From sequence record NZ_CP013725.1: 64,000 nucleotides of DNA. One strand, written 5' to 3'. The stretch is from a plasmid. A program made the translations under genes and the position numbers. Positions 1 through 64,000 of this stretch are shown piece after piece; the stretch's first letter is position 1, and each line of letters starts with the position of its first letter. The notes under the pieces were generated by a model. That model was not told where the DNA came from and made no database searches. It saw only the letters and a list, made by a program, of their open reading frames with translations.

Positions 1-1478
1 ATACTCCAGAGCCACAGAACAGCCTTCTCTCGTACTTAATGATCCGAAAGGGGAATTAGCAGCGATGATGAAAGAAACGCTTGAAATGAGAGGGTTTGAG
101 GTTCTAATACTCAATATGTATCAACGAGAGAATAGCATGAGTTATAATCCATTGCAGCTGATCATTGATGCGTATAAAAGTGGGGACTTTGATACGGCAG
201 CTAATTTATGTAATACCTTGACTTATACGCTTTACCATAACCCGAAATCTACTGATCCTATTTGGGAAGATTCTCTCGAAGTCTTTGTAAAGCTATGATT
301 TTAGCGATTTGTGAAAAAGCATTGAAGGAAGGAACCCCCGAAAAATTACGATGTACACAGTGGCAAGAATGTTACAAGACTTGGGGCAAAGTGAGGGCGA
401 CGAATTAGACGAATACTTTAAAAGTTTACCAGATGGATCTCCAGCGAAAGACGCTTATGCAACCAGTAAATTTTCGGAAGGAAAGTCAAGAAGTAGTATC
501 TTTTTCTCCGCAAATAGCAAACTAGAGATATTTACAGATTCTGGTACGGCAAAACTAACTTCGCAAAACTCGTTGAAATTAGAAGAAATAGCTAAAAAAG
601 TAAATTCGAATGGAGCAGAGAAAAAGCCAATTGCAATATTCATGGTTATCCCAGATTATGATCCAGCGTCACATATTGTTCCTTCTATTTTTGTTGGCCA
701 GTTATATTTTACTCTCGCAAAATATGCGACCAGCCGGCCTTCAGGAAAACTAGATCGATTAGTTGTTTTTATGCTAGATGAGTTTGGGAGTATGCCGACC
801 ATAGACAATATGGCTGGAAACATGACCGTTTGTTTAGGGAGAAATATACGCTTTAACTTGATTATTCAAGCGTTACAACAAATCAAGGCGAAATATGGAG
901 AAGATGAATCTACTATTATTGGAAACTGTGGCAATCAATTTTTAATCTCTACGCTTGATAAGCCAACGTCTGAGTATTTTTCACAGTCTATTGGAAAGCA
1001 CACAATTGTAATTAAAGTTAAAAGAGACAAGCGGATTGATACACGTGAATTATTAACACAAACGGAATGTAGGCAAATGGAAGAAGGGGATTTGGTCTTA
1101 TTACGGTCTACGAAAAGAAGATCGCTCAATAATCGTCGTATTCGACCGTATCCTCGCTACAATCACGGGGACACCAACCGCATGAAATATCGGTATGAGT
1201 ATTTAAGTGATCTCTATGATAATAGTAAATCTATCAATGATGTAAAAACAATTTGCACGCATAGCGAAGTGAAATCCGACTCGCTCACAATCAAAAACTT
1301 TACAGTCCTTCAAGCAATAAGGGAAGAACAAAGGCAAGCTGAAAATGCACGCTTAAAACAAAAATCTTTAAAACGAGAGAAAAAAAGTGCTCCAATTATT
1401 GCGCTTGATGAAGCGATTCTGCGGCAAAATCCAGAAACTGTGATGAACCGACTGTTTACACTACAAGCAGCGCACTAG
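1..1478 (+). pseudogene. Type IV coupling protein (VirD4/TraG family), 5' end outside the window. The reading frame is broken twice between about nt 290 and 350: frame 2 runs 2-298, a frame-1 segment covers about 298-405, and frame 0 runs 315-1478.
   Basis: Translation of frame 2 from nt 2 gives ...VLNDPKGELAAMM...SYNPL..., the DPKGE and NPL motifs of TraG/VirD4. The 351-1478 ORF carries the Walker B region VVFMLDEFGSMP. Frame 2 stops at 296-298 and frame 0 has stops at 288-290 and 312-314, so one continuous protein needs two frame changes. Confidence 0.55.
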
Positions 1479-1489
1479 AAGCTATTGGC

Positions 1490-1720
1490 GTGATTCTGAA
1501 CGAGAAATTCAGTGATACGCTCGTGGATAAAGTAATGAGCTACTACCGAACTAAATACAGCATACAACCGACAGCTGCTGAGGACATCTTGAATATCATT
1601 GATATATGGACAAAAGAGGGCTTTATTAAAAAGCCACTGAGTAAAGACGACGAGAGATACATCGTTTTTCGCATTCGAGAAATCGTAAGGAACGTTATGG
1701 AAGAGGAGGTAGTGATGTGA
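1490..1720 (+). CDS. hypothetical small protein in the transfer region
   Basis: 76-aa ORF directly downstream of the coupling protein gene; no recognisable motif. Confidence 0.3.
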   Translation: MILNEKFSDTLVDKVMSYYRTKYSIQPTAAEDILNIIDIWTKEGFIKKPLSKDDERYIVFRIREIVRNVMEEEVVM

Positions 1721-2036
1721 AAGGCGTCTGGTACGCAATACAAATTTGGTTAGGCACCTATGGTGTCTATTTTTATGGAGTGGATGGGGAGAAGCGTGCA
1801 GAGGATATTTTGCAACGATATGGGAATTATTTTGTGGAATGCGACTTATTTAATTTGTTACCAGCATCCTTTCCTGGCTCATTATTAAAGTGCTTGTTTC
1901 TTTAATGAAATTTTCGAGAATGTGCTGACGAAAATATTTGATTATATGGATTTTTTCAAATCTCCAGAAGTAAAGTCAATGGTAGAAAAGTTTATTTTGC
2001 CAATTTCTTGGGGATTACTAGCTTTAGCGATCGTGA

Positions 2037-4082
2037 TTGTTGCTTTTCAAAATTATAGTTTTTGGAAAGCGTGATTTTGATAAACTAGTCATCAATATTA
2101 TTGTGGGTTGTATACTCATGATTGGGATGCCAACTTTGATGGGTTATATTAACGATCTTGGTGTAGTAGGTGCAAAAGGCATCCTAAATTATGGGAATAA
2201 AGAAAAAATAAGCATGGCTAAGAGTATCGTCAATCAAAATGTAACAGATATTCTATGGTTAGATCAGAAAAGGTTGTTAGATAAGAAACAGTCTACTTGG
2301 AGTAGAAAGAACAATTTAAACGGCGTCAATCAAAAGGACATCATGGATATAAATATTGCAGAAACAGTGGATTACGATACGGATGGATTTTGGAATTCTT
2401 TTAAAGACATGTGGGGACCATCTTCCGATGAACACGAAATGAAGAAACTGTTTCAGTACAAATTAACGAAAGGAACTGATGGTCAAAATGTTCTCGTTAA
2501 ATTTGAGAACCATTTATTAGTGGATGAACGTTGGTTCCGTTATTCCTATGATTTTTGGGGAACAGCTATTCCAATCTTTATGTCTACTCTCGCGATGATT
2601 TTCTCCTGTTTCAAAATTGCTTCTAACATTTTTCAAGGTGGCTTTATTTATATGATGGGAACAGTTGTATCAGCAGTAGATATTTCCACCGGACAACGAA
2701 CAAAAAAAATTATTGAATATGTGGTTAGTTTAGCTGCGCAAGTCGTAGCAATCTGTGCAACGTTTAAGCTTTATATTATTTTTACTGGTTGGGTTGTTTC
2801 AAAAGATATGTCTCTAGGATTAGAGATCATTTTATTAGTTGCTTCTGGTCTAGCCGTCATTGATGGAATGGACATTTTCCAACGGGTGATGGGTCTTGAT
2901 GCCGGTGTGAAAGACGGACAAGGAATGGCTATGGGATTAGTTGCTGCTGCCTCAGTTGGTAAAAATGCTGTCGGAGCTGCTAAACAAGGAACAGAATTAG
3001 CAAAACAGGGAGGTCGTTTCGTTTTTGGAACGAAAAAACCTGAACCACCAAAAACTGGAAGTTCAGATAATGGACCTGGTGGCAATGGACCTGATGGTAT
3101 TACAGGTGATGACTCTCCACAAAATCCTACGTTGAATCCATCTGCGAATCAGGATATAAGTAAAATGCGCCGTCAAGGCGGTATTATAGGAAGAAATGGG
3201 CTTGTCCCAAGAAATGTGGCAAAAGCAGCTAGTGTGGCTGGAGGAGTTGCAGGAGCAACTGTCGGTATAACAAAAGGTATGGAACCAAAATCTACTATAA
3301 AACCAGATTTGACACCACCAAATCCTGTGAATACCAATGCTAATGAGAATAATCAACAGCCTGATATCGACAATCCAACGATTCGATTTAGTGATGACAA
3401 TGGCTCTGGAGAGCAAGCCACCTCTGATCCACGAACTGTTCAAGAAGAAAATGCAGAAGGCCCAGTCGCGGCAGAAAATAAAACAGAGTCTACACCAAAA
3501 GAAACAAAGAATAATTTGTCAGCACAATCGAAGAGAACGGTTGTTGCTACATCAGGAAATGCAGTAAATACTTCAACTAGTAAAGGTCAAAAGAGAACAG
3601 CGATTTCTCCTCAAGAGAATAGGAACAACATTACTTCTAGTAAGCCGAATACAGCGCAGTCGGATGTTAAAAATGGAAATCGTACTGTCAATGATCCCTC
3701 TAAACCAGCAGAATCAAATAAGTCAAGTAATCAAAGTATGACAAGTGAAACGGCGACACAGAGCGCTCAGGGAAGTTCGGAAACAGTGAACGTGCAAGAG
3801 AAACAAATTCAACATCAACGAGTAGAAGAAACAGTTGATCGCTTAGTAAATAAAAATATCCAAACAGAAGTTCAAAAAGAGGTAACTTCTACAAGTAATG
3901 AGCGACAACAAGAAACCTATCAACAAATCGTCAAAGATAAGATCATCAATAAGAAAAATCAAATGGCTAATCGGGTGAAGAACTCAGGGCCAGTAAGAAA
4001 TTATACCAAGCATCAAAAGCTTGCAGAAAACTCTACAAAAGCGTTACGAGAAAAAATAAATAATCGGAAGGAAGATAAATAA
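2037..4082 (+). CDS. Polytopic membrane protein, likely the VirB6-like T4SS channel component, with a long low-complexity N/T/S/Q/P-rich C-terminal tail. The start is uncertain: TTG at 2037 or ATG at 2118. A possible upstream TM segment at 1948-2079 lies in another frame.
   Basis: Multiple hydrophobic helices occupy aa 1-300. The C-terminal 350 aa are compositionally biased. Its position between the coupling protein and the VirB3/VirB4-like genes matches Gram-positive T4SS layouts. Confidence 0.5.
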   Translation: MLLFKIIVFGKRDFDKLVINIIVGCILMIGMPTLMGYINDLGVVGAKGILNYGNKEKISMAKSIVNQNVTDILWLDQKRLLDKKQSTWSRKNNLNGVNQKDIMDINIAETVDYDTDGFWNSFKDMWGPSSDEHEMKKLFQYKLTKGTDGQNVLVKFENHLLVDERWFRYSYDFWGTAIPIFMSTLAMIFSCFKIASNIFQGGFIYMMGTVVSAVDISTGQRTKKIIEYVVSLAAQVVAICATFKLYIIFTGWVVSKDMSLGLEIILLVASGLAVIDGMDIFQRVMGLDAGVKDGQGMAMGLVAAASVGKNAVGAAKQGTELAKQGGRFVFGTKKPEPPKTGSSDNGPGGNGPDGITGDDSPQNPTLNPSANQDISKMRRQGGIIGRNGLVPRNVAKAASVAGGVAGATVGITKGMEPKSTIKPDLTPPNPVNTNANENNQQPDIDNPTIRFSDDNGSGEQATSDPRTVQEENAEGPVAAENKTESTPKETKNNLSAQSKRTVVATSGNAVNTSTSKGQKRTAISPQENRNNITSSKPNTAQSDVKNGNRTVNDPSKPAESNKSSNQSMTSETATQSAQGSSETVNVQEKQIQHQRVEETVDRLVNKNIQTEVQKEVTSTSNERQQETYQQIVKDKIINKKNQMANRVKNSGPVRNYTKHQKLAENSTKALREKINNRKEDK

Positions 4083-4432
4083 TGGCGAATGTAGTAATGA
4101 AAAGGCCCATTCGCAAAGGAAATCATGTCGCGGGCAATATCTATTTAAGAGATATTGCCTTATTTTTGGCCATACCTGGATTTTTCTTTTTACTGGGCTA
4201 TTATTTTGTTGCCGGACCTTTAAAAATTATTTATGATTTTTATTTTTTACCATTTGGTGCTTATTTGGCAATCAATTCTCAAGTCAATTTGGGTAAAAAA
4301 AATTATCAGAGTGTCTATCTTATTTTTACTGCGCAAAGAGGTGTTTGGCAGGCTATTGATCGACATGAGATAGAACAAGAAGAGCTTATCAGTAAAGAAC
4401 AGGCAAGCTATATAAAACTGCATAAATATTAA
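4082..4432 (+). CDS. small two-TM membrane protein, VirB3-like (PrgI/TcpD-type) candidate
   Basis: 116 aa with two hydrophobic helices; start overlaps the stop of the upstream gene; position upstream of VirB4. Confidence 0.45.
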   Translation: MANVVMKRPIRKGNHVAGNIYLRDIALFLAIPGFFFLLGYYFVAGPLKIIYDFYFLPFGAYLAINSQVNLGKKNYQSVYLIFTAQRGVWQAIDRHEIEQEELISKEQASYIKLHKY

Positions 4433-4448
4433 GTAGGGAGGACCATCT

Positions 4449-5168
4449 ATGTTTTCTATTGATGAAAAGCAACTAAAGCCAACGGAAGTAGGAACGAAGC
4501 GAATAGCGCCAGTTCCTGTCCCGGTGGAAAATAGGAATGATATTTCAACGGATGTACAAAAAATTATGGAAAAACATCCTGTAAGGCTGAAGCGAAGAAA
4601 GAAAGAGGTACAGGAGAAAAAAAGTTATTTTAAAGGTGTAATTAATAAAAAAGGAATTGAGAAAGTGATGCGAATTAAAGACTATGATGAGATGAATCAA
4701 GTTTTTATTATGCGTGACGACACATATGTCAATATCTTTAGACTAGACAGTTATAATTTGGTTGATATAAGTGATGCTGCTTTGGACGAAATGATTGCGG
4801 ATTATCACAAATATATAAAAGCAACGCATTCCCCAATCAAATATGTTACGATGCGTTTTCCATTCAATGCGCAAGAACAAATTGAGTACTGGAAAGAAAA
4901 ATATTACAAATCAAATGATCCCATCGATCATTTTTTTATTGGAAAAACAATTGAGCGCTTAGAGGAAATGGAGGATAACACGACAGATATAGAGTACTAC
5001 ATTTTTATTTATGGAGAAACGCTTCAAGACTATGTAGAGAATGAGAAAACCATGAAAAATCAACTTAATAAGTCTGTACGGGTCATGGATATTCCTTTTA
5101 ACAAAAAGCGAACTATTCTATTTAAATTACACAATTTAAACTCAAAAGTAATCAATATACAATCCTGA
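4449..5168 (+). CDS. hypothetical T4SS-associated protein
   Basis: 239-aa ORF with an RBS (GGGAGGA), operon position between the VirB3-like and VirB4-like genes. Confidence 0.35.
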   Translation: MFSIDEKQLKPTEVGTKRIAPVPVPVENRNDISTDVQKIMEKHPVRLKRRKKEVQEKKSYFKGVINKKGIEKVMRIKDYDEMNQVFIMRDDTYVNIFRLDSYNLVDISDAALDEMIADYHKYIKATHSPIKYVTMRFPFNAQEQIEYWKEKYYKSNDPIDHFFIGKTIERLEEMEDNTTDIEYYIFIYGETLQDYVENEKTMKNQLNKSVRVMDIPFNKKRTILFKLHNLNSKVINIQS

Positions 5169-5180
5169 GGAGGCTTTCTA

Positions 5181-7196
5181 ATGAGCGAGCGAACTAAACT
5201 ACGAAAAGTAAAAAAGAAAGACGTTACCGAAAAAAACATGAATAAAAGATTGATTTCACGAATCCAACCACAAGGAGGAATAAAATTTAAAAGTGGGGAG
5301 GGTTATTTTAAAACTGGAGACGGTTATGGAGCTTCTATTTATGTCCATGACTACCCTCATGATAACTTTAACTGTTGGCTAACCAGTTTAGTAAACATTC
5401 AAGATGCTGTTTCTGTTTTAGACATCTCTCCTGCTGAAAAGAAAGACATTATTCCCATATTAAAAAAGGCAATGAAAGAGCAAGGTCGAGCAGCAAGCGA
5501 AGAGCGTGATATTGGTAATCAACTAGACTCTTCCAAGAGCGTACAGGATATGGCACGAATGTATATGAATATAAATGAAGCTGGAGAAGTTATTCGCTAT
5601 TTGAATTCTCGTATTTTTGTTTATGCGAAGACCTTACAAGAATTAGAAGATCGTGCGAAACAGGTTATGGAAGACTTAGAAAGTAGAAGTTTTCAGGGTC
5701 AAGTCCTTTTAGCCGAAGAGCAATACGAGTGGAATGATTTATTTGATAACTATGAACAAATGCAAAAACATCCTAATAAGAGAAAGGGGAAACAAGTTGA
5801 AGGCGCGACCGTAGCTGGAGGATTCCAGTTTCATTATAACTTCCTTTTAGATCCAACCGGAAGTTTGCTCGGCATTACCGATTCTGGTGGAAAAGTTTTA
5901 TTTGATTATTTTTTAAACGACTTCAAAAAACGTGTCTACTATAATGGGGTTATTATAGGAGATATGCGATCTGGTAAGTCCACCACGCTAAAGAAGCTGT
6001 TACTTGATAATAAGCAGCGAGGAAACAACATCCGGGTATTTGATGTTACAGGAGAATTCCGTCCTTTGGTAGAAAAGTTAAATGGGAAAATCATTGTATT
6101 GGATGGAACGGAAGGACACTTAAACCCGTTTCAAGTTTACCGATCTAATTCAGAAGGCAATGAAGAAGCGGTTGGCAAACAGGCATTTACTAAACACGTA
6201 TCTAAAATGTCGATGCTATTTCGATATTTAGCTCCAGATGCAGATGGGAAAACAATCAGGGAATTTGAAAATATGCTATATGATTTCTACTGCTATTATG
6301 GTCTTATCGTGAAGGTAGACCATCCAGATGGAGAAGAAGAACGCATCGAAAATAAGTATCTTTATGCTGGAATAACAGAAAAAACTCCAGAAGAGTATCC
6401 GATTTTTTCCGATCTGCTTATCTTTCTACGCAAAGAGATCTATACAGATCCACTTGCAAAAAAAGAGGTAAGACGTGTAAAGGATTATCTGAAAGAAAAT
6501 GAACAAACAAAAAATATTTTATTAGATATCGAAGGCATCATTGTAAACAGCGTCAATGTTTATGGAAGTCTATTTAATCACCATACAACAATCGAGGACT
6601 TTTCAAATGAACAGGTAGTGGCTTTTTCACTACGAGAATTAGTTAGCTATACTTCTAATATTTATAGCGCTCAAATGTATAGCATCTTAACACTTTTGTG
6701 GGATGACTTAATTCAAACCGGAACCCCTATGTGGAAGAAATGGACGAATAGAGAAATTGCCTTTAATGATGTGACGAGGACACTCATCCTTATTGACGAA
6801 GCACACCGCGTCATTAACGTGGATAATATCATGCTAGTAAAAGAACTTACGACATTCGAACGGGAAGCTCCCAAATACTTTGCTGGTTTGTTATTTGCCA
6901 GTCAGAGCATTCGCGACTTTGTACCAGAGAATGCATCTGAAGATGATATGAGTGCGATTGGAGAAATTATCAAACTATTTGAGTTAACGCAATATAAATT
7001 CATCATGAAACAAGATGCAAATGCCGTCAATTTATTAACTAAAACCTTCGCTGGACAACTATCAGAAAATGAAGTTGGTAGTATCCCAGCATTTGAAAAA
7101 GGAGATTGTATCCTAGTAATTAAAGGATATAAAAATATCAAAATGAAGATCGATTTAACACCAGAACAAGACGCTTTATTCGGAGGGGGCGCTTGA
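5181..7196 (+). CDS. VirB4-family conjugation ATPase (TraE/PrgJ/TcpF-like)
   Basis: Walker A GDMRSGKSTTLKKLL, Walker B LILIDEAHRV, 671 aa, RBS GAGGAGG. Confidence 0.85.
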   Translation: MSERTKLRKVKKKDVTEKNMNKRLISRIQPQGGIKFKSGEGYFKTGDGYGASIYVHDYPHDNFNCWLTSLVNIQDAVSVLDISPAEKKDIIPILKKAMKEQGRAASEERDIGNQLDSSKSVQDMARMYMNINEAGEVIRYLNSRIFVYAKTLQELEDRAKQVMEDLESRSFQGQVLLAEEQYEWNDLFDNYEQMQKHPNKRKGKQVEGATVAGGFQFHYNFLLDPTGSLLGITDSGGKVLFDYFLNDFKKRVYYNGVIIGDMRSGKSTTLKKLLLDNKQRGNNIRVFDVTGEFRPLVEKLNGKIIVLDGTEGHLNPFQVYRSNSEGNEEAVGKQAFTKHVSKMSMLFRYLAPDADGKTIREFENMLYDFYCYYGLIVKVDHPDGEEERIENKYLYAGITEKTPEEYPIFSDLLIFLRKEIYTDPLAKKEVRRVKDYLKENEQTKNILLDIEGIIVNSVNVYGSLFNHHTTIEDFSNEQVVAFSLRELVSYTSNIYSAQMYSILTLLWDDLIQTGTPMWKKWTNREIAFNDVTRTLILIDEAHRVINVDNIMLVKELTTFEREAPKYFAGLLFASQSIRDFVPENASEDDMSAIGEIIKLFELTQYKFIMKQDANAVNLLTKTFAGQLSENEVGSIPAFEKGDCILVIKGYKNIKMKIDLTPEQDALFGGGA

Positions 7197-8233
7197 TGTA
7201 TAAGAAAATTAATCCGAAGGCTGCGATAAAGGTGGCCACATTCAAACTGAAATTTTGGCTGCTACTTATTGTAGTGGCTCTTTTTCTTTTAGTTGGTATT
7301 ATCCAGACTGTTGGAGTTGTTATTGGAGGAGGTACGGCCAGTAATGATACTGCCTATAGTGGTTCAGAAGGAGATGGATTAAATACGATTACTTCCGGAG
7401 CTTTTGATCAAGAGAAATGGGATAAAGCCTTTCTAAAGGCCGGAGTTTTAAAAGATAAAGGCAATGCGTACATCAAGTATGCGAAGCAATATCAAATTGA
7501 TCCTGTGCTTCTTGCGGCGATCTCTTTCCATGAAACTGGTTGGGGATCATCAAACATGGTCAGAACGAAGAATAACGTCGGAGGAATGATGTCAGCATCG
7601 GGAGGAATGGTTTTTGCTTCACTCGATGAAGGGATCGAACGTATGGCAAATACAGTGCATAATCGTATTTTTAAAGACGGTAAAAATACAATCGAAGCAC
7701 TTGGAAGCGTGTATGCGCCACTCGGTGCAGCCAATGATCCTACAGGACTTAATCAAAATTGGATACCAACGATTAAGCAATATATTTTAGAGCTTGGTGG
7801 GGGATTTGCTACTGGTTCCGGAGGTGGTTCGGCCGTCAAATTATCTAATAAAAAGGTGAAAAAAATGATGGATGCAGCAGCACCATATGAAGGGACACCA
7901 TATCTTCTTGGAGGGACAAATATTCAAACAGGCATTGATTGCAGCGCCCTTATGCAGTGGATGTTCCGGAAAATTGGTATTAACCTACCACGAACTGCAC
8001 AACAACAATATGACCATACAAAACGGGTTAAAGAAAGTGAAATACGTCCTGGCGATCTAGTTTTTTATACGAAAACATACAACGCCGGAAGACCTGTTAC
8101 CCACGTTGCTTTTTATTTAGGAGAAGGCAAAGTTTTTCAAGCAAGTGGCAATAAAATTAATTATAGTTCGATTAATAATAGCTACTGGAGAGCGCATTTA
8201 TATGGCTTTGGTAGAGTGGCAGAATTTAACTAA
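7193..8233 (+). CDS. T4SS cell-wall hydrolase: N-terminal TM anchor, lytic transglycosylase-like domain and C-terminal NlpC/P60 peptidase domain
   Basis: AISFHETGWGSS segment (SLT-like) and GIDCSALMQW...PGDLVFY...THVAFYLG (NlpC/P60 Cys/His signature); start overlaps the VirB4 stop. Confidence 0.75.
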   Translation: MMYKKINPKAAIKVATFKLKFWLLLIVVALFLLVGIIQTVGVVIGGGTASNDTAYSGSEGDGLNTITSGAFDQEKWDKAFLKAGVLKDKGNAYIKYAKQYQIDPVLLAAISFHETGWGSSNMVRTKNNVGGMMSASGGMVFASLDEGIERMANTVHNRIFKDGKNTIEALGSVYAPLGAANDPTGLNQNWIPTIKQYILELGGGFATGSGGGSAVKLSNKKVKKMMDAAAPYEGTPYLLGGTNIQTGIDCSALMQWMFRKIGINLPRTAQQQYDHTKRVKESEIRPGDLVFYTKTYNAGRPVTHVAFYLGEGKVFQASGNKINYSSINNSYWRAHLYGFGRVAEFN

Positions 8234-8248
8234 GAAGGAGTTTTTTAA

Positions 8249-8839
8249 ATGACTACAAGCAAGCGCGCATTATCTATATTTGTTTTGTCGATTTTACTTT
8301 TATCGATACTTTCTTTTTGTTTTCTATATGTTCAAGCAAACAGCAAGGTCATCACTCAGAAAGAAGAAATCGCAAAAATGAGTAAGGATTTACAAAATAA
8401 AAATGAAGAAAATAATACGCTGAAGGAGAGAAGTTTGCAAAACAGCGATGGACAAGATCAAAAAAATATTCAACTTTTCCTAGATAAGTTCTTCGGAAAA
8501 ATACAAAACTATACGGAAAAAACGTATGAAAAAAGATTTGATGGATTAGAAAATATGGCAAATGAATCAATCCTAAAAGAAATGAAAGGTGCCGGCTCTG
8601 AAGCAGAAAAAGCTTCCCCTACGATTCAATTCGAAAATAAATTAACTGGACTAACTGCCTATCAAGATCGCGAAAAGCCACTGCACTTTTTTGTCAAAAT
8701 GGAACTGAATTATCAAACGAAAACATTTGAAAACAAGTCTTACTTTTTAGTTGAAGTTACCCTGAAAAAACAAAAAAATAGTTATTATATGATGAGTTAT
8801 ACGGCTTTAGGTTCGATTCAACAAACAACGGAGGCGTAA
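8249..8839 (+). CDS. membrane-anchored T4SS protein (VirB8-like candidate)
   Basis: N-terminal TM helix then a soluble domain; operon position. Confidence 0.35.
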   Translation: MTTSKRALSIFVLSILLLSILSFCFLYVQANSKVITQKEEIAKMSKDLQNKNEENNTLKERSLQNSDGQDQKNIQLFLDKFFGKIQNYTEKTYEKRFDGLENMANESILKEMKGAGSEAEKASPTIQFENKLTGLTAYQDREKPLHFFVKMELNYQTKTFENKSYFLVEVTLKKQKNSYYMMSYTALGSIQQTTEA

Positions 8840-8842
8840 AGA

Positions 8843-9760
8843 ATGGAAGAGATAAGTTGGATAAAAAAAGTTCGAGCTTTAAGCAAACAAGATAAAAAGA
8901 TATTCCAAACAAACAGGATCTTACGCTTCAAAATAGTGATTATTTTTTCAACTTGTTTAGCTATTTTTTTCTTATCTTCGAACTACTGGTGGGGGGATTA
9001 TTCCCCGATTCAGCAAAGCAGCATTGGGGAGAAAGTGGACATCAATGGAACAAAATTTATTCTTCAAGATTGGAAATACAATCCAGGTAAACGATCTATG
9101 CGCATTAAAATGTTTATCGATCCAAAGGCAACGGATACCTATACAAATATCTATAAAGTAAGTTTTGTCATGCGTGATTTAGAAAATGAAGATTATGAAA
9201 ATACCCAAATTCATAGTCAGATATTGTATCAAGATGATCGGTATTTAGTAGTAGAAGCCAAAGATTTACCGGATAATTTCCAAAAAATGGTGGTCTATTT
9301 AGACGATGCAAACGAAGAAGAAAATGACGTTGCGCTTAAAACATTCTCGATAAGTAAGAGTGATGAAAATGAAAAAATGGGCGGCTTTTCTGGCGACTAT
9401 CGGAAGTTGGAAAAAGTGAAAACATGGAAGAATGAAACAACATTTGCTTATAAAAAAGAAGGATTGCAATTCCAAATTCTTTTCTTAGAAAACAACATCA
9501 TGAAGAATGAAAAACAAATTAAAAAACTGGAAGATAAGAATCAGATCATCCGTGAAAAGCAACAAGATCTAGAGGAAAGTAAAACGCACAAAACACCGGA
9601 GGAGCAAACTAATATTTCTTACGAAATAGCTAGTTTAAACGAAACGATCAATGATAATAAAACGACGATTTCAAGTAAGGAAGCAGGCATCGCTGATCTA
9701 CAAGAACAAATTAAAGCGATGAAAACACAGATTGAATCACTTATCGAGATAGGTAAATAA
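8843..9760 (+). CDS. membrane-anchored coiled-coil protein of the transfer operon
   Basis: TM helix near aa 30-50; C-terminal 100 aa heptad-like and E/K/Q-rich. Confidence 0.35.
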   Translation: MEEISWIKKVRALSKQDKKIFQTNRILRFKIVIIFSTCLAIFFLSSNYWWGDYSPIQQSSIGEKVDINGTKFILQDWKYNPGKRSMRIKMFIDPKATDTYTNIYKVSFVMRDLENEDYENTQIHSQILYQDDRYLVVEAKDLPDNFQKMVVYLDDANEEENDVALKTFSISKSDENEKMGGFSGDYRKLEKVKTWKNETTFAYKKEGLQFQILFLENNIMKNEKQIKKLEDKNQIIREKQQDLEESKTHKTPEEQTNISYEIASLNETINDNKTTISSKEAGIADLQEQIKAMKTQIESLIEIGK

Positions 9761-9779
9761 AATCACGGGAATATACCGG

Positions 9780-10130
9780 AAACATGAATTAGTACCTACG
9801 GGGAATCTACGAGAAAGATAGAAAATGGAGGTAATAATACCTACGGAGAATCCCCGGAACTTTGCGATTTTATGACCCCACCGTTTCCTCGCCTCTGGCG
9901 AGCCTCCAAACACTGTTTGGGGGCAAAAACACATTATGCTCTTATCCATTTACTTCGTAAATTTGGATAACTCTTTTTAGACAGTGGATAATCTCAATAG
10001 ATTATTCATTGTTTAAAAGAATCATTGCACTTGATTTTAAAATAAAAAAGAAACCGGGGAACCCGGGTTCGACCAAGTACGAATTCGCTGTAAGCGAGAT
10101 CGTGCGGTCTTTAAACGAAGGGAATGGAAT
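9780..10130. promoter_or_regulatory. putative oriT / relaxosome assembly region with direct and inverted repeats
   Basis: Direct repeat TACCTACGG(G/A)GAATC at 9794 and 9837. A GC-rich near-palindrome CCAAACACTGTTTGG lies at 9906-9920. An inverted repeat CCGGG..CCCGG lies at 10053-10069. The region sits immediately upstream of the RHH, MobC-like and relaxase genes. Confidence 0.35.
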
Positions 10131-10133
10131 TAT

Positions 10134-10373
10134 TTGGCAGAAATAAAAATTCGTGATCTGGATGCAGCTGTCGTGAAGCAATTGGATCAAATGGCTCGTG
10201 AAAAAAAGATGTCTCGCGAAAGTTTTTTGCGTCAGTATTTGACAAGCATCGCCGCATTGGAAGAAACCAATCATCTTATTGGAAAACAAGAAGAGGCTTT
10301 CCAAAAAATGTCTATGGGAGTCTTTGAGTTAACAAAAAATGTACAACAACTATTAACTGAAATTCGTGAATAG
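10134..10373 (+). CDS. ribbon-helix-helix family DNA-binding protein (relaxosome accessory or regulator), TTG start
   Basis: N-terminus AEIKIRDLDAAVVKQLDQMAREKKMSRESFLRQYL matches the RHH beta-strand plus two-helix pattern. Confidence 0.45.
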   Translation: MAEIKIRDLDAAVVKQLDQMAREKKMSRESFLRQYLTSIAALEETNHLIGKQEEAFQKMSMGVFELTKNVQQLLTEIRE

Positions 10374-10384
10374 GAGGATATAAC

Positions 10385-10825
10385 ATGGCTAGAAAAGAAT
10401 TTGATATGAAGAGTGAATCGAAAGAAATTATGATGAAAGCAAAAAAAAGATATGGACTTAGATCTGATTCTGAAACAATTAATTTTATCATCCATATGTT
10501 TTCGGAAAAAGAGAGGGAACAAGCAATCTTTGAAGTGATGAGAGATCAATATGCAGATTCAAAAAAATTATTTGATCGAATTCGATTAGGTGTGAATAAT
10601 GCTGAGAAAGGCACACAAGTTGTCAAAGAAATGTTAAACAACTACTTCTTATTCAATCACGAACCAGAAGAAGCTTTCTTCCCAATCGAAAAAGATAAAC
10701 ATTTTATTACAGGGAAAGCAGAAGAAGAAGTGCAACGTCGATTTAAAATCATGCGTGATCAAAAGAAAGAAGCGAGCAGAAAAAAACAAAATGTTCCAGT
10801 AGTACCGGAGCCGATCCATGAGTAA
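10385..10825 (+). CDS. MobC-like relaxosome accessory protein
   Basis: KKRYGLRSDSETINFIIHMF resembles the MobC family core (GLSRSEYIR-like); gene overlaps the relaxase start. Confidence 0.45.
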   Translation: MARKEFDMKSESKEIMMKAKKRYGLRSDSETINFIIHMFSEKEREQAIFEVMRDQYADSKKLFDRIRLGVNNAEKGTQVVKEMLNNYFLFNHEPEEAFFPIEKDKHFITGKAEEEVQRRFKIMRDQKKEASRKKQNVPVVPEPIHE

Positions 10826-12158
10826 GATTACCGCCGGTATTGTTTTAGCGACGAAATTTATTGTCCCAAACAGTCCATTAAATAAGTCGAAGAAATACTG
10901 GTCAAACTATATCAAATATATTGATCGTGATGAAGCCGTTCGAAACGAGCATTACAAAGAATTTAGCATGATTGGTAATGAAGAAGAGCGTACGGAAGAG
11001 GAAAAAGAACGGAATAAAAAATATATCGATTATATGGGAAATCCGAAAAAAACATCTGGTTTATTTACAGAAGGAAAACCGAAGTTGACACAAGCTGAAA
11101 AGAAAAAATATAAAGATGCGTTCCAAACTGCAGAAAAAAATAACAGCGTTATGTTCCAGCATGTTATCAGTTTTGATAACGAGTGGTTGGCTAAACAAGG
11201 TATTTATGATCCGAAGATAGGAATGCTTGACGAAAAAAGATTGCAGCAAGTAACTAGTGCGTCGATGAAAAGTTTTTTGCGGAAAGAAGGCATGGAAGGC
11301 AGTGCGATTTGGTTAGCAGCGATCCATAAAAACACAAAACATTTTCATGTGCATATCTCGGTTACTGAACCAACCCCAACACGTAAATTTTATTCCAATA
11401 AAAGACGGCCGGAGTTGGAAAAAGGAACGGACGGGAAGCCAGTAAGAGATGGACGTATGGCACCAGCAACTAGAAGAGCCGTACGTAGTACCGTTTATAG
11501 TGAAATAGCACAGCGAGGAAGCATTTACCAACGGATCGATGATTATGCAAAAGAACAACTTCTTACACCACTTCATGCGTCGAAGGAAGTGATTCGATCA
11601 CATGAAAATGAGGCCTTATTTCTTGAGCTACATCAAATGTATAAAAAACATTCTGGTCAGTGGAATTATGGAAATTTAAACAAACATCCAGCAAAAAAAG
11701 TTGTAGATCAGATCACGACAAATTATTTAACGAAACACCATCCCGAAGAAATGCAAGTATTCCAAAAAGCATGGGAGCATGAAGGTAACTTACAACAAGA
11801 AGCCTATGGTAAAAAAACAGAATTTAATATTCACACTTACTTAGAAAGTAAGGATGAAAAATTATACAAGCAGCTAGGAAATCAAGTGCTACAAGAAGTT
11901 AAAAATTATGATAAGCGTTTCAATCATTCCAAATCAGATCATCATTATTTAGATCAGCAGGGAAATTTAAAAAAGGAAGGGTCTTTAACTCCAAAAGATA
12001 AAATTGCCCGTTATCGCCGGCGACGGGGGTCGGTGATCTATCAGTTGAAAAAGATGGATTATGAATTAGATAATTCGTACAAAAAATGGAAAAATGATCG
12101 CGCATTTGAACAACTAGAGCAGGAAATGGAAAGAGAAAAATCAATGGACAGAGAGTAG
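10818..12158 (+). CDS. MOB_P-type relaxase
   Basis: IHKNTKHFHVHISV fits the HxDTDHxHxH three-histidine relaxase motif; N-terminal region upstream could carry the catalytic Tyr; 446 aa. Confidence 0.6.
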   Translation: MSKITAGIVLATKFIVPNSPLNKSKKYWSNYIKYIDRDEAVRNEHYKEFSMIGNEEERTEEEKERNKKYIDYMGNPKKTSGLFTEGKPKLTQAEKKKYKDAFQTAEKNNSVMFQHVISFDNEWLAKQGIYDPKIGMLDEKRLQQVTSASMKSFLRKEGMEGSAIWLAAIHKNTKHFHVHISVTEPTPTRKFYSNKRRPELEKGTDGKPVRDGRMAPATRRAVRSTVYSEIAQRGSIYQRIDDYAKEQLLTPLHASKEVIRSHENEALFLELHQMYKKHSGQWNYGNLNKHPAKKVVDQITTNYLTKHHPEEMQVFQKAWEHEGNLQQEAYGKKTEFNIHTYLESKDEKLYKQLGNQVLQEVKNYDKRFNHSKSDHHYLDQQGNLKKEGSLTPKDKIARYRRRRGSVIYQLKKMDYELDNSYKKWKNDRAFEQLEQEMEREKSMDRE

Positions 12159-12168
12159 GAGATATTGG

Positions 12169-12528
12169 ATGCAAAAAAAATATAAAGCGAACAAGAAAGC
12201 ACGATCAAAGTGGAGAAGCTTAATTCGACCGGACGACATTTGTGTAACCACGGTGATGTATCAGGAAGAGACGAACAGGAAAGTTAGACCGGTAGTAGTT
12301 TTAAAGATTGATAAAGAAAAAGAAATTGCTTGGTGTCATAAAATGACAACAAAGCCTAAGGGAATCCCTTTAAGGAGGTGGATCGAAGAAGGGCTTTTCA
12401 AACCAACTTTTGTGGACATTCGGTTGATTATTCCAGTGAAAATAAAAGGGATGGTTCGGATAGGCGTGCTGCATCCAGAGGATAAAAGCAGCCTAAAATC
12501 ATGTACAACGCTTGGGATTACGCTATAA
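12169..12528 (+). CDS. PemK/MazF-like growth-inhibitor fold protein (putative toxin)
   Basis: DICVTTV...RPVVVL...CHKMTTKPKG...IGVL pattern matches the MazF/PemK family (GDIxxVxF...RPxlVl...P.TS). Confidence 0.4.
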   Translation: MQKKYKANKKARSKWRSLIRPDDICVTTVMYQEETNRKVRPVVVLKIDKEKEIAWCHKMTTKPKGIPLRRWIEEGLFKPTFVDIRLIIPVKIKGMVRIGVLHPEDKSSLKSCTTLGITL

Positions 12529-12547
12529 TGAAAAGGAGGTGAGAAGA

Positions 12548-13312
12548 ATGCATACAAACCAACGGTTTCCTAACGAATATTTACAAGATGTATTGGTACG
12601 TTTAGCCCACCATTCCAGTGCGATTGAAGGGAATACGATATCGCTCGCCGACACGGTATCTATTATCTTGCATAATAAAGTGACGGGGAAAGAAAGTTAC
12701 GATCTTCGGGAAATTTATGAAGTGAAAAATCATGAACAAGCCTTTGATTATGTGATGGAAGAGATAGAAGCATTACGACCGATCAGTGTTCCAACAATCA
12801 AACAGATCCATGCGTATTTAACGGATCGACTGCAGTATGATCATGGCGAGTTCAAAGCGAGTGCCAATGCGATACTTGGTGCAGATTTCCAGACGGCGAG
12901 TCCACAAGAGACCCCCTTACTCGTGCAACAATGGGTAGATAATGTCAATTACCGTTTAGGAACGCATGAAGAAAGTTTGGAGAAAGAACCATCGAAAGAT
13001 GATAAGTTAGAAACTATTCTGGAAAGCCATATTGACTTTGAACGTATCCATCCATTCAGTGATGGAAACGGACGAACAGGACGTATGGTGATGAATTATT
13101 TATTGATGGAAAATGATTTTCCACCATTGATTATCAAGGCAGAAGAAAAGGCGGTCTACATGACGTATCTAGCCAATCAAGATGTTTCGGGCTTCCATAC
13201 ATTTGCGCAACAGAAGCTGGCTCAAGAAAAAGAACGGGTAGATCAGTTTAGATCTACGGAAAAAGAACAAATCCAGTTGCCAAAAAAGCAAAAGGATGAT
13301 TTAGAACGATAA
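12548..13312 (+). CDS. Fic/Doc family protein (AMPylase-type toxin fold)
   Basis: Canonical Fic motif HPFSDGNGRTGR; RBS AAAGGAGGTGAGAAGA before the ATG at 12548. Confidence 0.85.
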   Translation: MHTNQRFPNEYLQDVLVRLAHHSSAIEGNTISLADTVSIILHNKVTGKESYDLREIYEVKNHEQAFDYVMEEIEALRPISVPTIKQIHAYLTDRLQYDHGEFKASANAILGADFQTASPQETPLLVQQWVDNVNYRLGTHEESLEKEPSKDDKLETILESHIDFERIHPFSDGNGRTGRMVMNYLLMENDFPPLIIKAEEKAVYMTYLANQDVSGFHTFAQQKLAQEKERVDQFRSTEKEQIQLPKKQKDDLER

Positions 13313-13425
13313 AAGGTTCCTTACGTCAGTGAGGAGTTTTTTTCAAAAATAATTAGATAGCTAGGAACTTCCTAAAAAGGAAGTTCTTTTTTTTGTGCCA
13401 AATTATAAAAGGAGTGGTAAATACA

Positions 13426-13956
13426 ATGAAATATGAAGAAGAAAAACATCCATTATTTAACCAAGAAGCATTAGATCAATATGTGGAAGATACTTCCCAA
13501 TATTATACCGAAAACATGAAAAATGCGATGCACTTATGGCCCAATGGTAAAATGACAAGTTCCACCTATGAGGGAGTGAGGGGGGACGACCATCAAGTGA
13601 TTTCCAATTACTTTGATAATATCGACATGCCAGAACTGACAAAACTAAAACGAAGTGAGGTAATGAAAGTTGCGGCTGAAGGTGTGGGAGTTTTGATTGT
13701 AGTTCCAGAGACAGAAAAAATATTGAAAGCGAAAAATCAAGTCCTTACAGATAAACAAATTCAAGTTGTGTGTAAAAATAACTTCGAGTTGGACTACTTC
13801 AGTGAAGGTATCGTGCTTACAAAAGAAAAAATGGAGGCTTATGGTGTGACGGAAGCACAGATACAAAACCTTGCAGCTAAAAATCAAGCAGCTAAGGAGA
13901 ATAAAGCCTTGCAATTAGGAGAGGTAGAAAAAAGTATAGAGGATCTAGAAAGATAA
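13426..13956 (+). CDS. hypothetical protein
   Basis: RBS AAAGGAG before the ATG at 13426; no recognised motif. Confidence 0.35.
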   Translation: MKYEEEKHPLFNQEALDQYVEDTSQYYTENMKNAMHLWPNGKMTSSTYEGVRGDDHQVISNYFDNIDMPELTKLKRSEVMKVAAEGVGVLIVVPETEKILKAKNQVLTDKQIQVVCKNNFELDYFSEGIVLTKEKMEAYGVTEAQIQNLAAKNQAAKENKALQLGEVEKSIEDLER

Positions 13957-13960
13957 GAAA

Positions 13961-13996
13961 AAGAACCTCCCTGGTATCGGGGGGGTTCTTTTTTAA
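13961..13996. terminator. bidirectional rho-independent terminator
   Basis: AAGAACCTCCC...GGGGGTTCTT hairpin followed by a T-run, between convergent genes. Confidence 0.6.
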
Positions 13997-14328
13997 TTTG
14001 GATACAAAGTTTCAACGGTATCAACCAATATTTTAATTTTCGCGATTTCTTCTTCGCTTCTCAAATTTAGGGATAGTAACCATTGCTTTAGGGACAAATC
14101 GTTCCATACTTTGTCTTCCTGAACATAACCGACTAATTCATCTATCGATAGATGGAAGTAAGTGGCAAGACGGATCAGCTTTTCAATATCTGGTTTTGTT
14201 TCACCACTCATGTAGTAAGCGACGGTTCGTGTTTGAACGTTTAATAATTCAGCAATTTGATGATTTTTGAGACCATGTTCTTTTTTTAATCTCGAAAGAT
14301 TTTCAGCAAATTGGTGTTGAATAGTCAT
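13993..14328 (-). CDS. XRE-family helix-turn-helix transcriptional regulator
   Basis: QFAENLSRLKKEHGLKNHQIAELLNVQTRTVAYYMSGETKPDIEKLIRLATYFHLSIDEL is a Cro/C1-type HTH; RBS GGAGGG before the ATG (MTIQ...). Confidence 0.7.
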   Translation of the reverse strand: MTIQHQFAENLSRLKKEHGLKNHQIAELLNVQTRTVAYYMSGETKPDIEKLIRLATYFHLSIDELVGYVQEDKVWNDLSLKQWLLSLNLRSEEEIAKIKILVDTVETLYPN

Positions 14329-14501
14329 GGTGATCCCTCCTTTATTTAACGTTTTAAGTATAACAAAAATTTCTAAAAAGAAAAGATATTTCCTTATTCT
14401 ATAAAAAAGAATGTAATTATCACTTGAAAATGAAATCAAATAAGTATATTATGAATTTAAGAAATATAATTTCCTTTTTATAGGAAAAGGAGTGAAGACA
14501 A

Positions 14502-14900
14502 ATGTCTATCATACAAGGATTTTTAGATATATGTGATCGGATCGCTTACTTCTTTGGAGAATTAGTTAGTATCATTGTTACAAGCATTTTACTTGTGATT
14601 GAAAACGTATTTACTGCTTTATATCATGCGTATCAAGCAAGCGGTCAGATGAAATGGGCATGGTGGACGGTTATGACTATATTAGCTTGTATGATTGTCG
14701 TATTTATCATTCGCTATTTTATTATTGTCGCAGTAGCTACGCTGTTTTTGGTCCCTTTAATGGCTTTTTTTGTCAAAGCCTTTTTGACAATCGTTGTAGC
14801 TACCTTTCTACTTACGATTGTTTTTATTATCATTTATAAAGGCAAAACGAGCATTTCAAAATGGATGAGAGCAAGAAGGAGTCAGCAAGAAGGAGCATAA
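14502..14900 (+). CDS. small polytopic membrane protein
   Basis: 132 aa, 3-4 hydrophobic helices, divergent from the XRE regulator. Confidence 0.45.
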   Translation: MSIIQGFLDICDRIAYFFGELVSIIVTSILLVIENVFTALYHAYQASGQMKWAWWTVMTILACMIVVFIIRYFIIVAVATLFLVPLMAFFVKAFLTIVVATFLLTIVFIIIYKGKTSISKWMRARRSQQEGA

Positions 14901-14903
14901 GAC

Positions 14904-16406
14904 ATGAACGAAGAAACTAGAAAAAAGAAAAAAAGACCTTCACTTACCACACTTTACGAAGGAACGATGAAGGAAATTACGAGCAATGAGAACCGTTACA
15001 TCGAATTTTTGAATTTCGCCAGCAGGGTGCATAAATATAGCTTTGATGAACAGCTGCTTTTATATGCACAAAAACAAGATGTCCACATGGTAGCGACATT
15101 TGATATTTGGAAAAAGCTTGGTCGGTTTGTGAAACGCGGATCTACTGCAGCGCTTCTATTTGATTACACGACACAACAAAGAAAGTATGTCTTTGATATA
15201 TCCGAAACAGGCGGAGAACCCCTTCAGGTATTTGATTGGCAGTTACTTGATAATGACAAAAATGATTTACTTCGATATTGGAACACATATGAAAAACAGA
15301 GTGGTACGCTTGTCAATTGGGAAGATGGCATTCACGCAAAAATAGCTTCCTATCAAAAACCAATAGGTGATCAGATTCATCCGTTTTTTGTAAAAGATAT
15401 TGAAGTGGTTGCAGCGTATATCATCTATCAACGAACAAATACACTAATACCAGAGGATTTACTACTAGATGTACAGAGTGTTTTACAGATTGGGAAAAGA
15501 GATAATACGTTACTGGAGATACAACATTTTGCCAATTTAACCGCAAAGGAATTTTTACAAGATGTGGAACGCATTTTAAATAATGAACTGAAAAAAGAGA
15601 GGGTGCTTTACCATGACAGAATCAAATTTGAAGATGAGTTATCGCGAAGAGAATGGCAACCTGCTTCCAGAGATAGAAACGTCAGAAGAAATGATGCCGA
15701 TTGGAAAGATCGGGAAGCTGATCCAATTGAAATGGGAGAAAGAAAAATCGCTTCAAGTGATGAAATGGAAGTTAAACGGAAATTATCTTCAGGAAGTGAA
15801 ACGAATGGAAATTCAAGTGCAAGACAAGATCAACCAGTATTACGAGAAACTCGTGACGAAAGAAAGCTTACCGACCGAGATGGAACCATTAGCGAGAGCG
15901 AAGCGTCTGAAATCGCTTCGGATGCAAGCAGAGGAGATCATTCTGAATCAACTATAGTAGAAGAAGTAAAAGAATCTGAGCGATCAGGTTCTTTTTTTAT
16001 GCCTGTCAGTGAGCGAGGAGAACAAGTCGATTTATTTGCAGAAGAAACAAACTACATGGAAGATCCAGAAATTTCTTATTTAGAAGATAATGAGGAAGAA
16101 TCGGTAGAGAACTTTCGCTTTGCGGATACATTCACCTTTCCAAGTGGTCCAAAAGCTAAATTTCAAGCGAATATTGCAGCCATTCGCTTGCTGCATCGAT
16201 TAGAAACGGAGAATCGGTTCGCTAATAGCGAAGAACGCAATATATTAGCGCAATACTCAGGGTGGGGTGGTCTTGCGGATGCTTTTGATGAAAACAAGCT
16301 AGCGTTTCAAAAAGAATATCTCGAACTGAAGGAGTTACTAACACCTGAAGAATATCAAGCAGCATTTGAAGGAACTTTAACGACCTACTGTAAAGGGCCA
16401 TATTAA
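14904..16406 (+). pseudogene. 5' portion of a large conjugation-associated multidomain protein (ArdC-like N-terminal domain); interrupted at about 16.41 kb by IS21-type sequence
   Basis: HKYSFDEQLLLYAQKQDVHMVATFDIWKKLGRFVKRGSTAALLF resembles the ArdC N-terminal ssDNA-binding domain. The ORF ends a few bp before the TGTAGG repeats typical of IS21 ends. The matching helicase C-terminal part lies at 49498-53295. Confidence 0.5.
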
Positions 16407-16409
16407 AAT

Positions 16410-16917
16410 GTAGGAAAAGGGCCATCGAAAATGTAGGTACATGACAAATCTGATATTCTTTTTCGTGAAACTATCCAAGGAGAGTGAATCATGAGAAAAG
16501 ATGTCTTAGAAGGAGTGTTACTACACATTATGAATGAAATTCATCCTAATTTCGCAGCCCTTGCCAAACAATATAATTGTGATTATCGAACGGTTAAACG
16601 CTATTATGAAGCTGGATTGACGGGGGATTTAGATAAGCTTAGAGAGAGAAAACCTTCGGTCCCTCCTTTGCTTCATGGTTTTGAAGAAATTATTCGTGAT
16701 AAATTAGAATTAAATTGTTCGGCAGCTTCTATCTTTTATTTCTTAGGTAAAAAAGGTTATAAAGGGAGTTATACAACGATTAAACGTTATTGTCGTAAAT
16801 ACCGGGAAGAAAAAGTACAAAAAGCAACGATTCGCATTGAGACCACACCCGGTCTTTCTGCTCAAGTAGATTGGAAAGAAAACGTTAAAATGGTTAGCCG
16901 AGACGGTGAAGTGTTTT
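16410..16917 (+). mobile_element. IS21-family element remnant (left end plus 5' part of istA), truncated by IS6 insertion
   Basis: Repeated AAAATGTAGG motifs at 16405-16440. An N-terminal HTH protein ends ...TTPGLSAQVDWKE (IstA-like). The ORF runs into the IS6 terminal repeat at 16918. Confidence 0.5.
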
Positions 16918-17729
16918 GGTTCTGTTGCAAAGTTCCAAAATGAACAATACTAGTCTAACACTAGCTATAGTTTATGCAGGTATTCCTAATAATATCTTCA
17001 TTTCCGTGCAGACTGAAAACCCGAAGAGAGTGCCTTCTTTTCGGTTCTTCTTATATAATCCTCGAATGGCTTCCATGCCTTTAATCGTGGTTGAGGCTGT
17101 TCGTAAGCTTCGATAAAATTTGTTTCGTCTCTTGATGGGACGATGATCTTGTTCAATGAGGTTATTTAGATATTTCACCGTGCGATGTTCTGTTCGCTGG
17201 TAAAACCCGTGTGCCTGTAATTTTTTGAAGGCACTGGCAATAGAGGGAGCTTTATCGGTCACCAGAACCCTTGGTTCATCGAACTGTTTAACTAATCTCT
17301 TGAGAAAGGCGTAAGCTGCTTGTGTATCTCGCTTTTTCCGTAACCATATATCCAGAGTGAGACCATCTGCATCAATGGCGCGATAAAGATAATGCCATTT
17401 TCCTTTGATTTTAATATAGGTCTCGTCCATTTTCCACGAATAAATGGACTGTTTGTTTTTCCTCTTCCAAATGTTGTAAAGTAGTTTCCCATATTCCTGT
17501 ACCCAACGATAGACAGTGGTGTGAGACACGTTAATACCACGGTTGTACAGAATTTCTTGGACGTCACGATAACTCAGGTTGTACCGAAGATAGTAGCCTA
17601 CAGCGACAATAATCACATCTTTCTGAAATTGTTTGCCTTTAAAATGGTTCATCTTCGTTACTCCTCCTAGTTCCTATTAAACTCAGTTTACCCTATAATG
17701 GATCTGAGGGGAAACTTTGCAACAGAACC
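16918..17729 (-). mobile_element. complete IS6-family insertion sequence (812 bp) with terminal inverted repeats GGTTCTGTTGCAAAGTT
   Basis: IRs at 16918-16936 and 17712-17729; 226-aa DDE transposase at 16972-17652 (minus). Confidence 0.85.
16972..17652 (-). CDS. IS6-family transposase
   Basis: 226 aa, MNHFKGKQFQKDVIIVAVGYYLRYNLSYRDVQEILY..., about 80 percent identical to the IS1216 transposase at 24856-25536. Confidence 0.9.
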   Translation of the reverse strand: MNHFKGKQFQKDVIIVAVGYYLRYNLSYRDVQEILYNRGINVSHTTVYRWVQEYGKLLYNIWKRKNKQSIYSWKMDETYIKIKGKWHYLYRAIDADGLTLDIWLRKKRDTQAAYAFLKRLVKQFDEPRVLVTDKAPSIASAFKKLQAHGFYQRTEHRTVKYLNNLIEQDHRPIKRRNKFYRSLRTASTTIKGMEAIRGLYKKNRKEGTLFGFSVCTEMKILLGIPA

Positions 17730-18158
17730 GTTTTAAGAAAGCATAGGCTGCTTGCGTATCCCGTTTCTTTCGTAACCAGATATCTAAGGTTAAGCCGTCC
17801 GCATCAATTGCACGATAAAGATAATGCCAACGTCCCTTAATTTTGATATAGGTTTCGTCCATTTTCCATGAATAGAAGGATTGTCTATTTTTCTTTTTCC
17901 AAATTTGATAGAGTAGTTTGCCATATTCTTGCACCCAACGATAAATCGTCGTATGAGAAACGTTAATGCCACGATCATATAAGATTTCTTGAACTTCACG
18001 ATAGCTAAGGTTATAACGAAGATAGTAGCCCACGGCTACAATAATCACATCCTGCTGAAATTGCTTTCCTTTAAAATGATTCATCGTCATTCCTCCTGCT
18101 ATCTTTTTCTATTATTCTATCTTATTTGACAGTAGATTTAAAAATTTGCAACAGAACC
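17730..18158 (-). mobile_element. Truncated IS1216 copy (3' 430 bp missing), nucleotide-identical to the complete IS1216 at 24802-25609 over the shared segment and in the same orientation
   Basis: Terminal IR AAATTTGCAACAGAACC at 18142-18158; internal sequence from 17730 matches 25185 onward; partial tnp ORF 17683-18090. Confidence 0.8.
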
Positions 18159-18275
18159 AAATCTTTTATAAAACTGTGTTGCACTTAATTTGATAATTTA
18201 AGACAAAGAAGTGTATACTTAGTTGGGTAAATAAATTCTATTTACGATAAACATTGACCTTTGGAGGTAATACGA

Positions 18276-19640
18276 ATGAAATACGTTATAGTAGGAACTT
18301 CGCATGCTGGTTTTGAAGCTGTGCAAACTCTATTGAAAAAAGACTCAGATGCAGAAATCGTTGTATTTGAAGCTGGATCAACCGCTTCTTTCTTATCATG
18401 TGGTATTCAGTCCTATCTAGAAGACATTTCAAAATCTTTGGATGAATTACACTACGCAAATGAAGCATCATATAAAGAACAAGGCGTTGATATCCGCATG
18501 AACACAAGTGTGATTGCCATCAACCCAGAGACAAAAGAAATTACAACACGCACTACTGACGGTGTGGAAGCTACAGAAAGTTACGACAAACTATTGCTTT
18601 CTCCAGGTGGTGTACCAGGTACAATCCCGAATGTAGATGACCAACACGAAAACATCTTCTACTTACGTGGTAGAAACTGGGCAGATAAAGTGAAAAATCG
18701 TATGTCTTCAGCTAAAAAAGCTGTAGTTGTTGGTGCTGGTTACATCGGTATCGAAGCAGCAATTGCTTACGCACAAGCTGGCATCGACGTAACAGTAGTC
18801 GACTTTGTTGATTCAATCTTACCAACTTACCTTGACAGTGAATTCACTAGTCTTCTAACAAAACATATGGAAGAAAAAGGTATGAAGATTAAAACTGGCG
18901 AAGGTGTGAAAGAATTTAAAGTCAACGAAAACAACGAAGTAACTGCTGTTGTCACTGACAAAGGCACTTACGAAGCAGATACAGTTATTATCAGTGTTGG
19001 GGTTCGTCCAAACACACAATGGTTGAAAGACACTTTAACCCTTGATGGTCGCGGCTTTGTTGAAGTCAACGAACACATGGAAACTTCAGTTAAAGATGTT
19101 TACGCTGCAGGTGATGCAACTGCTATTCCTTTTGCACCTACAAACGACAAAGCTTACATTGCTTTAGCAACTAACGCTCGTCGCCAAGGTGTCATCATGG
19201 CTCGTCACGCAAGTGGTGATGCAGACGCTAAAATTGGTCGCGTAAACGGTACATCAGGTCTTGCTGTATTTGACTACAAATTCGCTACTACTGGTATCAA
19301 GGATGCTAACGCAAACTCTTACCAAGGAAATGTGAAATCTGTTTACAAAGAAGACTTAATCCGTCCTTCATTTATGCATGACGAAGAAAAAGTTTTAATG
19401 AAGCTTCATTACGATGCAGATAACGGTCGTATATTAGGTGCTCAATTAATGTCAACTTATGACATTCTTCAAGCTATTAATGCTGTATCTGTTGCGATTG
19501 AAGCTGAATGGACTGTAGACCAATTAGCGCAAGCTGATTTCTTCTTCCAACCAGAATTCAGCCGTCCTTGGAACTTCTTAAATGTCTTAGCGCAAGAAGC
19601 TCAAGGTCAACCATACGGCGCAGACACAATGCTTTTCTAA
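18276..19640 (+). CDS. FAD-dependent pyridine nucleotide-disulfide oxidoreductase (NADH oxidase / CoA-disulfide reductase family)
   Basis: N-terminal GTSHAGFEA dinucleotide-binding fold, redox-active Cys in SFLSCGIQ, second Rossmann VVVGAGYIGIE; RBS GGAGG. Confidence 0.8.
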   Translation: MKYVIVGTSHAGFEAVQTLLKKDSDAEIVVFEAGSTASFLSCGIQSYLEDISKSLDELHYANEASYKEQGVDIRMNTSVIAINPETKEITTRTTDGVEATESYDKLLLSPGGVPGTIPNVDDQHENIFYLRGRNWADKVKNRMSSAKKAVVVGAGYIGIEAAIAYAQAGIDVTVVDFVDSILPTYLDSEFTSLLTKHMEEKGMKIKTGEGVKEFKVNENNEVTAVVTDKGTYEADTVIISVGVRPNTQWLKDTLTLDGRGFVEVNEHMETSVKDVYAAGDATAIPFAPTNDKAYIALATNARRQGVIMARHASGDADAKIGRVNGTSGLAVFDYKFATTGIKDANANSYQGNVKSVYKEDLIRPSFMHDEEKVLMKLHYDADNGRILGAQLMSTYDILQAINAVSVAIEAEWTVDQLAQADFFFQPEFSRPWNFLNVLAQEAQGQPYGADTMLF

Positions 19641-19694
19641 TCCAAACGAAAGCCACTTTTTCACTACAGATATATAACATTCTTTATAACAAAT

Positions 19695-19745
19695 AAAAGA
19701 CAGGCGGTAGACTCTCATTTAATCTACTCGCCTGTCTTTTTCTTC
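19695..19745. terminator. bidirectional rho-independent terminator
   Basis: AAAAGACAGGCG...CGCCTGTCTTTT perfect 12-bp stem with flanking A/T runs. Confidence 0.75.
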
Positions 19746-19885
19746 TATTATGTAGCTCACGATATCCGGTTCCAAAGGTCAAACTCTTCCAACACTTCCC
19801 AAAATACGCCAATTACTTAGCAGTACTTGTTCGGCTTTTGCTCCAGCGCGCCGAGTCTTAGCGACTTTTGTCACACCTCTAATTT

Positions 19886-20755
19886 TTACTCTAACCAACC
19901 ATCAACTGTTTCACGATTGGCTTCAATCCAATTATCTGCTGCTTCTTCTGGTTCTACATCTGTCGCTAATTCTTCCATAACAGAAGACATATCTTCAACT
20001 TCCCAGTAGAAGTTATCAATAATCTTATAGGCTTCTGGATTATCTTCCTTTAGCCCTTCTCTTGCGTATGAATGAATTTCCTCGTAGCCACCAAAGACAT
20101 TTTCTGGATCGTCAAGCATCTTAAGATCATAATCCATGAACATCCAATGCGGCTTCCAACCAACCACAACTATATCCTCTTCATTATTGATAGCCTGATC
20201 TAATTCAGCAATCATAGCACCTGTTGAACTCACAGAAACCTCCCAATCGGATAGATTGTCATACTCCTTAACAGCATTTTGGGCACTGTTGGTAACACCT
20301 GCCCCTGGTTCAATTGCTGTAATAGTTGAATCATTTTCATCCGTGAGGTCGGTAATCGAATTGATATCTTCCATATATGTTGGAACAGTTAATGCTGAAA
20401 TAGCACCTTCTAGGTTAGCCCCTAAATCAACCATCGAGTCACCATATTTCTCTGCATAGGCCTGGTGCGTTGTAGGCACCCAACCGCCGACCATAGCATC
20501 CAACTGCCCTTCTGCAACCGAACTAAACATGATGGCCGGGTCTACTGTTGTAATTTGTACGTTGAACCCTGCTTCTTTTAGCACCTGTGCCAGGACATTT
20601 GTTGAAGCTATTTCAGACTCCCAATTCACAGTTGCTAGAGTCACTGTTTGGCCACCAGAATCAGCACCTACAGTCGTTTTATACGAATCTTCACTGCCAA
20701 AGGTAAATAATAGCCCTATAACTGTTGCTACTAATAAACTCATTTTCTTAAACAT
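19886..20755 (-). CDS. glycine betaine/proline ABC transporter substrate-binding protein (OpuAC/ProX family), orphan
   Basis: Signal peptide MFKKMSLLVATVIGLLF and periplasmic-binding-protein-like sequence; no cognate permease or ATPase nearby. Confidence 0.6.
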   Translation of the reverse strand: MFKKMSLLVATVIGLLFTFGSEDSYKTTVGADSGGQTVTLATVNWESEIASTNVLAQVLKEAGFNVQITTVDPAIMFSSVAEGQLDAMVGGWVPTTHQAYAEKYGDSMVDLGANLEGAISALTVPTYMEDINSITDLTDENDSTITAIEPGAGVTNSAQNAVKEYDNLSDWEVSVSSTGAMIAELDQAINNEEDIVVVGWKPHWMFMDYDLKMLDDPENVFGGYEEIHSYAREGLKEDNPEAYKIIDNFYWEVEDMSSVMEELATDVEPEEAADNWIEANRETVDGWLE

Positions 20756-21060
20756 TTTTACACGTCCCAAAAAATGTTTGAATTGGAAAACACCTTATGA
20801 AATCTTTTATAAAACTGTGTTGCACTTAATTTGACAATTTAAGCCATAAAAAATCGTATCCATAAGTTAAAACATTTGAATACTGTTGAAGCCTCTCAAG
20901 AGACTATTTGGTTTACACTTATAAATACAGTGCATCAAGATTTCCTATTCTACAGATTAATTTCCGAAATTGAAATAAAAAAGATTAAAAGTATAAAGAG
21001 TGGTACGCTGTTCACACAAGGAGAACCGAGATCATTAATCGTTCATATTTTATCTCGTCT

Positions 21061-21435
21061 GTGGTGGTTAGATATTATACAACGGATGATAGTCGCGAAA
21101 ATCCTTATGAGTTAATGGAGTTTTTTGGGAAAAAAGATATATCTGGGAAGATGATTAGTTTCTTTTCTAGCGTAATGACAAACAATAAAAACATTCGGCT
21201 TGGAATTATTTCTGGAATAAAGAAACTATATGATGCTGATTTAATTCCTTACCATAGAGAGCAATTTCGAACTTCAATAATGTATTTTAATTTAATGGGA
21301 GGTGTCAGAATCTTAGAAATACTTTCTTTTGAAGAGGTTGAAGAGATTACAATTGAGTTGTTAAAGGAAAAAATAGTGTCACTGACCAAGATATCCAAGT
21401 TCTTCAAAAAGCATAATAAATACCCTCTAAAATGA
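21061..21435 (+). CDS. hypothetical protein (AT-rich)
   Basis: 124-aa ORF ending in a hairpin terminator (TACCCTCTAAAATGA/TCATTTTAGAGGGTA at 21421-21452). Confidence 0.3.
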   Translation: MVVRYYTTDDSRENPYELMEFFGKKDISGKMISFFSSVMTNNKNIRLGIISGIKKLYDADLIPYHREQFRTSIMYFNLMGGVRILEILSFEEVEEITIELLKEKIVSLTKISKFFKKHNKYPLK

Positions 21436-21625
21436 AATCATTTTAGAGGGTATTCTATTAATCTGATTATATATTAGGCTGGAAATAATTATCCTGAATA
21501 ATTATCCTGAATAATTCATACCTCTATAATTTAAGCTATGAATTATTCAGGTCTAACATATTGTAATTTATATGTACTTGTTATTTTAATCTCCGGTTAT
21601 TCATAGAATCGTTATACATGAAGGC

Positions 21626-22390
21626 GTGAATAGGGAGAAAAAGCGGCATACACTGATTAACCCTATGGTTTTTTCCAGTGTAGAATCTAGTCAGGATGCC
21701 TTTAAGCAAGCCGCGCATTATTTAAATCAGGTATACAATTTAAAAGATACCATTGTGGTTACGAACAGTGATGGCGGCAGTGGCTATGAAGCAGATAAAT
21801 TTGAATCCATGGATGGTTATAGTAAGCAGCACGAGCATTTTAGAGACTTATTTCATGTGCACAAAAAGATAAAAGAACGTTTATCCTTTGATAAGCCAAT
21901 GGCCAAGCAGGTGGAGAAAGCTATCTATCAATATGATTGGGATAGAATTGAAACACTTTGTGCCACCATTGAAAGTCGTCTGATTGATCTTCCCGAAGTC
22001 ATTATAGAAGATCGATTGGAACAGATTAGAAAGCTCAAAAATTACTTATCTCGGAACTGGGTTTATATCAAACCGTTTAAGAAGCGTGAATTATCGATTG
22101 ATAGAGGCACAGGGGCTGGAGAGACGGGTCATCGTCTGTATACATATCGCATGAAGAGACAAGGCCGAAGCTGGACAAAAAAAGGAGCTAGCCACGTTGT
22201 GGCAATTCTCACTGCAGAGAAAAATGGGCTTTTACAGACAGCTTTAACAGCTGAAATAACAGATAAAGTCGAATCACTAGGTGAAGAGATTAAAGGAGCT
22301 GTCCGTCAAGCGTTAAAGAAAATAGATTCTACGGCCAAACAATCCAAACGGGTTCTATCGTCAATTATGGTCCGAAAAGCAGCTTTATAG
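21626..22390 (+). pseudogene. 3' fragment of a transposase (ISLre2/UPF0236-like)
   Basis: C-terminal TGHRLYTYRMKRQGRSWTKKGASHVVAILTAEKNG pattern; no N-terminal catalytic part; short direct/inverted repeats at 21470-21560 upstream. Confidence 0.4.
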
Positions 22391-22508
22391 GCCAACTAGC
22401 CCTTTCATTTAGTTAAATGAATAGAAACAAAAAACCGCATTTATTTTAAGGGTCATTTAGAATAAAGGTTACCGAGGAAAACTTGATGCATACAAATGTA
22501 AGTAAAGG

Positions 22509-22537
22509 CTTGACCGATTAAATTTGATGTGCTATTA
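22509..22537 (+). promoter_or_regulatory. sigma-70 type promoter with extended -10 (TTGACC, 17 bp, TGcTATTAT)
   Basis: -35 at 22509-22514, -10 at 22532-22537 preceded by TG. Confidence 0.55.
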
Positions 22538-22543
22538 TGAAAC

Positions 22544-22852
22544 TAACTTTACAAGACAAGTTGATAAAAGACGACAACTTAATATGAAAGCTTTGATTAG
22601 GGGCGTTTGAGCTAATCATTGTGATCTGAACAGGCGGTGAACGTAACACGAGGTTCATGCAGCTGGGCTGCAATTATTTGCGGCAGCAGACTATGTATTC
22701 TAAGGGCATATCTGTGGGACAGTTAATTCTGTTCTACGGGTATGCCCTTTTTTAATACAGAAAAATAAGTGGAAAAGGAGGGAGACCGCTCTTTAAGCCA
22801 GTTGTCTGTGATATGTGATAGAATAAAAATAATGATGAAAGAAGGGAATAAC
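22544..22852 (+). ncRNA. About 310-nt structured 5' leader with an intrinsic terminator (22704-22753) upstream of a P1B-type ATPase. Candidate metal-sensing riboswitch (NiCo/czcD-like) or attenuator.
   Basis: GGGCATA....TATGCCC hairpin followed by TTTTTT about 100 nt before the start codon. Upstream segments with complementary potential: CTGAACAGGCGG / GGGCTGCAATTATTTGCGGCAGCAG. Confidence 0.4.
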
Positions 22853-24736
22853 ATGATCAGTTATTTAATAAAGAGTAGGCAGGGCCAGTTTTTAGCTATC
22901 GGTATTTTGTTTGCCGCAGCTGGCTTTATATTTGGAACGATGAATAGTGAGTACAGTCGCTGGCTTTTCTATGCTGCTATATTTTTCTTAGGCTTTTATG
23001 CGTCCAAAAATGCGATCGTAGAAACAGTGCGCTACAAGTCGCCCAACGTGGATCTACTTATGATCCTCGCTGCACTTGGTGCTGTGATCTTTGATTTTGA
23101 ATCAGAAGGAGCAGCCTTACTACTAATTTTTGCCGCAGCTGAAGTACTAGAAGATTATGCGAACAACAAATCGACCTCAGCGATCTCGGAATTGATGGCT
23201 CAGGTACCTGAAACAGCTCAAGTCTTGAAAGAAAATGGTGAAGTGGTAACCGTTCCTACTGAAGACCTGAATGTAGGGGAAAGGGTCGTCGTTTCTGAAG
23301 GGGAACAGATCCCGATCGACGGAATCATTGACCGCAAATCGATCGTCAATGAATCAGCTCTCACTGGCGAATCGGTTCCTGTCGTGAAAGAGGCCGAAGA
23401 TGAAGTGTTCGCAGGAACGATCAATGAAGGCGACGTTTTTTATATCGATGTAACCAAATCCAGCGATGAAACAGTCTTCTCCAATATCATTCGGATGGTC
23501 GAAGAAGCGCAGAGCCGTCCTTCACGCATCTCTAAATTCATTGACCGGATAGAGAGCAAGTATGTTATTTCTGTACTAGTTATCGTGCCGATTTTCATCG
23601 TTGTGATGTATGCATTGATGGATCTGCCATTCGAAGAAGCCTTTTATCGCGGTATGGTCTTTCTAACAGTCGCCAGTCCCTGTGCCTTAGTCGCTTCGGC
23701 CACGCCAGCAACGTTGAGTGCGATCAGTAATGGAGCAAAAAACGGGATTTTATTCAAAGGGGGGGCTGCAATGGAAGCTTTGAGCACGATGGATATCTTA
23801 TACACAGACAAGACAGGCACGCTGACTTATGGTGAATTCAAGGTCGATGAATACAGTGCTCCCGATGATGTATTGAAAGAAGTGATCTATATGGAACAGC
23901 AGTCGAGTCATCCGATCGCTCGAGCTATCGTGACGGCGTTTAAAGAGACGGATCTGAGTTCAGTCGATCATAATGAACCTGTTAGTGAAATAGCCGGTTC
24001 CGGTATCAAGAAAGGCACAGTAAGGGTGGGAAAACCTTCAGCCTTCAGTACATTCAAAAACTACGATCGCTTCAAGCAGTACTTCCAAAAAGGCAACACG
24101 ATCATTCTCGCAGCAAAAGAAGAGGAGGTCGTTGGTTACTTTTCACTCAGTGACCAGATTCGCAGACAGTCGGCAGATGCCGTGGCTAACTTCCAGAAAG
24201 AAGGCATTAAAGTCACGTTATTAACGGGTGATAACGAAGAAGTGACAGAGACGGTAGCAGAGGTCGTCGGTGTCGATGACTATAAAGCGTCCATGTTGCC
24301 GGAAGACAAGATCGCCTATGTCAGGGAGAGTCAGGATAAGGAAGAAGTGGTCGGCATGATCGGTGACGGGATCAATGATGCGCCAGCTCTGGCAAATGCA
24401 GATATCGGGATCGCGATGGGCAGCGGTTCCTCTGTGGCGATGGAATCATCCGATGTCGTTGTCGTTAAAAATGACTTGTCGAAACTGTTCTACAGTTACA
24501 AGTTGAGTAAGAAACTGAACAAAATCATTTTGCAGAATGTGATTTTCTCGATCAGCGTGATCGTGACCTTGATCGTCTTGAACCTCTTTGGCGTATTAGG
24601 ACTTCCACTAGCGGTATTATTCCATGAAGGGTCAACAATACTCGTTATTCTTAATGGTCTCCGTCTACTTGGATCTAAAGGTCTGAAGCAAGAAGAGAGA
24701 GTCTCGGATCCATCTTTAAAGTCTGTAAAGGTTTAA
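22853..24736 (+). CDS. P1B-type heavy-metal ATPase lacking an N-terminal metal-binding domain, SPC motif in TM6 (P1B-4-like, Co/Ni/Zn/Cd-type)
   Basis: [19 protein letters not shown]6 VASPCALVAS; about 627 aa; RBS GAAGGGAA. Confidence 0.8.
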   Translation: MISYLIKSRQGQFLAIGILFAAAGFIFGTMNSEYSRWLFYAAIFFLGFYASKNAIVETVRYKSPNVDLLMILAALGAVIFDFESEGAALLLIFAAAEVLEDYANNKSTSAISELMAQVPETAQVLKENGEVVTVPTEDLNVGERVVVSEGEQIPIDGIIDRKSIVNESALTGESVPVVKEAEDEVFAGTINEGDVFYIDVTKSSDETVFSNIIRMVEEAQSRPSRISKFIDRIESKYVISVLVIVPIFIVVMYALMDLPFEEAFYRGMVFLTVASPCALVASATPATLSAISNGAKNGILFKGGAAMEALSTMDILYTDKTGTLTYGEFKVDEYSAPDDVLKEVIYMEQQSSHPIARAIVTAFKETDLSSVDHNEPVSEIAGSGIKKGTVRVGKPSAFSTFKNYDRFKQYFQKGNTIILAAKEEEVVGYFSLSDQIRRQSADAVANFQKEGIKVTLLTGDNEEVTETVAEVVGVDDYKASMLPEDKIAYVRESQDKEEVVGMIGDGINDAPALANADIGIAMGSGSSVAMESSDVVVVKNDLSKLFYSYKLSKKLNKIILQNVIFSISVIVTLIVLNLFGVLGLPLAVLFHEGSTILVILNGLRLLGSKGLKQEERVSDPSLKSVKV

Positions 24737-24755
24737 ACTGAACATTTTATGAAAG

Positions 24756-24800
24756 AAAGCCCCTGAGACTGATCAAACAGACTTGGGGGCTTTCTAGTGT
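24756..24800 (+). terminator. rho-independent terminator of the ATPase gene
   Basis: AAAGCCCC...GGGGGCTTTCT hairpin. Confidence 0.55.
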
Positions 24801-24801
24801 T

Positions 24802-25609
24802 GGTTCTGTTGCGAAGTTTGAAAATCAAACGCGCCCTCTCTGAACTCCAAATATCTTAGGCTGTTATTCCCATTAATACCTTGATTTCAGTAGACACCGA
24901 AAAGCCGAAGAGCGTTCCATTTCTTCGGTTCTTTTTATATATTCCTCGAATGGTCTCCATGCCCTTAATCGTGGAAGAGGCTGTACGGAGACTTTGATAA
25001 AATTTATTTCGTCGTTTAATAGGTCGATGGTCTTGTTCTATTAAATTGTTAAGATACTTCACAGTTCGGTGCTCTGTCTTAGTATATAAACCCACACTCT
25101 GTAACTTTCTAAAGGCGGAGCCAAGAGAAGGTGCTTTATCGGTCACAATTGCTTTCGGCTCACCAAACTGTTTATGGAGTCGTTTTAAGAAAGCATAGGC
25201 TGCTTGCGTATCCCGTTTCTTTCGTAACCAGATATCTAAGGTTAAGCCGTCCGCATCAATTGCACGATAAAGATAATGCCAACGTCCCTTAATTTTGATA
25301 TAGGTTTCGTCCATTTTCCATGAATAGAAGGATTGTCTATTTTTCTTCTTCCAAAGATAATAGAGGACTTTGCTGTACTCTTGCACCCAACGATAAATCG
25401 TAGTATGACAAACATTTATTCCACGATCATATAACAATTCCTGAACTTCACGATAGCTTAGATTGTAACGCAGGTAGTAACCAACAGCGACAATAATGAC
25501 GTCTTTTTTGAATTGTTTGCCTTTAAAATGATTCATTACTCTGTCCTCTCTGTCTTTTTTCTCAATTTTACACTAAAATAGATTTTTTGGAAAACTTTGC
25601 AACAGAACC
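24802..25609 (-). mobile_element. IS1216 (IS6 family), complete 808-bp copy
   Basis: IRs GGTTCTGTTGCGAAGTTT at 24802-24819 and AAACTTTGCAACAGAACC at 25592-25609; transposase 24856-25536 (minus); no 8-bp target duplication. Confidence 0.9.
24856..25536 (-). CDS. IS1216 transposase (IS6 family DDE)
   Basis: 226 aa MNHFKGKQFKKDVIIVAVGYYLRYNLSYREVQELLYDRGINVCHTTIYRW... Confidence 0.9.
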   Translation of the reverse strand: MNHFKGKQFKKDVIIVAVGYYLRYNLSYREVQELLYDRGINVCHTTIYRWVQEYSKVLYYLWKKKNRQSFYSWKMDETYIKIKGRWHYLYRAIDADGLTLDIWLRKKRDTQAAYAFLKRLHKQFGEPKAIVTDKAPSLGSAFRKLQSVGLYTKTEHRTVKYLNNLIEQDHRPIKRRNKFYQSLRTASSTIKGMETIRGIYKKNRRNGTLFGFSVSTEIKVLMGITA

Positions 25610-25615
25610 GATTGA

Positions 25616-25933
25616 TTGATGACGGAGGAGGAGTTATCTGTTCTTAATAGAATCAAAGAATGGTCTGTTCTTTTGAAGATTTATTATGGCATTCTGTTCT
25701 TTTCATTTGTTACAGTAGGCTTAGTTTCTCTTTTGTTGACTCTTTTATCGTTATGGACGAATATGATGCTATTTTTGTATTTACTTTTACTGTTTTTCTT
25801 AGGATTAGGGGGAGTAGGTACTGCCATTCTTGATGATTATAAGTGGTCATTGTTTAGTGGAATTTGTAGGAGAATGAAAAAAAGTGCAACTGTTGAGTCT
25901 TATGAATGCTGGAAGAAGGAAATGAATGTGTAG
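25616..25933 (+). CDS. small membrane protein, hypothetical
   Basis: two long hydrophobic stretches; abuts the IS1216 end. Confidence 0.3.
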   Translation: MMTEEELSVLNRIKEWSVLLKIYYGILFFSFVTVGLVSLLLTLLSLWTNMMLFLYLLLLFFLGLGGVGTAILDDYKWSLFSGICRRMKKSATVESYECWKKEMNV

Positions 25934-25974
25934 AGGTATACAAAAGAGCCTAGCAATAGATACTAGGCTTTTTC

Positions 25975-26364
25975 CTATGGCTTTAAAATGTACACAGGTG
26001 GAATATGAATGTTGTTTGGACGATCACCGTTTCTGTCAGATAAACGTTGGAAAGCGCCGTGTAGACCTTCTACCAAATGACTGGATGGCAATAAATTGTG
26101 CCAATTTGTTACGATTTGATTTAATTTATTTAATCGATTCTGTTTTTCATTAAGTTGATCATCCATGTAAATATTTAGTACGTTTGTTAGGTATTGTGCC
26201 CACATTTTTAATTCGATAGAGTCCACATGGTCTGCTACGAAAGCTAGTTTTTCCAATACGAGTTTAGATTTTTCAAAGTACACTAAGTCTATTAAGTAGT
26301 CAGATAGGATAATATTTTTTGTAAAAATGGCTGAATAAATCCATGGCATTGAAGTCAACAGCAA
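25975..26364 (-). CDS. hypothetical protein
   Basis: 129-aa ORF, no motif recognised. Confidence 0.25.
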   Translation of the reverse strand: MLLTSMPWIYSAIFTKNIILSDYLIDLVYFEKSKLVLEKLAFVADHVDSIELKMWAQYLTNVLNIYMDDQLNEKQNRLNKLNQIVTNWHNLLPSSHLVEGLHGAFQRLSDRNGDRPNNIHIPPVYILKP

Positions 26365-27009
26365 GTAGTTTCTGGCTAATTATTGGCAGCTGGTCAATAG
26401 TTAATGGGGTAATAAAGTCTGTGAAAAATTGGAAATTATAAGAAGTCAGGTACGTGGCTTCTTATGATTTAATTTATAAGACCCAGGGCTTTAGTGATAT
26501 CGATTTTAGGAATTTGAGTAGTGTCATTTGATAAAATTTTCTCAAGCAGCATTCTTAAACGGATTAGTGTCAAATTATTGTTTTCGTTTCTAAAACATCC
26601 TTGTATAGCAAGATAGCTTGTTGAACATCATGATGTTCAACAAGGTTGTAACGTTTTTTTGAGTGTTGTTGTCTTCGGATATCGAATTCAAACAATCACT
26701 ACTTATCACTAACAAGTCAATTATCAGATTGAACAGAAAAGTGGATTGACAGCTGAAGCAGTTGCAGAGCTCAAAGATTACTCAAATAAACAATTTCAAG
26801 GCTAGAGAACAAAAGCAAGAACAAACAATAGCTTTACAAAGAGAAGAAGAAAAATAAAGGAGAATGAGCTATGAATTTTCTACAAAATAATTTCCAAACT
26901 TTATATTTAGGTGCAGCTGCAGGAGATATTCAAGGAAGAATTTCCGGAGCATTAACAACAGTTCAATCCGTATTGACAGGTATACAAGATCGTCAAAAAG
27001 CATTTAGAT

Positions 27010-27393
27010 GAAGCGGAAACAATCGTGATTGCGACCGACAGCGACCGAGAAGGTGAAGCAATCGCCCGCTTGATTATCAACCTTTCGGGAAATAGCCGGA
27101 AAACCATTAAACGTTTATGGATCAACTCGCTTGAAACTAGCGAAATCAAAAAAGGATTTCAAAATCTGAAGGACGGACAGGCGTTTTATTCCACTTACAA
27201 AGAAGCAGAAACCCGACAAATCGCTGATTGGCTGGTAGGAATCAATCTCACCCGTCTTTACACGCTTTATATGCAGAAAAACGGCATGAGAGGCGTGTTT
27301 AGCGTTGGACGCGTCCAAACCCCGACTTTGTTCTTGATTTACCAACGCAACGAAGAAATCAAACATTTCGTCAGCAAGCCATTTTATGTATGA
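27010..27393 (+). pseudogene. internal fragment of DNA topoisomerase III (Toprim region)
   Basis: IATDSDREGEAIARLI (Toprim DxDxEGE) and SVGRVQTPTL motifs; both ends missing. Confidence 0.55.
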
Positions 27394-28297
27394 AGACGAA
27401 TGGAGAGAATACTATGCAACCAAAATTGAGAGCATACATATTACGAGAAACAAACTCGTTTTCCAATGCAATGAAGGAATCGCTCTGTCTACTCATAAAA
27501 CGGAAATTGAAAGAATCATGCATGCATTGGCACTTAAACTCTTATTACTGGAGTTAAATTCATATGATTTTTAATCTGCAAAAAAGTTTATAGCACCGTC
27601 GCTTATACCAGAAAATATAACAAACGCCGCATTGTTTTTTTGTGCACTTTAATAATCTATTCAACTAAGGAATTAAGCTGGCTGTCAAGAGAGTAATATC
27701 GTATTGAATCTCAGGTGGAAATTTTCTGCGGTATCTTTTTTGACTGAAATGACATTAGTGTCTTTTGGGGATTGTGTATGTAAGTATTTTTTAAAATCAT
27801 TTTAACAAGTTTTGGACAAAAATTCTCATGAAAAAACAGAATTTAAATAGCATGATAAATTAGAGAAGATAGTTTAATGTGCTTATAGGAACACCCCACT
27901 TTTACAGTCACAATCAATAACCTTGCTACTTTCTTTCGAAATTGATAAGAGTCTAAAGGATTGACAACGCTTGATAGTGAGCATAAACTTAATGTACGCT
28001 AGTTAGTTTACAAGTGCAAACTAAAAAAGTATGATGTGTCGTCTCTGAAATTCTCCCTGATTCAAGTCATAACCAGAGTACATATCGGTTATTTTTTGAT
28101 TCCATATTTTTTCCTTTATGTGCTGAGGATTAAGGGGTACCAATTGTAATTGCGCGTTATATGGTCTTTGTTTAGAATCGCTCTCCAAAAAGCCAATTTT
28201 TTTGCATAGAATTTTAGATGTGGTATCATTAATTAGAATTATTATAAATAAGAAGTAGGTATCATTGTTTCAGTATAAAGACTAGGAGGAATGGAAG

Positions 28298-28720
28298 ATG
28301 GAAATAGACTACAAGGATCATGGGAAGAAGCCGTATATCATTAATATTGAAGACGCCACCACAGGAAATGATAATTACCGGACGACCATTTGGACAGGCA
28401 GTAAACTGCAAGTCACCGTAATGTCCATTCAACCGGGCGATGACATCGGTTTGGAAGTGCACGAAGGCATTGACCAATTTATCCGTATTGAAGAAGGAGA
28501 AGGCGTGTGTAAAATGGGGCCTTCTAAAGATAACTTACATGTTCAACAAAAAGTGATGGATGATGACGCCGTATTTGTTCCGGCGGACATGTGGCACAAC
28601 ATCGAAAACACCGGTGATAAGCCGCTCAGACTGTATACCATTTATGCTGGTCCAGATCACCTTGAAGGAACGGTTCACCCTACTCATGAAGACGCCAAAA
28701 ACGATCCAAACGAACACTGA
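28298..28720 (+). CDS. cupin-domain protein
   Basis: G-x5-HxH-x-E-like IGLEVHEGIDQFIRIEEG and later PADMWHNIENTG cupin motifs. Confidence 0.65.
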   Translation: MEIDYKDHGKKPYIINIEDATTGNDNYRTTIWTGSKLQVTVMSIQPGDDIGLEVHEGIDQFIRIEEGEGVCKMGPSKDNLHVQQKVMDDDAVFVPADMWHNIENTGDKPLRLYTIYAGPDHLEGTVHPTHEDAKNDPNEH

Positions 28721-28740
28721 GGTACACTAGGATGAAACAA

Positions 28741-28787
28741 AAGCCCTGCACCCGTATGGATGGTCCACTGGTGCAGGGCTTTTTTAT
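28741..28787 (+). terminator. rho-independent terminator
   Basis: AAAGCCCTGCACC...GGTGCAGGGCTTTTTT. Confidence 0.65.
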
Positions 28788-28803
28788 AAAGGAGAGAAGT
28801 GGT

Positions 28804-29457
28804 ATGAGTGATTCATTGTTTCAATTAGAGAAGGTTGGTTTTCAGGCAAACGGAAAACAAATCCTTCAAGATATCTCTTTTACAGTAAACAAAGGGGAAG
28901 TGATTGTTTTTTCTGGTCCTTCTGGAAGTGGAAAAAGTACCCTTTTGAAATTAATTGGTACGCTGCTTTCCCCAACTTCCGGAAAAATTTATTATCGAGG
29001 TACGGATCTGCAAAAAATCGATCCTGTGGAGTATAGAAAAGAAGTCTCTTATTTCTTTCAAAACGCTTCTCTATTCGATGAGACAGTTCAAGAGAACTTG
29101 TCTTTTCCTGCCCGCATAAGAGAAGAAGGATTTGATCGGGAACGTGCAAAAAAATTGTTAGAACGAGTTCAAATACCTGAAACTTACTTATCGAAAGAGG
29201 TCAAGGAACTATCAGGAGGGGAAAAACAACGGGTTGCATTGGTCCGAAATTTGATGTATCAACCGAAAGTATTGCTCCTGGATGAAGTTACCAGTTCATT
29301 GGACCAAGAAAACAGAGCGATTGTCCTTGATTTAGTCCGAGACATGATGAAAGACCAACAAACTACGGTGTTGGCCGTCACTCACAACCAGGAAGAAATC
29401 GACCAAGCTTCTCGTCTGATTACTATCAAAGGTGGAAAAATGGAGGAATCGAAATGA
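28804..29457 (+). CDS. ABC transporter ATP-binding protein (YbbL/FetA-like)
   Basis: Walker A GPSGSGKST, signature LSGGEKQRV, Walker B LLLDE. Confidence 0.8.
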   Translation: MSDSLFQLEKVGFQANGKQILQDISFTVNKGEVIVFSGPSGSGKSTLLKLIGTLLSPTSGKIYYRGTDLQKIDPVEYRKEVSYFFQNASLFDETVQENLSFPARIREEGFDRERAKKLLERVQIPETYLSKEVKELSGGEKQRVALVRNLMYQPKVLLLDEVTSSLDQENRAIVLDLVRDMMKDQQTTVLAVTHNQEEIDQASRLITIKGGKMEESK

Positions 29458-30218
29458 CAAACAATTTGGAAATCAGTAATCTTTCTTTGCTCTTATCCTC
29501 TGTCCTCTTGATAGTTGCCTTGTTGATTGATTACAAAGAGAAATTGGGATTAGGAAACGACATTTTTATTGCGGGAATTCGCGCTGTCGTTCAATTATTC
29601 CTTATTGGATATGTATTGAGCTACGTATTACGAGTGGATAACAACTTTCTCACTTTAGCGATGGTTTTGTTCATTGTGTTCAACGCTTCTTATAACGCCC
29701 ATACACGCAGTGAGGGGATCAACCGCTCTTTTAAAATTTCAACGACGGCTATTGGAGTAGGAACAGCCTTGTCCTTACTCATTCTTGTTTTTTCAGGAGT
29801 CATTGACTGGTCCCCTTCCCAAATCGTTCCAATTACAGGCATGATTGCCAGCAACGCCATGACTGCGATTGGAGTGACCTATCGGTCTTTGAATTCAAAA
29901 TTTACGGACCAACGCCAACAGGTATTGGAAAAATTGGCATTGGGAGCCAATAAAAAACAAGCGTCCATGAGTATTGTAAGAGAAAGCGTCAAAACGGGCA
30001 TGGCTCCTTCTATTGACCGAACAAAAACGGTTGGACTTGTCAGCCTACCAGGTATGATGTCAGGGTTGATTTTTGCGGGAATTGATCCTGTTCAAGCGAT
30101 TCGTTACCAAATTGTTGTGATGTTTATGTTGATTTCAGTTACTGCGATTTCTTCGTTTATTGCTAGTTATATGGCTTACCGTGAGTTTTATAACAATCGC
30201 AGTCAATTAATTATATGA
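29454..30218 (+). CDS. ABC transporter permease of the UPF0014/FetB (YbbM) family, putative iron/metal exporter
   Basis: polytopic membrane protein translationally coupled to the ATPase; family typical of FetAB-type exporters. Confidence 0.55.
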   Translation: MTNNLEISNLSLLLSSVLLIVALLIDYKEKLGLGNDIFIAGIRAVVQLFLIGYVLSYVLRVDNNFLTLAMVLFIVFNASYNAHTRSEGINRSFKISTTAIGVGTALSLLILVFSGVIDWSPSQIVPITGMIASNAMTAIGVTYRSLNSKFTDQRQQVLEKLALGANKKQASMSIVRESVKTGMAPSIDRTKTVGLVSLPGMMSGLIFAGIDPVQAIRYQIVVMFMLISVTAISSFIASYMAYREFYNNRSQLII

Positions 30219-30402
30219 TTTGGGATGATACACTACTCTTAAAACCAGTGATTACAATTTTATGTAGTTAAAAGAAGACCTCACGAGAATAATTGCAAAA
30301 AGAACTTCATTTTTTAAGGAAGAAGGATATTTTTGTCATCGAATCTTTGGAACGACTAGGGCGAAACTATGATGAAATTTTTTATATAGTGCAGTAACTG
30401 GA

Positions 30403-30600
30403 TTGATTGAATCCTTTAATAAGCAAATCAAGAAATACAGCCACCGCAAGGAACAGTTCCAAAATGAAGAGTCGATGGAACGTTTCTTAGTCTCGTCTTT
30501 TGATACTCACAACCAAAAATTCCTAGGTCGCAGTCATAAAGGTTTCCAACAGGCCGAAGGCGAGCTCGAACAAATGCTGAGTCAACCGATGGAGAATTAG
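30403..30600 (+). pseudogene. C-terminal remnant of an IS256-family transposase
   Basis: IESFNKQIKKYSHRKEQFQNEESMERFLVS resembles the IS256 Tnp C-terminus; only 65 aa. Confidence 0.45.
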
Positions 30601-31134
30601 AAACAATCTACAGTAGGAAAGAACCATTTACACAAAATTATTGACGCTCCCAAGCTAAAACTCCTATTAATCGATCTACTAAAAATAAATAAAAAATTCT
30701 TTTCAATTTTTATTTATGGTATGACATAAATAAAGTAAAGTTATTCTTCTAGGTTAATCTTATTAATACTCTTTCTCACTAGTGTTGCATGCAACACTAG
30801 TGAGAAAGAGCATTAAATATACTGCAAGGCAAGACATTTGGTAATTGAAGAATAACAAGCAAAAAAATAGCAGTCAGGTCTCTTGACAAAGTATAGTTGC
30901 TATTCTTTTTTTAGGCCCTACTTTAATGAAATTTTTGTTTGGAGGGAACGACTTCATTCCTTTGATTATTTCAGTTGAATTTAATAGAGAAGCCTGGCGT
31001 CTATTAAGAAATACTTTTCTTGATGAGCGTCAATTTTTTTAACGGAAATCTATCCTATACTAAATTCAGTAAAGAAAAAGGAGGAATCAAAGAAAGCTAT
31101 TTTAAACAAACCAAAATTATAGGAGGAATAAATC

Positions 31135-31707
31135 ATGACTGAAAATAAAGCTACTCAAGAAAGAACACCCCAAGAAAGATTGCAAGAAGAACAAGAACAC
31201 AAGGAACATGTTCATCATACGAAAATTAATGCAGCGGCCATTGCGGATCATCTTTTAGGCAACATGCATACATTACATGTGAAACTGCACCAATATCACT
31301 GGTATGTAAAAGGAGCCAATTTCTTTACGTTGCATGAAAAATTTGAAGAGTTGTATAACGAAAATGAAAAATGGTTCGACAAACTTGCGGAGCGTCTAAT
31401 TACTTCTGGGCATAAACCTGCTTCGACAACGGTTGAATTTGAAAAATATTCGATGCTTTCGGAAGATGCAGTTAATAAATACGCTAAAGCAGAAGACATG
31501 GTTGAAAATATTATCGAGGACTTCAGAAGCACTCGTGACCTAACTATTCGCGCGATTCGTTTAGCTCAAGACGAGGGTGACGATGCTTTAGAAGATACAT
31601 TGATTGCTTTTAAAAATGACTTAGACAAGAACATTTGGATGCTGCAAGCGTTCATTGGTAAAGAAGCATTAGAAGATGATGACGCTCTTGATGAGGATGA
31701 AGATTAA
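31135..31707 (+). CDS. dps: Dps family ferritin-like DNA-protection protein with an acidic C-terminal tail
   Basis: LHVKLHQYHWYVKGANFFTLHEKFEELY ferroxidase-site pattern of Dps/Dpr; RBS AGGAGG. Confidence 0.85.
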   Translation: MTENKATQERTPQERLQEEQEHKEHVHHTKINAAAIADHLLGNMHTLHVKLHQYHWYVKGANFFTLHEKFEELYNENEKWFDKLAERLITSGHKPASTTVEFEKYSMLSEDAVNKYAKAEDMVENIIEDFRSTRDLTIRAIRLAQDEGDDALEDTLIAFKNDLDKNIWMLQAFIGKEALEDDDALDEDED

Positions 31708-31851
31708 GGTAAAAGTAGAAGCTGATTTAGGGATTGGAATTCTTTCCAGTCCTTTTTCCATTTTCTTGATGTGCATCAATTTTTTTGTAGTAAGAGACTT
31801 ATATAATAAAAGCAGCGAATATAAACAAAATAAATAAAGGGGGAGAATGAA

Positions 31852-32556
31852 TTGACTAAACATACCCATCATGAAATTGGCGACCACGCAGCCTGTATCC
31901 GCTTGGTTCCAATATTCAATCACTTAGAGGATAGCGCGATGAATTACATTGCTGAAAAAGCCCACACGAAACAGTATCAAAAAGGAGAGTTTCTGTTTCG
32001 TTCACAAGAAAAAGAGGATACTTTATATATTATCAATCGTGGGAAAATCCGTATTTATCGATTGGCAGACTCTGGCAAAGAGCAGCTAGTGCGGATCTTG
32101 AACCCTGGTGATTTCACCGGAGAATGGACCTTGTTCAACCCGGATGCAGTACACGAGGAATATGCCGAAGCAACCCGAGATACCGTTGTCTGTATGATTC
32201 AGCAAAAGGATGTCCAGGATTTTCTGGAACAGTACCCCGCTATTTCTCTAAAACTGCTGGCTGAAATGTCCAAGCGGTTAGAAAATTCCGAACGCCAAAC
32301 CACACAAGTGGCGGTAGAGCATGTAACTACCCGTTTAATTTTATTTTTGGCAGAAAATGTGGAACCTGAAATGGGCAACTCTCCCACCATCACCCTGCCG
32401 ATGGCAAAAAAGGACATTGCTTCCTATTTAGGAACGACACCTGAGACCATCAGTCGCAAATTTGGAGAATTGGAGGACGAGGGATTGATTCAACAGCTGT
32501 CTGGGAAAAGGATCAAGATTCAGGATTTAGATGATTTATTGCTTTACAGCGAATAA
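31852..32556 (+). CDS. Crp/Fnr family transcriptional regulator (TTG start)
   Basis: cNMP-binding-like beta-roll followed by C-terminal HTH ...DIASYLGTTPETISRKFGELE; N-terminal His/Cys cluster HHEIGDHAAC. Confidence 0.75.
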   Translation: MTKHTHHEIGDHAACIRLVPIFNHLEDSAMNYIAEKAHTKQYQKGEFLFRSQEKEDTLYIINRGKIRIYRLADSGKEQLVRILNPGDFTGEWTLFNPDAVHEEYAEATRDTVVCMIQQKDVQDFLEQYPAISLKLLAEMSKRLENSERQTTQVAVEHVTTRLILFLAENVEPEMGNSPTITLPMAKKDIASYLGTTPETISRKFGELEDEGLIQQLSGKRIKIQDLDDLLLYSE

Positions 32557-32579
32557 TCGGACACACTTTTTTCTACACG

Positions 32580-32873
32580 TTGGTGTTCTGTCGCTCTTTA
32601 TTAACAACGGGACAGAACTCAGTGCTTTTGCGTCAAGGAGAAGTCGCTTTGAGTTACGTTTTGTGGTACTCAGTGGGTCGGTTCTTCATTGAAGGTATGC
32701 GAACGGACAGTTTATGGATTGGCGAGTGGATCCGCGTTTCGCAAGCCTTGTCTCTGGCCCTGTTTATTGGCGCGATTGTAGTATGGTTTATACGCAAACA
32801 AGATTATCCACCAATTTCTTATTATTCTGATGGCAATAAGGGGCAGAAAAAGACTATTAAGATGGTGAATTGA
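32580..32873 (+). pseudogene. lgt: 3' fragment of prolipoprotein diacylglyceryl transferase
   Basis: YSVGRFFIEGMRTDSLWI matches the Lgt signature; only about 80 C-terminal residues. Confidence 0.55.
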
Positions 32874-32941
32874 GCAAAAAGATAAAAAGAAGTACAAAAC
32901 TTGATATGCGTCAATTTTCGTTTGCTAAAAGGGAGCTATAC

Positions 32942-32951
32942 TACAGTTGTA
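32942..32951 (+). promoter_or_regulatory. cop box (TACAnnTGTA) CopY-type operator
   Basis: TACAGTTGTA is an exact match to the consensus, about 70 bp upstream of the metallochaperone gene. Confidence 0.5.
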
Positions 32952-33019
32952 AAGAGGAAAAGGCAGTGTTCATTAATCTGCTGCCGATAAAATAAAAACA
33001 CATAAAGGAGATAGGAATT

Positions 33020-33253
33020 ATGGAAAAAGCTATATTGCAATTAGAAACGTTGTCTTGTCCAAGTTGTATGCAAAAAATTGAAGGTGCCGTAAAATCAGTT
33101 AACGGTGTTGATAAAGACAGCATTAAAGTATTATTCAACTCCAGCAAAGTCAAAACCAATTTTGATTCAGCTGTCACTTCGATTGAAGAGATTCAAAAAG
33201 CTATCGAAAACGTAGGCTATCCGGTCCTTAAAGCAAAAGTCAAGGCCGCTTAA
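33020..33253 (+). CDS. heavy-metal-associated (HMA) domain metallochaperone with an atypical CPSC metal site
   Basis: ferredoxin-like HMA layout; LSCPSCMQKIEGAV instead of GMTCxxC. Confidence 0.6.
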   Translation: MEKAILQLETLSCPSCMQKIEGAVKSVNGVDKDSIKVLFNSSKVKTNFDSAVTSIEEIQKAIENVGYPVLKAKVKAA

Positions 33254-33450
33254 CAGATTAAATGAACTAGGCAATTCTGGAAGAAAAGCTATTTTTCCAG
33301 GATTGCTTTTTTTGTTGCAATCCGATTCGAGGTGCTTAGAAACGATAAAAGAGAACTTTCTAAACTTGATGTCAGTCAATTAATTACTTAGGCAATTATC
33401 TTATACTGTGTTTATCAATAAAAGAGAAATTAAATTTGGAGGGAAAAAGC

Positions 33451-35355
33451 ATGCAACAATATATATTAAGCAAGAAAAATGTTATCACCGTCATCAGTGG
33501 ATTGTTAATCGTACTCGGTTTCTTCAGTCACTTTGTTTTAGAAAACGTAGGACTTTCAGAGTGGTCTTTGATCATCGCCTCTGTCTTTGGGATTACGCCA
33601 ATTGCCATTCAAGCGTTTCAAGCAATGAAAGTCAAAGTCATTAGTATTGATGTCTTAGTCAGTATTGCAGCGATTGGTGCGCTTTTTATTCAAAATTATG
33701 AAGAATCGGCTATTGTCACGTTCTTATTCTTATTCGGACACTACTTGGAACAACGAACATTGAACCAAACGCGATCTGCTATCAAAGAATTGACTGAAAT
33801 GGCACCCGAAAGCGCCTTGAAACAAATGGATAATGGCGAATTTGAAGAAGTAGAAGTGGATGATATAGATGAAGGGGATATCTTGCTCGTTAAAACGGGT
33901 GCGAAAGTTCCAGTAGATGGCATAGTCCTTACGGGTGAAGGGCATATCAATGAAGCTAGCATTACAGGTGAAGCTGTTCCAGTCAACAAGCTAGCTGATG
34001 CAGAAGTTTTTGCAGGAACCATTTTAGAAAACGGAACGATTCAAATCAGAGCTGACCGAGTTGGTGAGGACACCACATTTGGAAAAATTATTGAACTCGT
34101 GGAAGAAGCACAAGATTCTAAATCCGAAGCGGAACGGTTCATTGATCGCTTTTCTAAATACTACACACCAGCTGTCTTGGTTCTGGCAATTGTTGTATGG
34201 GCGTTCAGTCAAAATATTGAGTTAGCAATCACCATCTTGGTTCTAGGTTGCCCAGGCGCATTAGTTATCGGAGTGCCTGTCTCAAACGTTGCCGGTATTG
34301 GGAATGGTGCTCGTAACGGTGTTCTTTTAAAAGGGAGTGAAGTCATTCAAGACTTCAGCAATGTGGATACAATTGTATTTGATAAGACAGGTACTTTAAC
34401 TGTCGGAAACCCAACCGTTGCAGCGACTGAACTGTATGAAAAAGATCCTGCTGAAACGCTTGGCTATCTGGCCAGTGTGGAACGGGAATCAGATCATCCA
34501 TTAGCAAAAGCGGTCTTAAATCAAATTGGAGAAACAAACTTTTATCCTGTTGAAGGAACTGAAGTCGTGAAAGGCGGCGGAATCGTTTCAAGTGTAGCTG
34601 GACATAGAGTGGCTGTTGGGAATGTGGCCTTGATGGAAAAAGAAAATGTCACTCTCAGCAAAAAAGTGCAAAAAGATGTCAAACGGTTTGAACAACAAGG
34701 GAACTCTCTCGTTTTGACAGCGGTCGACGGTGAATTAAAAGTACTGATGGGCATTCGCGATCAAGTCCGTCCGGGTGTGAAAGCTAATTTGCAGGAATTA
34801 AAAGACTTGGGCGTGAAAAATCTAGTCGTTCTTTCAGGAGATAACCAAGGAACCGTTGATGTGGTCGCCGGCGAACTTGGTTTGACCGAAGCTCACGGCC
34901 ACATGTTGCCGGAAGACAAATCGGCTTATATCGGAAAACTTCAACAACGTGGTCAAATTGTAGCCTTTGTTGGAGATGGCGTTAACGACAGTCCGTCCTT
35001 AGCTTTAGCAGACATTGGCATCGCAATGGGAAGCGGAACGGACGTAGCGATTGAAACATCCGATGTCGTTTTAATGAACTCGAACTTCAGCAACTTGCCT
35101 CACGCATTAGGATTAGTAAAAGCCACCGCAAATAATATGAAACAAAATATCGTGATTTCAATTGGAGTAGTGTTGGTCTTGTTGACCAGCGTCTTCTTCA
35201 GCGAATGGATGAATATGTCTATCGGAATGTTGGTTCATGAAGGTAGTATCTTGGTGGTAATTTTCAATGGCATGAGATTAATGAAGTATAAGTTGAAAGG
35301 TCGAAAAGAACAAAAAGAAATATCAGCACCTGCAGAGAAAGTAAAAATATCTTAA
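33451..35355 (+). CDS. P1B-type heavy-metal ATPase with a non-canonical CPG TM6 motif and no fused metal-binding domain
   Basis: DKTGTLT, GDGVNDSPSL, TM6 LGCPGALVIG; RBS GGAGGG. Confidence 0.75.
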   Translation: MQQYILSKKNVITVISGLLIVLGFFSHFVLENVGLSEWSLIIASVFGITPIAIQAFQAMKVKVISIDVLVSIAAIGALFIQNYEESAIVTFLFLFGHYLEQRTLNQTRSAIKELTEMAPESALKQMDNGEFEEVEVDDIDEGDILLVKTGAKVPVDGIVLTGEGHINEASITGEAVPVNKLADAEVFAGTILENGTIQIRADRVGEDTTFGKIIELVEEAQDSKSEAERFIDRFSKYYTPAVLVLAIVVWAFSQNIELAITILVLGCPGALVIGVPVSNVAGIGNGARNGVLLKGSEVIQDFSNVDTIVFDKTGTLTVGNPTVAATELYEKDPAETLGYLASVERESDHPLAKAVLNQIGETNFYPVEGTEVVKGGGIVSSVAGHRVAVGNVALMEKENVTLSKKVQKDVKRFEQQGNSLVLTAVDGELKVLMGIRDQVRPGVKANLQELKDLGVKNLVVLSGDNQGTVDVVAGELGLTEAHGHMLPEDKSAYIGKLQQRGQIVAFVGDGVNDSPSLALADIGIAMGSGTDVAIETSDVVLMNSNFSNLPHALGLVKATANNMKQNIVISIGVVLVLLTSVFFSEWMNMSIGMLVHEGSILVVIFNGMRLMKYKLKGRKEQKEISAPAEKVKIS

Positions 35356-35737
35356 GAATAAATTAGAGGATGAACATAGGCACTGATTGTCCCTTATTCA
35401 AAAAATAGTTTTTTGCGTATTGGGAAAAGTCTTTAATGGGTCAGAAACTTAAAAAGTTTTTGATCCTTTTTTAATTTCTCATTTAATAGCTCTTTCAGCA
35501 ACTCAATTAATTAGGTCAGAAAGTATTTCATATAGCGGTCAGCAGAGTATGCCTTAACGCCCAATTGTCTAATAAAAGTTTCAGCCAAATAGAAAATGGA
35601 CGAATAAGTTGCGCATATAATAATTGTTTTATAGTGGGCAAAAAATACGGGTTGTATGATGCTACCAATAAGATACTTATTCTCATTTTTGTTGAGATAC
35701 CGATAAATATCTGTTCCCTGTTTTGTAATAAGATTAT

Positions 35738-37594
35738 TTAATTATTTTTTTCTATATACCATTTTTTTGATATCTTAGCACTATTACCATCTGTATTAGG
35801 TATTGCCTCACCAAATGAAGTTAACATGGGAATTCGTATTGCTGAGCCGAAAACGAGAGCATGCCCTGTTTGTAAATAAGTCAAACGATCAATTGTGTCT
35901 CTATCAATATATGGAACCATTCGAGATATATAATTTAAATCATCAGGATTTTGAATTCTATGAACGATAAAATTACTACATTGAGAAACTACCGTTTTTG
36001 ATAAATCACTAGGTCTTTGTGTAGAAACACACATCAAAAATCCATATTTTCTACCTTCTTTTGAAATTCTTTGAAATATATCAAAATCATATGTCCCATG
36101 TGAAAGAGTATTATCTTTTATATACCTATGTGCTTCTTCAATAAATAAGTTTATAGGTTTATCTGCTTTTTTTTGATGCCCTTTTTGATAATCTAAAATT
36201 ATTTTAGCTAGCACTCTTATAAGAACCTCCGCCATTGAATCATTCATAGCACTTATATCTATGTTTACAATATTACTATTGTCCAAAAACTTCTCAAAAA
36301 AAGATTCTTTATTTTTAAATTGAGTTACATTGAAAATCCTACTAAAAGATGACTCTACTAAACTTTGCATTCTAGAAACTAATGGCGCGGTGTATTCTTG
36401 TACTCTTTGACTATTCAAGCTTCCTTCATATAAAATGGCAAATTTCATAGCAGTTAAAAAATTATTAGGTGAAAAACGTACTAATTGGTCAAATTTAAAT
36501 TCTTCCATTTGAGTAAAATTTACATATGATTGTAAAAAAGAGATGATTTTTTCAATATCGTCCATTTTTCCATAGGCCACATTTATACTATTTCTTAAAG
36601 TTTTTTCATCATTGATTTTTGTGTCTAGATTAATGCTCTGAGTTTGGAAGTTTGATAATAATGAACTTACTTTATCTGCTTTAGATGGGGATGATTCAGA
36701 GCTATTTAACATAGCTATGATAGTAGAAGCTAGTATATGGTTCTTAGCATCTTCAGAATTACTATTATCCGAAAAGAAAATTTGAACTACTTCCATTGTT
36801 TTCCTTAAAACTGGAATTTGGGTTTTTTCTGATGCATTTAGCAAAATAGCCCAATCATCTACTGATAACAGCCAAATTGGAACTTCAAAATTATCCTCGT
36901 CTGAAAGTGGTTTAATGAATTGGCACTTAATATCATTATTATTTTCTTCTATTATTTTAGAAAAAGATTTTTGATATTCACCATTGGAATCAATCAGGAT
37001 TAATCTAGATCCAAGTGCTGAATAATTTGACTTTAAATATATATTTTGAATTATTCTTGCAATGGAGTTAGACTTACCTGCTCCAGTATTTCCAAATATA
37101 GCCGAATGGTAGCCAAAAAACTTATCTAAATCTACTTTCACATCGTATTCTGAGAATAAAACTGATTTTCCTAATGAAAATGTTGCAACTCTAGTATTAC
37201 CATCAGAAACGTTAATTTCAGAATTCTTTACATCTAACATGATATCTAATTCTTCGTTTGTAACAATGTGAACTTCAGAATAAAGTAGAGGCATTTTAGA
37301 TACCCCAAAAAAGAACTCATTATTAGTAATCTCACCTATCAATCTTAAAGAAATAACTCTACTAGCATTAGGTTTAGCTAACGGAGCACTGGAAATATGT
37401 CGAGAACTTTCGGCAGATAATACTTCGGCTATCAGAGTTCGACCTAATTCGTAAATTGATACATATGTTCCAATCTCTCCAACAAACCTAGTTTCATCCA
37501 ATGTATTTATATAATTATCTATATTATTAAATACTTCTGCTAATACTATGGAATTTTTAATAAGGATTAGCCTTCCAATAGAACGATTATTCAT
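35738..37594 (-). CDS. HerA-like (FtsK/HerA superfamily) ATPase, second gene of a SIR2-HerA type anti-phage defense operon
   Basis: Walker A GNTGAGKSNS, Walker B LFIEEAHRY, VSTQRPSDL sensor; N-terminal barrel-like region; 8-nt overlap with the upstream SIR2 gene. Confidence 0.7.
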   Translation of the reverse strand: MNNRSIGRLILIKNSIVLAEVFNNIDNYINTLDETRFVGEIGTYVSIYELGRTLIAEVLSAESSRHISSAPLAKPNASRVISLRLIGEITNNEFFFGVSKMPLLYSEVHIVTNEELDIMLDVKNSEINVSDGNTRVATFSLGKSVLFSEYDVKVDLDKFFGYHSAIFGNTGAGKSNSIARIIQNIYLKSNYSALGSRLILIDSNGEYQKSFSKIIEENNNDIKCQFIKPLSDEDNFEVPIWLLSVDDWAILLNASEKTQIPVLRKTMEVVQIFFSDNSNSEDAKNHILASTIIAMLNSSESSPSKADKVSSLLSNFQTQSINLDTKINDEKTLRNSINVAYGKMDDIEKIISFLQSYVNFTQMEEFKFDQLVRFSPNNFLTAMKFAILYEGSLNSQRVQEYTAPLVSRMQSLVESSFSRIFNVTQFKNKESFFEKFLDNSNIVNIDISAMNDSMAEVLIRVLAKIILDYQKGHQKKADKPINLFIEEAHRYIKDNTLSHGTYDFDIFQRISKEGRKYGFLMCVSTQRPSDLSKTVVSQCSNFIVHRIQNPDDLNYISRMVPYIDRDTIDRLTYLQTGHALVFGSAIRIPMLTSFGEAIPNTDGNSAKISKKWYIEKNN

Positions 37595-38798
37595 TTATAT
37601 TTCCTCCGTTTTCCCTTATTTCTGAGAAAACTTTGTTTATTTGTTCAGAAATTTTTTGTTTTTCCTGTTCTTCGCTTGGGATAGCCGGCATTAACTTCTC
37701 AACAAAATTATTAAAATAATGAATTTTATTTTTTGAATTAATGATAGTAATTCTACTATCATCCATATTTTTAATTTTCCCTATATTGGTCTCTATTTTC
37801 TCATCAGCATTATTTTCGTATTCAGTATCGCCTAAGATGATTAGCCTAAAAGAAGGAATTGATAAATTATTTAGTATTATTCGATTGATGTGATCGTCGC
37901 CAAAGCTGTAACCTAGTGTAATTAATACACTATTCTTTTGGGTTAAATTATCTTGAAACGATCGCATTAAATCTGTATAGGGTACCATTAAGGTACTTCT
38001 ATCTTTTAAAGGTGTTGGATATATCATCACATTCTCAAGAGAACTTTTATCTATTTCTTTCATGGATATTTCATATATCTTATCTTCGCTTTTTTTCCAT
38101 GAAATAGATCCGTGAATTTTATACAAATTATAAAAATGATCAACTCTGTTCCATACATCCTTATTTAAATTCATATTGTCCACATACATATATCTATACA
38201 TATTTGGGTTGAATGTTCTCATATATGAACCAGTAAATCCGCTATTATAAATAAAATTCAATTCATCCAATGCACGCTCATTATACATATCATAATTTGT
38301 AGTTACTATATTAATTGGACTTTTTCTACTTGAAGAAATTGTTTTTAAATAAAGCTTTTTGTATATTTCAGATAGCTCCTTGCAATCCATGCCTTGAGTA
38401 ATTTTATCTGTAATGAATTTTTTAACAATATTAATCTTTTTATCAATTTCTTTATCAATTTCCTTAATATGATTTACTTGTCTGAGCGCATTCATGAAAT
38501 CCATCAGTTCTTCAAGATTTCGGTTAACTTTATCTTCTATACCAACACCCAATATTTCGAAATCTGGGTTTGATTTTATGAAGTCTTTAAAAAGACCAGC
38601 CATTGTAGATATAGCTGCTTCTTCATTATCGATATAAAAGCTAGAGCAACCTGCACCCATTAATATAGAAAGATTTTCCATTTGTAATGCTTGAGCAATG
38701 GTTTTTTGTACATCACTTAGAGATTTTTTTACTTTATTAGCTCCTTGGTAGTAATTAATTTCTTCATCAATTTGATTCAAACCTAATCCCTCCAACAA
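37587..38798 (-). CDS. SIR2-like NADase domain protein, first gene of a SIR2-HerA type defense operon
   Basis: LSILMGAGCS (GAGxS NAD-binding), VTTNYD (catalytic Asn, sirtuin TQNID equivalent), YKIHGSISW (catalytic His); 403 aa. Confidence 0.7.
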   Translation of the reverse strand: MLEGLGLNQIDEEINYYQGANKVKKSLSDVQKTIAQALQMENLSILMGAGCSSFYIDNEEAAISTMAGLFKDFIKSNPDFEILGVGIEDKVNRNLEELMDFMNALRQVNHIKEIDKEIDKKINIVKKFITDKITQGMDCKELSEIYKKLYLKTISSSRKSPINIVTTNYDMYNERALDELNFIYNSGFTGSYMRTFNPNMYRYMYVDNMNLNKDVWNRVDHFYNLYKIHGSISWKKSEDKIYEISMKEIDKSSLENVMIYPTPLKDRSTLMVPYTDLMRSFQDNLTQKNSVLITLGYSFGDDHINRIILNNLSIPSFRLIILGDTEYENNADEKIETNIGKIKNMDDSRITIINSKNKIHYFNNFVEKLMPAIPSEEQEKQKISEQINKVFSEIRENGGNINE

Positions 38799-39048
38799 CT
38801 ATAAATACTTTATAACAATTATATCATTATTAAATACATTTTTTCCTATAGTTCTTTTTTTAGTCAGGCGAATAAGTTATGTATTAGAATAGAAGGAAGT
38901 AGAAATCTATGCTCTAATTTAGTGAAAAATTTGTGGACCCTGCTATAATGATACTCGATTAACATAGGTAGATAAACGTGAATCGAGTATTTTTTACTTG
39001 AAACGGCAAGACAAATTTGGCTTAAGCACAACGCGGCTAATAAGATAT

Positions 39049-39627
39049 TTATTCGCTCTGATTTTTGTTGAGATATCGATAAATCGTTGTTCGCGAAACA
39101 TTCCAGCGTGCAGCAATTGTTTTAATGGGAGTTCCATTATCAATGAGGGTTCGCATTAAAGCCAGATCTTCTGCTGTTAGTTTTTCCGGCCGGCCACCAA
39201 AACGACCTCTTGCCCGAGCAGCTTCTCTTCCTGCTGCAGAACGTTCTAAAATCAAATTCCGTTCAAATTCTGCGAAAGCAGCGAACAAATGAAAGATAAG
39301 CTGGCCGGTGGAACTGGATTTATTCATCGTAATATTTTCTTGGAGACTATGAAAACTGATCCCATTATCATTTAGTTGATTGACAACACGAATAAGATCT
39401 TCCATATTCCTACCTAATCGATCTAAACGCCAAACCACAATCGTATCTCCAGAACGACAAAAATCAATCGCAGCGTCCAATCCAGGGCGTTTACTTTTTG
39501 CGCCACTGATATGATCCTGGAAAATTTTCTCACAACCATCTTTTTCTAAACTATCGATTTGTAAATCTAAATTTTGTAAGCCAGTTGAAACTCGTGCATA
39601 CCCAATTTTCAATTTCGTCACATCCAT
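39049..39627 (-). CDS. serine recombinase (resolvase/invertase family)
   Basis: IGYARVSTGLQNLDLQ catalytic Ser region, C-terminal HTH. Confidence 0.85.
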   Translation of the reverse strand: MDVTKLKIGYARVSTGLQNLDLQIDSLEKDGCEKIFQDHISGAKSKRPGLDAAIDFCRSGDTIVVWRLDRLGRNMEDLIRVVNQLNDNGISFHSLQENITMNKSSSTGQLIFHLFAAFAEFERNLILERSAAGREAARARGRFGGRPEKLTAEDLALMRTLIDNGTPIKTIAARWNVSRTTIYRYLNKNQSE

Positions 39628-39764
39628 AAATTTATTTTTCTGTTCTTAGTGTAACATATCTTTATTTCGATAGATATAATGGACATAGATTTATTGATGG
39701 CTTATTGAACATACAAATGGATCAAAATGAGTGTAAAAAAGATATATTAACTAGGTGTACAGAA

Positions 39765-39794
39765 AATGGTTATTTTCTGTACACTACAAAATAA
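39765..39794 (+). promoter_or_regulatory. perfect 12-bp inverted repeat GTGTACAGAAAA-N6-TTTTCTGTACAC, candidate metalloregulator operator upstream of copB
   Basis: located about 95 bp upstream of the copB start; contains TACA/TGTA half-sites. Confidence 0.4.
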
Positions 39795-39887
39795 AAAAGT
39801 CAAATGGTATATACCCCTATACTGTATATGTTATACTCAAATTGTCTTATTACTATCTTTAAAAATATAAAATTAGGAGGTTTAATT

Positions 39888-41933
39888 TTGTCGAATAACA
39901 AAAAACACCAAAATCATGAGCATCATAGTCATCAAGAACATGAAAATCACACTAGTCATGGTAATCATGAACATCACCATCATGGAAATTTTAAAAGTAA
40001 ATTCTTTATTTCTTTGATTTTTGCGATACCGATTATTATTTTATCGCCCATGATGGGAGTTAAATTACCGTTTCAAATTTCATTTACAGGGTCAGATTGG
40101 ATTGTATTAATTCTTGCTACAATTTTATTCTTTTACGGAGGAAAGCCATTTTTATCAGGGGCTAAAGATGAAATTTCAACTAAAAAACCTGGAATGATGA
40201 CGCTTGTTGCTCTAGGTATTTCAGTAGCTTATATTTATAGTTTATACGCCTTTTATATGAATAACTTCAGTGGTTCATCCACACATACAATGGACTTTTT
40301 CTGGGAATTAGCGACTTTAATTTTAATCATGTTATTAGGTCATTGGATTGAAATGAACGCAGTAGGTAATGCAGGCAATGCACTGAAGAAAATGGCAGAA
40401 CTTTTACCTAATACTGCAGTGAAGCTGATTGATAACAATCAACGAGAAGAAGTTAAAATATCAGATATTCATATTGACGATATTGTGGAAGTCAGAGCAG
40501 GCGAAAGTATACCCACAGACGGAATCATTGTTCAAGGAGAAACATCAATTGACGAATCATTAGTTACTGGCGAATCAAAAAAAGTTCATAAAACTCATAA
40601 TGATGATGTTATTGGAGGTTCAATTAATGGTTCAGGTACAGTACAAGTTAAAGTGACTGCTACGGGTGAAAATGGCTACCTATCTCAAGTTATGGGTCTT
40701 GTTAACCAAGCTCAAAACGATAAGTCAAAAGCTGAACTCCTCTCTGATAAAGTCGCAGGTTATTTGTTTTACTTTGCAGTAAGTATTGGCCTGATTTCAT
40801 TTATTGTATGGATGCTTATTCAAAACAACGTCGATTTCGCACTTGAACGGCTAGTAACCGTATTAGTCATTGCTTGTCCACATGCATTAGGCTTGGCAAT
40901 ACCTTTAGTTACAGCACGTTCTACCTCTATAGGCGCACATAATGGTTTAATCATTAAAAACAGAGAATCTGTAGAAATCGCACAACACATTGATTACATC
41001 ATGATGGATAAAACTGGGACACTAACTGAAGGTAACTTTTCAGTGAATCACTATGAAAGTTTTACAGACGAGTTAAATAATGAAGAAATATTGAGTCTAT
41101 TTGCTTCATTAGAAAGTAATTCTAATCATCCACTTGCCACTGGTATTGTTGATTTTGCTAAAGGCAAAAATATTTCATATGCTACTCCTCAAGAAGTTAA
41201 TAATATTCCAGGTGTAGGCTTAGAAGGCACAGTTGATAATAAAAAACTCAAAATAGTGAATGTTTCTTATCTCGATAAAAGCAATTTTGATTATAATAAA
41301 GAACAATTTACGAATCTCGCTCAACAAGGGAATTCTATTAGTTATCTAATTCATGACCGACAAGTTATTGGTATTATCGCACAAGGCGATAAAATTAAAG
41401 AAAGTTCAAAACAAATGGTTTCGGATTTATTATCGAGAAACATTACGCCAGTCATGCTTACAGGCGATAATAAAGAAGTGGCACAAACAGTGGCTGAAGA
41501 ATTAGGTATTAGTGATGTCCACGCGCAATTGATGCCCGAAGATAAAGAAAGTATTATCCAAGATTATCAAAGCAATGGTAGCAAAATCATGATGGTTGGT
41601 GATGGTATCAATGATGCGCCAAGCCTTATTAGAGCAGATATTGGTATGGCAATTGGCGCAGGGACAGATGTAGCTATTGAATCGGGGGATGTCATACTCG
41701 TTAAAAGTAATCCTTCTGATATTATCAATTTTTTGTCCCTTTCAAAAAATACGATGAAAAAAATGGTTCAAAATTTATGGTGGGGCGCAGGATATAACGT
41801 GATTGCAGTTCCTCTTGCAGCTGGTATATTAGCTTCTATTGGTTTAATATTATCACCTGCTGTGGGTGCAATACTTATGTCTTTAAGTACGATCATCGTA
41901 GCAATTAATGCATTTACATTAAAATTAAAATAA
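39888..41933 (+). CDS. copB: CopB-type copper P1B-3 ATPase with a His-rich N-terminus (TTG start)
   Basis: [27 protein letters not shown] tail, TM6 CPH motif ([12 protein letters not shown]), [26 protein letters not shown]. Confidence 0.85.
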
Positions 41934-41947
41934 AAGAGGTAAATATA

Positions 41948-43108
41948 ATGTATAAAAAAATGTTCACAATTTTAATTACGTTATTTTCTATAATGTTTAT
42001 GGTTCCTAATGATACTTTTGCAGAAGGTAAGCACAACATGATGGACATGAAAGAAAATGATCAAAAGCGAAATGATATGATGGATATGAAAAGTCATGAC
42101 GAAAGAAAAAATTTGAATTCTTCACAAGGAAAAAATGAAATAACATTTCCCAAAGTTTTAGATCCTAAAAAAGATAACAATGGTTATAAAAGTTATACAT
42201 TAAAAGCGCAGAAAGGAAAGACAGAATTTTACAAAGGTAATTTCTCTAACACTTTAGGATACAATGGAAATTTACTTGGGCCAACTTTAAAATTAAAAAA
42301 AGGAGATAAGGTTAAAATTAAGTTAGTCAACAACTTAGATGAAAATACAACATTTCATTGGCATGGGTTAGAAATAGATGGAAAAGTGGATGGAGGCCCT
42401 TCTCAAGTTATAAAACCAGGAAAAGAAAAAACAATAAAATTTGAGGTTAAACAAGAGGCTGCTACATTATGGTATCATCCCCACCCCTCCCCAAATACAG
42501 CTAAACAAGTTTATAATGGTTTATCAGGGTTATTATATATAGAGGATGACAAAAAGAATAATTATCCTAGCAATTATGGGAAAAATGATTTGCCTATAAT
42601 AATCCAAGATAAAACATTTGTATCTAAAAAATTAAATTATACAAAAACGAAAGATGAAGATGGTACTCAAGGTGATACAGTCCTTGTGAATGGGAAAGTA
42701 GATCCTAAATTAACAACAAAAGAAGGAAAAATACGTTTGAGACTTTTAAATGGCTCCAATGCTCGGGATTTAAATCTTAAGCTAAGTAATAATCAAAGTT
42801 TTGAATATATTGCTTCAGAAGGCGGCCATTTAGAAAAGACTAAAAAGTTAAAAGAAATTAATTTAGCTCCTTCAGCAAGAAAAGAAATAGTAATAGATTT
42901 ATCTAAAATGAAAGAAGAAAAAGTCAATCTTGTTGATAATGATGAAACAGTAATTTTACCAATTATTAACAAAGAAAAAAGTACTAACAAAGACACTACT
43001 CCAAAAGTAGATAAAAAAATCAAATTAGAAGGTATGGACGGGGTCCCAAGCGCCTACGGGAAATTTGTATCGATAAGGATTACAAATTCCCGTAATATCA
43101 ACGTTTGA
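41948..43108 (+). pseudogene. mco: multicopper oxidase, 3'-truncated by a Tn3-family terminal repeat (last about 22 codons read into the IR)
   Basis: HWHGLE and WYHPH copper-site motifs; only 386 aa with no C-terminal HCH motif; the IR begins at 43040. Confidence 0.65.
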
Positions 43109-43115
43109 CGACTCT

Positions 43116-46031
43116 CTATTTTTCTATGTTTAATTTTCTCAACCTCTTGGGAATAGATAACAAATCAAATTTGTATTCACCAAGAAACGTAATATGCTCC
43201 CAATTAATAGGAGAAATATGGTTCATATAGTTGGTTACTTCTGGATCTATTTTCACTAGATAATCATAGGCTTCTTGTAAATAGACGGCGTTCCATATAC
43301 TAATAGCATTTATTAAAACATTTAGTGCACTTGCACTTTGAAGTTGCCGACGAATATCACGTTCCATGAATTTACCTCGGCGACCAAAAAATAGTTCTCT
43401 TGCCAAAGCATTTACGGCTTCCGTTTTATTCAAACCATGGGTAATCTTACGTCTTAAGCTATCATCTGTCACATAATCTATCATGAAAATACTCTTCTCA
43501 ATCCGTCCCAATTCTCTTAAAGCGGTAGCTACCTTATTTTTTCGTGCGTAAGAACCTAGCTTTCCTAAAATTAGCGAACTTGAGACTTTACCAGTTTGAA
43601 TGGAATAAGCGATTCGTTTAATTTCTTCGTAACTTTCATCAATGGTTTTTATATTGATCCTACCACTGATGAGCCCTAATAAATCAGGGTATTCTGAAGT
43701 TGGCTTTATAGAAAATAATTGAGACTTTTTTATATTCCTAATACGGGGTTCAAAATGAAACCCTAGTAAAGCCGTCATACCAAACACTTGATCTGTATAA
43801 CCATTTGTGTCAGTGAAGTGTTCTTCAATATCTAAATCTGTTTCGTGGTAAAGCAAGCCATCTAATGTATGAGTCGCTTCTCTCGTGTTGGTCGAAACAA
43901 CTTCAACATGATGTGAGGTATTTCTGTCATTGATTGACCGAATCATTGTGGCGCCTTTCTCTAAGCTTTTATAATGTGGATTCACGTCAGCCTTAATGGC
44001 GGATACACCTACTGGTACACGCATTCCATCGGAAGCACTCGTTTTACCTTCTCCCCAAAAATCAGCTATAGGAATTCCTAATTGAAAATTAACCAAAATA
44101 GATTGGGCACAGGTTAAGGCTTCTTTATAAAACCGCCATTGTTTAGTATTCGCCAATTGAGGATAAGTAATTCCGGGGGTGGATTGGGCCATTTTCTCAA
44201 GCCCAATATTCATTCCTAATCCTAATAAAGTGGCAAAAACAATTTTCTTTTCTCGTTCATTTGGCGGATTTCCAGTTGAATCATGGATAAATTCTTGCGA
44301 AAATTGAGTCCAGCTATCCACTTCTATTAATAGGTCACTTAATCTTATTTTGGGAATCATTGAATAAAGTTTTTTTCTATATTCCTCTGCTTCATCTGGT
44401 GTAACTTTCTCCAATTTTTTTAGCACCATTTTGGCTGAACTTTTGCCAGAATTCGAATAATATTGTAGTTGTGAGTCCAATATTGCGCCCCTAGAAGTCA
44501 AATAATCATCAAATGTATCTGGAATAGTGAGTGAGTTAACGCAAGCATCGGAACTGATTAAGTAATCATCAATGTTTCGATGGGCTAAGCTTCCTTCTAC
44601 CGAAATATTTCCTGATCTAATATTATTTTTTAACTCTGTGAACGCTACCAACTCGTAGAAGGATCGGTCTATTTTTCCTTCTTCAGGTTGAACAAGACGT
44701 TCCCATTTTTTACTCACAAATTCAATGGATGTGTTTGCTGGTATTTTCCGTTTACCATCGTTTTTTAACTCATTTATTTGAGTAAGCGCTGTAAGAATTG
44801 GTTGTGCAGATGAGGTTGCTTTAAACGAGAGTATTTTTAAAAGCATTGGGGTATATCTTCTAAGGTAAGTGGCTTTATTTCTCACCATTTCTAAATATCC
44901 GTGATTTTTCTTACCAGTAATTCGTTTAGCGTCTTCTCCATCTTGGATTAAGTCATGCCAGGGGATAACTCGTTCTATTTCGTCAAAAGGATTACTGTCG
45001 TTGTCTTTTGCAAAATGAAGTGCATCAATCAGAGACGCATAATGTTCTAATTTTTCAGTCGCCAACTTCCCTTTCTCTTTCAACAGTTCTTGCGAATCGT
45101 GCATCCCTTTTCGTTTAATCCCCGCTAAAATCCGGTCATTAATTTCAATGAGCAGATCGATCAGATACTGATGATGATCCACTAAAAAAGCAATGAGTAA
45201 GGAATACTTTTTTTCGAATTCAAAACGAGAAAAATCATAGGCATCGTAATTATCACCTAATCGTGCTAACTGAAGAAATCTATTTCGGTGAATATGCGAC
45301 ACATTGATTGTTCCTAGTTCAAGAACCGTAATCGTCTCAACTTTTTTGCAAATGGTCATAAAACTCTCTGGATTGGCTTTGCCAGGGATATCTTTTAACC
45401 AGGCGAGTTTAGTCATCTTCGTTTCTTTATATACTAGAAACAACTCATCTAATTTCTCGATTTGTGTTTCTGTTAGTGAATCCAGAAGAATTGAAAACAG
45501 TGTGCTTTCAGCCTTATCACGACAATGGCTGATAATGTCTTCTAGTGTCGCTATCGATGGAAAAATAATTCGATTTTGGGTGAGGAAGCCTAATGTTTTT
45601 TTCATGAGATAGGTAGAGTCATCATTTTCTAATGCCAGCTTAATAAGAAATGCTATTAATTGATTGCGTGTGTCGACACTTCCAAAACGCTGATACCTAA
45701 ATGTTTCTAATATCTCATTAAAGTGATTGGCACGTGTGTTCCTATGGGCGTATAAGGCCAGTTCAATTGAGTCAAGATGTAACTGGCGCCTTACATAAGA
45801 GATTAAACGGTCTGATTGGATGGACCAGTTACTCAACGAACACCCAGGGTATCGTGCCAAGCAGAGCTGAATGGCAAACCCTAACTTATTGATATCCCCT
45901 CTGTGTTGGTTGATGATATCTAAATCAGAGTCAGAGAAACTGAAATAAGCTTGAAAATCCTCTTCAGATAAGTGATCGACAGAAAGAAGTTGCTCCCGCT
46001 GTGCTGCTGTTAAAATTTTCTTTAATGCCAT
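43116..46031 (-). CDS. tnpA: Tn3-family transposase
   Basis: 971 aa, typical Tn3 TnpA length and DDE region. Confidence 0.85.
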   Translation of the reverse strand: MALKKILTAAQREQLLSVDHLSEEDFQAYFSFSDSDLDIINQHRGDINKLGFAIQLCLARYPGCSLSNWSIQSDRLISYVRRQLHLDSIELALYAHRNTRANHFNEILETFRYQRFGSVDTRNQLIAFLIKLALENDDSTYLMKKTLGFLTQNRIIFPSIATLEDIISHCRDKAESTLFSILLDSLTETQIEKLDELFLVYKETKMTKLAWLKDIPGKANPESFMTICKKVETITVLELGTINVSHIHRNRFLQLARLGDNYDAYDFSRFEFEKKYSLLIAFLVDHHQYLIDLLIEINDRILAGIKRKGMHDSQELLKEKGKLATEKLEHYASLIDALHFAKDNDSNPFDEIERVIPWHDLIQDGEDAKRITGKKNHGYLEMVRNKATYLRRYTPMLLKILSFKATSSAQPILTALTQINELKNDGKRKIPANTSIEFVSKKWERLVQPEEGKIDRSFYELVAFTELKNNIRSGNISVEGSLAHRNIDDYLISSDACVNSLTIPDTFDDYLTSRGAILDSQLQYYSNSGKSSAKMVLKKLEKVTPDEAEEYRKKLYSMIPKIRLSDLLIEVDSWTQFSQEFIHDSTGNPPNEREKKIVFATLLGLGMNIGLEKMAQSTPGITYPQLANTKQWRFYKEALTCAQSILVNFQLGIPIADFWGEGKTSASDGMRVPVGVSAIKADVNPHYKSLEKGATMIRSINDRNTSHHVEVVSTNTREATHTLDGLLYHETDLDIEEHFTDTNGYTDQVFGMTALLGFHFEPRIRNIKKSQLFSIKPTSEYPDLLGLISGRINIKTIDESYEEIKRIAYSIQTGKVSSSLILGKLGSYARKNKVATALRELGRIEKSIFMIDYVTDDSLRRKITHGLNKTEAVNALARELFFGRRGKFMERDIRRQLQSASALNVLINAISIWNAVYLQEAYDYLVKIDPEVTNYMNHISPINWEHITFLGEYKFDLLSIPKRLRKLNIEK

Positions 46032-46034
46032 AAG

Positions 46035-46589
46035 TTAGTTTTTCCTTCCATTAAGATAGCGGTATAGGGTTGTTTTGCTTAGTTTAGAGGCATCAAGAAT
46101 CTGATTAATTGAATATTCCTTACTATCGTACATTTTCAAAGCCAACTCAATTGATTGACTGGCTTTACTTGGTCGCCCCCCTTTTTTTCCACGTGCTCTT
46201 GCTGCTTCAAGACCTGATTTGGTTCTTTCAATTGTAATATCACGTTCCAACTCTGCTAAACTAGCCATGACTCGGAAAAAGAATCTTCCCATAGAAGTAG
46301 AGGTATCAACGTTATCTTGAATAGAGATAAAATTAACCCCAAGCTCTTCAAACGTTTCTGAAAGCTCAATCAAATGTTTAGTTGAACGTGAAATTCGATC
46401 AAGTTTATAAATAACCACTGAGTCACCTTCACGTAACCCCTTTATCATGTCTTCCAATTGTGGACGGTCTCGTTTTGAACCCGTCACCTTTTCTTGGAAT
46501 AGTTTATCGATACCGTGTTGGGTGAGTGCATCAATTTGCAAATTCAAATTTTGATCCTCTGTACTCACTCGAGCATAGCCAAAAATCAT
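46035..46589 (-). CDS. tnpR: Tn3-family resolvase (serine recombinase)
   Basis: MIFGYARVSTEDQNLNLQ; RBS AAGGAGG; the ORF track extends further upstream, but the RBS supports the Met at 46589. Confidence 0.85.
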   Translation of the reverse strand: MIFGYARVSTEDQNLNLQIDALTQHGIDKLFQEKVTGSKRDRPQLEDMIKGLREGDSVVIYKLDRISRSTKHLIELSETFEELGVNFISIQDNVDTSTSMGRFFFRVMASLAELERDITIERTKSGLEAARARGKKGGRPSKASQSIELALKMYDSKEYSINQILDASKLSKTTLYRYLNGRKN

Positions 46590-46868
46590 AAAAAGCCTCC
46601 TTACTATTAATGACTTAAATGTACCATAACTCATCAATAATTACCATATAGGCACTTTGAAAAAAGAACGAGTTTTGGTACCTGGTTTAGGGCTCAAACG
46701 GATGAAAAACAGATGAATTCAAAAAGTGCCATAAACGACCATTTAAGGTACTGGTTATAATAGTCAATTGTTATTCAAACGAACACTTGACTATCAGATT
46801 GGAACAGAGTATAATCACCCCTATAAACATTCAAGTGTCTCTTTGAGTGTTGGAAGGAGAAACTGAAT

Positions 46869-47228
46869 ATGACTGTAGATATTTGCGAAATTACTTGTAT
46901 TGATGAAGAAAAAGTAAAACGGGTGAAGACTGGACTGGAAACCGTAGAAGTTACAACTATCAGTCAAATATTTAAAATTCTGTCTGATGAAACAAGGGTT
47001 AAAATTGTGTATGCATTACTGACAGAAAATGAACTTTGTGTATGCGATCTAGCTAATATTGTCGAAGCAACAGTTGCCGCTACGTCCCACCATTTACGCT
47101 TTTTAAAGAAGCAAGGGATTGCGAACTATCGAAAAGATGGAAAGCTTGTTTATTATTCTCTTGCGAATGAAAGGGTTAGAGATCGGATAAAACTTATATT
47201 ACTTAATTTTGAAGGAGTGGGAGTCTAA
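46869..47228 (+). CDS. cadC: ArsR/SmtB family cadmium-responsive repressor CadC
   Basis: [31 protein letters not shown] metal-site and HTH; promoter TTGACT...TATAAT at about 46786-46830. Confidence 0.85.
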
Positions 47229-49363
47229 TGGCAGAAAAGACTGTTTATAGAGTTGATGGATTAAGCTGTACAAATTGTGCGGCCAAATTTGAACGGAATG
47301 TAAAAGAAATTGAGGGTGTAACAGAAGCTATTGTAAACTTTGGCGCATCAAAAATCACGGTAACAGGTGAAGCAAGTATTCAACAAGTTGAACAGGCTGG
47401 AGCATTTGAACACTTGAAAATCATTCCAGAGAAAGAATCTTTTACTGATCCAGAGCACTTTACTGACCATCAATCGTTTATTAGAAAAAATTGGCGATTA
47501 TTGCTTTCTGGATTATTTATTGCAGTGGGGTATGCGTCACAGATCATGAATGGGGAGGACTTTTATCTTACTAATGCACTATTTATTTTTGCAATTTTCA
47601 TAGGAGGCTATTCTCTCTTTAAGGAAGGATTCAAAAATTTATTGAAGTTTGAATTTACAATGGAGACACTGATGACAATAGCTATTATTGGAGCTGCTTT
47701 CATTGGTGAATGGGCAGAAGGATCCATTGTGGTGATTCTATTCGCAGTAAGCGAGGCGCTTGAGCGTTACTCGATGGATAAGGCACGACAATCTATTCGT
47801 TCCCTAATGGATATTGCGCCAAAAGAAGCACTTGTGAGACGCTCGGGCACCGACAGAATGGTTCATGTAGATGACATTCAAATTGGCGACATTATGATTA
47901 TAAAACCTGGTCAAAAAATTGCGATGGATGGTCACGTTGTGAAAGGTTATTCAGCCGTCAATCAAGCAGCGATTACTGGTGAATCTATTCCTGTTGAAAA
48001 AAACATCGATGATTCCGTTTTTGCTGGAACGTTAAATGAAGAAGGATTGCTTGAAGTTGCGGTCACAAAACGAGTAGAAGATACCACGATTTCAAAAATT
48101 ATTCACTTAGTTGAGGAGGCACAAGGTGAACGTGCTCCAGCTCAAGCATTTGTTGATACATTTGCTAAATATTATACGCCAGCCATTATTGTGATCGCCG
48201 CACTGATTGCAACAGTACCGCCATTGCTGTTTGGTGGAAACTGGGAAACGTGGGTGTATCAAGGGTTATCTGTATTAGTGGTTGGGTGTCCTTGCGCCTT
48301 AGTTGTTTCAACTCCTGTTGCCATCGTCACCGCCATTGGAAATGCAGCTAAAAATGGCGTATTGGTAAAAGGTGGTGTGTATTTAGAAGAAATTGGTGGG
48401 CTAAAAGCCATTGCGTTCGATAAAACTGGTACCTTGACAAAAGGTGTGCCGGTGGTCACTGATTATATTGAACTAACAGAAGCCACAAACATTCAACATA
48501 ATAAAAACTATATCATCATGGCAGCACTGGAACAATTATCTCAACACCCCCTTGCTTCAGCCATTATTAAGTATGGAGAAACGAGAGAAATGGATTTAAC
48601 TAGTATTAATGTGAACGATTTTACATCCATCACAGGAAAAGGGATTAGAGGAACTGTAGATGGTAACACCTATTATGTTGGAAGTCCCGTTCTATTTAAG
48701 GAATTACTAGCATCGCAATTTACTGACTCCATTCATCGACAAGTGAGTGACTTACAACTTAAAGGGAAGACTGCTATGCTTTTTGGAACAAATCAGAAAC
48801 TGATTTCTATAGTGGCAGTTGCTGACGAGGTTAGGTCATCCAGTCAACATGTTATTAAACGACTTCATGAGCTGGGGATTGAAAAAACTATTATGTTGAC
48901 TGGCGATAACCAAGCCACAGCGCAAGCAATTGGCCAACAGGTGGGTGTTTCTGAAATAGAAGGTGAGTTAATGCCCCAAGATAAACTAGATTACATTAAA
49001 CAGTTGAAAATAAACTTTGGTAAAGTGGCCATGGTTGGAGACGGTATTAATGATGCGCCAGCCCTAGCAGCGGCCACGGTTGGAATTGCAATGGGCGGAG
49101 CTGGAACTGACACAGCCATTGAAACAGCTGATGTTGCCTTAATGGGAGACGACTTACAAAAATTACCTTTCACGGTAAAGTTGAGTAGAAAAACACTCCA
49201 AATTATTAAGCAAAATATCACATTTTCCTTGGTCATCAAACTGATTGCTCTTTTGCTAGTCATTCCAGGGTGGTTAACATTATGGATTGCAATTATGGCG
49301 GATATGGGTGCGACTCTTTTAGTCACGTTAAATGGCTTACGATTAATGAAAGTGAAAGATTAA
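47228..49363 (+). CDS. cadA: Cd/Zn-transporting P1B-2 ATPase CadA
   Basis: N-terminal [15 protein letters not shown]6 CPC ([13 protein letters not shown]), [17 protein letters not shown]. Confidence 0.9.
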
Positions 49364-49488
49364 TTACCGCTATTGTCTAGTTGGTTTTTTGAATTATTCT
49401 GAAAGCATTCCTTATTGTACAAAATAACAGGTGAGATCAAAGGAAATCTCCTTATCGATACAAATTCCCCGTTGGCGCTCGGGACCCC

Positions 49489-52400
49489 GCAGTAAGCATG
49501 AAGACAGGAAGCAGCAACACACGAACAATACCTAAAAAAGTGGAAACTGTAGAAGCATCAGAAGAAATTATTGAGGAATTGACAGAAATGGATTGGCAAG
49601 AAGGTGATGAAATACCTGGACATGTTCGGAATGATACGTTTTTCGTGCATCAGGATAAGGTCTATTATCATCATAATGGGCGAGCAGAAACCGTTGAGGT
49701 TTCAAAAGGGATGCAAGATCGCATTAAAAAGATGTGTCAAGTGCGACAAGCCTTGATAAACATTATTGATTTGCAACTTCGTCCTTCCTACCAAGCAGCT
49801 GAACTGGAGAAACGTCTTTCTGTGCTGAATCAAGTATACGATACCTTTACCGAAAAATATGGTTTTTTTCACGATACATCGAACCAACGTGCTTTCTTTG
49901 ATGATGATCAGCTGGCACTTTTGGAATCTATTGAGATCCAAGAAAAGCCCGGCGTTTATGCGAAAGGGAGAATTTTCAGAGAAGCAACGATTCGTCCAAT
50001 CATAGAGGTGGAGCGTGTACAATCAGCAGAAGAAGCATTGCAGCTGTCCCTTAGTAAAAAATTGATAATCGATTTTGAGTATATGCAGCAAATTAGTGGA
50101 AAGACACAAGAGATATTACTTAAAGAATTAGATGGACTACTATATGAAGATCCGACTTATCATGGTGATCAGCCAAACAAAGGATGGCTATATCGAGATG
50201 ACTATTTATCTGGAGATATTGTAGAGAAACTAGCCCTCGCAAAATCTCGAGAAGAATCCAACTATCAAAAAAATATAGAGGCGCTTAAAAAAGTAATGCC
50301 GAAACCACTACAAGCGAAAGACATTCAATTTCAATTAGGGAGTACTTGGATACCGATTGACATCTATGAGAGGTTCATGTATCAAACATTTGGGACACCT
50401 AGTTATTATCAGTTTGGAACAAATCCAGATATTAAACTGGAATATGCTCGATATAACAACACTTGGCATATCAAGGGAAAAGGGCTAGATAAAGGTTCTA
50501 TCAAAGCTTCTAGTGTATATGGAACAAAAAGAATGAGTGCTTATGAAATATTGGAGTGTTCCCTCAACCTGCAGCAAGTTATTATACGCGATCCTGAAGA
50601 GTATTATGATGAGAATGGCAATAAAAAAATTAAGTATGTCATTAACCCAAAAGAAACCATGATTGCTAGAGGAAAACAGACGCAGATGAAAAATGCGTTT
50701 CAAAAATGGTTATTCCAAGATAATTTTCGGGCAGATAAGCTGGTTGAAATTTATAATGAGAGGTTCAATCGTGTGGTCCCAAGAAAATATGATGGAAGTC
50801 ATCTCACTTTTGACAGCATGAATTCCAGCTGGGAACTTAGACCTCATCAGCGGAATGTCGTGGCAAGGATTATTTACAATGGATCAGCTCTTATGGCTCA
50901 TGAAGTGGGAGCAGGAAAGACAGCATCAATGATTGCGGCAGGCATGTATATGAAACAAGCAGGTGCTGTGCAAAAACCGATGTATGTGGTTCCTAATCAT
51001 TTGACGCAGCAATTTGCGAATGAGTTTCTTGCTTTGTATCCGTCGGCTAATGTACTTCGAACCACGAAAAAAGATTTTGAGAAAAAGAATCGCCATCGCT
51101 TTATATCCAAAATTGCTACTAACAACTATGACGCCGTAATCATTGGTCATAGTCAGTTTGAAAAAATTCCTTTAAGCAAAGAAAGACAAGCTGACTTTTT
51201 ACGGAAGGAGCTTACTTCGATCAGTATCCAAATGAGAGAAGCAGAAGAAAAAGAAGGACGTTCTTTTACAGTGAAAAGAATGGCAGGTTTCCAAAAAAAA
51301 TTAAGAGAACGTCTGGAAACTTTGTCTAATAAGGAAAAGAAAGATGATATTTTAGACTTTGAACAGCTAGGAGTAGACTTTTTATTTATCGATGAAGCGC
51401 ATGTTTATAAAAATCTTTATACCGTGACAAAGATGAACAACGTGGCAGGGATCAATACATCGCAGAGTCAACGTGCAATGGATATGTTCCAAAAAGTGCA
51501 ATATATCCAGGAAATGAATGGAGGGAAAGGTGTCGTGTTTGCGACTGGTACACCAATTAGTAACAGTATGTCTGAGATGTTTACGATGCAGCGATTCTTG
51601 CAAAATGATCAGTTGGAACGAATGGGATTAGATACTTTTGATAGCTGGGCTTCCACATTTGGGGAGGTAATTTCTTCATTAGAAATGACGCCAGAAGGTT
51701 CCGGCTACCGTATGCGTAATCGTTTTGCGAAATTCCATAACCTTCCGGAACTCATGGCCACTTTCCAATCAGTCGCAGATATTCAGACGCATGATATGCT
51801 TAATTTGCCTAAACCCGATTTGAAAAATGGGAAGGCAGAGATTATCGTGAGCGAAATTTCTCCTTATCAGGAACGATTAATGCAAGAGTTCGCAGAACGA
51901 GCGGAGATGATTCGTGCGGGTGTAGTACAGCCATATGAAGATAATATGTTGAAGGTCACTCATGAGGCAAAACTAATGGCGATTGATTCCAGATTACTGG
52001 ATGAAGCTGCACCGGTGGATGAAAATGCAAAACTATTCAAGTGTGCCGAAAACGTACACCGAATTTGGGAAGAAACAACCGCACAAAAAAGCACACAAAT
52101 TATCTTTAGTGATTCAGGAACGCCGAAAAAAGACGTTTTCAATGTCTACGATGAGATTAAGCATCTTTTAATTGAGAAAGGTATTCCGGCAGACCAAGTT
52201 GCTTTTATTCATGACTGCAATAACGATCAGCAACGAGAAACCTTATTTGAAAAGGTAAGACGCGGAGAGGTTCGTGTTCTTTTGGGAAGTACAGGTAAAC
52301 TAGGTACAGGTACTAATGTTCAAAATAAATTGATTGCTGGCCATCACATCGATTGTCCGTGGAGACCAAGTGATCTTACACAAAGAGATGGTCGTGTCGT

Positions 52401-53295
52401 AAGACAAGGAAATGAGAATGATGAGGTCCAGCTGTATCGATATGTTACGAAAGGGACATTCGATAGTTACTTGTGGCAAATACAGGAACAAAAACTCAAA
52501 TATATTTCTCAAGTCATGACAGGGAAAAGTATTTCGAGATCTTGTGATGATCTGGATGAAACGGTTCTATCAGCGGCAGAAGTAAAAGCAATTGCCACAG
52601 ATAATCCTTTATTAGCAGAAAAAATGTCGGTCGATAATGATATCACTCGTCTGCAGATCATGCGAAGCAGCTGGGAAACAGAACGATTAGACATGCAAAA
52701 GAAAATTGATACGATTCTTCCTGATGCGATCAATCAAAATAAAAATCAGCAAATGAATATCCAAGAAATGATACTGCTTGTTCAAAACTATCCATTACCC
52801 AAAAAAGATGGAAAGCCGGTCTTTGAAATGGAGATCGATGGCGCCATTTATCAAGGTCGCAAGGAAGTCGCAGAAATGATGGATGAGAAGGTAAGCCAAA
52901 CGGACTTTAAAGAAGTGGACCAAGTTGAGATAGGGAGATATCGGGGACTGAAAGTTACTGTCCATAAAGATGTACAGTACGAAAAAAAGATTGTTCTTTC
53001 CTCAGATAATTACTCTGTTCACATGCGCTATACTTTAGAGGGTGGAACTGGAAACACGGTGCGGATCAGCAATCAATTGAGCGAGCTTCCCAAACAGCTG
53101 ACGAGTTTAAACGAACAGTTAGAAAATATGGAAGTCAATCTTCAAATGGCGAAGCAAGAAATCCATCTTCCTTTTGAAGAAGATGAAAAACTACAAAAGC
53201 TGCTTGCGAGACAAACAGAGATTAATACATCCTTAGAATTGGAAAATTTAAGTAAGCCTTCTATTCTTGAAAAAGAAGAGGTTATTGAACGATGA
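49489..53295 (+). pseudogene. 3' portion of the large conjugation-associated protein: SNF2/DEAD-like helicase with a long coiled C-terminal region; the 5' end is cut by the Tn5422-like IR
   Basis: helicase motif I ALMAHEVGAGKT, motif II FLFIDEAHVYKN, later QRDGRVVRQG (motif VI-like); the ORF begins exactly at the transposon boundary. Confidence 0.6.
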
Positions 53296-53461
53296 AAGAG
53301 GGATGAGGCACGATTTGTGCCTCATTCTTTTTATACATATAGGGTTTCTTTTTATTCACGACAGCTTGGTATTGCTAGTATTTATTACGATATCGTCATG
53401 ACGATATCGTAACTATTTACTAAAATGAAAGTACGTTAAATAAAAGGAACGGAGTATCATA

Positions 53462-53716
53462 ATGGCGCGATTTGAAGCGGAACCAGATGTTAAAATCCGG
53501 GTCAATATCCTGGGTATATGTGAAAAATATAATATATCAATGAGTGAGCTTTCCAAAATAGCAGACATCGATCTAGGAAAATTAATTGCTTTGTCGAGAG
53601 ATGAACGACAACGTGTACAACTTGCTCACTTAGAACGCATTTGTCAATCACTGCATATTCGTGATGCCAGAGAACTGTTATTAATTGAAGTGATCAATGA
53701 GGAGGAGCAAGGGTAA
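53462..53716 (+). CDS. small HTH (XRE-like) DNA-binding protein
   Basis: ISMSELSKIADIDLGKLIALSRDERQRVQLAHLERICQSLHI helix-turn-helix pattern; RBS AAAGGAACGGAG. Confidence 0.45.
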   Translation: MARFEAEPDVKIRVNILGICEKYNISMSELSKIADIDLGKLIALSRDERQRVQLAHLERICQSLHIRDARELLLIEVINEEEQG

Positions 53717-53719
53717 ATT

Positions 53720-54691
53720 GTGAAAACATTGCGAGAAATAAAAAAGGAAAAACAATCTGTAATGATTATTTTAGCAGAGTTGTACGAAGAACATGATCTA
53801 TCCTTTCCAGACCATAAAGCAGGAAGCAAGATAGGCTGTCCTGTTTGTGATCAGATAGTAACATGTACCAGCGTTATTAAGCGATTAGAAAACGAAATAG
53901 CTACTTACGGTAAAAGTCAGAGAAGCGAACCAGGCAGTGCAAAGAATAAAGTATTGGAAGAAAATAAGATTCTACATTCGGAAAATATGGAAGATATGGA
54001 ACGTGTTTTACATTGGGAACGTGTATTTACAAAACGAATGTATCAGGATTTGACAAGTGCCGGCTGGACTTCTGCAGAGATTCGAGATAACTATGATATT
54101 CCTGATTTTTTCTTTAAACGTTGGAAATATAAACATGAACTTTATGTGGCTGTTCCACTGATATATCGCGTAAAGACAGTGGATGAACGGGTATTCTTTT
54201 ATAAAGTTTTTTTGGAGAAAGATATTTTTTTTCTTACTCACTTAGATAATTTACTTATAGATAGATACGATCGCGTGGAAAAAGAGAACTGGACGGACAT
54301 TTATTTTTGGCATCAAGGGGCATATCGAACACTTCATCAAGTGATCCTAAATAGTGAGTTCGGAAAAATTGGTGAAACTGTTGTACGGCTTCATAATGTT
54401 CAATATTGTAAGCGAAAAGAAGCAGAGCAAGTGATCTTTTATGATGGGGATAATAAGGCAGATATTGATGCTTTTTGTGAGCCTCATGAGGTTGTAGCAT
54501 TAAAGAAGAAAAAGAAGTTACACTTTTCTACGAATTACGGCTCCGTAACACTGGGACCGGGTGAATTTTTAGTACGAGATATGACTAATCGGTTTTATCG
54601 GTATACAAAGGATGAATTTCATCAAATGTATGAACTGACAGAAAATAAGCATGATATTGGATTAATCAGTGAGGCAACTTATCATGGATAA
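53720..54691 (+). CDS. hypothetical 323-aa protein with a CPVC...C...C cluster, translationally coupled to the upstream HTH gene
   Basis: a 3-nt gap after the HTH gene; no recognised catalytic motif. Confidence 0.4.
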   Translation: MKTLREIKKEKQSVMIILAELYEEHDLSFPDHKAGSKIGCPVCDQIVTCTSVIKRLENEIATYGKSQRSEPGSAKNKVLEENKILHSENMEDMERVLHWERVFTKRMYQDLTSAGWTSAEIRDNYDIPDFFFKRWKYKHELYVAVPLIYRVKTVDERVFFYKVFLEKDIFFLTHLDNLLIDRYDRVEKENWTDIYFWHQGAYRTLHQVILNSEFGKIGETVVRLHNVQYCKRKEAEQVIFYDGDNKADIDAFCEPHEVVALKKKKKLHFSTNYGSVTLGPGEFLVRDMTNRFYRYTKDEFHQMYELTENKHDIGLISEATYHG

Positions 54692-54837
54692 TAGGAAGTG
54701 TGATACTTTTCGCAACGGCGGTGGCGGTTGGAGTGTAAGGGAGGTTGATTGTTGAAGCAGGTAATGCCAAATAGGATCTTAATTTGGCGTTATCGGCTGA
54801 AAGAATCAAAACTATCATGAAGTAAAAGGAGATTATT

Positions 54838-55228
54838 ATGAAAATGAATCGATTTAATTTTAGAAAAAGTAGTCTGTTAGTTGGCTTTATTGTATTAATA
54901 GGCGGCTTGTTTCTGGCTGGCTGCGAAGGGGATGCAGGCGAACTTGATGCGAAACAGAACTAAAAATATAAACTGGTTTATAGTGAGTACTGGCTTCCCA
55001 ACATGAAAAGGGTAAGTATGCAATTGGCTATATAAAAGCCGGCAAGGAAAAGCAAACATATATTAATGGGGAGTATGTAGAAGAGCGAATCTTAACGAAT
55101 CCGGATAAAGAACCCTATTTGATGACGGATGGAATAAAAGTAAAAGTTTACTGGCAGCCGTATCAACGATATATCTATCCGGATGTAGCAAAGGCCAAAG
55201 TCATCGAAAAAGAAACGCACGGAAAGTA
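54838..55228 (+). pseudogene. lipoprotein gene interrupted by an in-frame stop at 54961
   Basis: MKMNRFNFRKSSLLVGFIVLIGGLFLAGCEG lipobox then TAA; coding-like continuation ...YWQPYQRYIYPDVAKAKVIEKETHGK in another frame. Confidence 0.3.
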
Positions 55229-55229
55229 G

Positions 55230-55586
55230 GTGATCATCGTGAAAAAACGCTCTACATGGATGCTGCTGATAGGGGTAATCTTTGGGGTAGCCTTGCTGCT
55301 TTTGCCAGATAATATCCAAGCGGCGCCGGTGGTTAGTCATCCGGCCACGTCAGCTGCGCGCGGAAAAACGGCTTCTTCGGCGGCAGCATCGAAAGCACCC
55401 TCTTCAGCTGGATTGCGGTCAGCTGTCGGCCGTAATGCTATCCAATCGATACCAAAGGCATTTTATAAGGGGAATATCGGCAATAAAAACAAGGGAGCGA
55501 AAGGGTTTAATAAGGCCAACAATCGGAATCATGCCACCGTTTTTGCGCCGTTTCGTGGATTCCCGGTAGCAGCCGGGATCTCGTAG
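55230..55586 (+). CDS. secreted Ala/Ser-rich protein with a signal peptide
   Basis: MLLIGVIFGVALLLLPDNIQA signal; GC-richer than its surroundings. Confidence 0.3.
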   Translation: MIIVKKRSTWMLLIGVIFGVALLLLPDNIQAAPVVSHPATSAARGKTASSAAASKAPSSAGLRSAVGRNAIQSIPKAFYKGNIGNKNKGAKGFNKANNRNHATVFAPFRGFPVAAGIS

Positions 55587-56010
55587 CATTATGGGAAAAA
55601 CAATTTTTATCATGCTGCTTTTCCTTATTGGCTATTTTATATGCAGGTTGCAAGTCAGCAGATCCCGAAAAGAAAACGGCCTTATTAGAAGCTTTAGATC
55701 AGCAAGCCAAAACCTATTTCATTACAATCCAAGTGGGGGAAAAGAAGCGCATGATCAGTGTCACGAAAACAGAATATCAGCAGGTTAAAATCGGCCAAAC
55801 TATATCTTTGCGGCAGGGAAACTGTATACTCAATATAATCCTTCTACACTATTGACTATTAACAATAGTTATGATATGATTATTGCAGATAAAGTCGAAG
55901 GACAATATCGACTTCTCAAAAAGAAAATGTTCATAGTTGATAAAGTCGTAGAGAGCGCGACTTCTCAAAAAGAAAGTCTCTTTTTTTTTATATAAAAAGG
56001 GGAAAACTAA

Positions 56011-56550
56011 ATGTTAGCTAAAGGTAGTTTATATTTCTTTTTTATGAATTCATCTTATTTTCAGGATTATGGGGAAATAGATGAATTTCAAACGGACATC
56101 CAAAGAGGTCATGGAGTAACTATACTAGAGATATCTCCAGAAATCATGGTTGCTATCCCTATGCGCTCAAGCCTAAGGCCTTACATGAAAAATCAGAGAC
56201 ATCTGTTTCCTTATAAAGTTTATGAAAAAGAAGATGGAAATGAAGCGTTAAAAGCATTGGACTTTAGTAAGTTAACTATAATTGACGAAAAGTATATTGA
56301 TAAATCTACTACTTATTTTTTTCAAGATGATGCTGAAAGGTCTTATTACCTGGAGAATTTTGATAGAATAAGTACCCTAATAAAGAATTATATTAATAGC
56401 TACATAAGAATGTGTGAAACAATAAAAAAGGGAGAGGGAATTAGCATCAGCTATAAAAAAATGTTTCGGTATAGTACATTAAGAAATTTTCATGAAGAAT
56501 TAGGTATATCGATATCTAAAGAAGAAATAATTAATTGCCTTAATCAATAA
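56011..56550 (+). CDS. hypothetical protein (AT-rich, possible abortive-infection-type gene)
   Basis: 179-aa ORF followed by a strong terminator GTCTAGAAATTATAATTTCTAGAC+T7 at 56591-56622. Confidence 0.3.
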   Translation: MLAKGSLYFFFMNSSYFQDYGEIDEFQTDIQRGHGVTILEISPEIMVAIPMRSSLRPYMKNQRHLFPYKVYEKEDGNEALKALDFSKLTIIDEKYIDKSTTYFFQDDAERSYYLENFDRISTLIKNYINSYIRMCETIKKGEGISISYKKMFRYSTLRNFHEELGISISKEEIINCLNQ

Positions 56551-56729
56551 ACTTGAGTAAATTATTTTCTTCTTACCAAGAGTCTAGAAATTATAATTTC
56601 TAGACTTTTTTTATGCTGACGAACGAATGCGGGTTTTGAGTATATAAAATTGCTTGATTTTGTCTATAAGATAGTCTATAATTAAAGGTATAGAATATTG
56701 AATATTATAGACTGTTAGAAGGTGGAAAA

Positions 56730-57329
56730 GTGAAATTAGGATATGCACGTGTCAGTACCGTTGGTCAAGATCTGCAGACACAGATTGAAAAGCTCAAAAA
56801 TGTAGGGATCACGGATGACTATTTATATATTGAAAAAAAATCTGGAACGACCACAAGAAATCGACATGAGCTTGAAAATTTACTGAAGCAGGCAAGAACA
56901 GGTGATCATGTTTTTGTGACAAAGATCGATCGATTAGCAAGATCGATTATTGATTTAAATAACGTGATGAACCGATTTAAAGAAAAAGGCGTCAGCGTCA
57001 CTTTTTTAGATAATAACATGACGTTTGAAGCAGATACCGAAAATAATGCGATGCAACGTCTGTTATTTAATGTTCTTGGCTCTTTTGCAGAATTTGAGCG
57101 CGATATGATCGTTAACCGAACCGGAGAAGGCCGAAAACGTGCAAAAGCAGCTGGAAAAAAATTAGGACGAACAGGACAACCAGAAGAAAAAATTCGGAGA
57201 GCAATCGCGATGTGGCAGAATAGAAAACAATTGGATGTATCTATTTCTGAAATTGTAGAAGATACTGGTGTTCCAAAAGCAACGCTTTATAAAAAAATAA
57301 AGGAGATGGAGAGAGGGAATAAAAGATAA
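56730..57329 (+). CDS. serine recombinase (plasmid resolvase), GTG start
   Basis: MKLGYARVSTVGQDLQTQ; C-terminal HTH. Confidence 0.85.
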   Translation: MKLGYARVSTVGQDLQTQIEKLKNVGITDDYLYIEKKSGTTTRNRHELENLLKQARTGDHVFVTKIDRLARSIIDLNNVMNRFKEKGVSVTFLDNNMTFEADTENNAMQRLLFNVLGSFAEFERDMIVNRTGEGRKRAKAAGKKLGRTGQPEEKIRRAIAMWQNRKQLDVSISEIVEDTGVPKATLYKKIKEMERGNKR

Positions 57330-57805
57330 TTTATATCACTATTTTTGGATTCGTCTTGGTTTTGCTAGTTACGGCCGTGTTTAGTCAAGTATCTTAAACT
57401 TGGAGAAATTGACTTATGAATCCGGTTGCAATGTGAGAGAGAAGGATGAACACAAAAAAAAGGATATAATAGGGAGGATAAAATGAAAAAGAGAATGTAT
57501 TGTTTAGTGATGCTTCTTGCGTTCGTGTTGTTGGTTAGTTTATCAAATCAACAAGTAGCAGCATCAGAAACGGGAAATGATGATAAAGAAATTCAAACAT
57601 TGTATCAAAAAGCGATTAATGAAAAGAAAGTAGATCCTAATAAGTTAGTAAATAAATTTTTTATTATGTGTTCATTCGCAAGCTTCAGTTTTTGGCTGGA
57701 GCTTTTTTATTATTTAATAAAATTTAAACTTGCCAAACAGAACATTTGTTTGTATAATTTAATACATAAATAGAACATTTGTTCTTGTTGGAGGAGGTCA
57801 TTTCA

Positions 57806-58150
57806 ATGGCTTATCGAGATCGAGGCATGCAAAAGTGGCAAGGCATGATTCTATCCGAGCATACAGAACAACTAGAACAAGCAAAAAGAAAGTTATCTTG
57901 GCTACCGCAGCAAAGTGAAGAATGCCTGGTAGAAATTTTAAGCTACGCTGTTACAAAGCAGCATGCTATAATGATACAACGACTTACAGAAGATGAAAAT
58001 GGTTATCCCCTCCCCTTTGTGGTAGGTAGAATCGTTGGTGTGGAAGACGATCGTATGTTTATTAGAGATATGGCCGGAGAGATCACTGTGTTGACATTTG
58101 ACGATATTAATCATATTTCAGAAGGGACAATCGAAAAATGGTACAGGTAG
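57806..58150 (+). CDS. YolD-like protein (UmuD functional analogue accompanying Y-family polymerases)
   Basis: Small gene overlapping the start of the polymerase gene, RBS GGAGGAGG. The assignment is by position and size; the sequence has no strong motif. Confidence 0.4.
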   Translation: MAYRDRGMQKWQGMILSEHTEQLEQAKRKLSWLPQQSEECLVEILSYAVTKQHAIMIQRLTEDENGYPLPFVVGRIVGVEDDRMFIRDMAGEITVLTFDDINHISEGTIEKWYR

Positions 58151-59490
58151 AAGATTACACCCACGTCCCCTCTCGCGATATTCTTTGTGTCGATGTGAAG
58201 TCGTTTTTTGCCAGTGTGGAGTGCGTTAAACGTGGATTAGATCCACTCCAGGCTTTTCTTGTCGTCATGAGTAATGCAGATCGCGCCGGAGGATTGGTGC
58301 TTGCAGCAAGTCCTCAAATGAAGAAAGTTTTTCGAATTAAGACAGGATCTAGAAAATTTGAAGTGCCAGAGGACGATCCTCGCATTATTATTGCTCCCCC
58401 TAGAATGAAACTGTATTTAAAAGTGAATGAGCTCATCCAGAAAATCTTCCTTCGATACGTTTCCAGGGAAGATTTTCATGTGTATTCGATTGATGAGGCT
58501 TTTTTAGATGTGACAAATAGCAAGAAACTTTTTGGATCAGCAGAAGAGATCGCAAAAAAAATTCAAACAGATATTTTAAAGGAGTTAAGGCTGTATGTCA
58601 CGGTTGGTATTGGCGACAATCCCCTTCTTGCAAAATTAGCCCTGGATAATGCAGCTAAACATCAAAAATCAGGTATTGCGGAGTGGCGATATAAAGATGT
58701 ACCGGCAACGGTGTGGAAGATCCGACCAATCACTGATTTTTGGGGAATCGGAAAAAGGACTGCTTTTCAGCTGGAGCGAATGGGTATCTATAGCATTTAT
58801 GGTTTGAGCCAGATGCCTCCCTCCTATTTAAAAAAGCGTTTAGGTGTGATTGGAGAGCAGCTCTACTATCATTCGCATGGCATTGATTATAGTCGTTTGT
58901 CAGAAAAGTATAAGCCACTTGAGAAGTCTTATGGTAAAAGCCAAATATTGGAAAAAGATTATCATGATCCGGAACAGGTCGCCGTGATTATTCAAGAAAT
59001 GGTGGAAGAAGTAGCGATGCGCTTGCGCAATCATCACGTCGATACCAGCGTCATTCATCTAAGCGCCGGCTACAGCCGATATTCCACTCGGAACGGTTTT
59101 AGCCACCAAAAAAAGATCATGGCCACAAATAGCAGCAAGGAGCTTGTCCCCTACTTCTTAGAAATGTTTTGGAAGTATCAGGAAAATGATGCGGTGCGAT
59201 CAGTTGCGGTTAGTTGTGGTGGCATCAAAAGAAAAACATCGATGCAGCTGAGTGTGTTTGAAGACTATACAAAAACGCTCCAGCAAGAGCAGCTAGAGCG
59301 GACGATTGATAAAATTAGAGATCGCTATGGTTTTAAAGCACTCATGCATGCTAATAGTTTGATTGATGGTGCTACCGGCTTGAAAGATCTGATTTGGTCG
59401 GTGGGCATAAAGGATAAAATAGTAATTACTATTTTTCTTTGCCATATCTGTTTGAGTGGAGTAAAATCTCGAGAGTATATTAGTGAATAG
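58138..59490 (+). CDS. Y-family DNA polymerase (UmuC/ImpB/UvrX-like, translesion synthesis)
   Basis: ILCVDVKSFFASVE (catalytic Asp region), SIDEAFLDVT (DE motif), GIGKRTAFQLERMGI helix-hairpin-helix. Confidence 0.85.
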   Translation: MVQVEDYTHVPSRDILCVDVKSFFASVECVKRGLDPLQAFLVVMSNADRAGGLVLAASPQMKKVFRIKTGSRKFEVPEDDPRIIIAPPRMKLYLKVNELIQKIFLRYVSREDFHVYSIDEAFLDVTNSKKLFGSAEEIAKKIQTDILKELRLYVTVGIGDNPLLAKLALDNAAKHQKSGIAEWRYKDVPATVWKIRPITDFWGIGKRTAFQLERMGIYSIYGLSQMPPSYLKKRLGVIGEQLYYHSHGIDYSRLSEKYKPLEKSYGKSQILEKDYHDPEQVAVIIQEMVEEVAMRLRNHHVDTSVIHLSAGYSRYSTRNGFSHQKKIMATNSSKELVPYFLEMFWKYQENDAVRSVAVSCGGIKRKTSMQLSVFEDYTKTLQQEQLERTIDKIRDRYGFKALMHANSLIDGATGLKDLIWSVGIKDKIVITIFLCHICLSGVKSREYISE

Positions 59491-59965
59491 GAAGTAGGGT
59501 TTCATAATAACATACTACCTAAATGTTGTTTATTAATTATGGTAGTATGTTACTACTATAAAATGGTTAGTGTGATTTAAATGGTAAAGTTTAAAATGAT
59601 ATGGTGATGCTAGAACACATTTAACAATGTATAACAATCTTGAGAGTATATTAGTGAATAGGAATTAGAATTTCATAATAACGTACTACCTAAATATTAT
59701 TTATTAATTACGGTAGTATATTACTACCGTAAAATGGTTAGTGTGATTTAAATGACAACGGTTAATACAATCTGATGATGCTAAAACACATTTAACACTA
59801 TTTAGAAATTAAGGTAGTATGATACTACCTTAATTTTAAAGGATGACTGATATAGAAACCATTCGATAAATAAATAACATACTACCTTAAATAAACTATT
59901 GTATTTTATTATGGTAGTATGTTATTATAATATATAAGGTAGTACATAATAAAAAATGAGGTGGA
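59471..59965. repeat. Iteron/centromere array. Two tandem about 161-bp direct repeats (59471-59631, 59632-59792) plus further palindromic (A)GGTAGTA / TACTACC(T) units, upstream of parA. The array begins inside the last codons of the polymerase gene.
   Basis: Repeat units each contain CATACTACCTAAAT...TTATGGTAGTATG; additional AAGGTAGTATGATACTACCTT palindrome at 59811-59831. Confidence 0.7.
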
Positions 59966-59969
59966 ATAA

Positions 59970-60797
59970 ATGACAGCAAAAATTTATGTAATTGGTAATT
60001 TTAAAGGTGGAGTTGGTAAAAGCACTTCTGCACAAATGTTAGGTTTTGAATCTGCTATTAAAAAACAAAAAACATTACTTATAGACCTAGACATGCAAGG
60101 AAACACTTCAGACGTAATGAATTTAACGCATATGAACTTTTCTGATGATGATGAAGTTATAGAATACGAAAATACAATAACTGATGTATTAATTAATGGT
60201 ACTCCACCAGAACAAGCAGTGTATTCGGTTATTGAAAATTTAGATATTCTTCCAGCAGACATGTCATTTGAAATTTATGATGATTGGATTAAAAAGAATT
60301 TCCCAGAGTCAATAGATCAATTCCAATATATGCAAAAAAGATTGAGCCCATTATTTGATAAATATGATGTTATTTATTTAGATGTCCCACCTTCCATTTC
60401 TGTATATAGCAAGTCGGCAATGTATATAGCAGAGTGGGCAATTGTCATTTTACAAACACAGGTTAAATCAATGCGTAATGCTATGCAATATCTTGAGTAT
60501 ATGGAATTTTTTGTAGATGCTTTCGACACTGATTTAAAGATTGCTGGAGTTATCCCTTTCATGCTAGAAAGTGGTGATGCGGTTGACAAAGAAATGTATG
60601 AACTTGCCAAAAAAACCTATGGAAAACATTTACTAAATAATGTTGTACTTAAAAATGCACGATTGAAGAGATATGATGGATCTGGTATTTCAATGGAGTT
60701 GAAAAAAAATGGTGAAATAAAACAATGGGATAAGAAATGTCATGAACTTTTCACCGCAATTTTGGCTGAATTAAATGAACACGAATCATGGTATTGA
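59970..60797 (+). CDS. parA: ParA/Soj-family partition ATPase
   Basis: deviant Walker A IGNFKGGVGKST; RBS GAGGTGGAATAA. Confidence 0.85.
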   Translation: MTAKIYVIGNFKGGVGKSTSAQMLGFESAIKKQKTLLIDLDMQGNTSDVMNLTHMNFSDDDEVIEYENTITDVLINGTPPEQAVYSVIENLDILPADMSFEIYDDWIKKNFPESIDQFQYMQKRLSPLFDKYDVIYLDVPPSISVYSKSAMYIAEWAIVILQTQVKSMRNAMQYLEYMEFFVDAFDTDLKIAGVIPFMLESGDAVDKEMYELAKKTYGKHLLNNVVLKNARLKRYDGSGISMELKKNGEIKQWDKKCHELFTAILAELNEHESWY

Positions 60798-60813
60798 TAA
60801 GGAGGAATGAAGT

Positions 60814-61311
60814 ATGGCTGACATTAAAGATTTAGGGATTTTTGGGGCAAAAAATAAAGGTCTGCAGAAGATCAAGGAAGCTTCTCACAAAAAAGAATCT
60901 AGTAGTAGACGCTCTTCCCCTATCGAACAAAAAAATGTAGTGAGAGAAAATAGAGATAACAAAAAAAATATAAAAACTAATAATTCCGTAGGTGCTCCAA
61001 TAAAGAATTATGATCGAATCTATGTTGCATCACAGCCAATTAAATTGTCAGCGTTATTGAATTCAACATCAAGAGTATTAAATGAGAAATATATGGCTGG
61101 TTATACGAGAGATGAAATTTTAAGACTAGCTCTCGATTCATATATTAAAATGAACTTCACAAAAGAAGATAAAATAGATCTATATAGAGATGTTTCTAAG
61201 GAATTAAATTTATTTAGAGAAAAACATCCAACTATCCCACGGGACGATATGACTGAAGAGGTTATTGAAGAACAGTCAGCAAATGAAATAAAAAAGAATT
61301 GGGGGCTATAG
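60814..61311 (+). CDS. small partition adaptor (ParB-analogue / RepC-like)
   Basis: 165-aa basic N-terminus, directly downstream of parA with RBS AAGGAGG. Confidence 0.5.
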   Translation: MADIKDLGIFGAKNKGLQKIKEASHKKESSSRRSSPIEQKNVVRENRDNKKNIKTNNSVGAPIKNYDRIYVASQPIKLSALLNSTSRVLNEKYMAGYTRDEILRLALDSYIKMNFTKEDKIDLYRDVSKELNLFREKHPTIPRDDMTEEVIEEQSANEIKKNWGL

Positions 61312-61314
61312 TTA

Positions 61315-61700
61315 TAGTAGTATATTATTGGGATGAAACAGTCATTTCGGTAGTAGGTAAATATGTATACTCCCTTATTTAAGTAGTATATAATTGTAAC
61401 ATATTTAAAGTATAGGTAGTATACAACTACTATAATAAACAGCCAATGATTAAAGTAGTTATATACTACTTTAATCATTGGCTGTCAAAAACAAGTTTAT
61501 CTCTCTAAATTAGAAACAAAACAAATAATTAAAACTGATATTACATTATCTACTACTTTAATTAAGAATAATAATCACAATAAGGTAGTAGATAATGTAT
61601 AATTAATACTAATTATGGTAGTAGTGTACTACTGCAACTGACTGATTGCATACTACCGTAATATGTAATTGCCTACTACTTTAACAAACTTTTTGAAAAA
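61315..61700. repeat. second iteron array (GGTAGTA/TACTAC units) with a 20-bp stem hairpin at 61440-61485
   Basis: at least 10 copies of TAGTA-containing heptamers in both orientations; CAGCCAATGATTAAAGTAGT / ACTACTTTAATCATTGGCTG inverted repeat. Confidence 0.65.
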
Positions 61701-62065
61701 TTCTTTTTGCATTTTATCAATTTATCTGCTATTTTTAATTTACAAATAAAAAAAGGAATCGCATTTCATAAAAAATGTACGTCCAATACATTTTTTATGA
61801 AACGTTACATATCGTCCAAATATGTAACTAAACGAAATCCTTCTTTGCTATAATATTCGATTGTTTATCTTAAAAAAATTATAGCATAAGTAGGCTTATT
61901 TAACAATGCTTTTAACCGCATTTTATCTAAGGTTTTTAACGTTTCGTGGCGATAACTTGGCTACGAAACGTTTGTTGTTTTCTGACAAACTTTCTAATTG
62001 GCGAAGTTTGTCTTTTTTTATTGGCAAAATCGTGCGGATAAAAAACGGGAAAGGAGACCTCCTTA

Positions 62066-63714
62066 TGCTAGTGAACGATGCAATTTATACGTACTCCGCG
62101 GTGATCAATACAGTGGTGCACGAGGGATTAACTGCTTATCGTAAAAAAAATAGTCACGGCGTGATGGCCGTGCGTGATCACTTTGCAACGATCGAAGCAG
62201 CCAGTGTAAACCGGAAGGGCGTTCAATTTGTGGTTCGAGAGAAAAGCCACCTGCAAACGTCACGCGGCGTGCGCGGCTTTATCGTGACCAGCCAAGAAGC
62301 CTTGATCGCGGAAGCAGATCGGATCAGTCACTGGACACCGAATACATACCGAGTTGGTACTTACTCGGACCGAAATCGAAAATACATAAAAGGACACGAA
62401 GAAAAGAACTTGCAACAAATCAACACGTTTGTGATCGATATCGATACGCAAAAAGTCGACGTGGCAAAAATGATCACGGCATCGATGCGTGTCTTGAATC
62501 AAACACCTACGTTCATCTTGAAAACCGATCACGGCTTTCAAATGTACTTCGTATTAGAAACACCTAGCTTTGTTAGTAATGCGAATCAATTTAAATCGTT
62601 AAAAATCGCCAAAAGAATTTCGCAAAACGTCAAATATGCGTTTGCGGAAGAGTTGCCAGCTGTCGATATTGGCTGCAATGACTTTGGTTTCTTTCGCGCG
62701 CCAAATACGCAGAATGTAGCCTTTTTAAACCTAGAAAGTCAATTCGATTTCCAGGAAATGATGGAATGGTCGAAAAGTTACAGTGATCAAAAACGGCGTT
62801 CGGTGCTTTCTTTGATACCGGAATCTTCAACTGCAGTCTTTGATGCGACCAAACAAGAATGGTTTTCCATCATGGCGAATCTAAAAAATGTACGTGGACG
62901 CAAAGGCCAATACGGCCGAAATAACGTTACATTTACGCTAGCCTTAGCTTGTTATGCTTCCGGTAAAAGTAAACAAGAAGCGACAGATTTGCTTGATCAG
63001 TTCAATGACACGCTGGAAGCACCATTGCGATTTAGGGAAATCGAAACATGTATTCGCAATGCATACTCGGGAAGATACCAGGGCGCAAATGCTGAAAAAA
63101 TCAGCGATATCTTGCAGACGTATTGGAAATCTGAATACGAAATCAAGGGCTACACGCCATTTATCTTTGATGAAGCAGGTAAGGTTAAACCTCAATTCTT
63201 TAGAAAGCACAGGAAGAGTAGGGAAGAACGTACGTATTCGCATTTTAGCGAATGGGAAAAAGACTTAGAATGTTACATCGAGTCACAGCTGTTATCCGGA
63301 CAAACTTTTTTAGAACGTTCGCAGCGCTCGGTCGCTGAAGCATTAAAAATGCCTTATGCGACGCTAAAAAAAATACTGAAGCAATCGGATCGCATTATTA
63401 GCAGAGTGAACGGGAAGGGGAGAGCTGCCCAAACCCTTTTTTCTACAGTGGCCATCGTTGTGGAGCAAGCGATACGACACGCTTTGACAAAGAAAGCGGC
63501 AGAAAAAGAAGCATACATGGAATTTTTAGCGAGCTTTACGGATGCGGCACGACATGTGATTACATTGATCGAATCTACTGGTAAGTTATCGGAGGCATAT
63601 AAGCCACCTGTGAGTTTGATTGGAAATGGGGATCGTACTGTCCAGCTGTCATTAAACCTACTGGGTAATGTCTACCGAAGGCGTAATAATAACGATTATA
63701 GACGAAGTAGTTAG
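62066..63714 (+). CDS. theta-type replication initiator of the Inc18 RepE/RepR/RepS family
   Basis: HWTPNTYRVGTYSDRNRKYIKGHEEKNLQQINTFVIDID and SQNVKYAFAE regions parallel pAMbeta1 RepE; RBS AAAGGAG before the ATG at 62066. Confidence 0.7.
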
Positions 63715-64000
63715 CTTTTAAACTAATGGGCTCAATTGCCAATTACTTATTTCTAGTTACTAGGCCTGTTGTTCTTGACTATTTACTAGCGCTATATTTA
63801 GCTTGGGATATTGTTTTAGTATTTGTTTGTTATATCCTGAAAGTTGGGCTAATCTATATATGTTTTGTTTTTTAAAAAAATGATAGTATTTATTTATTTT
63901 TCTTTTTTGACATCGTTTGAATAAACCATTTGTATATTGGTAATACTATGTTTATGTAAGTTTAAAAGTATTTTTAGTCTTTTTGTTTTTTTAAAAAATA

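Follow-up and report, generated by a model that had tools for sequence, protein, structure and literature searches.

Organization of the locus

The analysed stretch (the window, 64,000 nucleotides of plasmid record NZ_CP013725.1) carries two open reading frames, separated by about 33.1 kb of mobile and accessory DNA (Table 1), which an earlier note had taken for the two halves of a single giant conjugation gene. The first (14904-16406) encodes 500 amino acids with an ArdcN domain at aa 27-94, scoring 25.3 bits against a Pfam cut-off of 22.6 bits. An acidic linker of low complexity comes after the ArdC-N part and leads to the first ~95 residues of a conserved methylase module. The preceding 132-codon ORF, which has no Pfam match, probably shares an operon with the giant gene, and a promoter-like site is located ahead of it at 14424-14452.

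The second frame is open from 49489, the first base past the right repeat of Tn5422, as had been claimed. An ATG at 49498, corresponding to the internal Met752 of the intact gene, gives a product of 1265 aa (49498-53295) composed of a linker, a winged-helix/DUF8437 module, an SNF2 helicase and a C-terminal region. Pfam matches to SNF2-rel_dom (44.4 bits), Helicase_C and ResIII were obtained, and the predicted helicase motifs were seen in the translation (AHEVGAGKT, DEAH and QRDGRVVRQG). Neither a Shine-Dalgarno-like sequence ahead of this ATG, nor a plus-strand promoter-like site in 49200-49700, nor a plus-strand terminator-like site between cadA and the ATG was detected.

The intervening block (16386-49488) overlaps the left junction with its first bases. 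It starts with an IS21-family remnant that matches positions 1-529 of an element in pLI100 at 99.6% identity. For istA of this pLI100 element, the RefSeq annotation is IS21 family transposase; the window contains neither istB nor an IS21 right end. The adjacent IS1216-like copies (terminal repeats GGTTCTGTTGCAAAGTTT) were assigned to the IS6 family on the basis of their transposase ORFs, the pLIS14 annotation and DDE_Tnp_IS240. At the right end of the cargo region, the multicopper oxidase gene is cut off by Tn5422, which is single-copy in the window. Of the 39 positions of its inverted repeats, 36 agree, against 0 such matches expected by chance.

Table 1. Features at the split gene, with positions in the window
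Feature	Position	Strand	Remarks
132-codon ORF	14502..14900	+	Directly upstream of the giant gene; also found ahead of the intact gene in pGMI16-004, pLIS14 and pLM1686
5' fragment, codons 1-495	14904..16388	+	Window 14904-16388/9 = gene nt 1-1485/6
IS21-family remnant, 529 bp	16389..16917	+	Left terminal repeats TGTAAAGGGCC... and first ~143 istA codons
IS1216-like (IS6 family), complete	16918-17729	-	Truncates istA
IS1216-like, second copy, partial	ends 18158	-	Follows the complete copy within 16918..18158
Cargo region	18159..43039		From annotation of the 99.97%-identical pLIS14 stretch plus Pfam on called genes. First: NADH oxidase/peroxidase-like oxidoreductase, OpuAC, P-type ATPase; middle: cupin, FetAB, Dps, Crp/Fnr, heavy-metal ATPase; last: SIR2 plus DUF87/HerA, resolvase, copB, multicopper oxidase
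ISS1N-like IS6 copy	24802-25609		Inside the cargo region
Tn5422, 6449 bp	43040..49488		Tn3 family
Tn5422 left repeat	43040-43078
tnpA	43116-46031	-
Resolvase (Tn5422)	46035-46589	-
cadC	46869-47228	+
cadA	47228-49363	+
Tn5422 right repeat	49450-49488
3' fragment, codons 749-2016 and stop	49489..53295	+	Matches nt 2245-6051 of the pLIS14 gene at 100% identity

The intact gene and the methylase core missing from the window

Base-by-base comparison with pLIS14 and pGMI16-004 revealed that the uninterrupted allele is a single 6051-bp ORF of 2016 codons. The two window fragments can be assigned nucleotide by nucleotide to stretches of such alleles, which confirms them as parts of one gene. Intact 6051-bp alleles are represented by WP_227662537.1 (pLIS14), WP_031669358.1 (pGMI16-004/pLM6179 type) and WP_031641940.1 (pLM1686), and the database search that the earlier note had proposed retrieved full-length alleles from 23 PLSDB plasmids, with a frameshift suggested by annotation in two of them. 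The genes flanking the intact alleles are the same as in the window: the 132-codon ORF lies upstream, and downstream follow a helix-turn-helix gene and a 323-aa gene. Apart from a 145-bp patch, the 5' half differs from the pLIS14 allele at one position and the 3' half at none; the 5' fragment differs from pGMI16-004 at two positions and is 99.9% identical to pLI100.

Joining both halves in silico created an open frame of 1763 codons, in agreement with the expected length of more than 1700. It corresponds to the pLIS14 protein without residues 496-748 and with seven substitutions. The suspected internal deletion thus comprises codons 496-748, and these 759 bp were found nowhere in the window. 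They encode the methylase core, with a Pfam match to Eco57I and the motifs ILEPSMGIGHF and GNIPF.

The NCBI annotation, which lists an 'ArdC-like ssDNA-binding domain-containing protein' and an 'SNF2-related protein', points toward two naturally separate genes. This is ruled out by the intact 2016-aa alleles and by more than 4400 homologues (E <= 1e-10), which are long single-chain proteins, the 120 listed being mostly 2000-3000 aa in length; moreover, the end of the 500-aa ORF consists of IS sequence. An assembly artefact is likewise ruled out, as the right junction is identical in five independent assemblies (contigs up to 86.6 kb) and Tn5422 is single-copy. Taken together, these two possibilities retain next to no probability.

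In the intact Listeria product, a single chain of 2016 aa, an N-terminal ArdC-N domain is combined with an Eco57I-type N6-adenine methylase and with an SNF2 helicase. This architecture matches the already described "polyvalent proteins" of conjugative elements, in which an ArdC-N header is joined to a dyad of DarB-like adenine methylase and SWI2/SNF2 helicase (PMC5512222); in contrast, the chain encoded in the window is in two pieces and lacks the methylase core. Family function is taken from Iyer et al. 2017 (PMC5512222). The ArdC-N header would be the single-strand-DNA-binding part and, by analogy with ArdC and phage P1 DarB, such proteins would shield incoming DNA from restriction. Some homologues additionally contain MutS-I (PF01624) or PF18830 domains, and a zincin protease domain was not detected in the Listeria protein. 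The intact gene is located downstream of a MobP2 relaxase gene, and its host plasmid also has type IV secretion genes.

Junctions of the 33-kb block

At the left junction, the gene ends and the IS (TGTAAAGGGCC) begins between 16388 and 16389. The TGTAGG repeats (16410-16415 and 16433-16438) lie within the IS21 terminal repeat region just beyond the 500-aa ORF, as described before; however, this ORF does not stop ahead of the IS, since its last five codons (CKGPY) and its stop codon already come from it. The junction occurs at 100% identity in at least 52 of 72,556 PLSDB records, all of them Listeria plasmids, and the exact 500-aa product is encoded on 983 public contigs. The left junction is old and common to many Listeria plasmids. 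It was found on two 5'-fragment alleles, which differ at 12 sites, the last of them 243 bp before the junction, so that additional recombination has to be assumed.

The same left junction is present in pLIS19, with the same module on its right and at the same backbone position. There, Tn5422 adjoins DNA 1551 bp past the stop codon of the gene, and 6117 bp of backbone rather than 759 bp are replaced. The 3' fragment is wholly lost and the 5' fragment is the other allele, differing at the 12 sites. Judged by annotation and by the left junction that they have in common with it, pLM5578 and plasmids like it resemble pLIS19; their truncated product is WP_003728484.1 ('ArdC-like ssDNA-binding domain-containing protein').

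The right junction has a different distribution. It is absent from PLSDB, but the exact 1265-aa product is encoded on 911 public contigs, which indicates that the split arrangement is common. This junction is specific to the plasmid lineage studied here, yet very common among sequenced isolates. As the earlier note had observed, Tn5422 lacks a target duplication (flanks TGGAC and GCAGT). On the left, the transposon has identical flanking sequence in the window, pLIS14, pLM1686 and pLIS19; on the right, the flanking sequence is different in each of the four. Both observations point to two unrelated element-end junctions instead of one simple insertion, and the right junction is not the product of a simple cut-in insertion.

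The block itself is 99.97-99.99% identical to pLIS14 DNA, and window 16908-49488 is 99.9-100% identical to pLM1686. Both plasmids carry it elsewhere and have an intact giant gene. The block is a pre-assembled metal/stress cargo module moving among Listeria repA-family plasmids.

These findings do not bear out the proposed single nested hotspot of insertion, according to which IS21 inserted simply into the gene and IS1216 copies, cargo and Tn5422 then nested inside it. The predominance of the IS21/gene junction, which bounds the module on the left far more often than any other sequence, would suit such stacking in place, as would the position of the module in pLIS19 and the several independent lesions of the gene in Listeria. 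Against it, the window retains only 529 bp of IS21, none of the IS21 ends examined has a duplication, 759 bp of the gene are gone, the right boundary is the end of an unrelated element, and pLIS19, examined in detail, has a different right junction. In addition, the junction of an IS21 right end with the gene (nt 148x) was found in 0 PLSDB records; metagenome_contigs, a collection poorly suited to Listeria plasmids, gave 0 matches as well. Stacking in place is therefore unlikely, and at best an earlier history since overwritten by rearrangements.

Tn3-family transposition is replicative, and cointegrates and adjacent deletions can leave a single copy without flanking duplication. Very probably, one polyvalent gene, of which the two ORFs form the ends, was broken by two element ends and lost its core, with the pre-assembled module in between and a right junction made by replicative Tn5422 transposition. 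An IS21-family left end adjoins codon 495, and the Tn5422 right inverted repeat adjoins codon 749. Most likely, the module's own Tn5422 transposed replicatively into GCAGT (gene nt 2245-2249) and the intervening DNA was lost thereafter, through either an adjacent deletion within the molecule or homologous recombination, the latter inside a cointegrate or between sister or related plasmids.

A possible but clearly less probable course is that the intact gene of a different plasmid received a simple Tn5422 insertion, with duplication of GCAGT, and that resolvase-mediated or homologous recombination with the Tn5422 of the module followed. It departs from the preferred explanation solely in assuming that a free simple insertion once existed. 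The missing duplication and the constant left and variable right flanks are compatible with it, as is the pervasively mosaic backbone (window 1-7000 ~100% like pLM1686; about 10.5-13 kb pLI100-like where compared), in which the 3' fragment and the DNA beyond it are 99.9-100% identical to pLIS14. However, the parent junction that this course predicts, with gene nt ..2249 followed by the Tn5422 left repeat (GATAAATGGGCAGT joined to GGGGTCCCAAGCGCC), gave 0 matches in PLSDB and 0 in genome_contigs, a collection poorly suited to Listeria plasmids, and differences inside Tn5422 are too few for crossover mapping. The same sequence is the reciprocal junction of replicative transposition. Neither this nor the IS21 reciprocal junction was found in these collections, which counts against the preferred explanation as well.

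The preferred explanation gives no account of one coincidence. In pLI100-type plasmids, the same gene (in pLI100 Pli0004, 756 aa, 'class I SAM-dependent methyltransferase') is broken after nt 2253 by the same IS21 left end. It retains ArdC-N and the complete methylase and has lost the helicase, a mirror image of the window's 3' fragment, which starts at nt 2245. The resulting 9-bp overlap has the polarity expected if a block with an IS21 left and a Tn5422 right end had entered as one unit, duplicating GCAGTAAGC (nt 2245-2253), and an IS21-adjacent deletion had then removed nt 1486-2253. With breakpoints uniform within the gene, its chance probability is ~18/6051 = 0.003, and the block shows exact element ends in three backbone contexts. 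Nevertheless, entry as a unit is very improbable. Target duplications are 5 bp in the Tn3 family and about 4-8 bp in the IS21 family, so that 9 bp suits neither, and we know of no transposase that uses one IS21 end and one Tn3-family end. Furthermore, the block replaces backbone in all three contexts (759 bp, 6.1 kb and 16.5 kb) without flanking repeat, and in pLI100 no Tn5422 right end adjoins the gene and the right end of IS21 is flanked by unrelated DNA. The linker at aa 751-775 is gap-rich and the least conserved, and the two breakpoints coincide with its start, which offers tolerance or selection at a domain boundary as an alternative cause of the overlap.

Consequences for the plasmid

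A comparable lesion is known from the ICESa2603 family, where the snf2 (methylase-SNF2 helicase) gene is the integration site for Tn1806-like elements (PMC12942858). In both cases, a large resistance-carrying element breaks a giant methylase-helicase gene that belongs to a conjugative element. Integration into snf2 is site-specific and reversible, with serine integrases and 4-bp repeats, whereas the window shows transposon and IS ends at the junctions, deleted gene sequence and no sign of site-specific integration.

In this plasmid, the giant gene is dead as a unit, and the methylase-helicase function would be lost. The 500-aa ArdC-N fragment could still be produced from the native promoter. 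The helicase fragment, having no promoter-like or ribosome-binding site of its own, would be transcribed only by read-through from cadA. The split is a real but ordinary case of decay in a very common type of Listeria plasmid.

Two fragments of one gene

A megablast search of each gene fragment against 72,556 plasmids (PLSDB) returned matches in Listeria only; 84 records matched the 5′ fragment and 23 matched the 3′ fragment. In pGMI16-004 (pLM6179 type), pLIS14 and pLM1686, both fragments are contained in one annotated 6051-bp 'SNF2-related protein' gene. Base-by-base comparison placed nucleotides 1–1485/6 of this gene at window 14904–16388/9 (2 mismatches to pGMI16-004) and nucleotides 2245–6051 at 49489–53295 (0 mismatches to pLIS14). 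At the left junction, one T is assignable to the gene or to the IS. Two further junctions that involve this IS end show the IS to start with TGT, and the gene part therefore comprises nucleotides 1–1485. The absent 759 bp represent codons 496–748, the methylase core with its Eco57I-type Pfam match and the motifs ILEPSMGIGHF and GNIPF; a relocated copy of this piece had no match anywhere in the window.

Joining the fragments in silico, as the earlier note had suggested, produced an open frame of 1763 codons that equals the pLIS14 protein minus residues 496–748, with seven substitutions. Together with the intact alleles, which answer the call for an uninterrupted copy, and the base-level match of both fragments, this bears out the reading of the two ORFs as halves of one gene of more than 1700 codons from which an internal part was deleted. 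Rather than naturally separate full-length proteins, the comparison showed intact alleles and long single-chain homologues, which number more than 4400, the 120 listed being mostly 2000–3000 aa. The attempt to refute the one-gene reading therefore fails, and the main interpretation stands. Two separate genes are ruled out by the same alleles and homologues. An assembly artefact is ruled out by the right junction (Tn5422 right repeat joined to gene nucleotide 2245), which is exact in five independent assemblies.

Within the 5′ fragment, 13 differences to pLIS14 are clustered in 145 bp (window 16043–16187, gene nucleotides 1140–1284) while the rest of the pLIS14 gene is near-identical; the clustering resembles the outcome of local gene conversion. 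A further allele of the 5′ fragment, with 12 differences, is present in other plasmids that have the IS21 junction. The acidic low-complexity part contains a 114-aa ORF in an alternative frame (15613–15957); in assemblies with a frameshifted giant gene, this ORF is listed as a predicted gene with a weak TnpV match, which is an annotation artefact.

Gene fragments and terminal repeats of the bordering transposon (window coordinates)
Feature	Position	Strand	Description
ORF, 5′ fragment	14904–16406	+	500 aa; ArdC-N domain (Pfam)
ORF, 3′ fragment	49498–53295	+	1265 aa; frame open from 49489; SNF2-related, ResIII and Helicase_C domains (Pfam)
Tn5422 left inverted repeat	43040–43078		36/39 positions match partner, 0 expected by chance
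Tn5422 right inverted repeat	39 bases directly before 49489		Tn3-family

The 33-kb block and its bordering elements

The gene content listed in the earlier note for the 33 kb between the fragments agrees with the annotation: an IS21 remnant, IS6/IS1216 copies, an oxidoreductase, OpuAC, P-type ATPases, SIR2 plus DUF87/HerA, copB, a truncated multicopper oxidase and Tn5422 with cadCA. Alignment of window 16386–49488 with pLIS14 gave 99.97–99.99% identity, and of 16908–49488 with pLM1686 99.9–100%. The giant gene is intact in both plasmids and the block is located elsewhere, in pLIS14 inverted and in place of 16.5 kb of type IV secretion genes, in pLM1686 with the post-gene backbone on one flank and the replication side on the other. 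It is therefore a module that was assembled beforehand and is shared between plasmids. Of the nested insertion hotspot proposed earlier, the separation of the gene halves by 33 kb holds; stacking inside the gene is unlikely, as the block resides elsewhere in pLIS14 and pLM1686.

Several local features of the block were recorded. At 35738–38798, a SIR2-family gene overlaps a DUF87/HerA-like ATPase gene beside a resolvase gene; the two may constitute an anti-phage defence pair. At 39912–39976, the alignment with pLIS14 and with pLM1686 is in two pieces that overlap by 65 bp in the window and by 14 bp in the subject, which indicates a short repeat or a length difference at the 5′ end of copB. In a variant of this plasmid (GCA_016597995.1), a 23-kb deletion fuses a P-type ATPase gene to cadC (window 24026 and 47021), with loss of the Tn5422 transposase and resolvase genes and retention of the right repeat/gene junction.

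IS21-family elements are marked by an end starting with TG, multiple terminal repeats and the genes istA and istB. The sequence after 16388 (TGTAAAGGGCCATATTAAAATGTAGG...) is followed by an ORF from 16491 that agrees with IstA of the pLI100 IS21-family element in all of its first 40 residues. The remnant consists of the left end and 143 istA codons (529 bp, 99.6% identical to the annotated pLI100 element); the rest of istA, istB and the IS21 right end are absent from the window, and no target duplication was present at any IS21 end examined. The 500-aa ORF stops close to the IS21 end repeats, as described before, and its last five residues are already IS-encoded. In pLIS19, two inverted copies of the IS21 left end (55822 and 64237) bracket the backbone segment from the relaxase to the giant gene, and the junction at the flank of the second copy recurs at the border of the module in pLIS14, which suggests that inversion or exchange took place through IS21 repeats.

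IS6-family elements consist of terminal repeats flanking a single DDE transposase. Five matches to the IS1216-like terminal repeat GGTTCTGTTGCAAAGTTT were found (about 0.01 expected by chance), and the transposases are of 226 aa with a DDE_Tnp_IS240 domain.

Tn5422-type transposons carry terminal inverted repeats of about 40 bp starting with GGGG, a Tn3-type DDE transposase, a resolvase and cadC-cadA. The copy in the window has DDE_Tnp_Tn3, Resolvase, HTH_5 and HMA/E1-E2 ATPase domains and matches the region annotated as Tn3-family/cadA-cadC in pLIS14 and pLM1686 at 99.99–100% identity. As noted earlier, the 3′ frame begins directly at the outer end of its right repeat. A 5-bp target duplication is the signature of a simple Tn3-family insertion. 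None exists at the Tn5422 ends in the window, where the flanks are TGGAC and GCAGT as first reported; this difference argues against a simple insertion, not against the identity of the element.

At least 52 PLSDB plasmids, pLM5578 and pLIS19 among them, have the left junction (codon 495 joined to the IS21 left end) at 100% identity. The right junction occurs in no PLSDB record, and was also absent from genome_contigs, a collection of one genome per species that is poorly suited to this search. The exact 1265-aa product was found on 911 contigs and the exact 500-aa product on 983, and the backbone of GCA_043947765.1 is near-identical (3 mismatches and 7 gaps over 16.4 kb). The split arrangement is thus real and common. 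The window, pLIS14, pLM1686 and pLIS19 share the left flank of Tn5422, a truncated multicopper oxidase ending in TGGAC, and have four different right flanks. pLIS19 carries the left junction and the module at the same backbone position with the right end 1551 bp past the gene stop, so that 6117 bp of backbone are replaced, compared to 759 bp in the window.

Downstream of the gene, window 54815–55622 (808 bp) is common to pLIS14 and absent from pLM1686, where the Tn5422 right repeat adjoins sequence equivalent to window 55623–55624. The window lacks the pemIK/MazEF-DUF2786-DUF3850 segment that pLM6179-type plasmids have after the gene.

Protein class and functional state

The intact protein comprises ArdC-N (aa 27–93), an acidic low-complexity linker, an adenine methylase (about aa 400–750), a poorly conserved linker (aa 751–775), a winged-helix/DUF8437 module and an SNF2 helicase. 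ArdcN (Pfam) scored 25.3 bits at aa 27–94 of the 5′ fragment (cut-off 22.6) and 23.3 bits in the intact allele, and Eco57I scored 29.8 bits in intact alleles. In the 3′ fragment, SNF2-rel_dom (44.4 bits), Helicase_C (31.8 bits) and ResIII (30.9 bits) were detected, and helicase motifs I, II (DEAH) and VI are visible. Some homologues are named 'N12 class adenine-specific DNA methylase' or 'SNF2-related protein' in their sources. None of the solved structures matches the intact protein by sequence. Helicase-domain matches to DrmD-like and antiphage models of NCBIfam were all sub-threshold, and membership in these families was not accepted. The setting is that of a conjugative element, with a MobP2/MobL relaxase gene at 10818–12158 and VirD4-like, TraC-like and NlpC/P60 genes upstream.

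The intact product is a member of the ArdC-N-headed, DarB-like methylase-SWI2/SNF2 'polyvalent protein' class of conjugative elements (Iyer et al. 2017, PMC5512222), proteins proposed in the same study to travel with the DNA and to counter restriction. By analogy with this family, the Listeria protein would act against restriction. The window copy shares ArdC-N, the SNF2 helicase and the conjugative setting with the class but lacks the N6-adenine methylase domain with its SAM-binding and catalytic motifs, as the domain-bearing codons 496–748 are absent; it is what is left of a class member rather than a working one.

The 5′ fragment still has a promoter-like site and the partner ORF upstream of it. 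For the 3′ fragment, the start is the internal Met752 of the gene, with no Shine-Dalgarno sequence before it and no plus-strand promoter-like or terminator-like site found in 49200–49700; judged from the sequence, read-through from cadA would be its only source of transcripts. With the methylase gone, the presumed methylase-helicase function has probably been lost from this plasmid. Moreover, most of the 84 PLSDB Listeria plasmids with the 5′ part have a broken gene, truncated at codon 495 in at least 52 and at codon 751 in 9. Two further PLSDB alleles appear frameshifted from annotation, and public assemblies include N-truncated products of 1729 and 1651 aa. Breakage in most carriers suggests that the presumed anti-restriction function may be dispensable for these plasmids in food-chain Listeria.

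Seven small indels relative to pLM1686 (deletions of 1, 1, 9, 4, 1 and 1 nt and one 1-nt insertion) at window 274–2052 break a VirD4-like coupling-protein gene and a DUF8208/pLS20_p028-like conjugation gene. GCA_043947765.1, with its 3 mismatches and 7 gaps, has the same count as the window; in six other assemblies, the two genes are uninterrupted, at 821 and 788 aa. These indels represent either sequencing errors in the source or a strain-specific loss of conjugation. A database look-up of the truncated VirD4-like ORF gave no record.

Origin and meaning of the split

Tn3-family elements transpose by an established replicative mechanism. On this basis, the split most likely arose when Tn5422 of the module attacked GCAGT (gene nucleotides 2245–2249). 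The intervening DNA would then have been lost, either as an adjacent deletion confined to one molecule or through homologous recombination, which may have taken place in a cointegrate or have involved related plasmids. This proposal is based on the two unrelated element ends, the missing duplication, the constant left and variable right flank, and a backbone that is replaced rather than merely interrupted. Recombination is plausible because the backbone is mosaic: window 1–7000 is about 100% like pLM1686, 7–12.5 kb is only about 80% like pLM1686, pLIS14 and pLIS19, and about 10.5–13 kb is 97–100% like pLI100, whose sequence was compared there only. In addition, the left junction was found on two alleles of the 5′ fragment. 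The reciprocal junctions would read GATAAATGGGCAGT joined to GGGGTCCCAAGCGCC (gene and Tn5422 left repeat) and ATATGGCCCTTGACA followed within 0–9 nt by TATACAGAACCTGC (IS21 right end and gene nucleotide ~1486). Neither junction occurred in PLSDB; scanning one pattern in genome_contigs and the other in metagenome_contigs gave 0 matches.

In the nine records of pLI100-type plasmids (pLI100 2131–4401), the same IS21 left end follows gene nucleotide 2253, leaving a 756-aa product with ArdC-N and the complete methylase. This breakpoint overlaps the start of the 3′ fragment at nucleotide 2245 by 9 bp (GCAGTAAGC, window 49489–49497), with a chance of about 0.003 if breakpoints are uniform within the gene. 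A single hybrid-ended insertion would explain the overlap, and the polarity of the breakpoints is as expected from one insertion. The 33-kb module would then be a discrete translocatable unit with one IS21 and one Tn5422 end, its single entry duplicating 9 bp, and pLI100-type and window-type plasmids would each keep one original junction. However, none of the three real contexts of the block supports such an insertion, and no transposase is known that would carry it out. As a plausible alternative, breaks may be tolerated or selected at a domain boundary: the two breakpoints coincide with the beginning of the linker (aa 751–775), which is gap-rich and the least conserved part of the protein (identity 0.08, 48% gaps in 21 aligned sequences). 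A milder version of the translocatable-unit reading holds that breaks exactly at this methylase/helicase linker are tolerated or selected because they leave working stand-alone modules, here with the helicase fragment under read-through from the cadmium-inducible cadAC operon; even taken together, the unit with its two retained junctions and this version are very improbable. The 9-bp coincidence is the only oddity of an otherwise ordinary split.

No paper was found that describes this gene split or combines Listeria plasmid, Tn5422 and SNF2, and the helicase/methylase gene is unmentioned in Chmielowska 2021, Kuenne 2010, Fagerlund 2016 and plasmid transcriptome papers. Transposable elements at the borders of shared plasmid regions have been noted for Listeria (PMC8508797). 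The snf2 genes of streptococcal ICEs are analogous interrupted genes, but they serve as integration sites for site-specific integrases (PMC12942858), in contrast to the IS21 and Tn5422 ends here.

The split gene is the remnant of a member of a described protein class, broken by well-known elements (IS21-family, IS1216-like, Tn5422) on a heavily sampled, mosaic Listeria backbone, and leaves the current understanding of transposons and plasmids unchanged. Window-type plasmids retain the 3′ fragment lost from pLIS19, which aids reconstruction of how the module became attached to the backbone. Furthermore, annotation pipelines call the two fragments separate, apparently functional proteins on about a thousand public Listeria contigs; both products merit flagging as fragments of one pseudogene.
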